Under the pieces are notes generated by a model. That model was not told the origin of the DNA. It ran no database searches and saw nothing but the letters and a program-made list of their open reading frames with translations. A stretch of 64,000 nt of DNA from Orbicella franksi (Eukaryota). Every line of letters begins with the position of its first letter. Position 1 is the first letter of the stretch. The stretch is from NCBI GenBank assembly GCA_964199315.1, contig OZ116700.1, positions 32,984,001 to 33,048,000 on the forward strand. Direction: 5' to 3'. Shown in pieces: positions 1 through 64,000 of this stretch. The position numbers and the translations under genes were made by a program.

Positions 1-138
1 CTTGAAAATAGTTTGTAGTAGATTTTTATACTTTTTTGTCCAGAATTCCGCACTCTGCACGAACCCTGTTTCCAGCATGACCAACATTACAGAGAAAGCA
101 AAATAAAACTGAATAATACGCAGATTTGAATTCAATAC

Positions 139-342
139 CGCATTCTCCTTTCTTAACCACATTGAGTTCTCGTTTGATCTTGCATGCTTTGGCTCTCATA
201 TAACACTTGCTGGGGTAAGACCTTCCGTTATCAGCACACACACGCTCGTCCGGAGAAGCACATCTCGGGCACTGGCACTTGGCTTTGTTGTCAACAACAA
301 CACAATCCTGGTACGACTTGCAAACATGGAATGAGCATGGAT
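139..342 (-). CDS. Exon: FS/Kazal module 20
   Basis: 204 nt, phase 1-1; DPCSFHVC...CPRCASPDERVCADNGRSYPSKC...KGECG. Confidence 0.9.
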
Positions 343-3300
343 CTAAATAAAAAAAAATGAGCAGATGAGTTTACATACGCTCGTTACAAACTTATCAAGT
401 AACAACTGTTCCGCAGCCCAAACTATGATAACCAGTACAATGGGAAATCTACGAGGACCTGCAAACAGAATCAATCTGTAAACGCTAACACGCTTTAGTC
501 GAAATATTTCTATTGGCATTTCTTAGTAACATAACCGCGATAAAGATTTAAGAACATTTTTTTAAATTATAAAATAGTTCAACGAGAAAAACGCGTCATG
601 TAAGCGAAGGTAACTGCCCTCTTTACTTAGCGAGGGTTATTTCACATTGAGCACAGAACCCAAGGGTGACGGCGACACTTTTCTTTGCACAACGCAATCG
701 TCTTCACTCACCGCATTTCCCTTGTTTCATTTCCATCTTACGTCCGCAGGCAGCAGCCTTAAAATAGCACTCATTGTCATACGTGATGCCGTCACTTCCA
801 CATACGGGTTCCTCTGTATCTGGGCATTCAGCTCTTGACTGGCAGACGCAGCGGGTGCCACCGTCAGGTTGAACTTCACATTTGGTTTGATTTGCGCATA
901 CAACGAATCTACACGGCTCTGAAATAAAACAGGTACAGGATAGTTAACTTGGATGGCGTTTATTTATTTAAGCCGAGTAATGCCTTCATTTATGGCCTGT
1001 CAATAATTTGGATTTTAACTCAATTTTGCAGAGCAAGATCCGAAAACCAAAGAAAAAAAAGGTTTGAAAAGTTAAAAGGTTATTCAAGACAAACTTGAAA
1101 CATGCAGCCTCAGGTTTTCATGTTTGTGAAATTGCAACGCACTTCCATCCTCGGCAGCGCAGGACTGGTTTCCCAACAAGTCTTCCTCCACGTTGGGGTA
1201 TATACCATCACTAATCAAACATTCTTGGAAAATCGAGACCTTCTTTAGAAATAATCCTTTTTGCTGCCATGACAACCTGTGAATTAGCTGGAGTAATCTG
1301 ATGTGCTCCATTACAGCAGCTTAAACAACCAAAATCTAAAAACTGCTTCAATGATATCACACATGGAAATCGAAAAAGCCATAAGAAGTTTTTTTGGAGA
1401 TATACCCGGCTCTCATCTTACCACAAACTCCGTCTTTTCTCTTGTCCGTGTTTTCTCTCTTTTCACAAGCGATAACCTTCATAAGACACTCGTTGATGTA
1501 AGTTTTGCCATCAGTGCCACACACTGGTTTAACCACGGGCACACAGTCGTCTTTCTTCGGACACACACATGTGGGTGTTCCATCAGGGGCGTTATGACAC
1601 ACCGCATACTTTGGACACTTTATGATGTTGCATCCGCCTGCTGAAAAAAACAAAGAATGCACTCAAAAGAGTACACCATCTGATCACCAACCTAACTGGA
1701 GAGAACATTCATTTCTTCAACGCCAACTTAAAGGAGTTTTGTCACGGCTTGTGCATCTTGAAAACCTTAGCTTAAAATTCTTCAAGTTCGTCGTTTGTAA
1801 TCTGTGTCAATCTTCTCCATCCTTGATCATCCTTGTTCCTTTATGGTTTATTAGTATCTCTGAAGTGCTTTTCTATCGTAGTAAACTATTATTTTCAGGT
1901 TTCCTTCAATTGAAAGGTGATTTTGTACGTAGCCAAAATAACTCAAAATACCGTGACTGAGCTGCTTTGAGGAAAACTAAACACAAGCACGGGATAGTTT
2001 ATTGTTTGTTCCCACTCCTTCTCTGTGATTCGGTTAGTACAGTGACTTATTGTTAGCTCGATGTTTTATTTCATTAACTGGGATTACGTTAGCTTAGACA
2101 TAACTATAACAAAACGAAGTCAATGTGAATCTCAGCCTACACAGCGCAATGAACTGACCAATCAGGATCAAGCGCGGGAAAACATACAATCGTAGGAAAG
2201 GTCCAATAAATAACGTAACGAGAGCCAGATGACCATTGGTTTTGGTTCGGCACCTGAGAAGCTAAGAAAACGATATGACACAAATAACGCAAGTACTTAA
2301 CTTTTCAAGGCACAAGTGACTTACCACATTTGCCTTTGTGTGACAGGTTCAATGATTTATTCTCCAAAGCAGCGAGGCAAGACTTGACAAGGAGATAACA
2401 TTCATTAGGATACGCATTGCCATCTGAACCGCAGACCGGCGCCGGAGAGTAACTGCAGTCACGGACATTCGGGCACTGACAAGTTGCCTTGCCTTTCACC
2501 AGTTTACAGACTTGATTCGCGGGGCATTTCATTCCGTTGCAAGTATCTGAAGTGGAACCACCACAGGAAAAAAATAAATTATATTCCAATGGTAGCCCAA
2601 TAAATCCGGCTACCAAAGAGCCGGTAAAATCTAGCTGAAGTAAACAATAAATCTGGCGTATTATTAGGACAACCGTATACATGGAACTCTCAAATTTAAA
2701 GAAAATGAGGGAGGTCTTGTTTGGGCTAAAATGAGAAAGCAGTAAGGGAGGGGTGGGGAAAAGGAATGGTGGCGTTTTGTACCTTGTTTTTCTTACGGAA
2801 CGTCGTTACCAACTTTCAATCGGTAGTGCTTCCGTTCAGCCGAGATATTTGATTTGAAATCAAATTAAGTGACACATTCGTCACTCTTGCCAACCTATCC
2901 ACCATCATTTGAATTGAAGAATACATTTTCAACAAACGCGAATTTTTGTCTTAACATTTCCATCCAATATGGGTACGTTAGAAAGCCCTTTTGGGAAACA
3001 CTTCTCACTCTGCTCACCATCTTCTTTCATACTCACGCCTTATTTCTCACACAGCTAACAGACACAAACTGTCAATTCGCACAAAACAATACTATAGACC
3101 TTACCACATCTGTCTTGTTTAGTGACCACAAGTCCGCCGGACCCTTTGCACGCCTGTGCCTTTAGTTTGCATTCATTGTCGTACGTTTTACCGTCGCTTC
3201 CGCACACCTTCTCGCCAGACAACGGACATTCATCCTCTCGAGGACAGCGACACTCGTGATGACCGTTGGCTTTGACGAAACATTGAGAGTTTGGAGCTAA

Positions 3301-6300
3301 GCACTTCACCAAATCACAGATAACTGTAGAGAATAAAAACACTGAATCAGCAAATAGTATTAAGTCGAACCTCTCCTTCTTAACTCTATGTTACCGCAAG
3401 CTCACTTGGTCCAAGGGAAGCGAGAATATAAACAAGCTTTACTTGTTAAATTCGCACGCCTCGATGTGGTCGGTCGGTCTATCCGCTGGCTGGTCGATTG
3501 GTCAGTCGGTCTATCCGCTGGCTGGTCGACTGGTCGGTCAGCCGGTTGTTTGGTGGATGGATCAGTCAGTTGGTCGGTCAGGCAGTCATTCAGTGGGCCG
3601 AACAGTGGGCCGGTCGGCCTAGTGGGTCAGGGGGTCAGTCCGTCGGTCACTCAGTCAGTCAGTCAGCCGATTGGTCGTCGGTTGGTCGTCGGTTGGTCAG
3701 TCGCTCCATCCATCATTCAGACAGGCAAACAGACAGAAAGACAGACAGTCATTCATTCATACAGTTAGTCAGTCAGTCAGTCAGACAGACAGACAGACAG
3801 TCATACAGTCCGTCAGTCTGTCATTAAACCACTTACTGTCTACTCACCACAATAACCCCCCCTTTTGCGTGAGACTTTCTTTCCTGCTTTACAAGACTTG
3901 GCCTTCATGACACACTCGTTCAAGTAGCTCTGACCATCAGAACCGCAGATCAAGTCTACTTTCCAAGGACAGTCAGCCTCGGACGGACACACACACTTTG
4001 CTTTGTTGTCCTTCACTTCACATGTTGCCTGGCTGTCGCAGTTGGCTGTATCACAAGGAGCTGTGGCGACAATTAAGAATAATTATCAACAATGGAAACC
4101 AGAATAATTGTACAAAAGACACTGTGGATTTTGGAATCGCGAGTGCACACCAGGTCTCGCTTTGATAAAGAGACTTAGGTCAACTCAGAAACGGGCTATT
4201 TTAGGTTAGAACTGATTAGTATATTAGCATGAACAAGAATGTATTCATGTCCAGAGCCAGTCTGGAACGAGTAACGTTAGGTTTGTTGTAACTTAGAATT
4301 AAGTTTGGAACGATTTAATAACGACTTTCATAGTTTGGTGTTTTCGTCCTACCGATGATTGCTAATAATTTCTTAAAGGATCGTTTCAACTTGTCTTTTT
4401 TTTTTTCATCTCTCATAGATTGAATTTCCTTTAAAAGGACGGAATCCCCCAGCCCTATCACTTAACCTTCTAGTCCCGGTCTTCCGGGCCCGATAACCTT
4501 TGCACGCTAATTATCCGAATTTTGGAACTGACAGAGTTGTAAAAACTGAATGCATCGACCTTAACCAATGCTCACCGCATTTTTCAGTAACGACTGGGCT
4601 GATTCTCTTGCCCTTCCTGCAGGAGTCGACCTTCATAAAGCACATGTTGTTGTACACTTTATGAGTAGTTCCATCGCTGCCGCACACGAGGACCTTCACA
4701 GCGGAACAGTCGCGCACATCTGGACAGCGGCATTCCACTGAACCCGATTTACTGGCACACAAGGCGTGGTTGATACAACTCTTCAGCGAACATGGAGTGA
4801 CCACTAACCCTGAAAATCACAAGCACGCGATTGGCATAAAGCAGACGCATGCGCAACGTACAAGTTCTACCACAAGGAGGAGAAAGCGAGTCATTTAACA
4901 GATAACTAAGCGACGTAATAATTAGAAAAGGATAGGATTCCAATTTCAGGGTGAGTTTTTGAAGTTGGAATTAATCTAGAAGGTATAGCGCTTTTTATCT
5001 TCTACGTGTTTATCAAAACCTGAAAGATATCGGGACCACCTCAGGAAATTTCAAGACGGAAAAGAAAAAAAAAGAAACTTTTATACTCCTATATTTAATA
5101 GCAAAAACGATTTGGCTTCAACGCACTCTGGAAAAGAAGCCATGAATTTAATTGAGCTATAGAAGTTGATAACTTCACCTGAGAAACTCGACCTTCTGTC
5201 TACTGAACATGCTCTATGACCATCAAAAAACTATAACCTTGAATCTGTACATGTTAAATGGTTACTTACCACAGCTGCCAGGTTTAATAAAGAGCCGTTT
5301 GTTCTTCTCACATGATTCCTTCCTTGCTTTGCATCTATTTTCGTACGTTTTGCCATCACTGCCGCACACGGGCTCGCCCAAACTGGGACAGAAATCAGGA
5401 CAACTACAGACAGCTTTACCTTGAGAATCTACCTTACAGTCTTGGTCTGAAGGGCAGACTGATTTGGAGCACGGAGCTGATAGGACAAGACAGATTAATG
5501 CGAGTTAAATGAAGTACATTCATAGATAAAAATTAGAGAGTTTAAGAAAACCGCAACGGGAACCGTCACTAGACAATAGCAATGGAATGGCTGTATACGT
5601 GATTTTAATTCTTGGTACATTTCTTTATGATTTTATTGTATTGCAAGGTGGTTACAACATTTCAGTGAACAAAAGTTGTAAAAAGTTGTAAAACTATGTG
5701 TAAACACTCAAACGAAAGCTTTCGATGTGTGAAGTCACGTGCAAGCCTGTTTAACAAGATGTCAGTTAATTTTGACATGCGTAAAAAGGTCATTTTCAGA
5801 CATCGCTAGCTCCGAAGAAGGCATAACACCCGGAAAATCAGCTCTCCAAGTCCCCTTTGATTGCTTCATTTAGCAACCGACGCATTACAAAAGTTTCGCT
5901 AAAACTAATCTTCTGTCTTGAATTTCAATCTCGGCAGCAACAGACTGCGTTCCTGCGTTTCTATTACATTATCATTAACTGAAAAATGTGGCCCCTAACA
6001 TTAAATCTGCGAAGAAAAACTGGAATGAAATCATCAGAGCTGTAGAAAAGTAAAAAGTGAACAATCTAAGAAATCTGAAATCTATTAATTTTAAATAGAA
6101 ATCTACTAGTGTTCTATCACGAATGCCGTTCTCTGATTGGCTACGCTACTCAATATCTGCTCAATTTCCGCTGTAGGTAGTGAGTAATCCATCAGTGTGT
6201 GCTTCCTAATAAACTGGCGACCATTTCTTTGCAGAGGATTTAGATTAAGTCTTGAAAATTCATTTGATTTAAACCGGCTAAAACAATTACATTACTCGCT

Positions 6301-9300
6301 CTCGATTTCTATGCGCGATAGTTGATTCAGGCTGCGCCCTCGTCAACTATCACGCGATAGAAATTTCAAGTTCATAGTCTAATAGTTGAGTATATTCTTG
6401 TAAAACAAAACTTCGCCATGTTATACTCACTACACTGTCCTTTTCGCTTGACTTCAATTTTGTATTTCAGGGCACAAGACTCGGCTTCCAAGAAGCACTT
6501 GTCTCGATAGGTCTTAGCATTGTCTCCACAAACCGCTCTGGTGGCATTTGAACACTGGTCAGCGGTTGGGCACGTGCACTGTGCAGTACCAGATCCATCA
6601 TCCGCTATGGTACATGTACCGTAATAGTCTTCGCAATCCGACAAAGAGCAGGGACCTGGAGAAAACAACATAGAACAAATAAAGAGAGCAAGTCAGTGAA
6701 AGCATATTCTGAGATGTAATTTTCATACCGCATACTCCATTGTGTTTCGTTGTAACATCGGTTCCCTCCGCGCAGCTTTCCGCCTTCAGCTTGCATTCGC
6801 TCTCGTAAGTCTTGCCATTCGTACCACATACGGGATCATTGATATCCGGGCATTCCTCCGCCCGAGGACACTCACAGGCCGTGGAGCCGTCAGGTATCAG
6901 TTTGCACACGGAATGGTGTTTACAGTTGGCAGCTTGGCAAGGATCTGAAGATCAGTAGAAGAATAAACTGTTAAAGTTGGCGTGTAAGAAAAATGGCAAT
7001 ATTTTACGCGGCTAATAGGCAATAAACGTTTGTCGAGGCGGATAACGAATACTAGTACGGAGCCTTTCCCTTTTCAAATGAAAGTGTACTCGATGTTGAT
7101 TTTCGTGCAAATTTCGACACATTTTTACGAGGTTTGGCACCGAACGTAACAGAAACACCACAGACAAATGGCTTATTTATTTGCTTCCTTTCCAAAATTT
7201 CGTCGCCTGTCAAAAGCTATGCAAACTAAGCGGTAATTACGGACCTGACCTCTTGCAAGAACTTGAAATCTGTGGATTTAACTTGAAAATGAAGGCAGAA
7301 ATCTGGAGATCTCCAGAAACGAGCATCTGAAGATTTGCAATGGAAAAATACTCTAAAAACACGTTAATCTGCCATTAAGATTTCACTATCTTTCAAGGGA
7401 GTATAAAATGATAGGACTTAACGCTTCATCCCTTCAGGCCAGGTAAAGAACATTTCAAAGAACATTTAGTTCACCGACAGTGTAACCCTACCACACACTC
7501 CCTTCTTGATCACTACAAGCGACACTTCTGTGCTGCAGGCTTCAACTCTCATTCTGCACGAGGTTATGTAATTTCGCCCATCGCTGCCACACACTGGATC
7601 ATAATCTCTTGGACAGTCATCTTCTGTCGGACACTTGCAAGTGGGTGTATTCAGTTTACTTGCCACACACCGCTTGCCTTGAGAACAGCGGGTGTCTTTA
7701 CAAACCACTGTTAAATACAAACCAAGCGGAGATATACATGTAAATCGACGAAACGCTAAACCAGAATTGAGTTATAAAGCAGCTTTCCAAGCAAAATTGT
7801 GGTAGGAAAATGAAAGTTAGTGTTGAATGTTAAGTTAAGTTCGTGAATGTGACGGCAATAAAAACGTAAAGTTCAATGTGACCTGTCATAAACGCGGGAA
7901 ACATAGAGCGGTTTTCAGTTGAGTGTCGTAAAACCAAAACCAAAGAAATTAATCTAACCAATCACAAAGGACACAGACAATACAGCGAACCAATCAAAAC
8001 TGACTGTAATTACAGGTAGCTCACGCGAAGCGCGGGAAAACGTGTGCGAGCGAGTCACGGTTGGTCTTATTTTACTTCTGATTGGACGGAAAATAGGCGC
8101 GAGTTTTTTAGGCCAATCGAGTAGCGACGTAATGCAAAATCACTTACTTTGCGACACTCAAGAGAAAACCGCTCTAATTCTGTTAGTTACTTCACTACAG
8201 TCCAACGTTAGATTACATCAGTATGTACAGCAAGTTTGACATACTGATCGAGGCGGTAAAAATATCGGATTTGGCGTTAATTTTATACATAAAGAAATGC
8301 ATTGCGGTGAAAATGAAAATATAACTGTACCACAAGGACCAGCATGCTTCACTCCAACTGTTGTGTTGCTCTCACACGACTCTGCCTTTAGAATGCACTC
8401 ATTCAGGTAGGTGTTTCCATCGGTGCCGCACACACGGTCCTTCTCCTTGGCACAGTCCTTCTTCTCGATGCACTTACAGGAAAATGTACCGTCCTTTTGA
8501 CCCATGCATACTTCATTTGAACGGCAACTATTAAGTCTACAGGATCCTATGGATAAAGTAGATAAAACACGGCATAACTATATTTTAACACAACTTGCTT
8601 TGTATGGGTAATTCAAAGGTGACGAGTGAAAGAAAGGAAATAATTTAACGCGCGTTTTGTCAAAATTCTAATAATGGCTCAGAAATTATTAGAATTTTGA
8701 CAAAACGTAAGTGAAATTATTCTTAATTTCACGAGTGTACCATTTGATCACCTTTAAATATAAGGGATGCCAAATTACGCTCACAATTTTTGACTCGTTT
8801 GTTGTAACGAGAAGTTTCGCGCAATTTTGTAATTTCACTTGTGAAATTATAAATTAAGGCTAAAATTTCGAGCCAAAATATAGGAGTACTTTGTCACCCA
8901 TGATATTATGGTTGTAACATCATAAACAGAGTTGGAATGCTCTTTAATTTTGCAACAAGATGGTTTGAATTTCTTCCACAATACCCGAGACATGAAGACC
9001 AGTTCATGGAAAAGGCTTTTTGCCTGCTTAAGTTTTAACTAAATTCGAGTACAACCAAAAACAAAATGTGCTTAAAGGTATTGTTAAGACTTACTATTTG
9101 GAATTAAGAAGAATTGAGGTTTTAACAAATCACGATGCACCAGTCATTGTTGCCATACTATAACTCAGTTAATCACTCACCGCAAGGTCCTGTATGACGC
9201 ACGTCTACCTCTTTGTTATTTGCACAAGCCGCCACATCTAAGAGACACTTGTTGATGTATGTCTGTCCGTCTGAGCCACACACTCCATCACCATCTTCAG

Positions 9301-12300
9301 GACACTCATCTTCTGTCCGGCACTTACACGTGACCGAGCCGTCAGCATTTCCAGTGCAGGCCGCGTTGTTTTTGCAGTCCTTAGCGAGGTCACATGGGCC
9401 TGAAAGGATCACCCATGCATACAATTTTAGAAATAGTGTAACGAAGCATGGCCAAGGGGTTAGGGCGTTGGTCTTGCAATTCAGAGGTCCCTGGTTCAAG
9501 GTCATAATCCAGGGCCTAGCTGGAATTTACTTCTTCTAGCAGTGGTGAATTGGTTAGTAGCCTAACTGTTCATTCAGGTAGAAATATTTGTTTCATGTAC
9601 AACCTCGCCCTTCCCAAGCAGCACACGTTAGCAAATACAAGCTATTATAAATCAAACAAAACACAATTACGTTTTATTTTATATTTTTTCTTGAAAAAAT
9701 AAAACAAAATACCCATTCATTGTTTGATGTCGACAAATTGTAATGTAGAGACTTTGCTTTTTGAAGATGACACTCGACAGTGGCTAAAATTGCCTATAAA
9801 CTTGTGGCCCACATAAATTATATTCACTCACCACAATAGCCATCTATCAAGACGTAAACTGACATTTCTTTCAGACAAGCCTTTGCTTTCATCACACACT
9901 CGTTGAGATATGTTTTGCCATCACTGCCGCATACAGTGTTAACAGTCATAGGGCAGTCCCTTTCATCCGGGCACTCGCACTGAACGTTCCCTTGAGAGTC
10001 CACCGTGCATTTCTTGGGTTCTTTACATTGCACACCAGCACAAGGCTCTGAAATAAAATTCACAACATAAAATGTCTGAATGGAGCACCCATGTTGGCAG
10101 GGCATTGATCACAACAAACGCAAAAGACAATTGCCAACATTTTTGAAGAGCAATATTAGGGAGCTTAAGCAAACCACGACGACGACGGCAACGAGAACGT
10201 CACCAAACAAAAAGTTTAATGAGCAAAACAACAGCTGTGCACGTGCGTGATAAATCTTTTTACATTTCTTTGCCGTCCTCTGCAAAACAACAACGTGAAA
10301 TGACCAAGTTTTGCGTAATCTGAAGAACGCGAACGACGACGGCTAATGTTTCGTATTTCCATTTTAGAAATGAACGCTGTCATTGCATATTTGTCTGAGC
10401 ACTTTCCGAGAGCCATTGGCGTGGTGAACAGATCTAGAAGTTGCGAATTTCGCCGGTAAAATATAAATTGATTTTTGACTAGGCGTTGTGCTCGGCGTCG
10501 CCGTCGTCGTTGCTTAAGCTCAAATACTTTTTTTGGTTCTTTAGGTGAGAAACACTTAAAACAACGAAAATATACTAACCACACTTTCCAGGTCTCTGTG
10601 CATCGACGGTTTCATTCATTAAGCAATTATCCACGTCCAGATAACACTGATTGATGTAAGTCTCGTTGTTCTGTCCACACACGGGAGCCGCAGTCTGGGG
10701 ACACTCCCTGACGTCCTTACATGAACACTGTGCATTTCCATCCTTCACTTCGCATCGTTCATGTTCCCTACATATAACACCAGCACAAAGACCTAGAAAG
10801 GAAAGTTGCCAAATGCTTTAATTAAAGGTTATCGTATACCTTTAGAGGTGTCTCGCGTCCAAGCGCTGTAGCGCGTCCGTTTAAACTGTAGATACCTGAC
10901 CCCCTATATCAAGTTAAAGCTTATAGAGCTGGCTATCAATCTATACGAAGAATTTTGAAATACAATGAGCTGTAGAATTTTTCACGACCTGTGAATGCGA
11001 GTATCCGAATCACCGTCAAAGGTGAACAACAAAATTCATCTCACTGATTGTCATAGGTTTCCTTCACAGTTCGTTTTGAGAATTTGGTGTTATATCAAAA
11101 CTATATCCACTCGTTGTATAACTATCTTTATTCTTATCACCCACCTACTTGATAACGTATTAATATACACCATCAAAACAAACCATTGTAAACTTAACAT
11201 TCGGTTTGCAGCTGTAAAAGTTTGGAATAATTTGGAGAAAATATGAAACACCTCCCCCTTTAAAGTTTCAAATACAAAGGTAAGTTTAGTATCTAACGCC
11301 TGGCCAAACGGAGTCGCAAGTGGACCCAAGCGTTCAATTCAGTGATTCAATGATATTGCCAACATTTATGAGTTTTCATCTGGCACTTACTAGTGACTTA
11401 TTTATTACCAATTTACTTTATTTCTAGGTATTTAGTGACTTATTGATTTATTCTGCTTACTTATTTGTTGTTGTTATGTTTTTTTCCTTTTATCCCCATA
11501 TTTTGTCTCCTTTCTTCTCCCCCCTTAAAAGCTTTACTGCCAACCAACTTCTTTATATACGTACTATTTAATTTCACCCAGCTCGAGTAGCTTTTAAGTT
11601 ATTCTGGGTGAATTTACCTAATTTTCTGTTACAATTATCTTTTTTTGTAACTAAGAGTTTTTTCTATTTTGGTAATAAAGTGTGTGTTGTCCTGTCTTGT
11701 TATATGTAAGGAGAAACTTGATTTCAGATCAAAGCTTACCACATGGCCCCAAGTTGTCAACAGTGATATCCTCTCCTTTTTTGCAAGCCTCAACTCGTAA
11801 TGCACAGTCATTATAATAGGTAACCTTATCACTGCCACACACTTGATCTCTAGTGGGTGGACAGTCACTCATCTTTGGACACACGCACTCCGTGGAGGTG
11901 AAATCAGTTGCTTTGCAGCGCGCATAGTGTTTACAAACCTTCTTCGCGCAAGGGTCTGTGAAATGAAACAAATATTGTCTTAGCCACGAGAGGAAGGCAA
12001 AAAAAGGCAGGGAGCGGAGGTCAAAAGCAACGAAGAAACAATGAAAGGCAGGAAAGAAGATAGACACAACGAAAGAACAAACATGTCTAGGCCTAAAAAT
12101 CTAATCGTACAAAGCCAGATGAGATTTTGACCACAAAAGACAAGCTCTACGACAAATTCTCCAGTCCTACGTTTTGCATATGGTGGTTTAAGTTTACCTT
12201 CACAAGTGTCTTTGGTCAGCCTTGCACTCAGATAACCAAGCTCATCCAGGCTGCTCACAGTGTGCATAAAATTGCTTCCACTGGCAAGACTGAGATGCCG

Positions 12301-15300
12301 AGAAGAGGGCGTCTTAACAGTAACAGCGACAACGAATATTTGAACACCTGTGTTCTTCAGGGCGGCGGCGGCAGACTTCAGATCCTCTGTGATTTTGCCG
12401 ACAACTATTGCAATCAGAGATTTTGGAACCTGCGAGAAAATAGCGAGTGATTTTGACATTCTCCCTATCTTATGTGGAAAAATATTAATACACACATATA
12501 AACCATAATTATCTACACTTTGGAGTGCCTTAAAGGAGCTCAGTCGCGTTATTTTGAGTTATTTTGGCCACGTACTAAATTACCTTTAAATTGAAGGTAA
12601 CCTGAAAATAGTTGTTTGCTAAGATAGAAAAACACCAAAGAGTTAATGATAATAACCCATAAAGGAACAAGGACAGTTGGATGGACGAATTCCAAACGAC
12701 GAAATTGAAAAATTCAGGCTTAACTTTCCAGGACGTGCAAACCGTGATAGAGCTCCCTTAAATGAAGTTTAAATTAGAAATAACATAAACAGCACAAGTG
12801 CTTACCCCGGTTCTTCCTCCATTCCTGAATACCTCTGATGCCCTTCGTAGCATGTCACTTAGCCTACTGGTCGGATCTGAAGGGAAGTCTCTCTTAGCAG
12901 GCAGCCCAGCCACTCTAGCCTTCAGTACTCCGGGCCGAGTGTGTTCTCTGAGCGCAATATCTTTCCGCGCGGTCTCTCCAACCGTGATAACACCAACGTG
13001 AGTTTTGATGTCGGAAATCGTGAAAGCGTTGATCATCGTCAGAACAAAATTCTTCTGCTGGTTGTATTCCGAGGTTGATAACTCGGCAGAAGAGTCTAAA
13101 GCGAAGACCACATCCATGGGAAATGGACAAGCTGAAATTTACAAAGTGTGCTTGTAAGTGATGTGGAGAGTTAAATTGAACAAAGGACAAAAAAAGCCGA
13201 AATGCGATGAACCTCAAATTGAATGCCTATTTGACGCACTCAGTACGTCACGGTTTTCGCACCTCAGGTGCCTTTATGACGTACTGAGTAAGTCAAAATT
13301 TTAAGAGATTTAATCAAACTCCAAGCGCGCTGGAAACAACTTTTATCGGCGTCTGAGATTCGTAGGAGATTTTTCGAAAGACTTCTAATTTCGCATTGTT
13401 ATGAAGTCGTATGGATATCAAATTACGTCAACCTCGGCGAAATTACCCGCATTGAAGAGACACTTTTATCACCTTTTAGAAAATGTGTACATGTCTATAG
13501 TTTAAGTGAAGAGGCTTCAAGTTTTTACTATACACCGATTTTCAGTGAAAATGGTACGGCACGCAGTACACAAAGGTCTGGCACTCAAGGGGTTAAATCA
13601 TCTTGACTTACCAGCGTGGATAGGAGTAGGAACCACGCAAAAGAGTCTAGACGGGGGTTTTATTGGCCGAAGGGCGTCTAGCGGAGCTTCCTCTCTTTAT
13701 TATTGTAATTTTCTACTGATCGTAGGTGCTACCCACCTGCAGGAATAGAACACAAGGGCTCCACTAAAATGGCTCCTCTGGTCGGTTTACATCTACCACA
13801 CCACCCACCACACTTGGCAGACACCACGGCACCATCATGTGACTTCATGTAATCCTGTAGCTGTAAACCACTCGGGAAACCTTGCAGTGTCCACGTCACA
13901 TCATCCCGAACCCGAAGTCTCGTCCCGCTCAAATCCACCTTGAAGCCACCCTTGCGGCATTTGCCCGTGTTCACCGAATAACAATCCCCAGCAGTGCCAT
14001 ATGCAATGTTCTTTCCTTCCTCCGTCTGGGCAAAGGTGAAGTCATTGCTGATAATCCTCATGGTTGCGATGTCAAGGCGCACTTTAGTGAAATTTGTTGT
14101 TCCTCGTTCAGCGTACAACTGTGTTCGCGCAGGCCCACTGCAGCTGAACCTGTCCTGTAGCCGTTGGTGGTAGATAATAGCGTAGTTGTTCTCAGCTCCA
14201 GACTCCAAAGTTATAAACTCCCGCGGCGAGTTGGAGGCCATCATGTGACAGTAAATTCTGATTGGGTCTTTACATCTGTCACTTGCCTGAACAAGGTAGT
14301 GGCCATCAGATGAGTACCCGGATGTCTTCACTTCTACGCAACTGTGAAACACTGTTGAAATTATGACAAGTAAAAGATTTCAATTTGGTTGTCAGTGGAA
14401 TGATTTCATATTCCACTACATGAGAGAAATTCATATGACTGCTGTGAAACAGTGAAAGTAACACAAAAGCATCTACAGCCAATCAGAACCGTAGAAAGTG
14501 AAATAGACCCCACAGATTTCAAAGAATAAACAACTGATCAAACTTCTGGCCAGCGCGGGGAAACACAGAACCGTTGTCAAGGCGCGAGGACGTAAAAGCG
14601 ACGACGACGCTTTGATCGGCTAGAGCATTATGACTGAAATTACGAGCTCACAAAGCGGTAAAACAAAGCACAGTGAGAAATAGTATTATCTAATTCTCAC
14701 CACCTGTACACTAGATACTATGTAATGAAAACTATTCCGTCGTTGAGTGGGAAAGTGCAAGCTAGTCGCTTTTGAAAATTAAATGATTAACCAACCTTTG
14801 GCAGCGATAAATGGTACTTTTTTCGCCTCTTCTTTGTCCCCACCAGGCTTGGGTATCACCACGAGGTTATCTCCTGATGCAATAACTTTAAACTTGTCCC
14901 CATCGGGTTTGTCCGTGATGGCAATGACAATGATCTTGACTGGCTTCTCCCGTAACTTGGCAACCTCGTCCATGATGGCTTTAGAGTTTTCATCAAAGTC
15001 ACCCTCGGTCATAACAACGAGAATATCCTCCGCAAACGGTCGCTCGCCACGCTGGAGAGTAAAGACTGAATCGCGAACCTTTTTCAGAGCGTCACTCAGT
15101 GTACCTGGCCTAGAGCCTGGACCAGGAATGTTCTCAGCCACAATTTTGAAATTCTCCTTGGTGTAGCTGTCACTGAAGAAAACCCTGGCATTGGCAGGGA
15201 GACCGTTGTAGTCCACGAGGGCGAGATGCGTCATGCTCGCAGAAACTTCATACTCATCGACAATGTTCTTTAAGATTGTTACCATTCTCGCAAAGTTGGA

Positions 15301-18300
15301 CGGAGCTTTTGGTCCAGAGGTGCCGATTACAAAGGCTAAATCGATGGCTTTCTCTGTAAACCAGAATGACGAGAAAGGGGTTCAACATAAAACAACAATG
15401 ATACCGGCAAAAAGCGGTCGAGAGAATTTAGAAATCTACAGTTTTTACTTTGGGTTTGTCACGCATTGTTTGGTTGCGTGACAAGCACAGAAAGAGACAC
15501 TACAGAAAACTGGTATAGTAACGCAATTTTCGTTTGCCCGACTAGTGAAAACTGGAATAGTAAGGCAATTTTCGTATGCGCGACTTATGAAAACTGGTAT
15601 ATTAGCACGAATAGTTGGAACAGTAAACCGACGTCTGGCTTAAAGTTATGTATCGCAATGTTCAGTTGCGTGACCAGGGACAGAAACAGATACTACAGCA
15701 CATCCGCAATAACAAGTCGTACATAAGCAATATACAATCACCTCACTAAGGCTTATGAAACACAAAGTCAAATAACAATCTACAAATACGTACGGCAAAT
15801 TCCTTTTGATCTCACGGTGGTCATTTGTTTCTCCACGCAGGCCTTTGCTTTAAGCGCACATTCATTTGGATAAGTCACCATGTCACTTCCACAAACTGCT
15901 TTAACAGGTTCTGTTGAACAATCGTCTTCGCACTCGCATAGAGCGGTGTCATTTGGTAAGGAGCGACATTTGGCGTTGTAGCCACATTTAACTTCCTTGC
16001 AAGGATCTAAAGAATATAACACTGTAAGTTTGCCACTTGTAAGTTTGCAAGAGATTCTGTTGCTTAGAAACGTGCCTTTTATTGAAGTGGAACCCCCCAA
16101 AATAATAATGGTTGGAATTGATCGAAAAAGAGAAAAGAAATAGTTATGTTCAAATTTAGGTCAATGTACACGGCACCTTGAAGTTTGCAATTAAGATTTA
16201 GCGATGGCAATACTTGCCAGAAAGTAGAAGTGATGCATTTATCTATCTTGTTACTGGACCCCAATGGAGCGGGATGAGAGAGACGAAGAGGGGCTTTATG
16301 GAGTTCTGAAACGGGAGCCCTCTTCCAGTTTTTGCACTAAAATCAGGAGCTCATAAAAGACTTTTCTCTTCTTCCTCTTGCGGCCCAAATAAGAGCGTCT
16401 ATTCATGTTCTTTGAGCCTTTTTGTTATGGCGAGATTTTCTTTTCAGGTCCATTGAGACCCTGGAAACACCTCCTGTTGTGACGGTGCAAATTGTGTCTG
16501 TTAAAGAAAATGATTATAGGCAAAGAAAAAGATAGAAAGAGGACAAACTTACTGCAGTGGTCACTGTACTTTACAGTGATTTGTTTTTGCAGAAGACATG
16601 ACTGAATTCGAAGAAAGCACTCGTTTAAGTAAGATTTCACATCACTGCCACACACTGGCCTGTAATTCTCTGGACAGGAAACAAGACATGCGCAGTACGG
16701 GGTTCCATCCTCTTTAAGTCGGCAAGTTCCGTGGAAGGGGCATTTGATTCCAGAACAAGGAGTTGGGTCTTCAGAAAAGATTGAAAATAGATGGCACAGA
16801 GAAGAAAAAGTAAAAATTTCACAATATATAGAGAGAAGAGATTTCTGTAATGGGAGATTCAACCACAAAACAGTGCAATAGAAGAGACCTACCCATGCAT
16901 TGAAATCACAGAAGAGAAGAAGGTAGGGAGGTTTCTAGTTTACAAAGAGAAAGCGCGGGTAAAACGAAAGCAGCTGAATCCAAATTTAGCTAGTTTTTAG
17001 TTAAACAATGAAGTCTTTAAGTTTCTGCCGGAGAGATCTATAACTGTCTATAGCATCTAAAACAACTTTCTTTTTGGTGACAAATCTATTGAGACTTTTA
17101 AAACAAGACTTAGAACATGTCACACACCATAATCGTTTTGAGAACGAAATAACAACAGCAGGATCCGCTGATTATCACACGGTCGTTTGAGCAGCTCACT
17201 TGGCTTACGCATTTTCAGTTTCGCAGGTTATAATTCACTCACTTCAGTATGGCCTTGTGTTTTTTGTCAAGAGAAGAACTGAAAGAAGTTGGGTTTACAT
17301 CCGACCTCGATGTTTACACTAATGTCGAGGGAGGGAACACGGGGACAGGCGCCCTTGATTTGTGCTTCAAAGTAAACATCCAATATCGATCACATGAGAA
17401 AATGTGAAGTCGAGAAACAACATGCAACTTACTACAAGCTTTTTCAGACATAACAGAAGTATTTTGGCCCATGAAACAAGCCTCTCTTCTCAGAAAACAC
17501 GCATTCCAGTAAGTCCTTGAATTCGATCCACACACAGGGCGAAAAAATGAAGAACAAAGGTCAGGACAGACGCACAGAGCAGTGCCATCTCTTTGAATGA
17601 CACACTGAGCGTAGTGCGCACACTCAGTGGATCGACAAGCACCTACAGGAGAAAGCAAGGAACAGGACAGGCAGAGAAAGAATATCGGACATGTTAAGAG
17701 TAGAATGTACGTGATCTAAAGGATGTGAAGTAACTAAGTAATAAGTATTATGGAGACAGCAGCTTAAAACAAAGGAGATCAGCAATGACCTTGCTCTCAA
17801 TAGGAAGGAAAAAGTAAACTGAGAGAAAAGCAATAGCTACACCAAGAAAAACAATGAATAATGCGACTGGAAGATTGCAAAACTTGAATTGTCAAACTAA
17901 GACAAAAGAAAATGTGTCTTAGACGGAGAACAACGTAAATGAAAGCCAAAAAAAATGGTGTTCTCATTCTCATCTCATGTTCTCATTTTGTAAATTTTAG
18001 GACATTTATGAATTATTTAAGAGTTGCCCTGAACTCAAGACTTATCTAGCTGAACGTTTTCCTTACTTTTCAAAACGGCCTTCATTACAGCTATAACCAG
18101 TATGTCTGGTTTGCCAATTTCTGGTTCTGGGTCCGTGATGACGTTTCCTTCATTAGGAGGAATTTGTATTCCGTCTGGACCCACCTGCTGTCCAATAGCA
18201 ACTGGAATCACCTTGAATTAACAACACAGTCGTTAGAAAAAGTCTCTCCCAAACTAATGGAACAAGGGGAAATACTAGCGTGTACACAACAAAAATTGTG

Positions 18301-21300
18301 CTTAAGCTTGGGCATTTAAATATTAAACATTAGCTAGGAAAACGGAATGATTTTATATTTGAGGGGTAGCGGAAACGTGCGAGACAAAATCCAAAACCAA
18401 CAGCAAAACAAAAATTAAAGTTGCTTTCCAGAACGGACAATGTTATCAGATGTTGAATTTGTGAACAGTCGCCAGGCTGAACCTTAAGTTCTCCGTTCTT
18501 CCCTTTTTCTTTTGCCTCCGAGATGTGAAGATGGACTTAAAGTGATTTTTCAAACACGAAAAACCGCGTTTGACCACATTACCAAATACCAAGAAGAGAG
18601 TTGAAAATACGTTGCACAGCGGAGTATTTTTGACGAACTTCGAGGTGTTTCAAAATGTGGTCAAATACCGTCTTGAGTGCTTGATATATCTTCTCAATCA
18701 AAACTAAAACTGAGAAGAAAACGGAGAAATAAAATCGTAAAAGTCTCTGCTAATTAAGACCAGATATCCAAACAATGTCACGGCCATGATTTCCCTTGTT
18801 CAAAACTAGATGAATTATTATTGTGCCTGCACAGGAGCAACATTTAACGTTGCTACTAACCTTTATTCCGGAATTCTCCAAGCTCTTTGCATAACGTAAC
18901 ACAACATTCTTGTCTCCTACAGTGTTTCTATCCACAATCACCACAACAAACTTTCGCACAGCAGGTCTCTCGCCCTTATAACCTGGCTGGAAAATCTCAG
19001 TAGCCTTTTCAAGTGCTTTTTCCAGGTTCGGCCGGCCGCCAATTCTCGGAATATTATCCAGAAGACCCTTGAGCTGGTCTGGGCTTTTCACGTTAGCACC
19101 AAACTTTAGTCGCACGTCGGGTTCGTTACCAAACACCATGAATGCATAATGGACATGGTACATGCCATATTCATCGATGATCAGCTTAATGGCGTCCAGC
19201 ATGTAGTCGTAGAGCTCGTTGGCTTTAGCACTGGTGGCAGAGATAGCGAAAGCAATGTCGATTGGGTATGAGACCAATACTGAAACAAATGAACAAGAAT
19301 TATCAGCAAGCTAGTCAATAACTGTATTCACTTTTGCCATTCAAGGTTTTCATTAGTTGCTCTAATTTGCGGTAAAATTGCGGTACTGAACACCATTACG
19401 CACTCGTAAATCGTTATGCATGGACAAAAAAATTGAAAGACGACCCAAATATTAACATTAAATTCACCCTCTCTGGATTACTATTTGGACTACTATTTCT
19501 TTACTGTAGACTGAAACAGGTGTGCCATCTCTTTCGCAAAATAGTGCACTATGCCAAACGCTAATCTTCAGTACGGCCGTTTCGCATATGAACGAGGAGG
19601 TTTGGGGGAGAGTCAAAAAGGAGGACAAAGGAATGGGGTGAGACTGACCGACTTTCGAAACCGCTCGCCAATTAATCTCTGAGTTCAAGGAAAACTAAAC
19701 ATTGTTACTAAAGATACTTCTTTGACAACTTCGAGCTCCAGTCGTTCTATTCTTGCAGACTGGATTCGAAACGAGAAACACCTCTTACTGCCTCGTCTCT
19801 TATAAAATATGAACAATATTGGAAAATGTAGGAGACATTCTTCTGAAATATACCTTTCAAGGGGCAAATCTGATCAGAAAGCAAGGGTGCCACAGACATG
19901 AGCTCACTGAAGGAGGTCGAATGGAATGCGTAGTCGTTCTTAGAGGCGACTTTCTTGATACTGGGGTCATCCATGCCGCTCCCCACCCCCACGACAAACA
20001 ATGCAGCGTCACGGGCCTTTAATGCTCCGGATGCATCATGGAGCAAAGGGATGTCATTTTCTGATTGATCCATAATCACAACCACAGCCTACAAACAGAA
20101 AAATAGTTTGGTCATATTGTAAGATAAGTGTGGAGCCCTACTGTTATCTTATAACTGAACGCGCCTTGATCACAGAAAACCCAACAATAATGGTTTGATT
20201 TTGTACCACAATACAGGACAATGAATGAGCCACAGAACCCAACGAAAGAAATGAAATGAATTAAAATATGGACGAACTTCTTAAAAAAAAAACAATTCCT
20301 TACAAACTATATTTGCAACAAAGTTCATGATCTAGTTCAATTTGTGTCGCAAGTCAAGGGTCATTTGTAGTGGGGTATTTCCGCACACCAGTCACTACGA
20401 GAGTGTATTTTCCTTGCCACCATAGAACGACAATATATAAGGGAGCTTAAGTAAACCACGACGGCAACGGTAACCAAAATGTGAGCAAACAAAACGATGA
20501 ATGAGCAGAACAATAGCTATGCACATGCGTACATTTCGAAGCCGTCCCTGCAAACAACAACGTGAAACGACCAAATTCTTTGCGCACGTTTTTTGACCGA
20601 TTGGCGCACTAAGCACATCCAGATAGCTCGAAGGTGAAATATAAATCTTTTTTTTTTCACTAGGCGTCGTCCCTCGCGTCACGGTCGTCATTGTTTAAGG
20701 TCCCTGATGGCCAGCATCGCACAGTTGTCCACGGAGTGAATAACGCTGTCTACCGGGTGAATGCTATCCATTGGAGAAATGCCACTTCGATAAACTACGC
20801 TATACATTAGATAGTGATACGATTAGTGTTATCCACGCTTTGAACAATTAGGGACAGGACCTGAGCTCTCGGCTTCAGTCGGACGCACTGACCACTAGGA
20901 CGCACATGCAAGTACCTACAACAGTTCCTATCCTATCCTATCCTATATCTCTTTATGCCATGAGGCACATAAGGCTTTGACATTCTCTTTCCAACCACTA
21001 CGGTTTGCTGCGAGGTTTCTGACATTCGCCCATGACTGCCACCCAGCTGTTTTCCTTTCATCTTCAACCATTCTCCTCCATGTTGTTTTGGGTCGACCAG
21101 GCCTTCTTTTCCCTTCTGGCCTCCATTCCAGAGCTGTGACGCAATGTTCCTCTTTGTCTTTCCTCATTATATGTCCAATCCAATTCCATCTTCTACGTCT
21201 GATTTCATCGCTCGTCCTGTTCACTCCTGTGTTCTCCTGAATTTGTTGGTGGGAGATGGTCTGAGGCCACCTTATTCTTAAAATCCTCTTCATGCACTTG

Positions 21301-22612
21301 TATTGGAAACCGTCCAGCTTCTTTGCTTCTGTTTTCGTAAGTTTCCAAGCTTCACAGCCATACACCCTACAACAGTTACCTAATGAAAATTAATTGCCTA
21401 AATAAGAATCCCACCTGTTTCACATCTGGTCTTAGGTCTTTGATGATTTCCAAGGCTCTCGTCAGCCCAGATGTAATTCCAGGAGACGATCCTACATCTT
21501 TGAGACCGTCAATATAGGTTTTGATCGCGTCCACAGATTGGGAAACGCTGAAAGGGCGCACGACCACACCTATTCCTCCTGTTAACAGCAGTCCCACCCG
21601 GGTGTCATTTATGCCGATGTAGAATGTATCGATCACAGCTTTGATGAAGTTCTTCTTGATTGGTAGACTGCCTCCATCCATGATAAACAGCAGGTCAACG
21701 GAGTTGTTGCAAGCTAACGAAGAAAAACACAAATAAAAGCATGAGCAAATCCTCACTCAACGTTGGTATAAGGTAACGTCTGTGTTGGAGCCCTGTGGAC
21801 CGTCACCCAGGTCTCGATGCTTATTTCCAGCTTCCGTAGCATTTCTACTCCCCACCTGTACGTAATACTAGTCCATTGCAGTGTAACCCACTGTATTTTA
21901 TTCGAAGGCATTCATTTCTACTCCTGGGCGAAAGAGAAGCCGTGAGCGAGTCTAGCGCACTTAGGGCACAAATGTGATTTCATTAAACATGACATGAGTA
22001 TAGATGATCACAAACGCGATTCATCATAGAACAGCGAAAGTTACGGTTGTCTGCTTGGTTCTTTTAGGTATGTTTTCAAATTTTCAAGAAGTTCATTTAA
22101 GTCAATTCAGCGATTGCCAGGGATCACATTAGAAACAGCCTCTAGTAAACATTGATTTCATTCCTTGTACCTTCACATACTCCAGTCTTAACAACAGTGA
22201 GTCTTGTCTTCATTCTGCACGATTCGACCATCATACTACAGTTGTTTGGATAAGTCTGTTTATCACTGGCACATACGGGATTGTAGCTCTGTGGGCAGTA
22301 ATCACGGCATATGCATTCTGCTGTTCCATTGGGATACTTCACACACTTCCCATTGAAATCACATGTTTTAACCAAGCATGGGTCAGATAAAGCTGAGAAA
22401 AAAGATTTTAATAGCAGAGTTAGTTAAACCGGTTAACGTAGTTGAAGACCATTCTAATCCTCTCGGGACTGGAAAGGCCGACTAACACCTAATCGTGGAT
22501 AAAGTACAGCTGCTCCCCCTGCATTGATGGGATGCTACTCTATTGCGAGTAATCCTCCCAAAAATAAGCAAATGGGATGTAGATAATCATCTGACCCGAG
22601 TTGTTGGAAAGT

Positions 22613-22647
<35 letters not shown>

Positions 22648-25600
22648 GCGGAGAGCGTGTTTTTTTTTTTTTTTTGTTAACACTTATCCACTGGATAGCG
22701 TTATGAAGCCTTCGAACAACTGCGGTCTTTTTGATAGGAAGAGAACAAAAACCGACAGAATTCGCAATGCTTACTTTTAGCTATCGCGGCCATAATTTTC
22801 TCTCTAACCGTACGTGGATCATCATCTTTATCGGTCGGCACGATATCCTTCTTGTCTTTGTCTGGAGTCAGCGGAATAAGCTCATCTGGGTCGGCCTCAT
22901 TTCCAATAACTACAGTAACAAACCTGACTTTGCCGTCTTCATATTCACCCACGATCTTCTCGATCGCACTTCCGCTGTTGACAGACTTCTTGTCAATCAT
23001 CACCACGATTATCTTCCGGGAATCTGGTCGGGCACCTCCGCTTAGTAAGAAAAAGAGCTGCTTTGTAGTCTCCAGAGCGTTCACCAAATCTGGAGAACCA
23101 GAAACCAACTGGGCGCCTTTAATTATAGACAGCTGTGAATCTTTAGTGGTCTTTTGAAACGGTAGTATTATGTTGGCGTTTTGCCCAAAGACCACCATGC
23201 TGTAAAGATGCTTTTTGACGCCATATTGTTCGATGATTGATTCCATAGTGGACTTGATGAGTTTAAAATTATCACCGCTATCAACAGCGGTTGTGCTGAC
23301 GACAAATGATATGTCTAATCTTGGAAACCTGGTTGTACCTAAAAATAAATAAAAACAAACTGGTAATCACTAGCTCAATCACAATCTAAATTATGCAGCA
23401 CGCATTACGACAAAATTAACTTTAAGTCAAAATTGTTATATATGAATTCAAAGGATTTTAAGATTCAGAACAGGTGAAAAACGAATCAAATTTGCTGCAG
23501 ATCAAACAGTGAATAACAGAAATAATCTACTTTGCAGAAGGGAAGTTGTTTTTATAGTAGTCAATGCGCTTAGCTACACCTAGCTAAGCTCCTAGATAGG
23601 ACTGCACTAGAATGTAATGCACAAAAGTTCAATTCTGCGCGTGTTCTTCTGTACTTATTTAAATCCATTCGCTTTTTGTCTTATTTTTAAAAGCATTTAT
23701 AGATTCATTTTCAAGTGTTATGAATTACTTCCTACAACGATAAGACTGTGATTAGAAATACATCTACACAAAGAGGTTTGAAGAAAAAGAAGGAGGAAAG
23801 TTTGAAAACGAAATTACTTACCACTAAGCAATTTGTCCTCTATCTTATCAGCCGTCTTAATCGGATGATCTGTGTCGTTTGTTTTGATAACATCCTCATC
23901 TGGGAACTCCTTTTCGAAGTCAGGAACAGGCTTGTTACCAATAGCAACAAGAATCACAGCTATCGAGGCCTCTATCAAGTCCTTTGCCGCTTTGTTGATG
24001 GCTGGCATGTTACGACCAGTCGAGGCATCCGTGATAATGACAAGAACCTGAACACAAGGAAGATAACAGACACAGAAGTTAATGTAAAGGCACGACTTAT
24101 ATCAGAGCAATGCTAAAAGTCAATGGAATGGTGAAAGATTTTAACGTTGGGTAATAGCAAAACGAAAACAGAAATTGAAACGCTTTTATTAACGGTAAGA
24201 TGAAATTGTGCAGTACAAATATACAGCCTTTGAAGCAAAGTGTCGTCCAAGAGCATTACCACAGACAGAATTGGAAGGCACGAAGTCACTACCGCCGTTA
24301 ATTACAAAAATCTAATACCAAGTAACATGCGGATGAATAAAGGGACCACAACTGAGTTTGTTATGGAGACCCACGAGTGAAAGGGGCCTATTATCGTTCA
24401 ACTGTCCAATAGCGGCGCTCGTAAATAACGCTTCCTTTTCAGTAACACATACCTTCTGAGCATCTTTCCGGGCAGACTCGCCTTCAAACAGTCTCTTTGC
24501 CGAAACAAGAGCCCTGTCCAGTGCAGGCTCGTCATTGTTACCAGCTATCAAATCAATGTAACTCTCAAGTTGTTTAGGATCGCTGAACCTGTCCCTGAAG
24601 GGAATCCTTATGGAGGCAACTTTGCCAAAAACAATAAGCCCATATTGGACCCTGTCGCTGAAGAATCTCTTCGTTACTTCCTTCACAACATCCAGGATAA
24701 CTCCAAAATTGTTGTCGGTTGGTAGTGCACTAATGGCAAAGGCGAGGTCCAACTTTGGTACTTTGGGCGTCACTGTAAAGTGCGCAAGACAAGATTATAT
24801 ATCTAAAACGGTTATTGCCATTAGTGTGTTTTCTTGAAAAGATAAAAGAACTTAAACAAGGGACTTCGTTTTTATTTCTTTTCTTAAAGTCATAATTAAG
24901 CAGTGGTTAAAAGTGGAACAATTCCTTTTAATGCGCTAAGTCATGGACAGAGTTTCACGACGAAATTTACTCCTTTTGATAAATTGCAATATATGATTGA
25001 ATATAACCGACGCGTAGATCCTTTAGGGTGGTTTTCACTTGAGTGTCGAAAAGTAATTGGTTTTGAATCAACTTCGCAACACGATAAGCTTAAAAAGCTC
25101 GCGCCACTTTTTCATCCAATCAAACGTAAAACCACACCAGTTGTGACTCGTTCGCCCGCGTTTTCCCGCGCTTCGCATCTGCTACCTGTGTTAAATTCAA
25201 GTTTTGATTGGTTCATTGGATTGTGTGTCATTTGTGATTGGCCAAAGTGATTATATTGGTTTTGGTTTTACGACACTCAATGGAAATCTGCCCTAAACAA
25301 ACAACAGGTCCAACTTTGGTATGTGGTACGCTACCTTTAAGGACTTTCGCCATAACTGATTTGCCAAGTTCTGTTGGGTCAACCTCACCAGGAACAACAA
25401 CTAGTACGTCTTTATACGATGAAATTTCCTCGATTTCTTTAGGATCGATATCACCGCCAATGGCAACAGGAACAATCTTTACATCAGCGAATTCCAATTC
25501 TTGAGCTTCCTTCCCTGTTTCTTGTTTATCTCCTATTGGTGATTTGTCTGCAATCACCACCAGGACTTTCTTGGCGTCCTTCCGAGCACTCGACTGGAAC

Positions 25601-26899
25601 AATTCCTCTGCCTTCTGCAGCGCCTTCTCCAGGGCGGGATTTCCAGCCTCATTCTGCATGCTATCAACCGTAGTTAGCCAATTCTCCAGGGATGGGAAGG
25701 TTCTCTCAAAGCCGAGGGTTACCTTTGCGTCAGAGCCGTAAATTATTACAGCATAACGTAGGTCACCAACACCATATTTCTTGATTATGAATTTTACGGT
25801 CTCTTTCACTTTGTCCAATGTTTGCCTAGCATTAAGAGCTGCTGCACTTATGGCGAAGCCCAGGTCGATCTTCTCTGTAATGATCGAGTCTGGAGAAGAA
25901 AATGAAAGAAAATCTAACTTATTGCCCTTTAGATTTTGCTTGGATTATTGGTAAACCCAAATCGTCTCTTACCCTAGGAATGGGTTATTATAGTAGAGTA
26001 GCTGCAAATAATACAAATTTAAAAAAGGTATACATATCACTGGACAAAAGGATATTACTGTTTCTTCATATGGTACACTGCAGAGCGTCTTTCGACGTTT
26101 GTTTGAAGATGTCGGAGGATTCATAATCAATGGTAATAAACTACTAAATTGAAATAAGCGAGTAGCTAGGAACAAACCGTTTAGCACTATCGTCACCAAC
26201 TCCTTCACAACTTCCTCGGGACCGCTGTCTTTTCCTGGCTCGATAACTTCTGGCGTAACGGTATCAGACTCGTCGCCAAGTGCAATGGCAATAACACGAA
26301 CACCATCATTCTTCAGCTTCTCAGACGCAATTTGTACTTCTTCCTCACTGCTGTCTGATCTCTTATCAGTGATAACCACTAAGACCTTCATTGCATTTGG
26401 CCTCGCATCTTCAGCTAAGGCAAAAAGGTATCGCGCTTCTTCCAGAGCTTTGTCAAGAGCTGCGTCACCGAAGGCTTTCTTTACATTATCAACAAGTGTG
26501 CCAAGTTCCTCCTCAGTGTCGAAAACGTTGTCAAACCTGATTTTAACATCAGGTGTGGCGCCAAACGTGATGAGGCTGTACCTGACACTGTGAAGGCCAA
26601 ACTTTTCAACCGTCTCCTTGATGATTTCTTTCGTTTTCTCGAAGTTCTTGTCTTGATCCACAGCAGTTGTACTTATGACGAAGGCAAGGTCCATTTCCGG
26701 TACGAAAAGTGTTTCTGGAAGAAAATGAAAATAGAAACAAAGATCTGGATCAGTTTGCTCACATCAAGGTTCTTGCTGCACTGTGCACATCTACGTGAAA
26801 AGTGTGTTCATATCGGATACTAACTGACCTACAGATAGGCAGACCGACAGAAAAGAACAGACAGATAGATATATACATACACATACAGACACACAGGCT

Positions 26900-26932
<33 letters not shown>

Positions 26933-29900
26933 GTAGAGAAACAGACAGCAACAGACAAATAGACAGTCAGACAGTCAGACAGACAGAGAGACAGACCTAC
27001 AGACCGACTGACCGACCGACCAACAGATAGTACGCGAGTCTGCTGACAAGGATATTGAGTTTATGTTATGCTTTACACATAAAAATATTTGGCAAATATC
27101 ATTGCCAACATGTCAAACATAAGCAAAAATAAATACAACTAAAAGTACCTTCTATAACCTTCGCCATGATTACTTTAACCAGGATCTTAGTGGTTGAAGT
27201 ATCTGGTTTTGTTATAACATCCTTCTTATGCGGCGTTAGCGTTTTCAACTCTGCGCCATCTGTTTCGCCTCCCAACCCAACTGGTATGACCTTGATTTGA
27301 GCCTGCTCCAGAAGAGAAGCTTTTTCACGCAGCTCGTTTTCGTCGCTGTCAGATTTTGTATCTGTTATCACCACCAAAACCTTTCTGACACCGGGGCGGG
27401 AATATTTGTTAAATATTTCCTGTGCTTTTTGGAGCGTAGCAGCCAATGCGGAGCCAGATGCGCGATCAACTGACTTTAAGGTTTTCAGCAGCTCATCGGT
27501 TGGTAAATTATCGTTGAACTGGATTTTAACGTCTGGAGCGGAGCCAAAGACGATGACACTGTAGTGAATTCTCTCCTGACCAAACATTTCTACTATCTCA
27601 TCGATGAGAGCTTTCATCTTTTGGAAGTTGGCTTCCGACTGGGCGGCATTGGCACTGATGGCAAAGGCCAGATCCACTTCTGGTATGATGGGCAAATCTA
27701 CACGTGAACAAAAAGGAAATATAAATATAAAAATAAATAAATTACAGCATTTAGAGAGAGACCCACATCAGCTTTAGCTGGTTTTCATACAGTTCCTCTA
27801 TCCTGGTGGAATTGGAATTTGGGGATGTTCGTTTTGGGGAGGAAGGAAAACCGGAGAACCCGGAGAAAAACCCTCAACAACAAACTCCACCACAAGATGA
27901 CTAAAACTATACATTATTATAGAAATGACGTATTGACAAGCCATATTTGTACGCCTAACGGAAGTAATTATAGGTAATAGATGTTTTAAGTTTTTTGCTA
28001 CAGGATGCAAGAGATGAAGAGCTAGTGATCTCAAGAGGAAGAGAGTTAAAATATTTTGGACCACGATAGAAAGCAGAGAATTGCCGAACATTAGTTCTAC
28101 ATAACGGAAGACGAAAGGAGTGTGCTTTCCTTTCGTGGTAACCATGGATTTGGTTGTTTGTCTTTAATATGTTTACAAATTTTTGAGCAAGAAGAGAGTT
28201 TCTAAAATCATACAAATTAGTTCTGCTTGCCAGGGTTACAAGTTCTATTAAAAAAATCCTCACCTTTCAATACGATGACCATAACTTCATCTCCTAATTT
28301 CTTTGGATCTTCATAACTTTTTTCGCCTTCTATGAGATTCCCCTTGTTCGGTACCACCTTAATAAGTTGACCAGGGTCTGCCTCCTTTCCTACAGCCACG
28401 GCGATAACCTTGATATTTTTGTCTTCTAGTGGTTTCGCAGCTTTCTTTAACATCTCCAATTCATTCCGAGATTTGCTCCCAACAAAGATAACCAAAAACT
28501 TCTTCGCTCTGGGTCTAGGCGGTGCGGTGTCAAACAATTTTTCTGCCCTTTCCAAAGCTTTTATCACATCTGGCTGCCCACGCGGTCGAGAAATGCTCAT
28601 GATATTTTCGATTAATTTGTCCAGATTGACAACCTCCTCTCCAAATGCTGTTACCAAGCCTGGGTTTGTTCCAAAGGGCAGAATGGAATAGCGGATTTGA
28701 TCATATTTTTTGTACTTTTCAATGATGCTTGTCACTGCCTCTTGCATTTTCTTGTATGTTTCTCCCGCATTCGAATCTGAGGTGCCAAAAGCAACGCATA
28801 TGTCCATTTCAGGGACACCAAGAGATTCTGAAACAAAATTTAAAATAACACCGTGAGTACGCCAATGAGTATTGTATCGAGTATTTAACACTTAAAAATG
28901 ATTGCCTTGTTCCTGTCGACAACTGCCAGAAATGTTCTTCATTCCTTCAGCTAAGAACTACAATTCCGACCAAAACGTTTGGGACACTTCAGCATTTTTC
29001 AATAAAAACAGTATTTCAATCCCCCTCCCTCCCCCGTGGATGTCAGGAGTCAAAGTGTGTCATAAATATTCTACAGTCAAAGGACTTCAACATTGTTAAG
29101 GGGGAGCGAAGGAAGGATCCCTGTAGGGCTATTTCTATGACTGAGAATTGTTGGTTTCTCGCAGTTTCCACGTAAAAACGCAAGAACAAAGGGAAGTGTC
29201 CCAAACCCTATTGGTCAGGATTGTATGTTGAAATAAAATAGTCCTGGAGAGTACACGAACACAAACTCACTAGCTTTCATTATGATCTCATCTGCAATTT
29301 TCTCGGGGTCATCTTCTCTGTCTGCTTTGACGATATCATCCTTATCAAGGGTTGCATTTGTCAGTTCTGGTATGTCTACTTCTCTGCCAAGTGCCACAGG
29401 AATGACACGGATTTTGTCATTTTCCAGAGGGACGGCAGCCTTTCTAATGTCCTCTTCAGTGCTACCTGATTTGTTATCAATGATTATAACCAGGACCTTC
29501 TTGGCATCAGGACGGAGATCTGTAAAGTGAGCCAGAACACCAAAACATTATAAACACCATAAGGTCTTGTACAAAATGGTCGATATAGTGTAGCCATAAC
29601 TCTGTAAGACTATTCCAGCGATTTTTGCGGTTCACTTGAAATAGTCAAAAGCTTTAAAGACTCCTGATACGTTATTTCATCCTTAATTTCTAATAGCAAT
29701 ACTCATGAAAAATTACAAAGTCACAAACTTTATAACAGCTAACAAAGTTATTAAACTTCTTACGGAGCTAATCCAATCCCACCTGTTAAAACAGTTCACT
29801 TCTAGCTAGTCTTTTAAATTCTTTAATTGTCTTACAACTTTTTTGTTTCATTACTTGAACCAATACATGTTCTGGTAGTGAGAAAAAAAGAACGATCTTT

Positions 29901-32900
29901 GGTCTGTAGATGTGCGGGAAAGCAGGGAATCTGGACATCGCTTTGGTTTTTTGAAATACTAGGATACTTGAAACATTTTCACATGCACAAACAAAACAGA
30001 TTGTATATTAAGCGATTTTGGTCAATAAAGCAAGCCTTATACATTTGTACGAAAATCATTTTGATTTGACATTGTAGCACCAACCTTCGGCTTCATCGAA
30101 CACTTCTTTTGACTTTTCCATTGCCTTTTGCAGAGACGCACCACTTGATTTCATTTTGCCTCCGTCAATGGCCAGCTTAAGCCTGTCCACATCATCGAAG
30201 ATGGAATTAAATTTAAAGTACACGTACGGTTCTTGGCCGAATGTAAGGAGACTGTACTTGATCTTTCTGATGCCATATTTTCCAATGATTTTGTAAATAA
30301 CCTCTTTCGAATAGCGTAAGTTGTCCTCGGATTCAGTAGCCGTGGTGCTGATGGCCAACAACAGGTCCATTTCAGGTATCGAGATCCTCTCTGCGAACAC
30401 AAAAAAAATGAAGAAAATTTGTTGTTAAAAGCAATGGTAAGGGCTGTATTACGAGACGGGCGTGTAACGCCGGTTTCCGTTTCATGGAGCGATTAGGAGT
30501 ATTGCTACTACTCCCTCCAAAAAAAGTCTATAGGAAGTTTACTCTCAGTTTTTTTTATCAGGTTGCCATGACAACTTGTCGCGATCGAAACGTTGACACT
30601 CCTCGGTAGAGAAAGGCACTGTGTCTTACTAGGGGAACAGTGCTATGATTCCTGTCAGCGCGAAATATGACCTCACAACATGCACTACTCATAGGTGAGA
30701 TATATAGGCAGTGAAGAGTGAAGAGAGTTTCAACAAACCTTTAAAAACAACATCCATCAGTTTGTTCTTGATGTCAGTGGTATCATCTGTTGTTTTCGCC
30801 GTCACTAGGCTACTCTCGCCATCTGTAAGCAATTTAAGTTGTCTCTCATCCGCCTCGTTACCAAGCGCGACAGGAATTACTATGACGTCATTGTCTTGCA
30901 GTGGTTTTACTTCATTTCTTATTTCACTGTCTGAGCTTGAAGATCTTTTGTCAGAAATAACCACAAGGACTTTCTTGGCATTCGGCCTTCCTTCCTTCAA
31001 AAGTATGTCCCATGATGCTTTCACAACCTTAAAATAGAAATAAGAACAGTACGGAGAGTTGGCGAACACGTCACAATCTTGATAATGAGACTTGCACCTC
31101 TCCTTATATAACAAGAAGCAATCATACTGAAAACAAAACGGAACATGCAGACTGACATGCAGACTCATAATCAAGTAATTCCAAATAAATTTGATTGTTC
31201 CAATTAATTAATATGAGACGTCGATTTTCGCTTCGCACCTCCGAAACGCTCCAAAAGACCGTTACGACTACTTCAAGTTGTTAAGACTTGAAAAAGCGCT
31301 ATTTGGGTCAAATGTGCATACCTGAGCAATAGCTCACACGAAATGTCGATTTTCGCTTCACACCTCAGAATCCGTCAAAAACACCGTTACGACTACTACA
31401 AGTTCTGAAGAGTTGTAAAAGCGCTATTTGCCTCAAAAGTGCATACCTGTGCAAAATCTCACATGAAATGTCGATTTTCGCTTCATACCTCAGAATCGCT
31501 CAGAAACACCGTTAATTTAGAACTCTTAGTTTCATTTCATATGTGATTGGCTGTCGCCGTCCAAGTTTTATTTGTCACAGATGTTGTGTGGTACGTTCTG
31601 CATGACTTACGCAGCCTTACCTTTGCCAAATCAGCACTACCAGTGTCCCGATCAAAAGAATTTAAAGTTGCCATCAGTTGGTCATCAGTTTCATAGTAAT
31701 CACCCAAGCGTACAGCTACCTGAGGCTCTTTTCCAAAAAGCACAACGCCATAATGGATGCGTTCACGGCCATATTCGTTCAGAATTGACTCGATAACATC
31801 CTTGGTCTTCTTGAAGTCCTGTTCCCCAAGTGTTGCAGTGGAACTGACTGCTAGAATCATGTCTACCTTCTCAACTGGCGGGTTATCTAATAAGAAAGAT
31901 ATCTTACGTCAATAACTTAGGTCCAGTTCAGACGTCGTGCTTCTACTTAATTTTAAAAAGACTCGATTGTAGCACAGCAGGAACCCGACTCCGACTCAGA
32001 CCGCGTGCAAGAATCGCACCAAATTGAAGATTTACTGAAGCCACGTAATTATTCTCCTCTTAACTACCAGAGAAAACGCAATCCCACCAAAATGCATTAA
32101 TATATTTTATGAATTTTGTTCGACGCGGCACAAGCACGACGTTTGAATCGCTGCGGTGTCAGAGTCGTGTAGCATGACAAAGCTTGCCGAACTTAATTCA
32201 AACGTTTGATTCAGGCGCCGTACTTCTGGCGTCCTTTTGCCCAACTTAATTCCTGAATTTAGTTCGGCACGGCAGAAGCACGACGTCTGAACTGGGCCTT
32301 ACCATGTCAAAGGGCCAGGCTTCTCCCACCACCACCAAAATCTGATTCTGAATTTGATCTTTGTACGTGAAGGCACGCTATTCATTCGAAATTGTAATGG
32401 TCTCAGTTGTAAACTCAAGGGTCTTGTGTATGACTTCACAAATATGTGAATTTAATCTAGTACGGTAAGAACTACTGCTCAAAAAACTCTAGTCAAATAA
32501 CTAGTATGAATTCGTTGCAACTGTGTGAGTTAGCCTAACCGAGAAAAAAACAGGCGAATACTTTGTAAGCAAGAGAGAATAACTACCAAATGAGAATCTT
32601 TCAGTTTTATTATCACTCATTTGAGAGTTCGCCTTCGTAGCGTACCTTCGTCTTTCATCCGAAATGGTGATCGAAAGGTACTTTCTCTTAATAAATATTA
32701 ACCCAGTGTCAAGTACACAGTTTATGAGAATAGAAAAAAAAAACCAACTGCCACTGGGGATATTGTTTTGATGTACTGCCACATTCTCGGAACTAACCTC
32801 ACAAGGTATGCCTGATAATCTGTAAAGAAAACTGAAAGCACATCACCTTTTATAACAACGCTCATGATCTTCCTTCCCAAAGATTTAGGATCTTCATCTT

Positions 32901-35900
32901 TTGGAGATGTTACCAAGTTCTTCCGGTTTGTAGTGACTTTCTCCAACTCGTTAGAATTCGCATCTGAACCAATAGCTACTGGTATAACCTTTAAAGAACA
33001 CATATCATAATTGAGTGACGGAATCGTTCTATCTAAGCTCCATCCATAATTAGACTTTTAATAGATTTTATTAAGCCGTTAAAGCGGAATAATGACTGCA
33101 CAATAATGGTTCATATCAGCAAAAGAATATTGACTTTTATTAATTAAGATCATTTCATTCGCTTAGCCATCATGGTATGTGAGCATGCTCTACAAATATG
33201 GTAAGCATACGCGTGTTTTTTGGAGGCGTTTGTATTTTATTTTATTTTATTGCATTATAATTAATCGAAGCCTATATCCGTGTGTATGCGCAAAACATGG
33301 TAAATCACCTTAATGCCTTCCTTCTCTAGAACCTCTGCTTCTTCCTGGACCTCATCAGGACCGCTGCTGGACTTTGAATCCATGACAACAATCAAGAACT
33401 TCTTAGCCTCAGGTCTGTCTGTCGCCTTATCAAAGACGTCTTTAGCTTTCTCCAAGGACTCTTTAAGATCTGGTACACCAAAGGCAGGAATAATACGGTC
33501 GACACGTTCTCTGAGTTCATCTACCGTTCTGCCATTTTGGAAATTGACGTCTTCGTACGAAGATGAGCCAAATGTGATCACAGAATATCGGATTCTTTCG
33601 GCACCGTAATATGTCATGATGAAGTCAAGGGAATCTTTGATTTTCTTGAAAGTCTGCTCTTTGCCAGCAGCGTTGGAACTGATGGCAAAGGCCAGGTCAG
33701 CCAAAGGAACAGCTGGTAAATAAAACATAACTGGGTAAGCAAGAATGCAATGCATACATATTAACTGTCTAAGTTTGAATCATTTTCTTTTCATCTCCAG
33801 AGCCCAGTCACGTTATTTTGAGTTATTTTGGTCACGTTAAAAATTGTCTTTCAATTGAAGCAAGTCTGAAAATAAAAGTCAACTGAGAAAGAAAAACACC
33901 AAAGAGATAATACTGAACCGTAAAGGAGCAAGGGTGGGTAGGGATTGAGAGGGTTAAAACAGATTACCAACGACGAACTTGAAAACTTTAGGCTAAACTT
34001 TTCGAGATGTGCAAACCATGATGCAGCTTCTTTGACGATAATACATGTTATGCTCGTACAAATTCATTCATTCATTTCCAGGACTAGTACTGTTCTTCCT
34101 AAATAGATTGTTTCCACCGTGATAAACCCTTTCATTTCTTCTACTTTGGTCCTGAAGCAGCCACACTACCATTATGAAAACAAAATACAGGTAGTACCTT
34201 CGCGAAGTGCTGCCTTTCTTACTGGGATTTTGGCTAAATATTCAAAAATAAGGAAATATATTAGTTCAACGACACGTTCAGTGTGTTGCTGTGACATACC
34301 TTTTCTCATTTTGTCCATGATTTCCATGGCAATCTTTTTTGTCTTGTTAGTCACGTATGCTGGTATCACATTATCCACATGCGGTGTTATAGACTTGAGT
34401 TCGTCCTCATCAGACTCTCGACCAAACGCGATAGGAATCACTTCAATATCATCATCCCACAGTGACATGGCCGTGTTCTTGACATCTTTCCCGTCACTTG
34501 TAGATTTCTTGTCCGCGATCACCACCAGCACCCTCTTAGCACCCTCCCGCTGATATTCATCAAACAACTCAGACGCTTTCTTAAGCGCGCTGTCCAAATT
34601 GGCACCATCAGTTGCCCTCTTCTTGAGGTCAATGAAAGCTTTCAGCTGACCATCGGTATCAAAGGTTCTAGAGAACCGTAGCTCGACAGAGGGCTTGTCT
34701 CCAAACACAATGAGGCTGTAGTGGATCCTTTCCTTGCCATATTCATCAACCATGGTCTTGATGATGTCCTTCATCTTTTGGAACTTGCCATTGGCATTAG
34801 ATGACAGTGCGCTGATAGCAAAGATCAAGTTTACCATGGGAACAGCTGGAAGATCTGGAAAATGTCAAAAACGATATTTTTTCTTTAAAGAATTCGTATA
34901 AGCTAATCGTGATGTTATAACGTCGTATCTAACTAACTTAACTTGAAAATATCCTCGCGGCAATATGAAAACGTATTTTTTTTATCACACAGAAACAGCC
35001 CTTACGTGTTTAACACAGTTCAGTTAATTTGATTCCAATTAAAACTGCAAATGAACTCTAAATTGTTCTTTATCAGCGAGGTAAACTCTGATATGCCTAT
35101 CTATATTAAACAGAACAAATGCATGGCGGAAAAATTATCAGTTACCCCGAGCAGGATTCGAACCTTCGACACCCTGATATCATGGAATGTGCTCTAACCA
35201 CTGAGCTACCGAGGCAACCACAGTGGAGTGACACGAATATTAGCTACAAAGGAAACATCGATTTACCAGGAATTTCTGACTTAATTGTTTTCTTCATTTT
35301 GTTTCATTGTTTTTTACAATTTGTTTAGACAAGCACAAATTATGAAAGCAAGTTAGACACTCACTCGTCAATGCCTTTCTCATTATTTCCTCTCCAAGTG
35401 TCTCTGGATCCTCATCCTTTCCAACAATGATCATAAATTTCTTATTAGTTGTTGTCTTCTCCAGCTCTGGCAGGCTGGCCGCAGGACCAACTGCGACTGG
35501 TACTACGACGATATTAACATCCTCCAGTGGTTTAGAGGCTTGTTTCACCTCGCTAGAGTCACTAATGGACTTCTTGTCCATTATGACTACAAGTACTTTC
35601 TTGGCTCCGGGTCGAGACGGAGCTTGTTTGAACATTATCTTTGCTTCCTCAAGAGCTCTCTGCAAGTCGGGTTCACCGGACGGTTGACTTGCTCTCTCTA
35701 AAGCTTTTCGCAATACTTCAGGATCAGGCAAATCTAGGGTGAAGTTTACTTCTCTGTTCACAGTGGTGCCAAATGTGAGCAAAGCATAGTGGATTTTGCT
35801 CGTTTCGTAGCGCTGCGTGATGGAACTTATTGCTTCTTTCATCAGCTTAAATGTTTCATCGGCGTCCTGTGCCGAGGCACTGATGACGAAGCCAAGGTCT

Positions 35901-38900
35901 AATAGTGGAACTGCTGCTGTCTCTGAAAGAACATAAACAATAAACAGGGTAATGGAGCCACAATTCTGGTTTTATGTCGACGGCACACTGCCTTCGTGGC
36001 CTTACTGGCCTCACGCTTCTTTCTCCACTGTTTCCGAAATTCCCTTTTCATATTCCCTTTTTCAATTAACATCACCGAGTGATAGAAAACAGTTACGTTC
36101 AGCATTGTACTAAAAGTACTGGACTATTTGGTGTTAATTGACAGCAAACAAACTACAAGTTAACAATGATCGATCGGCGTAAGTTATGTTGTATTGTTCC
36201 TGCCAGGAAACGAACTATAAATTACAGCCATTACATCACACTGATAATATTCTCACCATTCAACGCCCTGTCCATGATATCCTTAGCAATGTCCTCTGCA
36301 GTTTTATCGTCTGAAGGTGTCAGCACATCCTCGTCTACTGCTGTCGTCTTGTCCAGCTCCACCTTATCCGCTTTATCGAGGCCAACTGGAATCACTCGAA
36401 TGCCAAGCTCTTTAACAAGACTCGCCGCATCTTCAATATCGTCATCATTACTATCTAACTTATTATCAATAATCACCACTAAGATCTTTTTAGCACTGGG
36501 ACGTCCACCGTTCTCCTCTTTGAACATGGCTGGGGATTCTTCAAGGGCTTTTGCCAAATCAGAACCTCCCTTTATGGTGGGGATACTGTCCACGAATGCC
36601 ATGAATTGGGAATTGCTGTCAAACTCTTCGTTGAACTTCACAATGATATTCAGTTTTCGTATCAACGTGCCCACACTATAGTGCATTTTATTTATTCCGT
36701 ACTTCTTGATTACATTCTTGATGATTTCCTTGGTCTTCTTCAAGTTGTTCCTGTAGTTGGTAGCAGTAGAGCTGATGACAAAGGCTAAATCCAGTTCTGG
36801 AAGTTTTTGTTTGTCTGCGGATGAAAAATCAATGTTGGAGAAACGTCAGTGAACCACAAGAAGCACAATAACGTTTGGTGAATTACAAATTGCTTTCAGT
36901 GTTGCACATTTAACCTACAAGGAGTTTTGTGTCCTCCTTCTTCTGGGTTCCGCGATCAGGAAAAAGTATGATTTACGTAAATATCCCAAAAGCGATATTT
37001 TAAATTTCCTTTAGTTTTCGTCACTCCTATTTCCATCTCTTTGGGAAAAGTGTTTCCCAATTTCCCTGTATTTTAGCCACTTCCTAATGGACTAGAGTTT
37101 TATGAAGACATCAATGATCATCGCAATTATACACACAACTTGTGTATATAACTGCGATGATCAATCACGTCTTCATATCTTTCTCCGTAGTTCAAATCTA
37201 TGATCTTTCATATATTCACTTCCGACAAGACATTTGTATTCTGAATACCATTTAAGACCGAAGCAACCTGGAAACGACTGCGTGTTAACACGTTTAATGC
37301 CAAAATTACTTTCAGTGTCCTCTTCTCTATCACAGTCTTCCTACTCTAATCAATAAGTAGGTCACTTTCACCATGTGACTACAGTTCAAATAACTTTTCC
37401 AGTTACCTTTGAGACCGATCTCCAGAATAATCTCTGCCACCTCATATGGATTATCATCTTTGTCAATCTCCAAAATGTCATCTAACCATGGGGTGATCTT
37501 CTGCAGTTCGTTTGAGTCAGCTTCGTTTCCAAGAGCCACTGGTATAACCCTGATATCCTGCTCCTCCAGATCCAGTCCTTCACTTGTAAGATCCATCAGC
37601 TTACTGGTGGATCTCTTGTCTGTGATCACAACCAATATCTTCCTGGCGTTTTGACGTCCGCCTGAAGAAAACTCCTGTAAAGAATAATACGAGAGTTCAG
37701 TGAGGAGGAACAAATCTAAAGGAGTCTCGATAAACAACAAAAAAAATAATTTGACGTTGATGAATGCGGTGCACACTGAGAATTCTACTGCAAGAAACTC
37801 AGCTATTGGGGCAACAAGGTCCTTCGTTTAGCAAGTACACATAATGGTTTAACACAAAAACGTTCCAAGCAACATCCGCACCTATGGGAAGACAGTACAA
37901 GTAATGAAGAAGTAATGTCTGAAAATGTTTTTTTTTATGACGGTTGTTGTGGCGCAAGTAAAAGTACTATGGTTGAAACTATCAATAAATACAGTTAAGC
38001 TTTATTTGGTCCATGGCGAACGTATTTACCTCTTTTGCTAGTTGCAGGGCTTTGGTCAATGAGGCACCGCGACCTTTTCTCATTTTACTGATGTAATCCA
38101 TAAGAGCTTCATCCGAGTCAAAGTTGGTTGTGAAACGAACCAAGCGTGATGGTTCATCGCCATACACTATGACTGCATACATGATGTCTCCTCTGCCGTA
38201 CTTGTCAATCATGGCGTTAATAATGTCTTTCATCTGCCGGAAGTTTGCTAATTCATTCAACCGCGCGTTGGCACTGATTGCAAAAATCATGTCAACTTCA
38301 GGAACTTCCACAATGTCTGAAAGAGAGGGAAAAGAACATCGTGTTTCACATTTTTTTCCTTAAGATTTTCTAACATTTTATAGTCTGTAGAGAGACAGTT
38401 ACAAATATCTTTTGGAAAAAATGACAAGCTGCCTCGCTACATTTATTGATCTTCCTGAATAGCCTGACAAAGTATGAATACTTACCGCGTCCACATCCAA
38501 AACTCAAAATTAGTATTGTTGTATTTTAGGGGATAGCGTTTACCATTAGCCCTCGTTTGAATGGCCAAGCACCACGATTTTATGTACAAATTTCACTCTT
38601 TCGAGACTGTCTGTTCTAGATTACAAGCTTGGTGGAGAGCCAAGTTTTACTGCATTCCAGGTGTTTAGAAAGACATAACCAACAGGAACGTGCAAATTTC
38701 TACGTACATTACAAACGTTAGAGTCTAGTTCGACATAATTATTACTTGATTCTCATACCAGATATTACTTTAGCCATAATCTTCTCTGCAAGCTTTTCAG
38801 GATCTGCCGTTTTCTTTGCTTTCACCAAATATCCCTCAGCTGAAGTAATGTTCTTCAGTTCATTCACATCAGCATCGGGACCGATTCCAACTGGCACAAT

Positions 38901-41900
38901 CTTGATCTCATCTTCCTTCAATGGTTTAAGTGCCTCCTGGATTTCCTCCTCTTCGTTAATCGATTTCTTGTCCATGATTACCACCAGCACTTTCTTCGCA
39001 TTCGGACGAGGTGAAGCTCGATCAAATAATCTCTTAGCTACTGCCAAAGCTTTCTGAAGATCGGGGCCTCCAGATGGCCGAGAGAAGGAGTTAAGATATG
39101 TTCGTATCTAGAAAAGACAAAAGAGTAAAGCTGAGCGAATTACTTTGGACAAGCAAGTGAAAACCGCTGTTACAGTTAAAGTAATTTGTCATAGTCGGTA
39201 TTTTGCCGACACGGAACAGAGAACTGGGTGCAAGCGTAGTACGGGAGCACTCATGCTTAGTACGTTTGTAAAAAGGGACGGTTGAGAAACTTGCGGCATA
39301 CTACGGTCAGCCTTGCCACTCGCAACTTCAGATAAGGTTTATTTATTTTTATTTACTATTTTTTTTTTTGGTCTAGTGTTATGGGAATAGCGTTCTCTTA
39401 TTAATCTTTCGTTATATAATAACCTTTAAACCCTAAAGGTAGCGTCACTGCATTTAGTCGGGGGTACTCGGTCCCTATTTTTTTCTAGAGGTTTTTGAGG
39501 TTTGCGTGTCCGGCTTTCGCACGTAGCGTGTTATTTGATGTATCTTTCATCCACTTTGCTGTAACCTTATTGATGTTGAAATTAAAACATATCTTGGGCC
39601 TGGCTGACCAACGCGTCCATGCCTCATAACCTCTGATTGTGTTCGGTTGTGTAATGAAGGCAAAATGTCAGACATTTTAGCAGTATAAATTAGCTTACCA
39701 TGTCATCATCTGGAAGAGACAAAGCAAAGCTAATAGGAGTAATGGGCTGACTTCCAAACGCCAGTAAAGCATAACGAAGTTTGTCGGTTTTGTAAGTCTG
39801 CATGATCTCTTTCAGAGTGTCTTTTATTCGCTGGAAAGTTGCCTCAACACCGGCAGCAGCAGAACTGATAGCAAATGCCAAATCGATCTCGTCCAGTGTG
39901 GCGGTCTCTGCGACGAAAGAACAAGTTAACAAGTTAGTTATAATACAAATACTTCGGTTGTCATTGGAATATAACATTTTGGCATTCTTCTAGAGCCAAT
40001 ATAATATTCTATGGGAGATAATCCAAAGAAAGTCAGAGTAAGAGTAAGGTCTCGTTTGACCGTGGAAAAATTGAATATTACATTTAGTTCTTTTTTCAAG
40101 AGGGCACGGTAACGAATCCTGCAATGTGACTGGTTCTCAGCGCAGTATGAATTTTCCCACCTCTGCCCACGGTAAAGCTTTCGTGAGTTTTATAACGATG
40201 ATTTTAGGGAGAGAAAGAATAATATATAAGTTATTAACCAGCTTAGTGTCGGTCCGTATAGTGAAAAACTGTGACCTTGGACTTGAAAATGCTGCCCCAG
40301 GCCGCAGGCCTCGGGCAGCATTTTCAAGACCTCGGTAACAGTTTTTCACTTATGGACCTCCCACCCGGCAAATAACAAATATGGGATTCTGCGACCATAT
40401 CTATGATCGAGCTACAGTTCACGAACACCTCGATTATACCTAGTAAAAAATGAGTTGATATTTCTTTATTCGCTTCTAGAATAATTGATTTTTAACTTTG
40501 AGTACCTACTATGAAAAATAAGGAAAGACGCAAACAAAGCAAAAGATGCAAACGGCCCACGTCGTAGAAATTTAAAATGTAAAAATCACCGGAAATTATT
40601 GATTAGTGTTTGTGGAAAACTCGGCCAGAGAAATCACAGGATCATCGCGATGTCATCGAATTCTAAGAGCTTCCTTTTCAAAATGTTTTCCGTCCACACT
40701 AAAACACCAAGCAGGCGTTTTCAAATTCCTCCGCTTTTAAGATCGTTTTCGAAAAGCTCCGTTTTCGTCGGGGATTAGTGTGGACGGGGCCTTAAGCACC
40801 ACTGCTATGTCTACACATCAATTATAAGGTCGTTCCTTCCTAAGTTGGTGAGCAAAATGTAAAATATTAAATGAAGAAACTAGAAGTATCGAGTTGAAAA
40901 CTTACTGTTGAGCACGCGTTCCATTATTTTTTCTACAACTTTGGTGGGTGACGTTGTATCAGTGGTATTGATGACATCATCCTTGACGTCAGTGATGTGA
41001 CGCAGCTCTCCATCTCCTTCATCGCCAAGTGCGACACCAATCACTCTGATGTCACTCTCGTCAAGCCTCTGCGCGGATTTCTCGACATTTTCCGCCAGGC
41101 TCTCTGATTTCTTGTCTGTTATCACCACCAAAACTTTCATAGCGTCTGGTCTGGCGCCATTAGAGGCCTTGAAAAGCTCTTTCGCTCCGTACAAGGCTTT
41201 GTCCAGTGATGCCCGTGCTGTATTCTGTGGAATGCTATCAACATTTCCCTTTAGGATGTCATCGGGATTAGCTGAGTCGCTGAAGCGGACATGGATGGTC
41301 GGGCTTGATCCAAAGGTCGTAACACTATAAGCAATCCTATGAGATCCATATTTATCAATGAACGTTTTGATGACTTCTTGCATTTTCTGGAAGTGTTCCT
41401 TGGCATTTGCTGCAGTCGCACTGATGGCAAATCCCATGTCAACCTTTGGGACAACTGGCTTACCTTAAACAAAACAGTAACATATCACTAGTTGAATCTC
41501 GGAGATGGTAGTGCAGTGTTCTCCTAAAGTATGAAACCAAAATATTAAGCAGTCTTATAGCTCTTTTAGAACGAAATGCTATCGTCCAAAAAGCTTCGTT
41601 TGTGTAGGACTATACGCAGTGTTTGCACTGCGCATTATATGCCTTTTTATAAGATAACGGAGCTTATCTGGAAAGTTCCAACTTGGTCCCACCGTTTTAA
41701 ACACGACTTCTAATTAGTGTACACTAATAAAATGGTTCATTTTAATCCAAAACACAGAATTTATTACCCAACCCAAACCCTAGAATACACACAATCTCTT
41801 GTTTTGACCAATTTTCAATATTGCAATGAGGGAAAAGGACTCTCGCGGTTTATAGGTGATCATGTTGTCGCTATTTTCATCTACGTTTGAAGTTCGTTGT

Positions 41901-44900
41901 CATACTCACTATCGGTGATTCTCTCGGAGATTTCTTCAGCACACTCTGTTGGAAGAGCGGTGTCATTTATCTTGACAAAATTCGCTTTGTTTGGAGTAGT
42001 TGCTTCCACTTCGTCAGTATCAGCTCGGTTTCCAAAAGCCACCGGAATCACCTTGACTCCATCCTCCTCTAACTTGCTAGCAACGTCCCTTACGTTAGCG
42101 ATAGTGCTTTCAGACTTTCGGTCCAATATAACAACCAGGACCTTTTTCGAGTCGGGACGGCTGCCTTCGTCAAATACTTCCCTGGCTTTTTCTAGGGCAG
42201 CTTGAAGCGACGACCCTCCGGATGGTCTTGGAAGTCTGTTCACAGCATTTTTCAAAGAATCCTCGTTGAGTTGTTGAGTGAATTTTATCCTGACAGACGG
42301 ATCTCGACCGAAGAGGATGATACTGTAGTACACTCGTTGGACTCCATACCTATCAATCAAATCCTGGATAACTTCCTTTATCTTAGCAAAGTTCACATCG
42401 GCTTTAGGTGAGATGGTGCTGATGGCAAATACAAGGTCCATATCAGGAACTGCTGGCAAATCTGATAATCGATCAAGAATTGGAGCAATGGGTCAGACAA
42501 ATTCACAAATACTATAATCATAATGATCACGGATAGATTCAGTTCCTAGTGAACGAAATCTGTAGCTAAATCTAACTGTAGGACAACTTTGGAAGGGGAC
42601 ACAAAGTCGTCATAAGGCTTGACAGGAAAACAACGTTTCCAATCCCCAGCACGGCTACACATCCGATAACTGGTCCGTAAGGGCTTTCTTTCTTTATGGG
42701 TGGTTCAATTGTTAAAGAATACAAATAGAACTTGCATTAATAAGTGATAGGCGGCTGTGAAGGCCACCACTTTCGTTCTAAAAGGAATGGATTTTTTATG
42801 GGCCACAGGTCAAATAGAACAAGTGACAATCGAATATATTTCACACGGCCATTTGTAGGATGAAAGAGACGATTCAATCAAACCTCCCCTCATCAACAAA
42901 TCATCAAGTTACAAAGTCCAAAGGAAACTATCACCGTGACATTGTTTGTATATATGATCGTAAAGTGCCACTATGATGAAATTCTCGATATCCATTTCTT
43001 TACATTTTCGTACGCATTAGGTCTTTCCTAGATATCTTGCCAAATTTCAATTTTCAAGGAACATTAAAACTCGTGGTTTTTGGACCTTAATTTCCGAGAA
43101 TTTACAGCCGCCATTCATTTTCCTTGTTCCAAGTCTTGGTTGAAAATTTGAGAAAATGACGTCATTTTCTCAAAAATACCGCACGGGTTGAAATTATGAT
43201 AACAATTAATGTAAAAAAATTGCACGAATATATGAGCCAAAGTTTTTGCTATTCTTTATGCGAATTGCTGTGCTAATTGTTATTATAATTTCAACCCGTG
43301 TGGTATCTTTGAGAAAATGACGTCATTTTCTCAAATTCTCAACCAAGACTTGGAACAAGGAAAATTAATGGCGGCCGTAAATTCTCAAAGTTAAAGGTCC
43401 AAACGACATGAGTTCTAATGTTCGTAATAGATTGAAATTTGGCAAACAATCTAGGAAAGACTTATTGTGTGCGAAAATGTAAAAAAATGGGTATGGAGAA
43501 TTTGATCATAGTGGCACTTTAATTAGCATAGATTTTTACGATTTATGTATACCTTTTCTCTTTAGTTTTAGTTTGGATTGAGAAGATATATCAAACACTC
43601 AAGACAGTGTTTGACCAGATATCCAAACACCTCGACGTTCGTCAAAAATACTCCGCTACGCGTTGTATTTTCAACTCTCTTCTCGGTGTTTGGAAATGTG
43701 GTCAAACACGGTCTTTCGCGTATGATATTTCACATCAAAAATTGTAAGAAGAAATTGTGATACCTTTCAACACTTTCTCCATGATCTTTTCAGCAGTTAC
43801 ATCAGGATCAAGCTTTCGCTGTGTCACTATGATGTATCCTCTATTGGATGTGATCACTTCCAACTCGCTGGGATCGGCTGACGAACCGACAGCGACGGGT
43901 ACAATTTTAACCCCTCCCTCCTCTAGAGGCACTACGGCCTTCTTCACATCTTCAGGGCGACTCGTGGATTTCTTGTCAGTAATAACAACCAGAACTTTTT
44001 TCACATCAGGTCCAGCTGACTCCGAGTCAAACAATCGTTTGGCTTCTTCTAAAGCTTTCTGCAAGTTAGGTTCCCCTCCAAGACGTTGAGATGACTTTAT
44101 TTTAGCCTTCAAAGAGTTCATGTCAGATTCTTCGCCGAAGCTTAATTTCTGAAGTGCGTTTCTACCAAACACGATGAGGCCATAACGGAGCCTATCAGTG
44201 ATTCCATACTCGTCAACGATTGCAGTAATAGTGTCCTTAATGCGCTCAAAGGTGTCTGAGGCTGACACAGCTGTGGCACTGATAGCAAATCCTAGATCAA
44301 TCTGTGGAACTCGAAGATTGTCTGAAAGATATAAGAGCATAAGTGAAATTTCTGGAATATTGTAAACATATGTACAAAGGTGAGGGTTTGATTGTTATCT
44401 CATGACGGAAAGGAGCACTGGTATTGAAGTGGGTACAAAATTACTTGTGTTAACTACATTAATCACAACTCACCATCAAGTATGGTATCAATGATCTTAT
44501 CTGCGATGTCTCGTGGTTCATCAGTTATGTTTGGTTTGATAACATCTTCTTTGATCGACACGATTGTCTTCACTTCATTCACATTGTCCTCATCACCCAA
44601 AGGAACTGCAATCACTCGTATTCCTTCATCCGTCACCTGTTTGGAAGATTTCATGGCATCCTCGCTGCTGCTATCTGACTCTCTATCGGTCATAATCACT
44701 AAGATTTTTTTCGCATCCACCCTTCCACCGGCGGCAGGGATGAACAACATCTTGGCAGTGCTAAGAGCTTTATCCAGTGCAGCTTCTTTCGATGGCAAAG
44801 GAACTTTTTCAATCAAGTCTTTTAAAGCAGTCAAACTGGCCGATTTATTACCAAATTGCAGATGTATTGTTGGAGGGTCTCTAAATGTTAACAAGGCATA

Positions 44901-47900
44901 ATGCACTTTGCCATGGACGCCCAATCTATCGACAAATTCTTTGATTGTGTCTTGCATTTTCTTGAAATTGGCATCTGATTGGAAGGCTGTGGCGCTGATA
45001 GCAAACGCGACATCCATTTTCGGCACATTGAAATCTAGAGAATAAAATCATGAGGATAAAGAATTAAACAGGAGAATCAACATTTCCAAAAAGTAGATAA
45101 TGTTTTGCAACAAAATGTCGTGGTTCAGTTTTCCAAGGTGCCATCCTCTGTACTTCTGGTCAGTTTTTATTTTATGTCCACAGATGCACTTCTTTGAAAT
45201 TAAATTAAAGAAATTAGAAGAAATTCTTCCACACTTATTGAGCAATAAAAGGCCGACCTTCCCCCCGTCACACCCTACCAACCCCATCCTCCTCTCTTGA
45301 GCATACCTGGATGCGCCACTTATAACGTTTTACCAATTTAGAAAAGACGCTTACGCAAGAGAGACAGTTGTTGACTATATGTTACCCATTTCTATCATTC
45401 CTTGCATCTTAACCCATCAATGTCACTGACATTTAAGGTAACAAAAGCCTCACTGACCTTCTAAAACTTTCTCCATAATGTCCTTAGCCACGTCATCAGG
45501 ATTGTTAGTGTTCTTAACGTCTATCAAGTTGTCTTCATCGGATGTGGTAGCCTTAACCTCATCAGGTGCTGCCTCTCGCCCAAAGGCAACTGGAACTACT
45601 TTGATGCGAGAACTCCAGAGAGCCTCGGCTGACGTCTCCACGTCTTCAAGGCTGCTGTCAGACCTTTTGTCCGTGACGAGCACCAACACCCTTTTAGCAT
45701 CTGGACGAGGAGAAGAATCAAAAAGCCTTTGAACTTCATCGAGTGCTCTTTCCAGGTTTGATCCTGCTCGATTCTTGGCTGCGCTTTGCAGGATAGCTTT
45801 CAGCTGGTCGTCATTAACAGGCTGCGTAAAAGTCACTTTAACAGAAGGTGTGTTTCCGAACACAACGACGCCATATTGGATTGTACCCACACCGTATTTG
45901 TTAATGACCCAGTCAATGATGTCTTTCATCTTTCTGAAGTTTTCACTTGAATCCAAGGCAGCGTTTGCACTTATCGCAAATGCCAAATCTAAATCCTGTA
46001 GCTGGGGTATAGCTGAAAGTAAACAGTAAAACTCAGTGTAATGGCGCTCATTTGGGTTTCGTTAACAGGGCTAGTCATAATTCGTTTGATCATGCGCAAC
46101 AGAATCGTCAAAATCCCTTTGTGCAGCACAGCACAATCAGGAATTGAAAAGAAGAAGAAAACACACCATTGCTTAATTGTAACCTAGTCTATATCAAGTC
46201 AAAACCGATTATATTCCATGTGCCTGAAGAATTGAATTGGATGTTTCATAAATTTGCACGAGGCTATTTCACGGCACAATAAACAGACTGTAAGACCAAG
46301 TTACATTTTGAACGTTTCCATGTGCTTCCGCTAACCCGTGCACTATCTGCCTTCTTCAAACCACTGCTGTTTAGAGTTTTAAAGTTGTACTTACCTTCCA
46401 ATACCTTGTCCATAATTTTATCCCCTATGTCACCTGGGTCTTCATCTTTGTCTACACTCAGTGGAGTCTGCTTGTCGGGGATCATTTTCTCCAACTGCTT
46501 GGAGTTTGCTTCATCTCCTACGGCCACTGCAATGACTGTTATTCCTTCGTCTTCCAGCGGTCTAGCTGCTTCTTTAATATCATCTGACGTCGAAGGCGAT
46601 TTAGCATCAGTTACCACAACCAGAACTTTGTTTGCCTTAGGCCTGCCCGAATCCTTCTCAAAAACCTTCTTGGCTTCTTCTAAAAGCGCCTTGAGATCGG
46701 GTAGTCCCGAGGGTTGTGGTAGTTTGTCGACAGCCTTAAGGAGTTTCCGAACGTCTTGAGGATCTTTTGAGAATGATACAACAGGTGCTGCCGAGTCGCC
46801 ATAAATAACGATGCTGTAACGTATTCGATCAGGATTGTGCATGTTTATGATGCTCTTTACAGCATCCCTCAGTACTTCGAAGGTCTTTTCTGCATCGGTA
46901 GCAGCGGTGTTGATGGCAAAAGTGATATCAATCTCGGGTACATCTGGATAATCTAAAAGAAAACAAAGATTCCGTTAATACTGATAAAGTAAAAAATCCG
47001 AAAATGAGCTTCATTTAAGTGGCAAAGGAAGTCTCGATAATTTCAGCTTACATATCGTGCATTAGAGGAAGTAAAAGATGTACCATGTTTTCCTTTATAT
47101 AACGTAAAATATAAATCATAGATAATTTATATAAACGTAGTGCTAGAAAATGACGATTTATTTAGTTGGGCAGTGGCGTCGACAACACAGTTATGGAAGA
47201 AAACGTTTCTTAAAAACTCACTCGTGCAAATTAATTCCAAATTGAACTCGAAACCGTATGATTACCTATACTAACAACATTCCTTTAAAACGCATTAAGA
47301 AACGTTTTCTTGGCTAACTATAACTGGCTCAGGAATGCTGTGATTCATACTACCAAAACACTGTCATTAGCATCTCTTAAGCGAGAGAAGGAGAGTAACA
47401 TAAAGGCTGATAAGAGACAAATGTGGCATTTTAGACGATCTCACCCCCATTCTCCAAATGATAAACATAATTTGGATATGCTATTCAGGATAACTAGTTG
47501 ACGTGACATTTAGATTCCCATAGTTTTCTTTTATTAATTCCAATTTATCAGCTCTTACCTTCGAGAGCTTTGTTCATGATTTCCTCAGCAGTTTTCTTTG
47601 CACCATCAGTGCTGTTAGCTTCGATGACCTCACCCTGTTCAGGAGTCAAAATATCAAGCTCATCCTTGTCTGACTCTTCTCCGAGAGCAACAGCAATAAC
47701 CTTGATATCATCGGGCCGCATTTTCATAGCCTCCTTCTTCAAATCTTCTCCTCTGCTATCGGACTTCTTGTCTGTTATAACGACTAAGACGTTCTTTGCA
47801 TCGGGGCGAACCTTAGCGGCATCGTTAAAAAGCTTGGTAGCCTCTCTCAGAACCTCACCTAATGCTGCACCACGTCTGTTCTTTGAAATGGAGCCTGAAA

Positions 47901-50900
47901 GTATCAAATGATTTTCCGTTTTCATTAACAAAGTCAGCTTTCAGGACTTGTTTAACTTATGACTGGGGTATGATTCTGAGGATTTTGCTAGTTTGGCAGT
48001 GTACAAGAAAACTCAACAAATGACAGCAACTCACTCTGAGGATAGATAACAACTACAAAGTTGAAACGGGAAATCATAACTTGCAGAAATAATTTGGAAA
48101 CACTGTTTGAGACAAGTTTGAAAAACGTTCTAGAGCATAGAATGCATTCATAAACTCATTCAAATTTTCCAAGCGTCTTAGTCGCACCATAAAGCTTGGG
48201 ATTCATCATTCCTCTCATAACAAAAGTGCTCGCTGACTATCTCAGAAAGGGCCATGGGGAAACACCAATTCCTGTAGTTTCTCAGCACTTACCGATGAAT
48301 CGTTCCAAATCCTCATCAGAGGGCAGCCGGCGATTGAATGGCAGCTCAGTGATTGGTGAATCACCAAACGTGATCACACTGTAGTGAATTCGGTTTGAAC
48401 CAAACTTTTGTACAATCGCCTTAAGAATGTCTTTCATCTTTTCGAAGTTTGTTTCGTCATCTACCGCTCTGGCACTGATAGCAAATGCTAAATTCATCTC
48501 TGGTATCCTGGGGACATCTAAACGGAGCAAAACGAGAACGAAATAAAATGGAAGCATTAAAATTAAAATCAAATATAGCACGCTATATCTCGAACGTGGG
48601 TACCCCGGTATAAAATAATGATATTTTAACGTAATCTCCGAGGTAACGCCCGTTATAACCTGGATTTTATATCTCCGGTACTTAACAGTTTTTAAATCGA
48701 GAGTAACTTTGCTTTTGATATTGAAACCGTTCTCCACCACAACTTCAACGACTAACGATAAACGATATCTTAACACAAACCTTCCTACACAAGCTTCGGT
48801 GATGTGTATTGTCCTTTCATACCGACAATAAACCGTATACATTCTACTTTCTTGGCAGGATGAGCTACTTTGGACAAGAAAATGACATGTTACAGGGATT
48901 CCATGCTGGACAGCCTAAACAACCTGAAACGCTTTGCGGGTTCCTGGGCACCAAGTGTGAGGCGGCTTATCACAATTATTATAAACCATAGTTACCTTTC
49001 AAAACCTTCAACAAAATTATCTCAGCAGTCATGTCGGGATCATCGCCTTCGTCAACATCGACCAGGTTCTCTTTGTTTGGTGTGGTTTTAGATAGCTCAG
49101 AAATGTCTGATTCTGATCCAAGTGCGACGGGAATAACTTTAATGTCATCTTCCTCCAGGAGCTTCGCTTGATTCTCCACGTTGTTTAGAGAACTGCTGGA
49201 TTTCTTATCAGTAATTATCACCAGGACCTTCTTGGCATTAGAGCGACCCTGTGTTTCAAAGAAATTTTTCGCTTCCGCGAGGGCACTGTCTAATAATGCT
49301 CCAGAGCTCTTCCGCACAGAATCTACTAAACTCTGCAATGCTTCGTCGTCTGAGAAAGCTGTATTAAACGAGATTCTGGTAATGGGGACATTTCCAAATG
49401 TAATGACAGCATACTGAATACTAGATGTTCCATATCGATCAATCATGCTCTTGATTATATCCTTCATTTGTTGGAAATTCTCTCTCTCTTTCAAGGCGTT
49501 GGCACTAAGGGCGAAAAGAAGGTCCAATTCTGGAATGGCAGGGGGATCTAAAGGGACAAGAACATGCGTATCAATTTAGCCAATAAAGCTTGGAACTGAC
49601 CTGCATGGTATGTATTTCTATTATTTTACATTCTAGTCCTATTTCGAGGGTGTCTTAGTGCTAGTTACGGTTGTTTTATCTAGACTGATAGGTCGACAGG
49701 AAAAGAACCGAAACGGACAAAGGACACATGAAAGAAAACAACAAAGGAACAGGAAGAAGAAGAAAAAGACGAGGAAGTAAAAGAAGAACAACAACAACTA
49801 CAACAACAACAAGAACTTCTCACCTTCTCGGATTTTCTGTATGATTTCTTCACCCACACCTGATGCATCACCCTCCTTGTCAGTTTTGATGATATTTTGC
49901 TTGTTACTTGTCATAGTTTCAAGTTCCTCGTCGTCAACATTTGAACCAACACCAACAGGCACGACTTGAATATCGTCATCTTCCAAAATCTTAGCTGCTT
50001 CCTCGATGTCGCTGTCATTATTGATGGATTTGTTGTCAAGTATCACAGCAAGGACCTTTTTAGCATCAGGCCGGGCTGTTGCTTGATCAAACAATGTCTT
50101 CGCTTCTTCTAATGCCTTCCGCAGGTCTGGCCCACCTCGGAGTGGAGGGAATGAATCGAGAAGTATCGTCAGCGCCATTTTGTCAGGGAACGTTGGTGAG
50201 AAAGGTATATATGTGTTGGCTGAGTTACCAAACATGAGGACACCATATCTAATACTGGCAAGTCCGTACGTATCCACAATATGTTTCATAACATTTTTCA
50301 TGTTTTCGTACGTCTGCTCAGCCCCGCTGTCTGTCACACTGATTGCAAATCCAAGGTCAACATCGAGGAGCGGCATTGAATCTGGATGGAAAGTAAGTAA
50401 CACGATAATATGGTATCAATATAGTTGTCTCTTGTAAAACGTCTTTGTCGTAATAAATAGTAGTATTATTTTAAAAGAGATGTGAACGTTAATTCTGAAA
50501 TACGTATGTCCGGATTTCTGAAAACAGAAATGCTCGATCGTTTTTTCCTCGCCAGCGACAAAGGGGATGACAAAAAAAATTAAAAGGAATGTCAGTCTTT
50601 TTTTTTTCTCTACTCTCTTATCTTCCTTTTCTTGCTCTTCTCTACTTTTGGTGTTGTTGTTGTTGTGAAATCCACGTGCAAAGTATCGACACGGTTTTCA
50701 TAAACCCAATCATATATTAGAACCCGTTGATACGACCAGCTTAGCATCGCGAAAATGTGTTTTACATGCGATTTCTTCGGGCCAAAAAGAGCCGTATTAG
50801 TGGCGCAGAGTTCCACTAGAAATGTATGGGCGTCTACAAGATGAAAAAATTCAAAGGCTAAAGAACAAAAAAGCAAAAAGGAAATATTCATGAGAAAAAC

Positions 50901-53900
50901 GTGAACCTTCCGAATTCCTTGAGTTTTATTTTTCCTTGACAGTGTCCAAGCTGTTCAACAGTGTGTATTCTTACCATTGTTAGCCTTTTCCATCACTTCA
51001 GCGGCAATTTCCTTCGTACTTGCGGTGTCATTAGTCTCAATGACATTGTTAACGTTTAAGGTTGCCTCTGTCATTTCCTGCGGGTCAGCTTCTTTTCCAA
51101 ACGTGACCGCAATCACTCGGATCCCATCATGCTGCAGTGATCGAGCAACAACCGACACTGTAATTTCATCACTGTCTGACATCTTGTCCATGGCAACCAC
51201 TAGGATCCTTTTAGCATCTGGACGCTTTAACGCTGCCACTTGGAACAGCTCTCTAGCTTTTCGAAGCGCCCTGCCCAAATCTGCTCCCTCGTCATTCTTT
51301 GTAATACGCTGTAAGATCTGTCTTAATTCCTCAGGATCGCTCTCGTCTCCAAAATCAAGTTCTACATTTGGTTCTTTGCCAAATTTGATGACGCTATACC
51401 GAACAGTGGACGAGCCATAAGTGCCGAGGATCTCAGTTATAACAGATTTCATCTTCATGAAGTTATCGTCTGATTTTAAGGCTCTTGCACTGAGGGCAAA
51501 TGCAATATCTAGCATCTCCTCTTCGTCAGGCGTATCTAGAAATTAAAAAAAGACACTGCTAATGAGTCCAATGACGCAAAGAACACTAAAAGCTGCATTT
51601 CACTGACAAGCGAAAACTTGAACTCGTCGTCTCATTCTTTGCCTTAAACGATATCAGGGTGTGAACCATGAAATTAATATAATACCCGCCCATTTTAGAT
51701 TTAAATGTTTCAGCGTCACGCTGTTACCAAGGGATTCCTTGAAAACAGCACCTTGTTAGATCTTCACGTGAGGTTAATTCGCTCGCACAAAGTTCCGCAC
51801 TCAATGTGTTCAATTTTCGGCATTACCTAAAGTCTATACTATTTAAAGGATAAAATGTTGTGATCGTGTCCAAATACACCAATATTCCCGAACTTGCATT
51901 ATTGCTATTTTACGCTAAAGTATAATCCTTATAGCATTTTTAAGCCCAACCCAAAACTACCTTCAAGCACTTTAATCATAATTTTCTCCGCAGCTTTGTC
52001 AGGATTCTCATCTGTATCCATCTCAACCAAGTTATTTTTGTTCCGTGTGATTTCTTCAAGTTCCTCTTCACTCGCTTCTTCACCAAGCACCACAGGCACA
52101 ACTTTCACTCCAGCATTTTTCAGTTCTCTTGCCTTCTCCTTCGTCTTGTCACGATCACCTGACTGTTTCTGGTCCATGATGACAACTAACACCTTTTTCG
52201 CGTCCTGTCTGGCTGTATCCTCGAACATCTTCTTTGCTCTGTCAAGGGCTTTGTCCAGAGATGCACCAGAGATACGAGCGAGTCTGTCAACCCTATCCTT
52301 TAGGATCTCGATGGTGAAACGCTCACTCTCCGTAAACCGAACTCTCTCGGAGGGTTCATCGCCAAACAAAATGAAACTGTATCGAATGTCAGTCTTGCCA
52401 TAACGATCGATCACTGATTTGATGGTGTCCTTGATCGTTTGCAAGTTCTCTTCCGCATCTAAAGAACCGGTGCTTATTGCAAAGCCTAGGTCAAGCTTTG
52501 GAATCTCTGGTAGCTCTGTAAAAGAGAAAGATATTTTACGAATTAAGGGGATACTCAACACTGCTAAAAGAGAATAATAATTGTCATCGTCACTGTTGTC
52601 GTCATTGTCAGCATCATTCCCCAAGTCATCTTCGGGTTGTTTACATCAGTGACTCACCTTTTAGAGACTTATCAATTATTATTTCCGGCCATGTTTGAGG
52701 TTCAATAGGTTCACAAGTGGCAATGTACTCTTTGTTCGTAATTATGACCTCTATGTCATCAATATAAACTTCTGGACCAATCACTGCCGGTACAATTGTC
52801 ACATTCTTCTCAATTAACGATTCGGCAGCTTCCTTCAGGTCGTCGCGGGTATTGGCAGTCTTTTTGTCTACAAAAATGACAACAATTTTCCGGCTGCCTG
52901 GTCTGGGAGGAGCATTGTCAAACAGCTTCTCGGCTTCTTTCAAGGCTTTCACCACGTCTGGCTCGCCAGTAGGACGTCTGAGTTGTTGCACAGTGGCCCT
53001 CAGTGCTTCTTTGCCGCGGCCATCACTGAAGTCAACGACAACGGAATGCGTGTCACCAAATGTCATCAAAGCGTAGCGGAACTTGTCTGTTCCATAATGC
53101 TTGATTATGGCATCCACTGTGTCTATTATCTTGTCAAAGGTGTCCTCAGCATCAACAGCAGCCGCACTCAGAGCAAAGACGAAGTCGATGTCAGGGATAT
53201 CTCGAGTATCTGCAATACAATACACGAATATTATAAGAGCACCAGAGTCAGGCCTTGCAGAGACAACTATTGTAACACATTATGAACGACTGGAATACAT
53301 TCATTTGAACTATTCAGCACTAAACGTTACTTGGAGCGGTTTTCAATTGAGTGTCGTAAAACCAAAACCAAACCAATTACTTACCAATTAGACTACTCAG
53401 CCAATCTCAAACCATAGTACAACCAAAATTAAAACTTGAGTAATTGCCTGATAACTTTCGACACTCAATTGAAAACGCTCAAGTGCAACTTTCAATAACA
53501 TGTATTATCAGCCCAGTCGAGCTTTTGTTTAAAGATCGCCCTACAGGAATCCCGTTTGACTGTAATTTACTTGACAATATAAAATCAAACCCATGGAAAA
53601 AAAAGAAGTAATGTACTCCTTACCTTTGTCAATAGTTATAATAATCACCTCAGCCACGGAATCTGGATTGTCAGTGGTATTGGTAAGAACTGTAATTTCG
53701 GTTACAACATCTACTTCCGGTTTATCCACTTCATCACCAACACCAACAACAATCACTTTGACGCGATCAGCCTGTAATAACCTTGACGACGCCTTGACAT
53801 CATCTAGCTTGCTATCAGACTTGCCGTCAACCATTACCACAAGTATATTCTTAGCCGTTGGTCTCTGGGTGGAGGCCGCATTGAAGAGATCTCGCGCTTT

Positions 53901-56900
53901 TTCCAATGCTTTATCAAGCGATGCTATCCCAGTTGTCTTGGTGATGGAGTCAATGGTTCGTTTTTTATCCTCATCTGACAGCTGGTCGTCAAAATTAATA
54001 TGAACAATGGGAGGGTCTCCAAAAGATAGAACACTGTAGAAAATGTTGGATGTTGGGTAATTGTCTACAACGGACTTGATGATATCTTGCATTTGCCTGA
54101 AGGTTCTGTCCGAATCTAAGGAGGTGACACTTATCGCAAAGCCAAGGTTGATTTGAACCAGTCGTGAAGGATCTGTGAAATAAGAAACCCCAAAAAAATT
54201 AATTCTCTCTCCTGACATCACGTGAAAACGCGGTGGTCAGGACGTTAGATTCCGCATCGAGGGATACCAGTTCATGGTCATTGCTTTCTACTACTGGGAC
54301 AACGCGCTTAACTTTTACTATACGTCTCTCGACTCATATGCACAAGTCCGTACTAGCGAAGTGTTAGGGTTAACCGATGCAATGCAGAGGGATGGCCTAC
54401 AATGGCAATACATCTAGTCACTTCATGCGACAGAAACAGGGAGAGGTTCTGGAAGTTTGGGCCACATTGTCTTGAGCGCAGATTTTTCATAATTATACAT
54501 TTCATGTAAAGTAGCTTTGAGCTTTTGGTAGCAAATCATTCAAGACAATATACATAAAGTTGATAATTTTGATGAATTCAATCTTCGGCAAGGCAACATA
54601 CTAGGGCGATAACAGCTCACCACTCTGGTTTTTTATACAAATTGACAAACCTTCGATACATATTTGGCTTGCATGGTGCGTTTGTGTCCATCACAGATGG
54701 CAGAGCCTCCGGATAGATCACCATCCAGTGGACAGGTGTTACCGAAATAATTATCTTTTCCTTTCCGGGGGGGGGGGGAGGGCGGGGAAGGGGTAGACAG
54801 CGTAACGTTCTGGAGCTCATCATGATATATCATGCAATTTACCTTTGATAGCCTTTTTGATCTGCTCATCAACAGTATCCGTCACATCTTTGGGTTTATC
54901 AGTTGGTTTGACTGGAACAATGCGGTCTTCATCGTCTGTTACCGGTTCAACATGTTCCTTGTTGACTTCATCTCCGATGATGACAGGGATCACTGTTATT
55001 CCTTGATCCACCAGTTGCCGTGCTTTGGCCTTGAAAAAGATGGACACCATAGAGTATAATTACACCGCACATTGGAACAAAGAGAGAACAGTGGAATGGG
55101 AGCTTAAGGAGAAAAGATTAAAATCTTGGGCAGAGGCGGCATCAGCTGCAGGGGATAGGATAGCCTTGAAGCAGAGAGGCGACAGCCCAATTCTCTTCTA
55201 GCAGACCGGAACAATGATGTTGATGACATTATGACAAAACATTTGAGCTATGCTGTGTAGCAAATAATTGTATTCTGTCCAATATTTGTTCTGTTTGCGT
55301 TTCTTGGTATTGGTGTTGGCGCATGCCCATTCACCATTTATAAAAATGATTTGGGATTTTACATTCTGTACTCCCCCATGGTACTTTTACATCACCAAAT
55401 AAAACACGACATGGCCATTTCTGAGCCACCTTAAAGATCGCAATGCCTTCAACATCTCTAAACAACTGAAATTTTATTTACTGTCGAAACAACATTCTGA
55501 AAACTTGTATTGATTCTCTCCATTCTATTATACCAGGTACATGTCGCTTCTCTTAAGAGTTCCGTATTCTCCTAAATATCTTTAGAAACATTACAATAAC
55601 TGGAGACTGACTAGAAAATGTTCGGGTTACTTCAGTCTCCAGAGTCAAATATATCAAACACGAGAGACAGTGTTTAATAGAGACATCCCAACACCGAGAA
55701 GAGAGTTGAAAATACGACGCGCAGCGGAGTATTTTTGACGAAATTCGAGGTGTTTGAACAGCCGATGAAATACTGTCTTGAGTGTTTGATATATCCTCTT
55801 AATGAAAACAAAAACTAAGGAGTAAACGGAAAAGTAAAATCGTCAACTCTATGCTAATAGACCAATTTCGATATATTAAAATTCAGCCTAAAACAATAGA
55901 CCTTAGCACGAGGCTCTGGGGAATAACTACAGAGTTTGTGGGGTTTATTCCCCAGATCCTCGTGCTGAGCTCTGTTGTTTTAGGCTGAATTTTAATACAT
56001 CGAAATTGGTCTATTAAGACCGGGTATCCAAACCTCCTTCACGCTTGTGATTTTCTTCTTTTTAACTTGATTAATTATTAATGAGTTTGAGAACCCTACA
56101 TGTAAATACTGTAAATGTACGAGTGAATAAAGTTGTTGTTTTTGTAGATCGTCAACTATACATCAGCTCCGTCTTCCTCAGCATTGAAACCCCGCATTTC
56201 CCGCTCTGCAAAACTTGTGCCCGTTTCAAAAGGAAAACAATGAAATGTCGTTTACCTTTACAATCGTAGGCTCGCTTGGTGATAATTTATCCATGATTAC
56301 AACCAGTATCTTATTCGCCTGGCCCCGCGTTGAACCTCGGAACAGCGTCTTTGCTTCTTCTAGAGCCCTGTCCAGATTCGGGGAGCTGACGGTCGATAAC
56401 AATGCATCATCGACGGACTTCTTGAGCTTTGACTGCTTTGTGACCTGATCTGTAAATGGGATCTTTATCACTGCTGATGAGCCAAATACAATGAAGCCAT
56501 AATGAACACGGCCCACACCATAAAGATCGATCATTCCTTGAACCGTTTCTTTGACAAGTTTGAGGTTTTGTTGGGCGACGTCCACAGCAAATGCCAGGTC
56601 TACTTCCGGTCCCTTTGGCTCTGTAGGTAGACAATTCACAATAGCATGAATCACGTGGTGGTGCATCAGGTCTAAGTATTATAGCCTCAATGAATCATTG
56701 TCATCCAATGACAGAGGAATCCATGATCATTAAATTCTTTATATGATGATGATAAATCATACATAACATTGAACGGACCGGGAAGTGAATAATATGCGGT
56801 CTGTGTTGCACAAGACAACTGTTGATAATACTACAACGCATCGTCAAGTATCATATTTACCTCACAATTGATTAGTAATTCCTTTTATAGACTGAAAAGT

Positions 56901-59900
56901 CCACGTCAAAATAATTCTCACGTTTATTGTGTATTCGTTTCTTTTGCTTATTTTTCATGCAGCTTGGTTCTAACACAAAAAGCTACAAAACGTCTTCACT
57001 GAAATTATCAAGGCCATTGTAGACTATCGGCATCAAAGTATTCCTCTGCGCTTAGTGAGAACACTTTGCGACCCGTGGTCTAGGTTACCACTGTTAACGC
57101 TATATGCTTTCTGAGCAAAGTTTACCAGTTTACTCTTTGCCACTCTACACAATGCTACACTTCCCTTTCCCACGTAACATTTATTTACCTTTTAGAACTA
57201 GTATAATGATTTTCTTGCCAAGTTCCTTTGGATCCTCATCTGTAGTAGTTTCAGTCACTTCATGAGGAGTAAACTCTTCCAATTCTTTAGGGTCAGAGTC
57301 CTTCCCAATGACAACACTTATCAGCATAATATCATCTTCTGTAAGACGATCTGCTTCAGCCTTGACATCACCATAGCTGCTGTCAGAACCTCTGTCAGAT
57401 ATCACCACGACAACCTTCCTGGCATCGGGCCTTCCACTGGTCTTAAAGACTCTCCTTGCTTCATTGAGGGCGCTGTCTAAATCCGGGACTCCAAATTTAG
57501 GGAGGAGCCTTTTAACGTCAGTTTGAACATTGTTGTTTGTATTTTCTTGAATAGAAATCGCAGCTTCCGTGTCGCTTCCAAATACTACCACGCCCACTCG
57601 GATCACGTCCATGGAATACGTGTCCAGAATTGACGTGATGGTATCTTTCATCTGCTGAAAGTTGTCACGCCACTTCGCGGATGTAGCAGAGATTGCAAAA
57701 ACGATATCTGTTTCAGGTATACGTGGTTCTTCTAAAACTGTAAGGGGGGCAAAGGGTTACAACAAGTTCGTTCTTTGATCCACTGCAAGTTTATCTACAT
57801 GTAATTTACAAAACTATGTACTACGTAATGGAAGGACAGAATGGCTAAGGAAACTTTATTAACTATAAACAGTTACCTGCATTGCTGACTTGCACCAAAA
57901 TAACGTCAAAACAGAAACCTTTACAATTTTCTACCAATTTTCTGCTTTTGAATCGAATTGCTGTGAAGCTCACGGTTCATTAATGTTCAACGCTGCCAAA
58001 CCCCATACAGAATCACATTAGGGAGTTTAAGCAAATCACTACGACTGGTGCTACTGAGGCTGCCGTGACTGAAAAGGTCTGGGGAGAGTACGTCTCGGTG
58101 GTCTACCAAATTTTAAGTTTAGCGAGTAAAGCGAAATACAAAGATGAAAGAAACATCGGCTAAGGAGTTTAAAATCTCTTTCATTTAGCTTCTCACAGCC
58201 AAATGGCTTCGCTCAAAGGACGATGGCCGTTATTCGGAAGGACGAACATATTATTTCTGAGCGAAAGCGAATGCCATACATTTTGTACCATAACAATTTG
58301 ATGGATGAAATATATAATTTCAGAGACAAATATCTCAAAGAATATCGAGTGAAGAACACAAATATATCAACACTCAAAGAAGCAAAATAGCATCGTATAG
58401 TTATCCAGATATAAAACATCTCCATTAAACCCTCAAAGCAAACTTAACCGAAGAAAAACAACCTCGTGCTCAACAAGAATATTTCACTTGACTCACTTCG
58501 TCATTCCAACACCTTTGCCAAAACTTATCGTAAATTCAGGATACGGATTTACAAGCTTATGAGAGGCAACCTTGACACATTCTTTGACTTAAATTGACTT
58601 TAATGGATATAGTATCCAATGGAATTCTTAAGATGCCGAGATGTTCGTTGAAAAGGGCCAGAGAAGCGAAATAAACCCGACGTAGTAGCCACTACGGCAA
58701 AACATCCCGACTCACGTCGTCAGATTTCACGCTACGGCTGGATGCAACCGACGTACATGCGCACTGTCTCGTTTTGGGGGAAATTTACTTCCGGCAGCCG
58801 TATCAGTGCCAGCCGTAGCGATTTGCTTAAAGTCCCTATTCTTTAATGTAAGATATGATTAATGACCTACCACCGAAGGTCTTCTCCATAATCTGCTTGG
58901 CGAGTTCTTTTGGATCAACATCTTTGAACTCTTCAATAAGATTATCTTTACGCGTAGTTATTACTTCCAACTCATCAGGATCTGCTTCAACGCCAATCGC
59001 CACAGGAATAATAATCACATCGCCTCTATACAACTCCTTGGCAGCCTGGAGTTTTTTCATGTCGTCATCATCCCCAACGGACTCGTTATCAATCAACACC
59101 ACCAGGACTCTCTTTGCCCCAGGTCTCCTGGGAACCTCGTTGAACGCCTTCTTCGCTTCTTGCAAAGCCACATGGAGTCTAGGACTTCCAGGAGGCTGTC
59201 GTATGCGCTGAATGAAAGAAATAAGGGTTTCATCATTTAGATTTTGATTTCTGTAACTGATCTCGGTGTTGGCTTGGGTTCCAAACACGATGGCCAAGTA
59301 GTGCAGTTTGACGCTGCCGTACTTCCGAATGATTTCAGCTACGGTGTTTTTCATCAGCCTCGATGTGGTGCCACGATAGGTGCCTGTCGCACTGAATGCA
59401 AAGCAGAGCTCAATTTCTGGGGTTGGTTTGAGACCTGAAATGCAAAAATATGTACTTACAAAATAGCCATGATGGTTTTAATTTTGTGACGTGTTTCAGG
59501 GGTATAGCTATATGGCACCACTGTAACTCAAATCCATGGTTTATACTCTACATAACTGAACGAATTTATCTTCACGGTCAATTAAAAAGTACCCGTTTGG
59601 TTATAAAATAAAATTTGTTCGTCTTCTTGGTTGATTTTTCAACAAGTCGCAAAACACTAATCGTACTCAATTATTCTCACCCATGGACCAACACAATAAA
59701 TAAACACTCGGCCTGAAGTCCTAAACCGCAAATGTTTCTTTCGGTTCTAGATCTTGTGCTGTGTTTGATAGAATATTTACCAAAACATCAAGGCAGATCT
59801 ACAGTTATTACTAAGGCAGTGGCTCTCGCAGGATATCGCATGAATGGCCTGATACGCTTTGAGAGGACAATACAACAAACAACAGAAACAATGCTCCTAG

Positions 59901-62900
59901 CCCCAAAACAAAGCTTACGGAAGCTGTTACACCTCCGAACAGCTAACCTTCTTATCAACTCCCAACATACCTTTCTTCAACACCTCGTCAATCTTGCCCA
60001 CAGTCTTCTTAGGCTCTTCAGTTGTCGTTGGAATGCAACTCTCCTTATTTGGGGTGACCACTTCACAGATCGGAGGAACGTACCTCATTTTCAGAACCAC
60101 AAAGATAATCTGAATGCCCTCTGCTTCCATCGCCTTGGACGTTTTGCCTGCAGCAGCATTTCCAGTCTGGTCTTGGTCAGTGTAAATGATAACAACCTTT
60201 TTAGCGTGTGGTCGACTACCAGATCCATTTGCAAACAGCTTCTTAGCTTCGGCGAGCGCTAGGTCAAGTCTGGAAGTTCTACCAACTCGTGAAGGAAGTT
60301 TCTCGATAACGCTTTTGACCTGGCTGTCTGAAGAATATTTCTTCTGGAAAGTATTGACTGTTCTGACTCGAGAGTTGTAGGTGAGAAAGCTGTAGCCTGC
60401 TTCGCTAATTGGATGCTTGTCCAAAAGTTCCAGGCTCATTTTTCTGAAGTACGGCATGTTTTGTGCATTAAGAGACACTGCGATGACAAAGTCATGTTCA
60501 TCTTCATCCATTTCTGAAAATTATAACAAATAAGAAACATACTTTAGGCAAGAAAAACATTTTATGCATTCAATAATCCTCACTTGAACCAAATAATGTT
60601 TCTACATTAAAAATTTGCCAAATGCTTGAATTTTACAAACCTAAGTAGAGAGCTATAGACTCAAGGAAGCTATCATTTCTCAAAAACCTACCTTGAAATG
60701 ATCGGCTGGCAAAACTTGAGAGTATCACCTTAGCCTCAGACCCAACAATTTAACGGTATTCATTCATTTAATTGTAAAAACATTACCCTTACGTGATTTT
60801 GAAATAAGATTACAGTGTAACCGGGCCACTTAATAAACAAAAACCAAACTACTACAGAATGGAAACAACTAATCAATGACTTCTAACTTCAGTTGTCTTT
60901 CAGTGAAATATAAGGTTTCTTCTTGGAATGGACTTCAAAGCAAAACCCCTCGCAATTGTACTCTGCCAATAATGGAATTGTTTTTTTTGTTGTTGTTGTT
61001 GTTGTTTTTTTTTTTTGCCTAAGCGTCCCGCTTCGAGGGTCACCCATCCGTTTTATTTATTGTTAGTTCTCTGCATTTACCTTTGAAAACTTTGGACATA
61101 ATCTTCTCTTTCAAAACTATTACATAGACATCAGTCGTCACGTTGACAACGTTTGTTTTGTCGGAGGTAGTCTCTTCAAGTTCCACATGGTCAACCTCAT
61201 CTCCAATAGCTACCGGGATCACCTTAATTCCATCATCTTGCAACATCTTTGCAGTTGCCTTCACATCAACAAGCTTGCTAGTCGACTTCGCATCCGTGAT
61301 TAATACCAAAACTTTCCATGCATTTGGACGCTCTGGCGCGTCGTCAAACAATTCTTTTCCTTTCTTCAGGACTTCGTCTAGATCAGGACGTTCGTTTGAG
61401 CCAGACAGGATAGTGATCACGTTCTTGAGATTTTCGTCAGTAGGAAAATCGTCACCAAAGCTGACTTTAATCGAGGCTTTCGAGCCAAATACAATCACAC
61501 CATAACGAAGTTTATTCATGGCGTATGTGTCAATTATTGACTTTATCACTTCCTTTGCCTTCTCAAAGTTGTCATCCGCTTTCACTGATGCAGCACTGAT
61601 TGCAATTGCGAGATCTACTTCTGGGATTGGTAAAAGGTACAGATCTGTGAAAAAAAGGCGGCGAAGCATTGTTAAACAGCATAATTTGGCCACATATAGA
61701 AAAGCTTTTGACTAGGAAGAAAGCGTATCGTTCAATAATATTCATCCTCTAAGATTTAAAGAAGAATTATCTGTGATATATAAACACACTGAATCGCGCC
61801 CTGAATATTGATTCAATCGTCATCTTATGTAAGGTGTCGGTAAGCTACTTACACTTCGTCATGACAACAAGCCAGTGGATGCGACAACTTGTCCCTGGTA
61901 CCACGGAAAACTTAACGAACTGCCTAGCTTTGAAGAAAACTAGATAGTAGGGCTTCTACCTCTTGCGTTATTCGATTAGTTGGTAATAGAAAACACAAGA
62001 AACGTTAACTACATACAGAAAAAAGTGAACAATTTACTCACTTTCTCTAACTTTTTTCATAATTTTCTTGCCAAGTCTCTCTGGATTCTCTTGAGTTGGC
62101 ACTTCAATGATGTTTTTCTTTAGTGCAGTAGTCTTTTCTAGTTCCTCTCGATTCACTTTCCTTCCTATTCCAACCGGAATAACCTTAACCCAAAACTCTT
62201 CCAGTGCCATTGCAGATTTCAAGACGTCTTTCTCGGTGCTCCCTGACTTACTGTCCACCAAGAAAACAAGAACTTTCTTTGCATCTGGCCGAGCTCCGGG
62301 TGCTTCAAACACCTTCTTCGCATCTGCCAATGCAAGATCTAAATCAGGCGTACCGCTCACAGTAGACAGGCTCTCAAGCTTCTTCAACAAGGCTTGTTCA
62401 TCTGGGAATGTATCTTGGAAGTCCACAACTGTTCTTGTTATCGAGCCGTATGTCATGACGGTGTAATGGATGTTCTTCATGCCATGTGCTGCCACAATGG
62501 AGAGTAAAGTTTCTTTCATTAAACCAAACGTTTCCTTTGCTTCCGTTGAGGAAGCACTGACTGCAAACACCAGGTCAATTTTCTCTTGGCCAAGTGGGTC
62601 TGGAACTAAGTATGAAAAATATTTCATTACTTTAGAATATTCAAAGGGCAAAAACCTAAGAATTCAACAAAAGCACACTAACAAGCAAAGTAGCTAGTTC
62701 GTGTCACGAAGCGCACATGTTAAGTAATAATAAAGGCAGGAACTGATAAAAGTTATTTATAACAGAATACTGATTCCCCATTACTTCGACATAACTTCGC
62801 GTAACTGTTACAAAGCCAAAAACGCAATATCTTGTTCTTCTGAGGAATTGTTACTCCTTTTGGAAGCTTCGTTTTTAACTTTACGAAATCTTGATAACGC

Positions 62901-63978
62901 GTCACTTTTACACAGTTTGGAAATACGAAAGAGGGTCTGCTATTGTTGGAAAAAGCAAGCTTGTAGTTTAAAGCAACCAGGTCTTTGAGACAGGTAGTAC
63001 TTGATACAAATAGAACTAGCAACTAAGCGAGTAACGTAAACATCGTGATTCTGATAATGAGTACTTCCGACCTCAAAACAGTGGCACCAAGACCCCCTCG
63101 TTCCCTCCCCGTCCTCCCCCCCCCCCCCCCCCATATAACTACGCTGTATACATGGTTACCACAGACATCAGTTTTCAAAATCTCCTGACTTGTCCCTGAT
63201 AAGGAAACACATCATTGAGATCACAGTGACTCCAAATGTTTCTTCCAGCCGTCAATGGTATTAAATCTGCCCTGTAAAATAATTTCAACTTTCTCTGACT
63301 TTTCTTCAAAAAGTCAATTTCCCTTGGCTCAAAATAAAATTCCCTGACTTTTCCCTGACCTCGAATTTTTTCGCTGACCATTCCTGACCTGTGGCAACCC
63401 TTTGTATAAAAACGTACCTTGTGCTATTAGTCGTATAATTTCTTCACTAGTCTTTTCCGGATCTTCGTCTGAGGTGGTGTTCATCGAATCACCATCAGTT
63501 GGCGTGAGAGTTCCCAATTCATTGGAGTCAACCTCACTTCCAACCGCAACAGTTATGATTGTCACGTGATTGTCGATCAAGTCCTGAGCAACTCCCTTAG
63601 CAACTTCCTTATCTCCAGATGATTCATCATCCGTCATGACAACCAGTATTTGTCTTGCATCTGGTCTCACAGCGTCATCGTCGGTGAAAAGTTGTTTTGC
63701 TTTCTGCAATGCTTTGTCTAATGCTGATCCTCCTGGAATGTTTGATGCTGAGCTCACCAACTCCACAAGCTGATCTGGGTCTGTGATGCCATCAGAGAAC
63801 TTCAGGACGACAGAAGGTTCATTTCCGTACAGGACAACAGCATAGTGAATCTGATTCATGCTATAGTTCTGCATGATATTCGTTACAACGTCTTTCATGT
63901 ATGGAAATGTTTTGAAGGATTTTGAAGATTGCGAACTTAGAAGAAACATCAAGTCGATCTTGGGAAGCATTGTCCTCT
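139..63978 (-). CDS. Giant multi-exon gene, partial (runs off both window ends): predicted extracellular protein with 38 VWA, 20 follistatin/Kazal and 1 GON domain
   Basis: 70 exons with canonical AG/GT borders and compatible phases joining into one open frame of about 8,676 aa; no start, signal peptide or stop seen; VWA and FS exons interleave at 12-23 kb, supporting one gene. Confidence 0.85.
712..918 (-). CDS. Exon: FS/Kazal module 19
   Basis: 207 nt, phase 1-1; EPCRFVVC...ECPDTEEPVCGSDGITYDNEC (absent from ORF track, read by hand). Confidence 0.9.
1422..1640 (-). CDS. Exon: FS/Kazal module 18
   Basis: DCVPVVKPVCGTDGKTYINEC; tandem CAGCAG acceptor (1640 or 1637). Confidence 0.9.
1732..1966 (-). 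mobile_element. About 230-bp TTAA-flanked MITE (Kolobok-like), copy 1
   Basis: TTAA then AGGAG...GTCACG / CGTGACTGAGC termini; reverse-orientation homolog of 12534-12757. Confidence 0.65.
2325..2546 (-). CDS. Exon: FS/Kazal module 17
   Basis: 222 nt; DCSYSPAPVCGSDGNAYPNEC. Confidence 0.9.
3105..3323 (-). CDS. Exon: FS/Kazal module 16
   Basis: 219 nt; ECPLSGEKVCGSDGKTYDNEC. Confidence 0.9.
3466..3826. repeat. Compound tetranucleotide microsatellite (GTCG/GTCA then GACA/CAGT)
   Basis: Visible degenerate 4-mer repeats; source of spurious ORFs 3388-3910. Confidence 0.9.
3848..4060 (-). CDS. Exon: FS/Kazal module 15
   Basis: 213 nt; DCPWKVDLICGSDGQSYLNEC (absent from ORF track). Confidence 0.9.
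4576..4809 (-). CDS. Exon: FS/Kazal module 14
   Basis: DCSAVKVLVCGSDGTTHKVYNNMC; alternative in-frame acceptor at 4803. Confidence 0.85.
5270..5476 (-). CDS. Exon: FS/Kazal module 13
   Basis: 207 nt; FCPSLGEPVCGSDGKTYENRC (absent from ORF track). Confidence 0.9.
6095..6381. repeat. Interspersed repeat with subterminal hairpin
   Basis: TTTCTATGCGCGATAGTTGA...TCAACTATCACGCGATAGAAA inverted pair near 6306-6363. Confidence 0.5.
6431..6655 (-). CDS. Exon: FS/Kazal module 12
   Basis: 225 nt; QCSNATRAVCGDNAKTYRDKC. Confidence 0.9.
6729..6944 (-). CDS. Exon: FS/Kazal module 11
   Basis: 216 nt; ECPDINDPVCGTNGKTYESEC; 73-bp intron to next exon. Confidence 0.9.
7492..7707 (-). CDS. Exon: FS/Kazal module 10
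   Basis: 216 nt; DCPRDYDPVCGSDGRNYITSC. Confidence 0.9.
7904..8176 (+). mobile_element. MITE with TAGAGCGGTTTTC terminal inverted repeats
   Basis: TAGAGCGGTTTTCAGTTGAGTGTCG...CGACACTCAAGAGAAAACCGCTCTA; relatives at 25024 and 53332. Confidence 0.8.
8331..8546 (-). CDS. Exon: FS/Kazal module 9
   Basis: 216 nt; DCAKEKDRVCGTDGNTYLNEC. Confidence 0.9.
8612..8760. repeat. Interspersed repeat with central hairpin
   Basis: TTTGTCAAAATTCTAATAAT-9 nt-ATTATTAGAATTTTGACAAA. Confidence 0.5.
9181..9399 (-). CDS. Exon: FS/Kazal module 8
   Basis: 219 nt; ECPEDGDGVCGSDGQTYINKC. Confidence 0.9.
9445..9600 (+). mobile_element. Degenerate tRNA-derived SINE
   Basis: A-box-like TGGCCAAGGGG and B-box-like GGTTCAAGG; no complete cloverleaf. 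Confidence 0.55.
9832..10047 (-). CDS. Exon: FS/Kazal module 7
   Basis: 216 nt; DCPMTVNTVCGSDGKTYLNEC. Confidence 0.9.
10161..10521 (+). mobile_element. MITE with GAGCTTAAGCAA...CGACGACGGC TIRs
   Basis: Left GAGCTTAAGCAAACCACGACGACGACGGC, right GCCGTCGTCGTTGCTTAAGCTC; relative at 20440. Confidence 0.75.
10580..10792 (-). CDS. Exon: FS/Kazal module 6
   Basis: 213 nt; ECPQTAAPVCGQNNETYINQC (absent from ORF track). Confidence 0.9.
11080..11290 (+). mobile_element. Decayed 3' end of CR1/L2-group LINE ORF2
   Basis: IKTNHCKLNIRFAAVKVWNNL resembles the RTNYGKF-IRF-G-K-WN C-terminal motif. Confidence 0.55.
11740..11955 (-). CDS. Exon: FS/Kazal module 5
   Basis: 216 nt; DCPPTRDQVCGSDKVTYYNDC. Confidence 0.9.
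12198..12429 (-). CDS. Exon: VWA38 C-terminal half
   Basis: 232 nt, phase 0-1; VPKSLIAIVVG...GVQIFVVAV...DTCEG. Confidence 0.85.
12534..12757 (+). mobile_element. TTAA-flanked MITE (Kolobok-like), copy 2
   Basis: TTAA-AGGAGCTCAGTCGCG...CGTGATAGAGCTCCC-TTAA. Confidence 0.75.
12806..13131 (-). CDS. Exon: VWA38 N-terminal half
   Basis: 326 nt, phase 1-0; ACPFPMDVVFALDSSAE...THVGVITVG. Confidence 0.85.
13210..13596. mobile_element. Possible piggyBac-like MITE remnant
   Basis: Right end GGCACTCAAGGGG-TTAA; internal hairpin CTCAGTACGTCA...TGACGTACTGAG; left end degenerate. Confidence 0.35.
13737..14351 (-). CDS. Exon: GON domain (ADAMTS9/20/GON-1 type)
   Basis: 615 nt, phase 1-1; SCVEVK...DGHY...IYCHMM...TNFTKVRLD...AGDCYS...CRKGGFKVDLSGT...CGGWCGRCKP matches GON motifs. 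Confidence 0.9.
14796..15353 (-). CDS. Exon: VWA37
   Basis: 558 nt, phase 1-1; IDLAFVIGTSG...EDILVVMTEG. Confidence 0.85.
15794..16006 (-). CDS. Exon: FS/Kazal module 4
   Basis: 213 nt; DCSTEPVKAVCGSDMVTYPNEC. Confidence 0.9.
16553..16768 (-). CDS. Exon: FS/Kazal module 3
   Basis: 216 nt; SCPENYRPVCGSDVKSYLNEC. Confidence 0.9.
17433..17642 (-). CDS. Exon: FS/Kazal module 2
   Basis: 210 nt; LCSSFFRPVCGSNSRTYWNAC. Confidence 0.9.
18067..18211 (-). CDS. Exon: VWA36 C-terminal part
   Basis: 145 nt, phase 0-1; VIPVAIGQQVG...VMKAVLK (absent from ORF track). Confidence 0.8.
18545..18773 (+). repeat. Interspersed repeat family R, copy 1 (carries the empty site GCTAATTAAGACC)
   Basis: GAAGAGAGTTGAAAATACG...GCGGAGTATTTTTGACGAA core shared with 43545 and 55648. 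Confidence 0.8.
18861..19279 (-). CDS. Exon: VWA36 N-terminal part
   Basis: 419 nt, phase 1-0; IDIAFAISATS...RKFVVVIVD...GIK. Confidence 0.88.
19854..20088 (-). CDS. Exon: VWA35 C-terminal half
   Basis: 235 nt, phase 0-1; AVVVIMD...LFVVGVG...QICPLK. Confidence 0.85.
20440..20705 (+). mobile_element. MITE related to 10161-10521
   Basis: AGGGAGCTTAAGTAAAC...TGTTTAAGGTCCCT termini and shared internal sequence. Confidence 0.7.
20718..20858. mobile_element. Degenerate short MITE (GGATAACGCTATCCAC family)
   Basis: CAGTTGTCC...TTGAACAATT ends; related to 22593-22727. Confidence 0.5.
20927..21365 (-). mobile_element. 5'-truncated RTE-clade non-LTR retrotransposon, apparently recent insertion
   Basis: Open 140-aa RTE C-terminus (YGCEAW...RRRWNWIGH...GKRRPGRPKTTWRR), (GATAG)n tail, 12-bp TSD CCTACAACAGTT at 20915-20926 and 21366-21377. 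Confidence 0.92.
21415..21713 (-). CDS. Exon: VWA35 N-terminal half
   Basis: 299 nt, phase 1-0; ACNNSVDLLFIMDG...TRVGLL...RPDVKQ. Confidence 0.85.
21772..21968 (-). mobile_element. Degenerate SINE body
   Basis: CCGTAGCAT...CTACTCCCC...CTAGTCCATTGCAG...GAGAAGCCGTGAG; related to 30435 and 54222. Confidence 0.5.
22171..22392 (-). CDS. Exon: FS/Kazal module 1
   Basis: 222 nt; YCPQSYNPVCASDKQTYPNNC. Confidence 0.9.
22593..22727. mobile_element. Short MITE (GGATAACGCTATCCAC family)
   Basis: TIRs GACCCGAGTTGTTGGAAAG / CCTTCGAACAACTGCGGTC; internal inverted GATAACGCTATCCA / TGGATAGCGTTAT. Confidence 0.7.
22775..23338 (-). CDS. Exon: VWA34
   Basis: 564 nt, phase 1-1; LDISFVVSTTA...RKIIVVMIDKKS. 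Confidence 0.9.
23822..24047 (-). CDS. Exon: VWA33 C-terminal half
   Basis: 226 nt, phase 0-1; VLVIITDAS...DKLLS. Confidence 0.85.
24453..24772 (-). CDS. Exon: VWA33 N-terminal half
   Basis: 320 nt, phase 1-0; LDLAFAISALP...ARKDAQK. Confidence 0.88.
25024..25295 (-). mobile_element. MITE, inverted copy of the 7904-8176 family
   Basis: TAGGGTGGTTTTCACTTGAGTGTCG...CGACACTCAATGGAAATCTGCCCTA. Confidence 0.75.
25335..25889 (-). CDS. Exon: VWA32 (super-repeat type B)
   Basis: 555 nt; IDLGFAISAAA...KKVLVVIADKS. Confidence 0.9.
26178..26714 (-). CDS. Exon: VWA31 (type A2)
   Basis: 537 nt; MDLAFVISTTA...MKVLVVITDKRS. Confidence 0.9.
26835..27025. repeat. (GACA)n-type compound microsatellite
   Basis: Visible GACA/TACA/GACC repeats. 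Confidence 0.9.
27149..27697 (-). CDS. Exon: VWA30 (type A1)
   Basis: 549 nt; VDLAFAISANA...RKVLVVITDTKS. Confidence 0.9.
27768..27898 (-). mobile_element. SINE fragment with a V-domain-like core
   Basis: GGAAAACCGGAGAACCCGGAGAAAAACCC, reverse complement of a GGGTTTTCTCCGGG.TCTCCGGTTT V-SINE-type motif as I recall it. Confidence 0.45.
27900..28200 (-). mobile_element. 3' end of CR1/L2-group LINE ORF2
   Basis: HGYHERKAHSFRLPLCRTNVRQFSAFYRGPKYFNSLPLEI...KKLK, typical ORF2 C-terminus. Confidence 0.75.
28264..28827 (-). CDS. Exon: VWA29 (type B)
   Basis: 564 nt; MDICVAFGTSD...KKFLVIFVGSKS. Confidence 0.9.
29271..29519 (-). CDS. Exon: VWA28 C-terminal half
   Basis: 249 nt, phase 1-1; LRPDAKKVLVIIIDNKS. 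Confidence 0.85.
30085..30390 (-). CDS. Exon: VWA28 N-terminal half (type A2)
   Basis: 306 nt, phase 1-1; MDLLLAISTTA. Confidence 0.88.
30435..30680 (-). mobile_element. Degenerate SINE body
   Basis: CCGGTTTCCGTTTCATGGAGCGATTAGGAGTATTGCTACT...GAGAAAGGCACTGTG. Confidence 0.5.
30739..31027 (-). CDS. Exon: VWA27 C-terminal half
   Basis: 289 nt, phase 0-1; GRPNAKKVLVVISDKRS. Confidence 0.85.
31215..31514. repeat. 125-bp tandem repeat, about 2.4 units
   Basis: GTCGATTTTCGCTTC recurs at 31220, 31345 and 31470. Confidence 0.9.
31621..31886 (-). CDS. Exon: VWA27 N-terminal half (type A1)
   Basis: 266 nt, phase 1-0; VDMILAVSSTA...DLAK. Confidence 0.88.
31920..32298. mobile_element. PIF/Harbinger-type MITE
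   Basis: 25-bp TIR GG(T/C)CCAGTTCAGACGTCGTGCTTCT with 1 mismatch; TTA on both flanks. Confidence 0.85.
32847..32988 (-). CDS. Exon: VWA26 C-terminal part
   Basis: 142 nt, phase 0-1; VIPVAIGSDA...LGRKIMSVVIK. Confidence 0.85.
33309..33712 (-). CDS. Exon: VWA26 N-terminal part (type B)
   Basis: 404 nt, phase 1-0; ADLAFAISSNA...GIK. Confidence 0.88.
33799..34031 (+). mobile_element. Kolobok-like MITE, copy 3 (degenerate ends)
   Basis: CAGTCACGTTATTTTGAGTTATTTTGG...GTGCAAACCATGA homologous to 12534-12757. Confidence 0.7.
34300..34854 (-). CDS. Exon: VWA25 (type A1)
   Basis: 555 nt; VNLIFAISALS...KRVLVVIADKKS. Confidence 0.9.
35144..35215 (-). pseudogene. tRNA-like sequence (tRNA pseudogene or SINE head)
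   Basis: GCCTCGGTAGCTCAGTGGTTAGAGC...GGTTCGAATCC; A/B boxes and D-stem intact, anticodon stem unpaired. Confidence 0.65.
35365..35922 (-). CDS. Exon: VWA24 (type B)
   Basis: 558 nt; LDLGFVISASA...KKVLVVIMDKKS. Confidence 0.9.
36257..36814 (-). CDS. Exon: VWA23 (type A2)
   Basis: 558 nt; LDLAFVISSTA...KKILVVIIDNK. Confidence 0.9.
37102..37235. repeat. Hairpin formed by two head-to-head repeat fragments
   Basis: ATGAAGACATCAATGATCATCGCAATTATACACACAA / TTGTGTATATAACTGCGATGATCAATCACGTCTTCAT. Confidence 0.7.
37407..37674 (-). CDS. Exon: VWA22 C-terminal half
   Basis: 268 nt, phase 0-1; EFSSGGRQNARKILVVITDKRS. Confidence 0.85.
38030..38316 (-). CDS. Exon: VWA22 N-terminal half (type A1)
   Basis: 287 nt, phase 1-0; VDMIFAISANA...LAKE. 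Confidence 0.88.
38759..39107 (-). CDS. Exon: VWA21 C-terminal part
   Basis: 349 nt, phase 0-1; IRTYL...GGPDLQKAL...KKVLVVIMDKKS. Confidence 0.88.
39699..39907 (-). CDS. Exon: VWA21 N-terminal part (type B)
   Basis: 209 nt, phase 1-0; IDLAFAISSAA...DDDM. Confidence 0.88.
40085..40378. repeat. Interspersed repeat with subterminal GC hairpin
   Basis: TTGAAAATGCTGCCC...GGGCAGCATTTTCAA. Confidence 0.55.
40600..40791 (-). mobile_element. One-ended MITE fragment (Harbinger-like terminus)
   Basis: Ends TAGTGTGGACGGGGCC-TTA; partner end not found. Confidence 0.45.
40906..41463 (-). CDS. Exon: VWA20 (type A2)
   Basis: 558 nt; VDMGFAISATA...MKVLVVITDKKS. Confidence 0.9.
41910..42461 (-). CDS. Exon: VWA19 (type A1)
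   Basis: 552 nt; MDLVFAISTIS...KKVLVVILDRKS. Confidence 0.9.
42964..43518. mobile_element. 555-bp foldback element with about 245-bp arms, TTAA-like flanks (Kolobok-like)
   Basis: AGTGCCACTATGAT...ATCATAGTGGCACT; arms align over their length around a spacer of about 60 bp. Confidence 0.88.
43545..43738 (-). repeat. Repeat family R, copy 2 (inverted)
   Basis: TTCGTCAAAAATACTCCGCT...TATTTTCAACTCTCTTC is the reverse complement of the core at 18545. Confidence 0.8.
43764..44321 (-). CDS. Exon: VWA18 (type B)
   Basis: 558 nt; IDLGFAISATA...KKVLVVITDKKS. Confidence 0.9.
44474..45034 (-). CDS. Exon: VWA17 (type A2)
   Basis: 561 nt; MDVAFAISATA...KKILVIMTDRES. Confidence 0.9.
45458..46012 (-). 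CDS. Exon: VWA16 (type A1)
   Basis: 555 nt; LDLAFAISANA...KRVLVLVTDKRS. Confidence 0.9.
46395..46952 (-). CDS. Exon: VWA15 (type B)
   Basis: 558 nt; IDITFAINTAA...NKVLVVVTDAKS. Confidence 0.9.
47559..47894 (-). CDS. Exon: VWA14 C-terminal part
   Basis: 336 nt, phase 1-1; SISKNRRGAAL...KNVLVVITDKKS. Confidence 0.88.
48293..48517 (-). CDS. Exon: VWA14 N-terminal part (type A2)
   Basis: 225 nt, phase 1-1; MNLAFAISARA...RFI. Confidence 0.88.
48996..49547 (-). CDS. Exon: VWA13 (type A1)
   Basis: 552 nt; LDLLFALSANA...KKVLVIITDKKS. Confidence 0.9.
49730..49815. repeat. (GAA/CAA)n low-complexity tract
   Basis: Visible trinucleotide repeats next to the VWA12 donor. Confidence 0.8.
49824..50381 (-). 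CDS. Exon: VWA12 (type B)
   Basis: 558 nt; VDLGFAISVTD...KKVLAVILDNKS. Confidence 0.9.
50975..51535 (-). CDS. Exon: VWA11 (type A2)
   Basis: 561 nt; LDIAFALSARA...KRILVVAMDKMS. Confidence 0.9.
51961..52515 (-). CDS. Exon: VWA10 (type A1)
   Basis: 555 nt; LDLGFAISTGS...KKVLVVIMDQK. Confidence 0.9.
52658..53209 (-). CDS. Exon: VWA9 (type B)
   Basis: 552 nt; IDFVFALSAAA...RKIVVIFVDKK. Confidence 0.9.
53332..53482. mobile_element. Short MITE related to the 7904 family
   Basis: TGGAGCGGTTTTCAATTGAGTGTCG...CGACACTCAATTGAAAACGCTCAA. Confidence 0.75.
53624..54172 (-). CDS. Exon: VWA8
   Basis: 549 nt; INLGFAISVTS...KNILVVMVDGKS. Confidence 0.9.
54222..54480 (+). mobile_element. Degenerate tRNA-derived SINE
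   Basis: GCGGTGGTCAGGACGTTAGATTCC head; CTAGTCACTTCATGCGACAGAAACAGGGA tail. Confidence 0.45.
54843..55029 (-). CDS. Exon: VWA7 C-terminal part
   Basis: 187 nt, phase 0-1; AKARQLVDQGITVIPVIIG. Confidence 0.85.
55648..56085 (+). repeat. Repeat family R, copy 3, interrupted by a hairpin MITE
   Basis: Same core as 18545; homology resumes (TTAAGACC...ATCCAAAC) after 56013. Confidence 0.8.
55859..56012. mobile_element. 154-bp hairpin MITE nested in repeat R
   Basis: About 68-bp arms AGACCAATTTCGAT(A/G)TATTAAAATTCAGCCTAAAACAA...CACGAGG with few mismatches. Confidence 0.9.
56256..56620 (-). CDS. Exon: VWA7 N-terminal part
   Basis: 365 nt, phase 1-0; VDLAFAVDVA...NKILVVIMDKLS...IVK. Confidence 0.88.
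57189..57737 (-). CDS. Exon: VWA6
   Basis: TDIVFAISATS...RKVVVVISDRGS; alternative in-frame acceptor at 57731. Confidence 0.88.
58020..58837. mobile_element. 818-bp non-autonomous TIR DNA transposon
   Basis: About 46-bp TIRs AGGGAGTTTAAGCAAATCACTACGACTGG / CCAGCCGTAGCGATTTGCTTAAAGTCCCT; ATT on both flanks. Confidence 0.8.
58871..59434 (-). CDS. Exon: VWA5
   Basis: 564 nt; IELCFAFSATG...KRVLVVLIDNES. Confidence 0.9.
59971..60513 (-). CDS. Exon: VWA4 (divergent)
   Basis: 543 nt; HDFVIAVSLNA...KKVVIIYTDQD. Confidence 0.88.
61081..61644 (-). CDS. Exon: VWA3
   Basis: 564 nt; VDLAIAISAAS...WKVLVLITDAKS. Confidence 0.9.
62042..62599 (-). CDS. Exon: VWA2
   Basis: IDLVFAVSASS...KKVLVFLVDSKS; alternative in-frame acceptor at 62605. 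Confidence 0.88.
63151..63404. mobile_element. MITE with CA(G/T)GGTT(G/A)CCACAG TIRs
   Basis: Left CATGGTTACCACAG, right CTGTGGCAACCCT; TGTATA/TA flanks; TCCCTGAC subrepeats. Confidence 0.6.
63418..63978 (-). CDS. Exon: VWA1 (first in window; gene continues upstream)
   Basis: 561 nt, phase 1-1; IDLMFLLSSQS...RQILVVMTDDES; acceptor AG at 63979-63980. Confidence 0.9.
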
Positions 63979-64000
63979 CTGGTAAAAACCAAACATAACA

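Follow-up and report, generated by a model that had tools for sequence, protein, structure and literature searches.

The 64,000-nt stretch of the coral Orbicella franksi genome analyzed here (contig OZ116700.1, positions 32,984,001 to 33,048,000; hereafter the window) contains long open stretches, nearly all of them on the minus strand. An earlier note, made from the letters alone, had read these as one giant modular protein secreted from the cell. The locus therefore raises the questions of whether a single gene spans the window, how this gene begins and ends, and what its product might do.

Exon Structure of the Window

The gene is encoded on the minus strand, with the N-terminus of its product at the high coordinates of the window. 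Exons were assembled with a splice-graph dynamic program using splice-site matrices trained on the clearest exons, and two boundaries were corrected manually: the VWA36 donor was placed at AAG/GTTAGT at 18860, and the donor of the second VWA38 exon at GAAG/GTAAAC, in phase 1. A first dynamic-programming model was dropped because it over-rewarded coding length and returned 71 over-extended exons with odd phases, and three mini-exons proposed by the algorithm (36-41 nt) were left out of the model as doubtful. The final model comprises 70 exons, every one with an AG acceptor and a GT donor, and 26,004 nt of coding sequence (8,667 codons, 0 stops), close to the 70 exons and about 8,676 stop-free codons first reported for this stretch. 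Introns range from 73 to 1326 nt (median 515). Phase 1-1 exons make up 52 of the 70, and all inter-domain boundaries are in phase 1; 11 VWA domains are each encoded on two exons, nine with phases 1-0/0-1 and two with phases 1-1/1-1. Outward of the first acceptor (63978) and the last donor (139), both at the coordinates given in the earlier note, the sequence is intron up to the window ends, which confirms the claim that the window begins and ends inside the gene, and the orthologous locus described below continues in both directions. The portion of the protein encoded in the window amounts to about 950 kDa. An open frame of 26 kb, together with domain E-values as low as 1e-75, excludes chance, and the exon model supports a giant modular secreted protein in one frame.

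Pfam searches on ten of the open stretches returned VWA, GON and Kazal_1/Kazal_2 domains, and HMMs built from the window's own exons were then used to place all units. By these two means 38 VWA domains, one GON domain and 20 follistatin/Kazal (FS) units were identified, and VWA, FS or GON explain all 70 exons. Their counts and their order from N to C (VWA x34, FS, VWA x2, FS x3, VWA, GON, VWA, FS x16) reproduce exactly those of the earlier note.

All features lie on the minus strand. The 34 tandem domains VWA1-VWA34 (22775..63978) occupy 42 exons, eight of the domains being split over two, with E-values to 1e-75 against our own HMM and a Pfam VWA match of 2e-18 on one unit. FS1 (22171..22392) is a single phase 1-1 exon encoding 10 cysteines (Pfam Kazal_1 3e-9; own HMM 1.5e-20). 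It is followed by VWA35 (19908..21713), whose two exons (21415-21713 and 19908-20088, phases 1-0/0-1) each encode a half with a Pfam VWA match, and by VWA36 (18067..19279; exons 18861-19279 and 18067-18211; HMM 4.5e-56). FS2-FS4 (15794..17642) are encoded by three exons (HMM 1e-23 to 1e-27) and have one-to-one orthologs at 59-64% identity. VWA37 (14796..15353; Pfam VWA 1e-18) and the GON domain (13737..14351) are on a single exon each; the GON exon, 615 nt in length and encoding 10 cysteines, matches Pfam GON at 3e-56 over profile positions 2-193 of 199. VWA38 (12198..13131) is encoded by exons 12806-13131 and 12198-12429 and has a Pfam VWA match (1e-11) in its first half. Finally, FS5-FS20 (139..11955) are 16 units of one phase 1-1 exon each (HMM 1e-17 to 1e-28; Pfam Kazal), an array that runs past the window. 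Gly-X-Y runs (at least five triplets, in any coding frame), TSP1 motifs and transmembrane-like stretches were absent from the window, as were reprolysin, disintegrin and TSP1 modules in searches with Pfam, our own HMMs and a motif scan, in agreement with the earlier statement that Gly-X-Y, TSP1 and protease domains are lacking here.

The introns contain further elements. The longest in the model (1,326 nt, within VWA35) contains a 148-aa open stretch (20946-21389, minus strand) without a Pfam match; this is probably a fragment of a transposon, given its resemblance to the conserved C-terminal tail of non-LTR retrotransposons. A tRNA-like element in the VWA24-VWA25 intron (35141-35216, minus strand; Rfam tRNA 38.6 bits), for which ARAGORN reports an abnormal four-base anticodon, is probably a tRNA-derived repeat or pseudogene. 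Intronic tandem repeats were located at 31220-31514 (125-bp unit x2.4), 26831-27020 ((ACAG)n x47), 15505-15601 (42-bp unit x2.3) and 3461-3539 (32-bp unit x2.4).

Evidence for One Transcription Unit Across the Window

The introns at the junctions between blocks of different domains (VWA34-FS1, FS1-VWA35, VWA36-FS2, FS4-VWA37, VWA37-GON, GON-VWA38 and VWA38-FS5) are 242-605 nt long and in phase 1. The largest gap between coding exons, 1,326 nt, leaves no room for a 3' end, a promoter and a signal-peptide exon, and a crude window scan for an internal start codon with a signal-like hydrophobic stretch returned only intronic pyrimidine-tract artefacts. These features of the sequence argue strongly for one transcription unit across the window.

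Sequence Divergence and Conserved Residues of the Units

The 34 array VWA domains have a mean pairwise identity of 33% (range 17-50%), neighbors being no closer to each other than distant units, and FS5-FS20 have a mean pairwise identity of 37%. Units this divergent point neither to a recent tandem expansion nor to an assembly artefact. The highly repetitive architecture and the lack of a full-length model in any database searched might suggest an array of decayed pseudogenes or the expansion of a few units during assembly, yet such an origin is extremely improbable: no stop interrupts the 8,667 codons, all 140 splice sites are intact, units at 17-50% identity to each other cannot be collapsed or expanded copies, and the FS units each have their own ortholog in another species and are under purifying selection, as detailed below.

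Most of the array VWA units contain no cysteine. In the MIDAS motif (DxSxS...T...D), Ser takes the place of the first Asp in 32 of the 38 VWA domains and the beta4 Asp is present in 35, while DxSxS occurs in none of the 38. When a profile of 26 single-exon VWA domains was compared with solved structures, the best match was collagen VI alpha3 (5e-68, over four stretches), followed by PTMP1 (2.8e-38, two VWA) and then by integrin I domains. Judged by these residues and matches, the VWA units look like metal-ion-independent protein-binding beads. The FS units are uniform in their cysteines, with 10 in all 20 units of the window.

The GON domain of the window is 73-74% identical to its ortholog, with a dN/dS of 0.20. 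Among 1.84 billion representative proteins, invertebrate GON domains are found together with EGF, C-type lectin, kringle, WSC, LCCL, trypsin, link and VWA domains, and GON-GON and GON-VWA arrangements occur in amphioxus. The domain is thus widely shuffled in invertebrates, and its presence outside ADAMTS proteins is unremarkable by itself.

An Orthologous Coral Locus and the C-Terminal Part

The best matches of the GON exon among the 1.84 billion representative proteins were short coral ORF fragments at 69-74% identity. A 656-kb contig of a coral assembly (ENA ERZ25067889) contains one of these fragments and was read in 10-kb steps. On one strand this contig carries FS x3, VWA, GON, a split VWA and then FS units, in the same order as the window. 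Each of FS2-FS20 has its best match at the corresponding contig position, at 55-78% identity, with the second-best unit reaching at most 48%. For FS2-FS20, VWA37, GON and VWA38 pooled, dN is 0.23, dS is about 1.8 (saturated) and dN/dS is about 0.13, and the units are under purifying selection across a deep coral split. A search with VWA34 returned orthologous single-exon ORFs only, at 60-93% identity, from many other coral assemblies. Given this unit-by-unit conservation across deeply diverged stony corals, the protein is likely a major component of the coral matrix.

The FS array of the orthologous contig is 12 units longer than the part seen in the window, with 28 FS units after the last array VWA and 31 in the C-terminal part. 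After the last FS unit, exons for LamG-EGF-LamG-EGF-VWA follow on the same strand (Pfam Laminin_G 1.7e-11 and 4e-8). The acceptor of the first LamG exon is in phase 1 and compatible with the phase-1 donor of the last FS unit. Among solved structures, the first LamG is best matched by human agrin (9e-27), then by neurexin, pikachurin and perlecan; for the second, neurexin is closest and agrin next. The terminal VWA is split; its final exon, read through a weak donor, can end at a stop two codons further on. Neither laminin-EGF nor SEA exons were found in the 2.7 kb that separate the first LamG exon from the FS array, or anywhere else in the 80-kb C-terminal stretch of the ortholog, and no Gly-X-Y triple helix was seen in the orthologous stretches read. 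The protein had initially been set apart from agrin as having no LamG, which is correct inside the window; for the whole gene it does not hold, since the ortholog continues with the 12 additional FS units and LamG-EGF-LamG-EGF-VWA and begins with a head of signal peptide, possibly NtA-like domain, FS and GON.

Two minor observations concern this assembly. In the intron after the unit equivalent to FS13, the orthologous contig has a single-exon 303-aa gene of the CECR6/TMEM121 family on the same strand (L005, 12979-13890); the matching intron of the window is about 460 nt long and without such a gene. Two contigs of ENA ERZ25067889, ctg50146 and ctg49546, are 98.3% identical over 11.8 kb of the 3' end of the gene and are probably two haplotypes.

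The N-Terminal Head in Related Corals

Another group of GON fragments, at 51% identity to the window GON, includes a 1,113-aa protein of Acropora muricata that NCBI calls 'agrin-like' (XP_067051278). It starts with a signal peptide, after which come a domain of about 125 residues and then FS, GON, FS, VWA, FS x2, VWA and FS. This protein is collinear with the 656-kb contig, on the same strand and 144 kb upstream of the second GON. The orthologous locus extends over about 216 kb, counted from its first exon to its last VWA exon, and its introns are roughly 1.6-fold longer than those of O. franksi. The same FS-GON-FS order is found in a scyphozoan: a 403-aa sequence from Sanderia malayensis (P0009) aligns over 374 residues with this part of the Acropora head (41% identity), which makes the head of the gene older than the split between anthozoans and jellyfish.

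The N-terminal domain of the head had no Pfam NtA match at E-values up to 10 and no PDB sequence match. Aligned with three NtA domains by hhalign, it gave a probability of 29% and an E-value of 6e-4, with GDT(R/K) and (L/M)P(V/I)T motifs in common. An AlphaFold model built from three sequences was mostly helical and unreliable (pLDDT 68). In a language-model search of the ESM Atlas an NtA cluster ranked top (0.90), with NTR/TIMP clusters next. On this evidence we consider it fairly probable that the domain is of the NtA/NTR type.

Combining the window with its orthologs, we think it likely that the window covers the middle part, with 26 kb of coding sequence, of a single very large coral gene whose product is a secreted matrix protein. 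The N-terminal part of this protein would consist of a signal peptide, a small domain that is possibly NtA/NTR, FS, GON and FS units. Its core would be an array of about 60 collagen-VI-like VWA domains that lack MIDAS and are interspersed with a few FS units, followed by VWA-GON-VWA; about 28 FS units and then LamG-EGF-LamG-EGF-VWA would make up its C-terminal part. The whole protein would have about 15,000 residues, with about 60 VWA, more than 35 FS, two GON, two LamG and two EGF domains; at this predicted length, the term 'titin-scale' used for it earlier is an overstatement. For O. franksi we infer a single full-length transcript and the gene ends in the genome, the ends being seen in a related coral.

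Transcript-Like Contigs and Database Fragments

Two public contigs from related corals resemble partial transcripts of the gene. On a contig of 2,086 nt, P0175 (569 aa) has four head exons joined, at positions where the genomic introns are 0.5-3.7 kb long. P0201 (451 aa, on a contig of 2,340 nt) joins VWA37 to GON without a gap at the predicted junction, where a Pocillopora-like genomic scaffold has a 310-nt intron; its cluster contains ten near-identical copies. From these contigs, which cover parts of a transcript only, it follows that related corals express parts of the gene and splice them as predicted.

No full-length model was found in the databases: the GON search of 1.84 billion representatives gave fragments and unrelated GON proteins, and length-limited homology searches for a long cnidarian model reached bilaterian agrins through FS and ADAMTS9 through GON, besides one transcript-like hit. 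As had been anticipated, annotation pipelines split and mislabel the gene, with Pocillopora fragments named 'ADAMTS9-like' (XP_027046299, 219 aa) or 'VWFA' (a chimera of 544-552 aa) and Acropora fragments named 'agrin-like'.

Three Pocillopora models (RMX44090, CAH3042684 and XP_027046300) begin with a signal peptide and PAN, followed by a short COLFI-like exon and then by VWA37-GON. The COLFI-like exon, of about 50 residues, is also present in P0201, joined to VWA37. The pocilloporid signal-peptide/PAN and COLFI-like exons might stem from a promoter inside the gene, be specific to this lineage or belong to a chimeric gene model. If there were several transcription units or alternative promoters, shorter products would be expected, e.g., an 'agrin-like' head with the VWA array and a separate VWA37-GON-FS-LamG product. 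We regard such a division as quite unlikely, even though the signal peptide and PAN are convincing and are spliced through the COLFI-like exon to VWA37 in two independent Pocillopora annotations, the transcript-like P0201 carries the COLFI-like exon attached to VWA37, and all database models of the gene are short. A repeat gene of 100-200 kb is expected to yield short models from gene predictors or from prokaryote-style ORF calling. Moreover, the FS4-VWA37 intron is just 440 nt in the window, a search of the window and of 80 kb of the orthologous contig gave no trace of the Pocillopora signal-peptide, PAN or COLFI-like exons, and the boundaries between blocks are all in phase 1 with introns of 242-605 nt.

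Comparison With Agrin, Collagen VI and Other Matrix Proteins

In domain content the protein looks agrin-like at both ends, with a collagen-VI-like core. Like the coral gene product, agrin is secreted and has a tandem array of 10-cysteine follistatin/Kazal units, and the orthologous locus adds a C-terminal LamG-EGF-LamG-EGF to this likeness. However, agrin has nine FS units, two laminin-EGF domains, a SEA domain and three LamG domains and lacks VWA and GON, whereas the coral gene has about 60 VWA, two GON, more than 35 FS and only two LamG seen, with no LE or SEA found in the parts scanned. What distinguishes agrin from its relatives perlecan and pikachurin is the presence of NtA, SEA and tandem follistatin domains in addition to the C-terminal LamG domains of the family, and proteins that have the mobile Kazal and LamG domains in common need not be orthologs (PMC3927612). 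In a 2011 analysis against the Nematostella proteome, human agrin grouped with neurexins (PMC3927612), and the text of a Nematostella matrisome paper makes no mention of agrin or of a protein of this kind (PMC12549020). The coral gene may share only mobile domains with agrin, in the sense of an 'epaktolog' (PMC3927612), and not be its ortholog.

The core resembles collagen VI alpha3 (and alpha5/alpha6) in its tandem VWA beads, mostly of one exon each. Collagen VI alpha3 has about 12 VWA domains and a Gly-X-Y triple helix, compared with 38 VWA, no Gly-X-Y and no DxSxS in the coral window. Mussel PTMP1, the second-best solved match of the coral VWA profile, is a collagen-binding matrix protein of tandem VWA domains; it comes from mollusc byssus and has two VWA domains only. 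A full-length GON domain is found in ADAMTS9, ADAMTS20 and C. elegans GON-1 as in the coral window. In the coral gene, unlike in these proteins, GON is internal and flanked by VWA, a second GON lies near the N-terminus, and protease, disintegrin and TSP1 domains are absent from the window.

Giant secreted matrix proteins are known from C. elegans (DIG-1, about 13,100 aa) and Drosophila (Dumpy, about 23,000 aa), so that the size class is not unprecedented. Both are enormous modular chains that tie cells to matrix; their domains are different and no homology is implied. The octocoral 'agrin-like' proteins (Corallium rubrum agrin-1 and agrin-2, and Kazal+WAP proteins of Tubipora and Sinularia) are likewise large secreted FOLN/Kazal arrays of cnidarians, and they too have been hard to assemble, with fragments mapped to loci of 34-45 kb (PMC7853314, PMC7533068). 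They combine Kazal with thyroglobulin-1, WAP and other domains, and no VWA array, GON or LamG has been reported for them, in contrast to the coral gene.

A protein combining VWA, GON, FS and LamG was not found described in literature searches covering VWA+GON+Kazal, cnidarian agrin, coral 'agrin-like' proteins and Nematostella NtA. As a tentative and rather doubtful extension, corals, and cnidarians back to the jellyfish split, might make as their version of agrin a single protein of about 15,000 residues, having an NtA-type laminin anchor, a receptor-binding LamG tail, about 60 VWA, two GON and more than 35 FS. If so, it would be one of the largest known matrix proteins and a missing link, in which agrin-type and collagen-VI-type modules were once together in one molecule of the basement membrane or mesoglea.

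Possible Roles

The protein would likely act as a long flexible chain of beads that cross-links the matrix. Its head and LamG tail would anchor the chain to partners in the basement membrane or on the cell surface, by analogy with agrin, and the VWA beads could offer many protein-binding sites for collagens or for self-association, by analogy with collagen VI and PTMP1. The FS units may bind ligands of the TGF-beta family or proteases.

Alternatively, the main role could be non-structural, with the FS units forming a polyvalent trap in the matrix that would inhibit proteases through its many Kazal units and/or serve as a sink for TGF-beta/BMP ligands, and the VWA array serving only as its tether. 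At least 30 FS units follow the array in the ortholog, all 20 units of the window keep their 10 cysteines, and the residues at the putative P1 position differ widely between units, much as they do in multi-headed Kazal inhibitors: over the 20 FS units they read Q S E T P Q M E K R D N S A W L Y P D S, with K, R, L, M, Y, W, A and others represented. P1 is nevertheless identical in only six of the 19 orthologous FS pairs, in which whole units are about 66% identical. This variability fits fast-evolving inhibitor loops in an arms race or, equally, the absence of an inhibitory role or constraint. The 'agrin-like' proteins with Kazal repeats from octocoral sclerite and axis matrix have been discussed as protease inhibitors (PMC7853314, PMC7533068); these have thyroglobulin-1 and WAP domains, however, and are without VWA, GON and LamG. 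Binding of agrin itself to BMP2, BMP4 and TGF-beta1 is a result cited in PMC3927612. With about three quarters of the window codons in VWA domains, which points to a scaffold, we consider a mainly trapping function unlikely. The scaffold and trap roles do not exclude each other.

If made as one chain, the protein would rank in size with the largest extracellular proteins of animals, and current gene catalogues do not show the gene. In proteomics of coral skeleton, mesoglea and mucus, its peptides would be mis-assigned to 'ADAMTS9-like', 'agrin-like' and 'collagen VI-like' fragments, and its signal would be split in single-cell and expression atlases. Surveys of the evolution of the basement-membrane toolkit may record cnidarian agrin-type proteins wrongly, as either absent or present. 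In addition, the gene offers a natural system for asking what about 60 VWA domains without MIDAS and arrays of at least 35 follistatin units bind. Since nearly every domain is encoded by a phase 1-1 exon, exon skipping could yield in-frame isoforms of varied length.

Follow-up and report, generated by a model that had tools for sequence, protein, structure and literature searches.

A free-branch GON domain between VWA modules of a predicted very large coral matrix protein

The GON domain has been regarded as the C-terminal module of the proteases ADAMTS9, ADAMTS20 and Caenorhabditis elegans GON-1, which raises the question of how one came to lie between VWA exons in the coral Orbicella franksi and what it may do there. 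The window, i.e., the whole stretch of DNA analyzed, comprises 64,000 nucleotides (GCA_964199315.1, contig OZ116700.1, positions 32,984,001 to 33,048,000). A preliminary description had reported a complete single-exon GON domain with the motifs AGDCYS and CGGWCGRC between the modules VWA37 and VWA38, giving no strand. The domain was located on the minus strand, where the open frame 14352..13729 (-) yielded a translation of 207 aa containing both motifs. Pfam GON (PF08685; InterPro IPR012314) matched with 191.2 bits (E 2.5e-56, profile positions 2-193 of 199) against a curated cut-off of 22.6 bits, and both flanking exons were identified as VWA by Pfam, in agreement with that description. The numbering was also reproduced, since 37 VWA starts preceded this GON in the window in our own HMM map. 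It is the second of two GON domains in its host locus and is referred to here as the second GON. Features in the window, in the direction of transcription, were as follows:

22770..63997, minus strand: VWA array, in-window part, exons and half-exons (own HMM map, E 1e-11 to 1e-83)
15794..16006, minus strand: follistatin/Kazal exon upstream of VWA37 (Pfam Kazal_2 E 2e-9; RNA joint 15353/15794)
14796..15353, minus strand: VWA37, single-exon VWA directly upstream of the second GON (Pfam VWA E 5.9e-14; RNA joint to the GON exon)
13737..14351, minus strand: second GON, complete GON domain, a single phase 1-1 exon of 615 nt, 205 codons (Pfam, RNA joints, splice sites, AF2)
12804..13131, minus strand: VWA38, first exon (Pfam VWA E 1.1e-11; RNA joints 13131/13737 and 12427/12804, the 12804 end ambiguous by 2 nt)
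12198..12427, minus strand: VWA38, second exon (Pfam VWA positions 102-171 on the containing ORF; RNA joints; open frame once joined)
11738..11955, minus strand: first follistatin/Kazal exon of the 3' array, after VWA38 (RNA joint 11955/12198; Kazal HMM E 1.4e-21)
140..11950, minus strand: 3' follistatin/Kazal array, in-window part, 16 modules (own HMM map)

The limits of the GON exon were fixed exactly by the RNA joints 14351/14796 and 13131/13737, both CT..AC on the plus strand, with AG at 14351 and GT at 13737 on the minus strand and phase 1 at both ends. Both joints were present in a 7,989-nt poly-A RNA contig (X6) and in a second contig (X1), and raw reads of X23 contained 9 and 4 junction reads for them, respectively. 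None of the RNA joints listed bypassed the exon. Splicing of the exon to its neighbors, a point set out beforehand, was thus borne out in frame on both sides. Joined together, the six exons defined by RNA between 16006 and 11738 gave a single open frame of 720 aa with the order Kazal-VWA-GON-VWA-Kazal, in which the introns bounding the domains were all phase 1. Upstream of the exon 15794..16006, the transcript resumed at 18067. In 14 RNA runs from 13 studies, 54–71% of the sampled words were contained, the exon share of the stretch being approximately 59%.

In a 40-sequence GON alignment, all 15 invariant columns were kept in the second GON, including C34, C70, D122, C123, C131, C180, G181, G182, C184, and C187. 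Two extra cysteines (C26 and C200) were found in about half of the 23 free-type sequences, i.e., those outside the ADAMTS type, and in none of the 17 ADAMTS-type sequences. The AF2 model (pLDDT 94.8, pTM 0.90) was compact, beta-rich and disulfide-bonded, and its TM scores to AFDB GON models were 0.84 (human ADAMTS9), 0.83 (human ADAMTS20), 0.84 (mouse ADAMTS20), and 0.84 (C. elegans GON-1), each comparing one prediction with another. No solved GON structure or solved structural relative was found in structure searches including Foldseek and VIA-align. Taken together, the second GON was shown to be a genuine, folded, disulfide-rich GON domain and a constitutive internal module of a coral protein.

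The host locus spans approximately 114 kb and, in our own HMM map, holds approximately 61 VWA, 37 follistatin/Kazal and two GON modules, the domain matches totaling approximately 14,600 aa. The 5' to 3' order on the minus strand is Kazal, first GON, Kazal and VWA modules, approximately 58 further VWA, Kazal modules, VWA37, second GON, VWA38, and 28 follistatin/Kazal modules. In window coordinates, the VWA array reaches as far upstream as approximately +97,900, the putative first exon lies near +108,500, and the 3' follistatin/Kazal array runs out past the window start to approximately -9,300. None of the RNA contigs, the longest being X6, spanned the whole VWA array to the GON cassette. Most array VWA units carry an 'AISA'-like motif in place of the metal-site DxSxS, as read off their translations. 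VWA37 diverges from the array, matching the array-VWA HMM at E 3.4e-19 compared to 1e-50 to 1e-84 for most single-exon members. An NtA domain at the 5' end was considered but not confirmed: at E ≤0.01, Pfam gave no match for the candidate first exon, which begins like a signal peptide (L019:4020-4526, -). A genome-wide six-frame search found neither Reprolysin nor ADAMTS_spacer1 in the host locus (C3 32.96-33.13 Mb), in line with the earlier placement of this GON in a non-protease; the search was exon-wise, so that weak exons can escape it. The host is a predicted very large secreted matrix protein of approximately 15,000 aa that is not a protease.

The arrangement around the second GON recurred in a second coral assembly (L024) as Kazal-VWA-GON-VWA-Kazal ×4, all on one strand, with the VWA upstream of GON sharing 68% amino acid identity with VWA37. 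On the same 656-kb contig and strand, an exon resembling the first GON lay approximately 144 kb upstream. The dN/dS of the second GON was approximately 0.2 (0.161/0.81 against L024 and 0.188/0.96 against Pocillopora). Together with its two divergent VWA neighbors, the second GON was shown to form a conserved cassette at the hinge where the VWA array gives way to the Kazal array. In Pocillopora meandrina, the closest GON (69–70% identity) forms the C-terminal end of a short protein of the order PAN-VWA-GON, with no further VWA, Kazal or GON exon in the 10 kb that follow. Pocillopora was therefore not accepted as carrying an ortholog of this arrangement, and since its GON is terminal, the internal position is not universal among corals.

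The origin of the domain was addressed through the GON family as a whole. In a GON tree, a 100/99 split set ADAMTS-type GONs apart from free GONs, and each side included both cnidarians and bilaterians. The second GON fell on the free side, and the coral's own candidate ADAMTS9-like GON, on contig C11, fell on the ADAMTS side with Nematostella ADAMTS9 (100/97). The latter GON is multi-exon, spread over at least five ORF pieces with an ADAMTS spacer match 34 kb upstream, whereas the second GON is a single exon sharing 31–41% identity with the sampled ADAMTS-type GONs. The two clades apparently diverged before cnidarians and bilaterians parted. The proposal of exon shuffling was therefore upheld in part: the symmetric phase 1-1 exon has the form expected of a shuffled module, but its position on the free side of the split means that it is not a recent capture from an ADAMTS protease. 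The view that GON is solely the C-terminal module of ADAMTS9, ADAMTS20 and GON-1 did not hold, as 32 of the 57 GON proteins scanned lacked TSP1_ADAMTS (thrombospondin) repeats. Carriers outside ADAMTS included lectin/kringle proteins of amphioxus, a fibrillin-like protein from a snail and a Kazal-GON-Kazal protein from a jellyfish, as well as bacterial proteins in the ESM Atlas, and partner domains in the free lineage were Lectin_C, F5/8C, WSC, Kringle, SUEL, Xlink, EGF_CA, Trypsin, VWA, and Kazal. The second GON was thus shown to belong to an old free (non-ADAMTS) branch whose single phase-1 exon has been shuffled, in cnidarians, amphioxus and molluscs, into combination with many extracellular binding domains. 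Whether internal GONs are common and already described, as the preliminary description had asked, received a divided answer: non-ADAMTS and internal GON domains turned up often in predicted proteins from amphioxus, molluscs and cnidarians, but no published description of non-ADAMTS GON domains was found, the literature on a 'GON domain' or 'Gon-1 domain/module' among the matches listed concerning ADAMTS proteases or a bare Pfam family listing.

With the GONs of ADAMTS9, ADAMTS20 and GON-1, the second GON shares PF08685, the invariant cysteine framework, the GDCYS and CGGxCGxC motifs, and a predicted fold (TM 0.83–0.84 at 31–35% identity). Their setting differs: in those proteases GON is C-terminal after thrombospondin repeats, whereas the second GON is flanked by VWA in RNA, with at least 4,595 nt of transcript (contig X6) beyond 11738, and their metalloprotease, disintegrin and spacer modules have no match in the coral locus. 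Closer parallels are the free GON proteins of amphioxus, molluscs and jellyfish, which lie on the same side of the tree, carry GON internally or N-terminally in non-ADAMTS extracellular mosaics and share 44–51% identity with the second GON. These include Branchiostoma floridae XP_035686690 (Lectin_C-F5/8C-GON-WSC-Kringle-Ig), XP_035660181 of the same species (GON-VWA), Gigantopelta XP_041348350 (EGF_CA and three GON), and a jellyfish Sanderia protein (Kazal-GON-Kazal). Their partner domains differ from those in the coral host, none of those listed has the VWA-GON-VWA cassette inside a VWA/Kazal giant, and all are unnamed or auto-named predictions. RefSeq names isolated coral GON fragments 'ADAMTS9-like' (XP_027046299.1, XP_015778938.1).

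Agrin combines an N-terminal NtA domain, a follistatin array and a C-terminal EGF/laminin-G part. The coral host resembles agrin and cnidarian agrin-like proteins in being a predicted secreted matrix protein with long arrays of 10-cysteine follistatin/Kazal modules, but differs from the agrin-like proteins in its approximately 61 VWA modules and second GON. Acropora muricata XP_067051278, annotated 'agrin-like', has a domain of the first-GON type (79% identical to the first GON) between Kazal modules, followed by VWA domains; this RefSeq entry (XP_067051278.1, 1,113 aa) covers a portion of the Acropora counterpart to the 5' part of the host gene. Agrin-like proteins have been described from octocoral skeletal matrix, with no GON reported in them (PMC7853314, PMC7533068). 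Arrays of the collagen VI alpha-3 type likewise have many consecutive VWA modules, mostly one per exon, but the coral host lacks a collagen helix and has far more VWA units. As GON domains in non-proteases are old and widespread in invertebrate gene predictions, the internal GON in this coral is a familiar domain unusually arranged, not something new in kind.

GON function has been called 'largely unknown' and the domain 'unique' to ADAMTS9/20 (PMC12226136, PMC10267602). The ER-to-Golgi role mentioned in the preliminary description was traced to work on the GON of GON-1/ADAMTS9 (Yoshina et al., 2012; PMC3338439), where a signal-peptide-GON construct alone rescued ER-to-Golgi transport in C. 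elegans and HEK293 cells, acting inside the ER. In a yeast two-hybrid study, the ADAMTS9 GON-1 domain gave a hit on LRP1 (PMC12226136). We consider it likely that the second GON, a real free-branch module of a giant matrix protein, acts in binding, with a possible role in ER export. In the finished protein it would most likely constitute a rigid protein- or ligand-binding (adaptor) module, helping the giant protein to join the extracellular matrix or attaching cells to the matrix, and by analogy with the GON of GON-1/ADAMTS9 it may also contact secretory-pathway machinery during export. Free GONs are paired with lectin or adhesion modules whether the protein is small or large, which suggests that a binding module fits better than an export aid.

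Export aid in cis, whereby the first GON near the N-terminus and the second GON would interact with ER machinery and assist the passage of the cargo of approximately 15,000 aa from ER to Golgi, is nevertheless an alternative to be weighed, although an unlikely one. The rescue experiment demonstrates the only GON function shown by experiment, which is intracellular and so speaks for this alternative, as do the extreme size of the predicted protein and its two GONs. However, the published effect was in trans on general cargo and concerned ADAMTS-type GONs, a different clade, and free-type GONs are also carried by small proteins (250–400 aa), which need no special help with export. A broader reading, which we regard as quite unlikely, is that the free-type GON is an autonomous and ancient module of the secretory pathway or of receptor binding, which occurs in bacteria and was later captured once by the ADAMTS9 lineage, and that the coral's two GONs are functional handles. 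If this were true, they would be cis ER-exit signals rendering the giant cargo secretable, or LRP-type receptor docks; as docks, they would play the role of agrin's laminin-G domains, linking a basement-membrane-bound VWA/Kazal cable to cells.

Still less probable is a purely structural role, in which the second GON would have no specific ligand and serve as a rigid hinge, spacer or self-association (oligomerization) point between the arrays. Its position exactly at the VWA/Kazal junction and its compact, disulfide-bonded predicted fold are compatible with this, as is an N-terminal motif weakly resembling the start of fibrinogen-related domains (FReD) and collagen C-propeptides (COLFI), some of which oligomerize. 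Signs of this likeness were Pfam COLFI cross-matches among GON-family predictions, in two GON proteins and in a Pocillopora model lacking GON, mixed GON/COLFI clusters in the ESM Atlas, a profile match of GON residues 1-58 to 5k31 (E 0.097), and Foldseek FReD rows (E 8e-3, TM 0.23). The likeness was not significant: profile-profile comparison with 30 coral FReD exons reached a probability of 33.7% in hhalign over 34 columns, and VIA-align gave Z ≤3.0. What GON shares with these families is a short N-terminal motif, and homology of the domains is not established. The dN/dS of approximately 0.2 over the whole domain also suggests more than a spacer. A decoy or dock for an ADAMTS protease, in which the second GON would mimic the ADAMTS9 GON and compete for or recruit its partners beside the inhibitor array, is highly improbable: the candidate ADAMTS9-type gene on contig C11 and the TM of 0.84 to the human ADAMTS9 model speak for it, but identity is low, the clades are apparently anciently separate, we know of no GON-GON or shared-partner binding, and Kazal modules inhibit serine proteases and not metalloproteases, which leaves the proposed ADAMTS link to the Kazal array without basis.

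Since domain shuffling of this kind is widespread among cnidarians and amphioxus, and public databases already show GONs outside ADAMTS, the surprise of the finding is moderate. It nonetheless exposes a gap between literature and databases: the papers searched treat GON as restricted to ADAMTS9/20, yet a transcribed and conserved GON is present in a natural non-protease. The second GON of this coral thereby offers a handle on how GON acts without an attached protease.

The minus-strand open frame at 14351..13737, the GON exon under study (GON#2), matched the Pfam GON family (PF08685) with 191 bits and an E-value of 2.5e-56 over profile positions 2–193 of 199. Together with the cysteine motifs quoted in the preliminary description, which were present, this confirmed a GON domain at 13737–14351. 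The exon was 615 nt long with a phase-1 intron on both sides, and the adjoining open frames were VWA domains according to Pfam (VWA37 directly upstream, VWA38 directly downstream). The minus strand of the window (0 N) carried a long exon series belonging to one very large gene. GON#2 kept every invariant column of a 40-sequence alignment and was predicted to fold correctly, with an AlphaFold2 model (pLDDT 94.8, pTM 0.90) whose TM to the AFDB models of ADAMTS9 (human), ADAMTS20 (human, mouse) and GON-1 (C. elegans) was 0.83–0.84. Solved structures resembling GON#2 were not found: PDB sequence searches gave nothing below E 0.09, and with the model the top matches were only E 8e-3 and TM 0.23 (Foldseek) and Z 3.0 (VIA-align). 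Several weak signals related GON residues 1 to ~40–60 to the beginning of the fibrillar-collagen C-propeptide and of fibrinogen-related domains. Profile–profile comparison with 30 single-exon fibrinogen-related domains from this coral's genome gave only 33.7% probability over 34 columns, and the likeness was treated as a shared motif, homology not being demonstrated. Fibrinogen_C had >160 six-frame matches in that genome, many of them single-exon and clustered in tandem on contig C5 (25.02–25.78 Mb).

Between 54 and 71% of the words sampled from 12700–15400 were present in 14 RNA runs (13 studies, coral samples), near the exon share of this interval (~59%). Splicing was mapped against 11700–17690 (5,991 letters) with contigs and raw reads, two sets of each. 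A 7,989-nt poly-A contig (data set X6) and a 1,821-nt contig (X1) joined 15794–16006, 14796–15353, 13737–14351, 12804–13131, 12198–12427 and 11738–11955, and all introns skipped were bounded by CT..AC in the plus-strand sequence, equivalent to GT..AG in minus-strand orientation. The joints 13131/13737 and 14351/14796 were crossed by nine and four raw X23 reads, respectively, and none of the joints listed from RNA contigs and raw reads in 11700–17690 bypassed the GON#2 exon. The doubt whether this exon splices to its neighbours was thus settled by in-frame VWA joints on both sides in X6 and X1 and by the X23 reads. The six exons formed a single 720-aa open frame in the order Kazal-VWA-GON-VWA-Kazal. 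Because the X6 contig continued beyond them on both sides, by 1,232 nt on the 5′ side and by 4,595 nt on the 3′ side, where it entered the Kazal array, GON#2 is truly internal.

Two Kazal frames were left out of the RNA contigs, which joined 16006 directly to 18067. RNA depth over the two frames was 0 in X6 (poly-A) and ~7 in X1, and they may represent exons used alternatively or no longer used:

Intact follistatin/Kazal open frames (Pfam Kazal_2, E ~3e-8)
16554–16757, minus strand
17434–17637, minus strand

The intronic stretch 12500–12699 reached a summed contig word depth of 10,000–17,000 in RNA runs vs. 60–260 for adjoining exons, showed numerous loose ends and several variant letters, and behaves like a dispersed repeat with high transcription. 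In the neighbouring intron, a joint of the "opposite strands" type (13296/13580) suggests an inverted repeat.

The host locus was mapped with a GON model and with HMMs built on VWA and Kazal exons of the window itself, run on the window and flanking genome. It spans ~114 kb of the minus strand (window coordinate +104,300 to −9,300), and its domain hits total ~14,600 aa: two GON domains, 37 follistatin/Kazal modules and 61 VWA starts, 44 of which are single-exon. GON#2 lies behind the 60th VWA, with a further VWA and, after that, 28 Kazal modules downstream, while the second GON of the locus (GON#1) is placed among Kazal modules 89 kb upstream. VWA37 and VWA38 stood much further from the array consensus than the majority of its members, as judged with the array's own HMM. 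Genome-wide six-frame searches gave no Reprolysin or ADAMTS-spacer match in the locus, which, with the phase-1 introns flanking the exon, bore out the view of a GON shuffled into a non-protease. An agrin NtA domain at the 5′ end was not confirmed, the candidate first exon matching no Pfam family. The presumed P1 residue of the reactive site, which lies two positions past the second cysteine of the Kazal module, had 15 different identities among 34 follistatin/Kazal modules (window 140–22378 plus flanks; L5, S4, K3, P3, R3, others), a variety as in broad-spectrum multi-Kazal inhibitors or non-inhibitory follistatin modules. A 148-aa open frame at 20946–21389 (minus), by eye a retroelement-like fragment, lies within an intron splitting a divergent VWA domain (21750–21412 and 20088–19750).

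Further GON features in the coral's own genome (G000)
G000:C3:33087089-33087688 (L002; window 103,089–103,688), minus strand, GON#1, Pfam E 9.8e-52
G000:C12:20275797-20276384 (L003), GON#1-type exon
G000:C12:20373673-20374176 (L004), GON#1-type exon
G000:C11:3030054-3065375, one strand, candidate canonical ADAMTS9/GON-1 ortholog (spacer match and GON over at least five ORF pieces)

A maximum-likelihood tree (LG+C20) split the GON family in two at 100/99. One side held fish and Nematostella ADAMTS9 and other long proteins with C-terminal GON, the other every non-ADAMTS ("free") GON, including GON#1 and GON#2. The coral's multi-exon GON on C11, 34 kb downstream of an ADAMTS_spacer1 match on the same strand, grouped with Nematostella ADAMTS9 at 100/97. 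With GON#2 and the C11 GON on opposite sides of the split, a derivation of GON#2 from an ADAMTS was not upheld. Since cnidarians and bilaterians occur on both sides, the two kinds had probably diverged by the time of the cnidarian–bilaterian ancestor, as read from an unrooted tree. Extra cysteines (C26 and C200) were frequent in free-type GONs, GON#2 included, and found in 0 of 17 ADAMTS-type GONs. GON#1 and GON#2 shared only 46% identity and fell into separate sub-clades, the former with the Acropora "agrin-like" GON (79% identity to GON#1 in A. muricata) and the two C12 paralogs, the latter with a GON from Pocillopora and one from an ENA coral contig. The C12 exons are 98 kb apart; the GON of L004 is split across two reading frames, as could result from a frameshift, from an intron or from decay of the copy.

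The arrangement recurred in another coral assembly (ENA ERZ25067889), where a GON 73% identical to GON#2 stood in the order Kazal-VWA-GON-VWA-Kazal x4, with a GON#1-like exon ~144 kb upstream on the same contig and strand; cluster membership with Acropora proteins suggests an acroporid. The dN/dS of the GON#2 exon was ~0.20 against both this assembly and Pocillopora, indicating purifying selection. In Pocillopora meandrina, by contrast, the closest GON terminates a short PAN-VWA-GON gene, and no VWA, Kazal or GON exon followed within the next 10 kb. The pairing of VWA with GON therefore predates its placement inside the giant gene or can be separated from it.

A phmmer search of 1.84 billion cluster representatives returned 632 hits, the top ones non-ADAMTS. 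In those from amphioxus, GON was paired with C-type lectin, F5/8C, WSC, kringle, SUEL, Ig, link, trypsin or VWA domains; the others included coral fragments, a fibrillin-like protein of a snail that contains three GONs, and a Kazal-GON-Kazal protein of a jellyfish. ADAMTS-type thrombospondin repeats were present in 25 and absent in 32 of the 57 hits scanned (300–1,853 aa). AFDB clusters held many entries named "GON domain-containing proteins", and a Myxococcota cluster of the ESM Atlas showed a GON fold matching the GON#2 model at TM 0.79, with GON adjoining InlB-type B-repeats; the domain therefore extends beyond animals. GON outside ADAMTS is thus not unusual in sequence databases, and its presence in a non-protease, given the 32 proteins and the amphioxus, snail and jellyfish carriers, is not exceptional as had been assumed. 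Internal GON domains proved common there, but not already described: among the papers listed from the searchable literature on "GON domain" or "Gon-1 domain/module", all dealt with ADAMTS proteases, save one Pfam-family listing, and GON has been termed unique to ADAMTS9/20 (PMC12226136, PMC10267602). Automatic RefSeq names mislead for coral free-type models: XP_027046299.1 and XP_015778938.1, barely more than a free-type GON, are labelled "ADAMTS9-like". XP_067051278.1, a 1,113-aa Acropora piece matching the 5′ architecture of the giant gene, is labelled "agrin-like".

Because free-type GONs are found beside lectin, adhesion and protease-inhibitor modules whatever the size of the protein, we infer that GON#2 most likely acts as an extracellular binding module, situated at the hinge of the VWA cable and the Kazal array. 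ADAMTS-type GON is reported to have a role in ER-to-Golgi transport, exerted within the ER (PMC3338439), and the ADAMTS9 GON yielded LRP1 as a yeast two-hybrid hit in a paper that calls its function "largely unknown" (PMC12226136). Either the transport role or LRP1-type binding could apply to GON#2. Competition with an ADAMTS beside the Kazal array found no support, since Kazal modules target serine proteases.

The observation of an internal GON was correct and well supported. The combination of an agrin-like VWA/Kazal giant with two free-type GONs and a conserved VWA-GON-VWA cassette appears to be undescribed in the literature, and the coral giant gene represents a new arrangement of known modules.

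Follow-up and report, generated by a model that had tools for sequence, protein, structure and literature searches.

The minus strand of a 64,000-nucleotide stretch of the Orbicella franksi genome (contig OZ116700.1, positions 32,984,001 to 33,048,000; here called the window) carries a tandem array of VWA domains in which three classes, A1, A2, and B, recur in that order. This three-domain super-repeat is genuine: its subtypes return at a fixed interval, and domains at equivalent positions are more alike than neighbors. On the best reading, the window covers the second half of a stony-coral gene, expressed and present in one copy, that encodes a predicted giant secreted matrix-type protein with the predicted domain order Kazal-GON-VWA-Kazal-Kazal, ~59 VWA, Kazal-Kazal-VWA-GON-VWA, and many Kazal domains. 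An HMM trained on the window's own exons located the domains where the first-pass annotation had placed them (VWA9 at 53201-52653 and VWA32 at 25878-25333, minus strand). That annotation had counted 38 VWA domains and taken its VWA1 as the start of the array, but 24 further domains, B-like and without periodicity, lie upstream of the window (33048001 to ~33085500 of the contig). VWA1 is the 25th domain, and the corrected size of the gene is ~62 VWA domains in a predicted protein of well over 10,000 residues. No close paralogous array was found elsewhere in the genome, and no run of at least 6 G-X-Y triplets, as expected of a triple-helix region, was present in any frame in the 184 kb around the gene.

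Loop length, counted as the residues from the conserved Phe ending helix alpha3 to the Arg of RPxAK, had been said to cycle through 4, 6, and 5 residues in gene order. Our recount of r9 to r32 on the minus strand, with the loops of the intron-split domains r22, r27, and r28 resolved by hand at GT..AG sites, gave 5, 4-6-5, 4-6-5, 4-6-5, 4-6-5, 4-6-5, 4-5, 4-6-5, and 4-6-4. The cycle is thus as described, with irregularities at r25-r26 (no 6-residue loop) and at r32 (4 residues), and all six loops originally quoted, those of r10 to r15, were found (Table 1). The two residue markers reported to co-vary with the loop do so: all nine B domains have Thr in HMM column 22 and Pro in column 83, whereas in A domains, column 22 is N (or H, D, or K) and column 83 is A or S. 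Altogether, 12 alignment columns discriminated the classes at p<=0.002, compared to 0.37 expected. At five of the discriminating columns (22, 33, 53, 83, and 143), the B states are those common to the upstream domains, and a single type makes up the N-terminal half of the array: its alpha3-beta4 turn has 5 residues, column 22 is Thr, and column 83 is mostly Pro. B domains belong to this upstream type, and A1 and A2 form a derived pair. The earlier tally of seven triplets plus one incomplete unit needs amending: r25 is A1-like, and r25-r26 is therefore a unit without A2, and r7-r8-r9 (loops 4, 6, and 5) looks like a further, degenerate one.

Table 1. Array domains in the window, in gene order, with class and alpha3-beta4 loop
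Domain	Position in window	Strand	Class	Loop length (residues)	Remarks
r1-r7	56256..64000	-	transition zone		markers mixed
r7 (g31)	54853..56612	-	possible A1 of degenerate first unit	4 (RGST)	N at column 22 yet Pro at column 83; intron splits domain at HMM position ~125
r8 (g32)	53619..54161	-	A2-like	6 (NAASTQ)	column 83 without Pro
r9	52658..53211	-	B	5 (DNAPP)	T-F, G-E-P-D; exon limits set from RNA contigs
r10	51961..52515	-	A1	4 (EDTA)	exon limits set from RNA joints
r11	50975..51535	-	A2	6 (QVAALK)	exon limits set from RNA joints
r12	49824..50381	-	B	5 (DQATA)	exon limits set from RNA joints
r13	48996..49547	-	A1	4 (ETQG)	exon limits set from RNA joints
r14	47554..48517	-	A2	6 (NDAAKV)	two exons, intron at HMM position 74
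r15	46390..46947	-	B	5 (EKDSG)	
r16	45453..46004	-	A1	4 (DSSP)	
r17	44469..45029	-	A2	6 (IPAAGG)	
r18	43762..44313	-	B	5 (DSESA)	loop followed by G in place of R
r19	41908..42453	-	A1	4 (DEGS)	
r20	40901..41455	-	A2	6 (KASNGA)	
r21	38754..39896	-	B	5 (DRASP)	two exons
r22	37405..38308	-	A1	4 (SSGG)	donor 38029 spliced to acceptor 37672
r23	36252..36806	-	A2	6 (KEENGG)	
r24	35363..35914	-	B	5 (KQAPS)	
r25	34295..34846	-	A1-like	4 (DEYQ)	unit without A2
r26	32845..33713	-	B	5 (DKATD)	two exons
r27	30737..31878	-	A1	4 (LKEG)	donor 31620 spliced to acceptor 31028
r28	29272..30382	-	A2	6 (DEAEDL)	phase-1 intron bridged by hand
r29	28259..28816	-	B	5 (DTAPP)	
r30	27147..27689	-	A1	4 (NKYS)	
r31	26176..26703	-	A2	6 (ALAEDA)	
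r32	25333..25878	-	B	4 (QSSA)	B by T, G-x-P, and overall similarity

The off-diagonals at period 3 that the first-pass annotation had predicted for an all-against-all identity comparison were present. Across r9 to r24, the period-3 excess was 4.7 points (z=6.2, p<2e-4), a value reached by none of 5000 order shuffles; mean identity was 40.3% at lag 3 compared to 35.1% at lag 1, and periods 2, 4, and 5 gave no signal. The upstream domains g04-g24 gave no period-3 signal (z=0.08). Identity within classes was 38.5-39.4%, versus 32.7-36.6% between classes, and leave-one-out assignment to the nearest class agreed with the class originally given for 22 of 24 domains and, in a second species, for 23 of 24. 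This class signal, at 3 to 6 identity points, is small in absolute terms and might suggest chance or an artifact of alignment or marker choice, but the shuffle result, the recovery of the classes after removal of the marker columns, and the replication in the second species leave that explanation with a negligible probability.

A maximum likelihood tree of 24 orthologue pairs from the two species, built without the marker columns, separated A1 plus A2 from B plus the upstream domains (support, 94/94) and placed A2 in one clade (87/88). The class labels required 4 changes on this tree, where the minimum is 3 and the mean for shuffled labels was 29.5 (0 of 200 shuffles were as low). Three clades had been anticipated; the split between A and B was clean and A2 was monophyletic, but A1 was paraphyletic, and the separation of A1 from A2 was weaker than that of A from B and was weak for r20 and r28. 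The A2-like r8 paired with r14 in trees. A 58-domain tree came from a quick search and was used for the broad split between A and B plus upstream domains only; a pairing of r10 with r32 seen there was gone in the two-species trees.

Nearly every VWA domain corresponds to one symmetric phase 1-1 exon of ~185 codons. Exons and linkers are all of much the same length (179-188 aa), every exon is phase 1-1 and a multiple of 3, and no special boundary therefore marks a triplet. RNA contigs from two studies, together with raw reads, showed the exons of r9 to r14 spliced consecutively at GT..AG sites; the terminal GK or GE assigned to many domains is splice-donor read-through and not protein. Comparison of r18 with a close relative gave a dN of 0.078 and a dS of 0.615 (dN/dS, ~0.13). 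No similarity between the introns of different units was found by DNA self-comparison, in line with what had been reported by eye.

The arrangement was then compared across coral assemblies. The second assembly, ERZ25071792, is collinear domain by domain from r4 to r36 at 47-65% identity, with identical intradomain intron positions and an identical loop cycle that includes both the missing A2 of r25-r26 and the 4-residue loop of the r32 orthologue. A third assembly (L015) is collinear across r7 to r15, a contig of a more distant assembly reads A2-B-A1-A2-B-A1-B-A1, and fragments in other assemblies are one-to-one orthologues that retain the loop lengths of their classes. The proposal that the duplications are old held up, because within-class paralogues are ~39% identical whereas orthologues compared across two coral assemblies reach 58%, the introns of the units are unrelated, and every domain has a one-to-one orthologue. 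On these sequence comparisons, the amplification most likely took place long before the split of the coral lineages compared, an age that is relative only. An argument for constraint on loop length was also considered: orthologue exon lengths differ in ~10 of ~24 single-exon domains and the alpha3-beta4 turn never does, but the argument was dropped because in so short a turn this constancy is not significant.

Gene conversion among same-class exons could also keep every third domain alike, and the weak exon-exon DNA matches that were found do fall mostly within classes (e.g., r18-r12, r21-r18, and r24-r21). However, these matches reach just 70-77% over ~100 nt, protein identity within a class is as low as given above, and positional orthologues pair across species at 92-100% support, all 24 pairs being sisters in the two-species tree. 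Conversion would erase this pairing, and we consider concerted evolution very improbable.

The probable origin of the pattern is an ancient tandem amplification of a three-exon A1-A2-B cassette that was then frozen under purifying selection. One domain would first have diverged into an A type, which would then have duplicated to give A1 and A2, with A2 nested within A1 in the tree; the A1-A2-B cassette would next have been amplified in tandem by unequal crossing-over. The array now has some nine tandem units across r7 to r32, one of them without A2, in which B alternates with A1 plus A2; after the amplification, no domain would have been gained, lost, or homogenized, each being held by purifying selection. 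This mechanism is one we infer from the comparisons above. The distance matrices between units were uncorrelated among A1, A2, and B in Mantel comparisons (r = 0.10, 0.25, and -0.30), so that congruent class trees, the signature of whole-cassette duplication, are not demonstrated but only not contradicted. The signal is saturated, and the order of the unit duplications is not recoverable from it. At minimum, the periodicity would be a by-product of this duplication history, and any role as a ruler would be an addition to it.

The individual domains have a VWA fold. Matches of r10, r11, and r12 to Pfam PF00092 scored 67-73 bits, compared to a gathering cutoff of 23.8, and an AF2 model of r13 (pLDDT, 96.4) showed a Rossmann-like alpha/beta fold, one central sheet plus about six helices, with its elements in the order b1-a1-b2-b3-a2-a3-b4-a4-b5-a5-b6-a6. 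Foldseek with this model returned VWF A3, PTMP1, ColVI N5, and integrin I domains at TM ~0.8. The MIDAS motif DxSxS was absent after strand beta1, where the consensus is F-A-I-S-a-T/N-A-x, and Ser occupies the position of the MIDAS Asp in profile alignments to PTMP1 (FDASSS) and collagen VI (IDGSNN). These alignments show a metal site that is degenerate as judged by its residues; membership in the VWA family does not require MIDAS. The class-specific columns 15, 22, 83, and 118 map to the beta1-alpha1, alpha2-alpha3, and beta4-alpha4 loops, the usual VWA ligand face. The stretch that varies in length is the end of alpha3 and its turn into beta4, which the standard topology of VWA domains would put at the far end from that face, beside the termini.

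That A1-A2-B might be a structural unit, displaying the surfaces of the A pair and of B with a constant period for self-assembly or for binding a partner (e.g., collagen-like fibrils), in the manner of titin or nebulin, is suggested by the position of the class-specific columns and by the nearest solved relatives (VWF A3, PTMP1, and collagen VI alpha3), which are collagen-binding or matrix-assembling. The order and number of units and both irregularities are kept at ~58% identity, with 0 of 33 domains gained or lost, and the cycle is also seen in the more distant assembly. The conservation of the units and the ligand-face columns fit functional periodicity, but they also fit plain descent under purifying selection. 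Domain number and order are kept to the same degree in the nonperiodic r4-r8 and r33-r36, and such conservation is therefore not specific to the super-repeat. In addition, the protein's own N-terminal half is nonperiodic, no partner is known, and no independent feature is periodic: linkers and exons are uniform, and no period was seen along the array in net charge, pI, Cys, or N-glycosylation sites. A complex prediction for r10 (A1) and r11 (A2) as separate chains scored 0.00, which is not evidence either way. We regard functional periodicity as unlikely, though credible enough to weigh, and descent by cassette amplification as the better account. More doubtful still is that A1-A2-B forms an extracellular molecular ruler, whose three-domain spacing might template the attachment or packing of matrix components (e.g., mesoglea or skeletal organic matrix fibrils). 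If it did, the nonperiodic first half would be a plain spacer, and the array would be, to our knowledge and in the literature searched, without precedent both as a nonmuscle super-repeat ruler and as one made of VWA domains.

The case is one of a predicted extracellular VWA super-repeat in an early-branching animal, in an expressed single-copy gene whose exons are each conserved between corals; the searchable literature, coverage of which is incomplete, yielded no description of such a protein or of any VWA super-repeat. The gene also holds a built-in control, a nonperiodic half made of B's domain type, with which functional periodicity can be tested against a frozen record of duplication.

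Among known systems, VWF A3 is the top structural match to the coral domain (TM, 0.81-0.85), but it is a single domain with 22-23% identity, and the likeness is one of fold only. PTMP1 (mussel byssus proximal thread matrix protein 1, PDB 4CN8) gave the best single-sequence PDB match (E, 6e-16; profile, 2e-44) and is likewise an invertebrate extracellular structural protein with tandem VWA domains; however, it has just two of them, and these have the metal-site Asp and Ser (FDASSS), the corresponding coral motif being S-x-T/N-x-x. The N-terminal VWA array of collagen VI alpha3 (N1-N10) scored best of the solved structures in the profile comparison (E, 2e-77 over many domains), and N5 was its Foldseek match. 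It, too, belongs to a matrix protein and runs for many modules in tandem, each exon-like and with one VWA, but compared to its ~10-12 VWA domains, the coral protein has ~62, flanked by GON and Kazal domains, nearly free of Cys, and without Gly-X-Y. We know of no super-repeat described for collagen VI. Super-repeats are the textbook case of giant modular proteins that encode length and spacing, and the well-studied examples are intracellular muscle proteins. Compared to titin and nebulin, the coral array is built of VWA rather than Ig/Fn3 or nebulin modules, is extracellular rather than sarcomeric, has a period of 3, is periodic in one half only, lacks a known periodic partner, and has a ruler role that is conjectural. 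Like the titin A-band (7- and 11-domain) and nebulin (7-module) super-repeats, which have a ruler function (e.g., PMC5648799, PMC7754682), it has subtypes that recur at a fixed multidomain interval, equivalent unit positions that are more alike than neighbors, and duplication of a multiexon block as its putative origin.

Open exons of approximately 185 codons follow one another in series on the minus strand of the window, each recognized by Pfam as a VWA domain (67 to 73 bits), and an HMM built from these exons detected 37 to 38 such domains within the window (r1 to r38, in gene order). This HMM reproduced the numbering of the first-pass annotation, placing VWA9 and VWA32 where expected. The array starts outside the window: 24 further VWA domains lie upstream, the locus total is 62, and r1 is the 25th of the array (numbered g over its whole length, r7 being g31). 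With the array running on beyond the window end, the gene greatly exceeds the size that the window alone implies. The modules ahead of the 24 upstream domains are ordered Kazal-GON-divergent VWA-Kazal-Kazal, and an ORF preceding these N-terminal modules, which has no Pfam match, carries a hydrophobic N-terminal stretch that may be a signal peptide. The C-terminal array end (VWA r36, Kazal, Kazal, VWA r37, GON, VWA r38) resembles the N-terminal module order, and many Kazal domains follow it within the window. Other related VWA exons, with 27 to 37% identity to r13, were found in this genome at only two places, one of them a small group of five exons distributed over both strands; a close paralogous array was absent.

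Coordinates of features (window coordinates unless a contig or profile is named)
Feature	Position	Strand	Remarks
Window	G000:C3 32984001-33048000
VWA domains and N-terminal modules upstream of window	G000:C3 33048001 to ~33092500 region
ORF ahead of N-terminal Kazal/GON modules	~108500
VWA9 (r9)	53201-52653	minus	own-exon HMM
VWA32 (r32)	25878-25333	minus	own-exon HMM
C-terminal array end	12800-19262
GON domain	14379-13732		downstream of array
Other related VWA exons	C11:14425307-14452202		small cluster
Other related VWA exons	C5:25920729-25921262
Exon joints	53211-52658, 52515-51961, 51535-50975, 50381-49824, 49547-48996, 48517-...	minus	GT..AG ends
Intra-domain introns	profile ~109		g06, g09, g18, r33, r35
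Intra-domain introns	profile ~80		g08, g10
Intra-domain introns	profile ~138		r26, r36
Intra-domain introns	profile 95-100		r22, r27, r28
Intra-domain introns	profile 68-74		r14, r21
Interspersed repeat	63200-63402		intronic
RNA read cluster	50575-50605	both	r11-r12 intron
Tandem repeats	31213-31514; 26831-26996		intronic
GDSL-lipase ORF	ENA ERZ25067889 contig 16548-17141	opposite

The first-pass annotation had proposed that r9 to r32 form a hidden super-repeat of three domain classes, A1-A2-B, distinguished by the length of the loop that leads to the RPxAK Arg. Counted as the residues separating that Arg from a Phe conserved towards the end of helix alpha3, this loop has 5 residues in r9; 4, 6, and 5 in each of r10-12, r13-15, r16-18, r19-21, and r22-24; 4 and 5 in r25-26; 4, 6, and 5 in r27-29; and 4, 6, and 4 in r30-32, the loops of the intron-split r22, r27, and r28 having been resolved at GT..AG sites. 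All nine B domains carry both a Thr (HMM column 22) and a Pro (column 83), and the A domains have N, H, D, or K at column 22 and A or S at column 83. Every detail checked of the loop cycle and of the T/N and G-x-P markers was right, down to the unusual 4-residue loop in r32. Since r25 is A1-like, r25-26 is a unit without A2. The r7-r8-r9 stretch (loops 4, 6, and 5, with r8 pairing with r14) looks like one further, degenerate unit, and r1-r6, whose markers are mixed, form a transition zone.

Across 186 aligned columns, pairwise identity peaked within r9-24 at lag 3 (40.3%), lag 6 (38.1%), and lag 9 (41.5%), compared to approximately 34 to 35% at other lags. The period-3 statistic for these domains gave z=6.2, a value reached by none of 5,000 order shuffles, and the same identity statistic gave no signal for periods 2, 4, and 5. 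Identity was 38.5 to 39.4% within classes and 36.6% (A1-A2), 35.1% (A1-B), and 32.7% (A2-B) between them. Leave-one-out assignment to the nearest class regained the annotated label for 22 of the 24 domains and the A versus B distinction for all 24. Twelve columns separated the classes at p<=0.002, with 0.37 expected, and six of these (22, 33, 48, 83, 98, and 143) also did so in a second species. In an initial tree built from the domains in the window, the labels already clustered, requiring 10 changes versus 19.4 when shuffled (0 of 200 shuffles as low). A stronger tree was then built by careful maximum likelihood from two species, with the annotation's marker columns (15, 22, 83, and 96-101) left out. 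It separated A1 and A2 from B and the upstream-type domains (support 94/94) and joined A2 into a single clade (87/88), around which A1 was paraphyletic. The four labels needed 4 changes, compared to a minimum of 3 and a shuffled mean of 29.5, so that clustering by position modulo 3, on which the first-pass annotation had staked its proposal, holds with the marker columns removed. The shuffling results, the recovery of the classes without those columns, and the repetition of the cycle in a second coral assembly (ENA ERZ25071792) effectively exclude chance as the source of the periodicity.

From this second assembly, three overlapping loci on one 2-Mb contig were stitched to 52 kb containing 35 VWA domains. 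Each domain from r4 to r36 had its best match in the same-position domain (47 to 65% identity), the intra-domain introns of r7 to r36 lay at the same HMM positions, and the loop cycle was identical, including the absent A2 at r25-26 and the 4-residue r32 loop. Concerted evolution of same-class domains is effectively excluded by the two-species tree, in which all 24 positional orthologue pairs are sisters. A third assembly, from a related coral (ENA ERZ25067889 contig), is collinear over r7-r15; a 7-kb intron between its r13 and r14 orthologues harbours an ORF on the opposite strand that Pfam matches to GDSL lipase. A more divergent contig has the order A2-B-A1-A2-B-A1-B-A1, as judged by the markers, the loop lengths, and the mean identity to each class, with best identities of 42 to 49% and no one-to-one orthology; it is more likely a distant orthologue, because the window's genome has no close paralogous array. 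When 1.84 billion representative proteins were searched with r13, approximately 100 single-exon fragments were returned, many of them one-to-one orthologues (55 to 94% identity to one domain versus approximately 40 to 47% for the next best), and all such orthologous fragments kept the loop length of their class. Comparison of r18 with an 87%-identical relative gave a dN of 0.078 and a dS of 0.615; against orthologues of 60 to 70% identity, dS was saturated and dN was 0.22 to 0.28. The VWA domains are under purifying selection. Introns of different units have no sequence in common, which, together with the collinearity, bears out the earlier view that the duplications are old. The inter-unit distances of the A1, A2, and B classes are also uncorrelated; the amplification thus lies too far back for the succession of its steps to be recovered.

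Exon joints linking r9 through r14 one after another were seen in RNA contigs of two independent studies and in raw poly(A) reads of a third, from libraries labelled coral metagenome. The RNA-derived exon limits agree with the predicted exon lengths, and one RNA contig, beginning in r14, is 9 kb long. Single-exon domains are all multiples of three, with 179 to 188 codons and phase-1 borders; the apparent terminal GK/GE of many domains is donor-site read-through. Introns within VWA domains, which also split r7, fall at a few recurrent profile positions that do not track the A1, A2, and B classes. One intron contains an interspersed repeat of approximately 200 bp with at least 40 copies (79 to 88% identity) spread across many of the genome's contigs, and local tandem repeats occur at two intronic sites, the first with a period of approximately 125 bp and 86% identity. 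Approximately 30 nt of the r11-r12 intron gathers RNA reads (23 and 17 in one raw-read run, and in contigs from two RNA sets) whose ends continue into unrelated sequence, and is probably a short element common to other abundant transcripts.

The confident AF2 model of r13 (pLDDT 96.4) arranges its strands and helices in the canonical VWA order. Mapped on this model, N/T-F falls in the first turn of alpha1, directly after the beta1-alpha1 loop, and G-x-P/A lies in the alpha2-alpha3 loop, directly before alpha3; by standard VWA topology, we take both to belong to the face that contacts ligand or metal. The length-variable stretch comprises the end of alpha3 and the turn into beta4, presumably, by the same topology, at the other end of the domain, close to the two termini and so to the inter-domain junctions. 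The nearest relatives among solved structures are collagen VI alpha3 (profile E 2e-77), mussel PTMP1 (profile E 2e-44), and VWF A3 (TM ~0.83). The coral domains have a degenerate metal site, in which the profile alignment with PTMP1 and collagen VI puts Ser in place of the DxSxS Asp. Identity as a collagen VI chain was rejected because 184 kb of the locus contained no Gly-X-Y region. The VWA domains have 0 to 2 Cys each and are mostly acidic (pI ~4.3 to 5.8); extracellular VWA arrays often carry terminal disulfides, and nearly Cys-free domains are unusual. The first-pass annotation had suggested that the protein uses the period as a ruler or for periodic binding. The class-specific residues on the ligand face and the strict conservation agree with this, but the non-periodic domains are conserved just as strictly and linkers, charge, Cys, and glycosylation sites have no period; in our view, such a use is rather unlikely.

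In g04-g24, the array's upstream half, there is no periodicity (z=0.08), and this half provides a useful internal control within the same gene. Its loops nearly all have 5 residues, and column 22 is mostly Thr and column 83 mostly Pro. Because the B domains have states in common with these upstream domains at the discriminating columns and fall on the same side of the tree, B is the ordinary domain type of the array, with A1 and A2 interspersed as a derived pair. The simplest account, and to us a likely one, is that a long array of B-type exons came first; one copy would have changed to the A type and then given rise by duplication to the A1-A2 pair; the cassette of three exons, A1-A2-B, would have multiplied by unequal crossing-over between symmetric exons; and this amplification would predate the split of the compared assemblies, the array having been frozen since. 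The searchable literature yielded no description of a VWA-array super-repeat or of this coral protein. Titin and nebulin are well-known examples of super-repeats that arose when blocks of several domains were duplicated (e.g., PMC5648799 and PMC7754682), and the coral array, in a giant gene for which we found no description, is a VWA super-repeat of the same kind.
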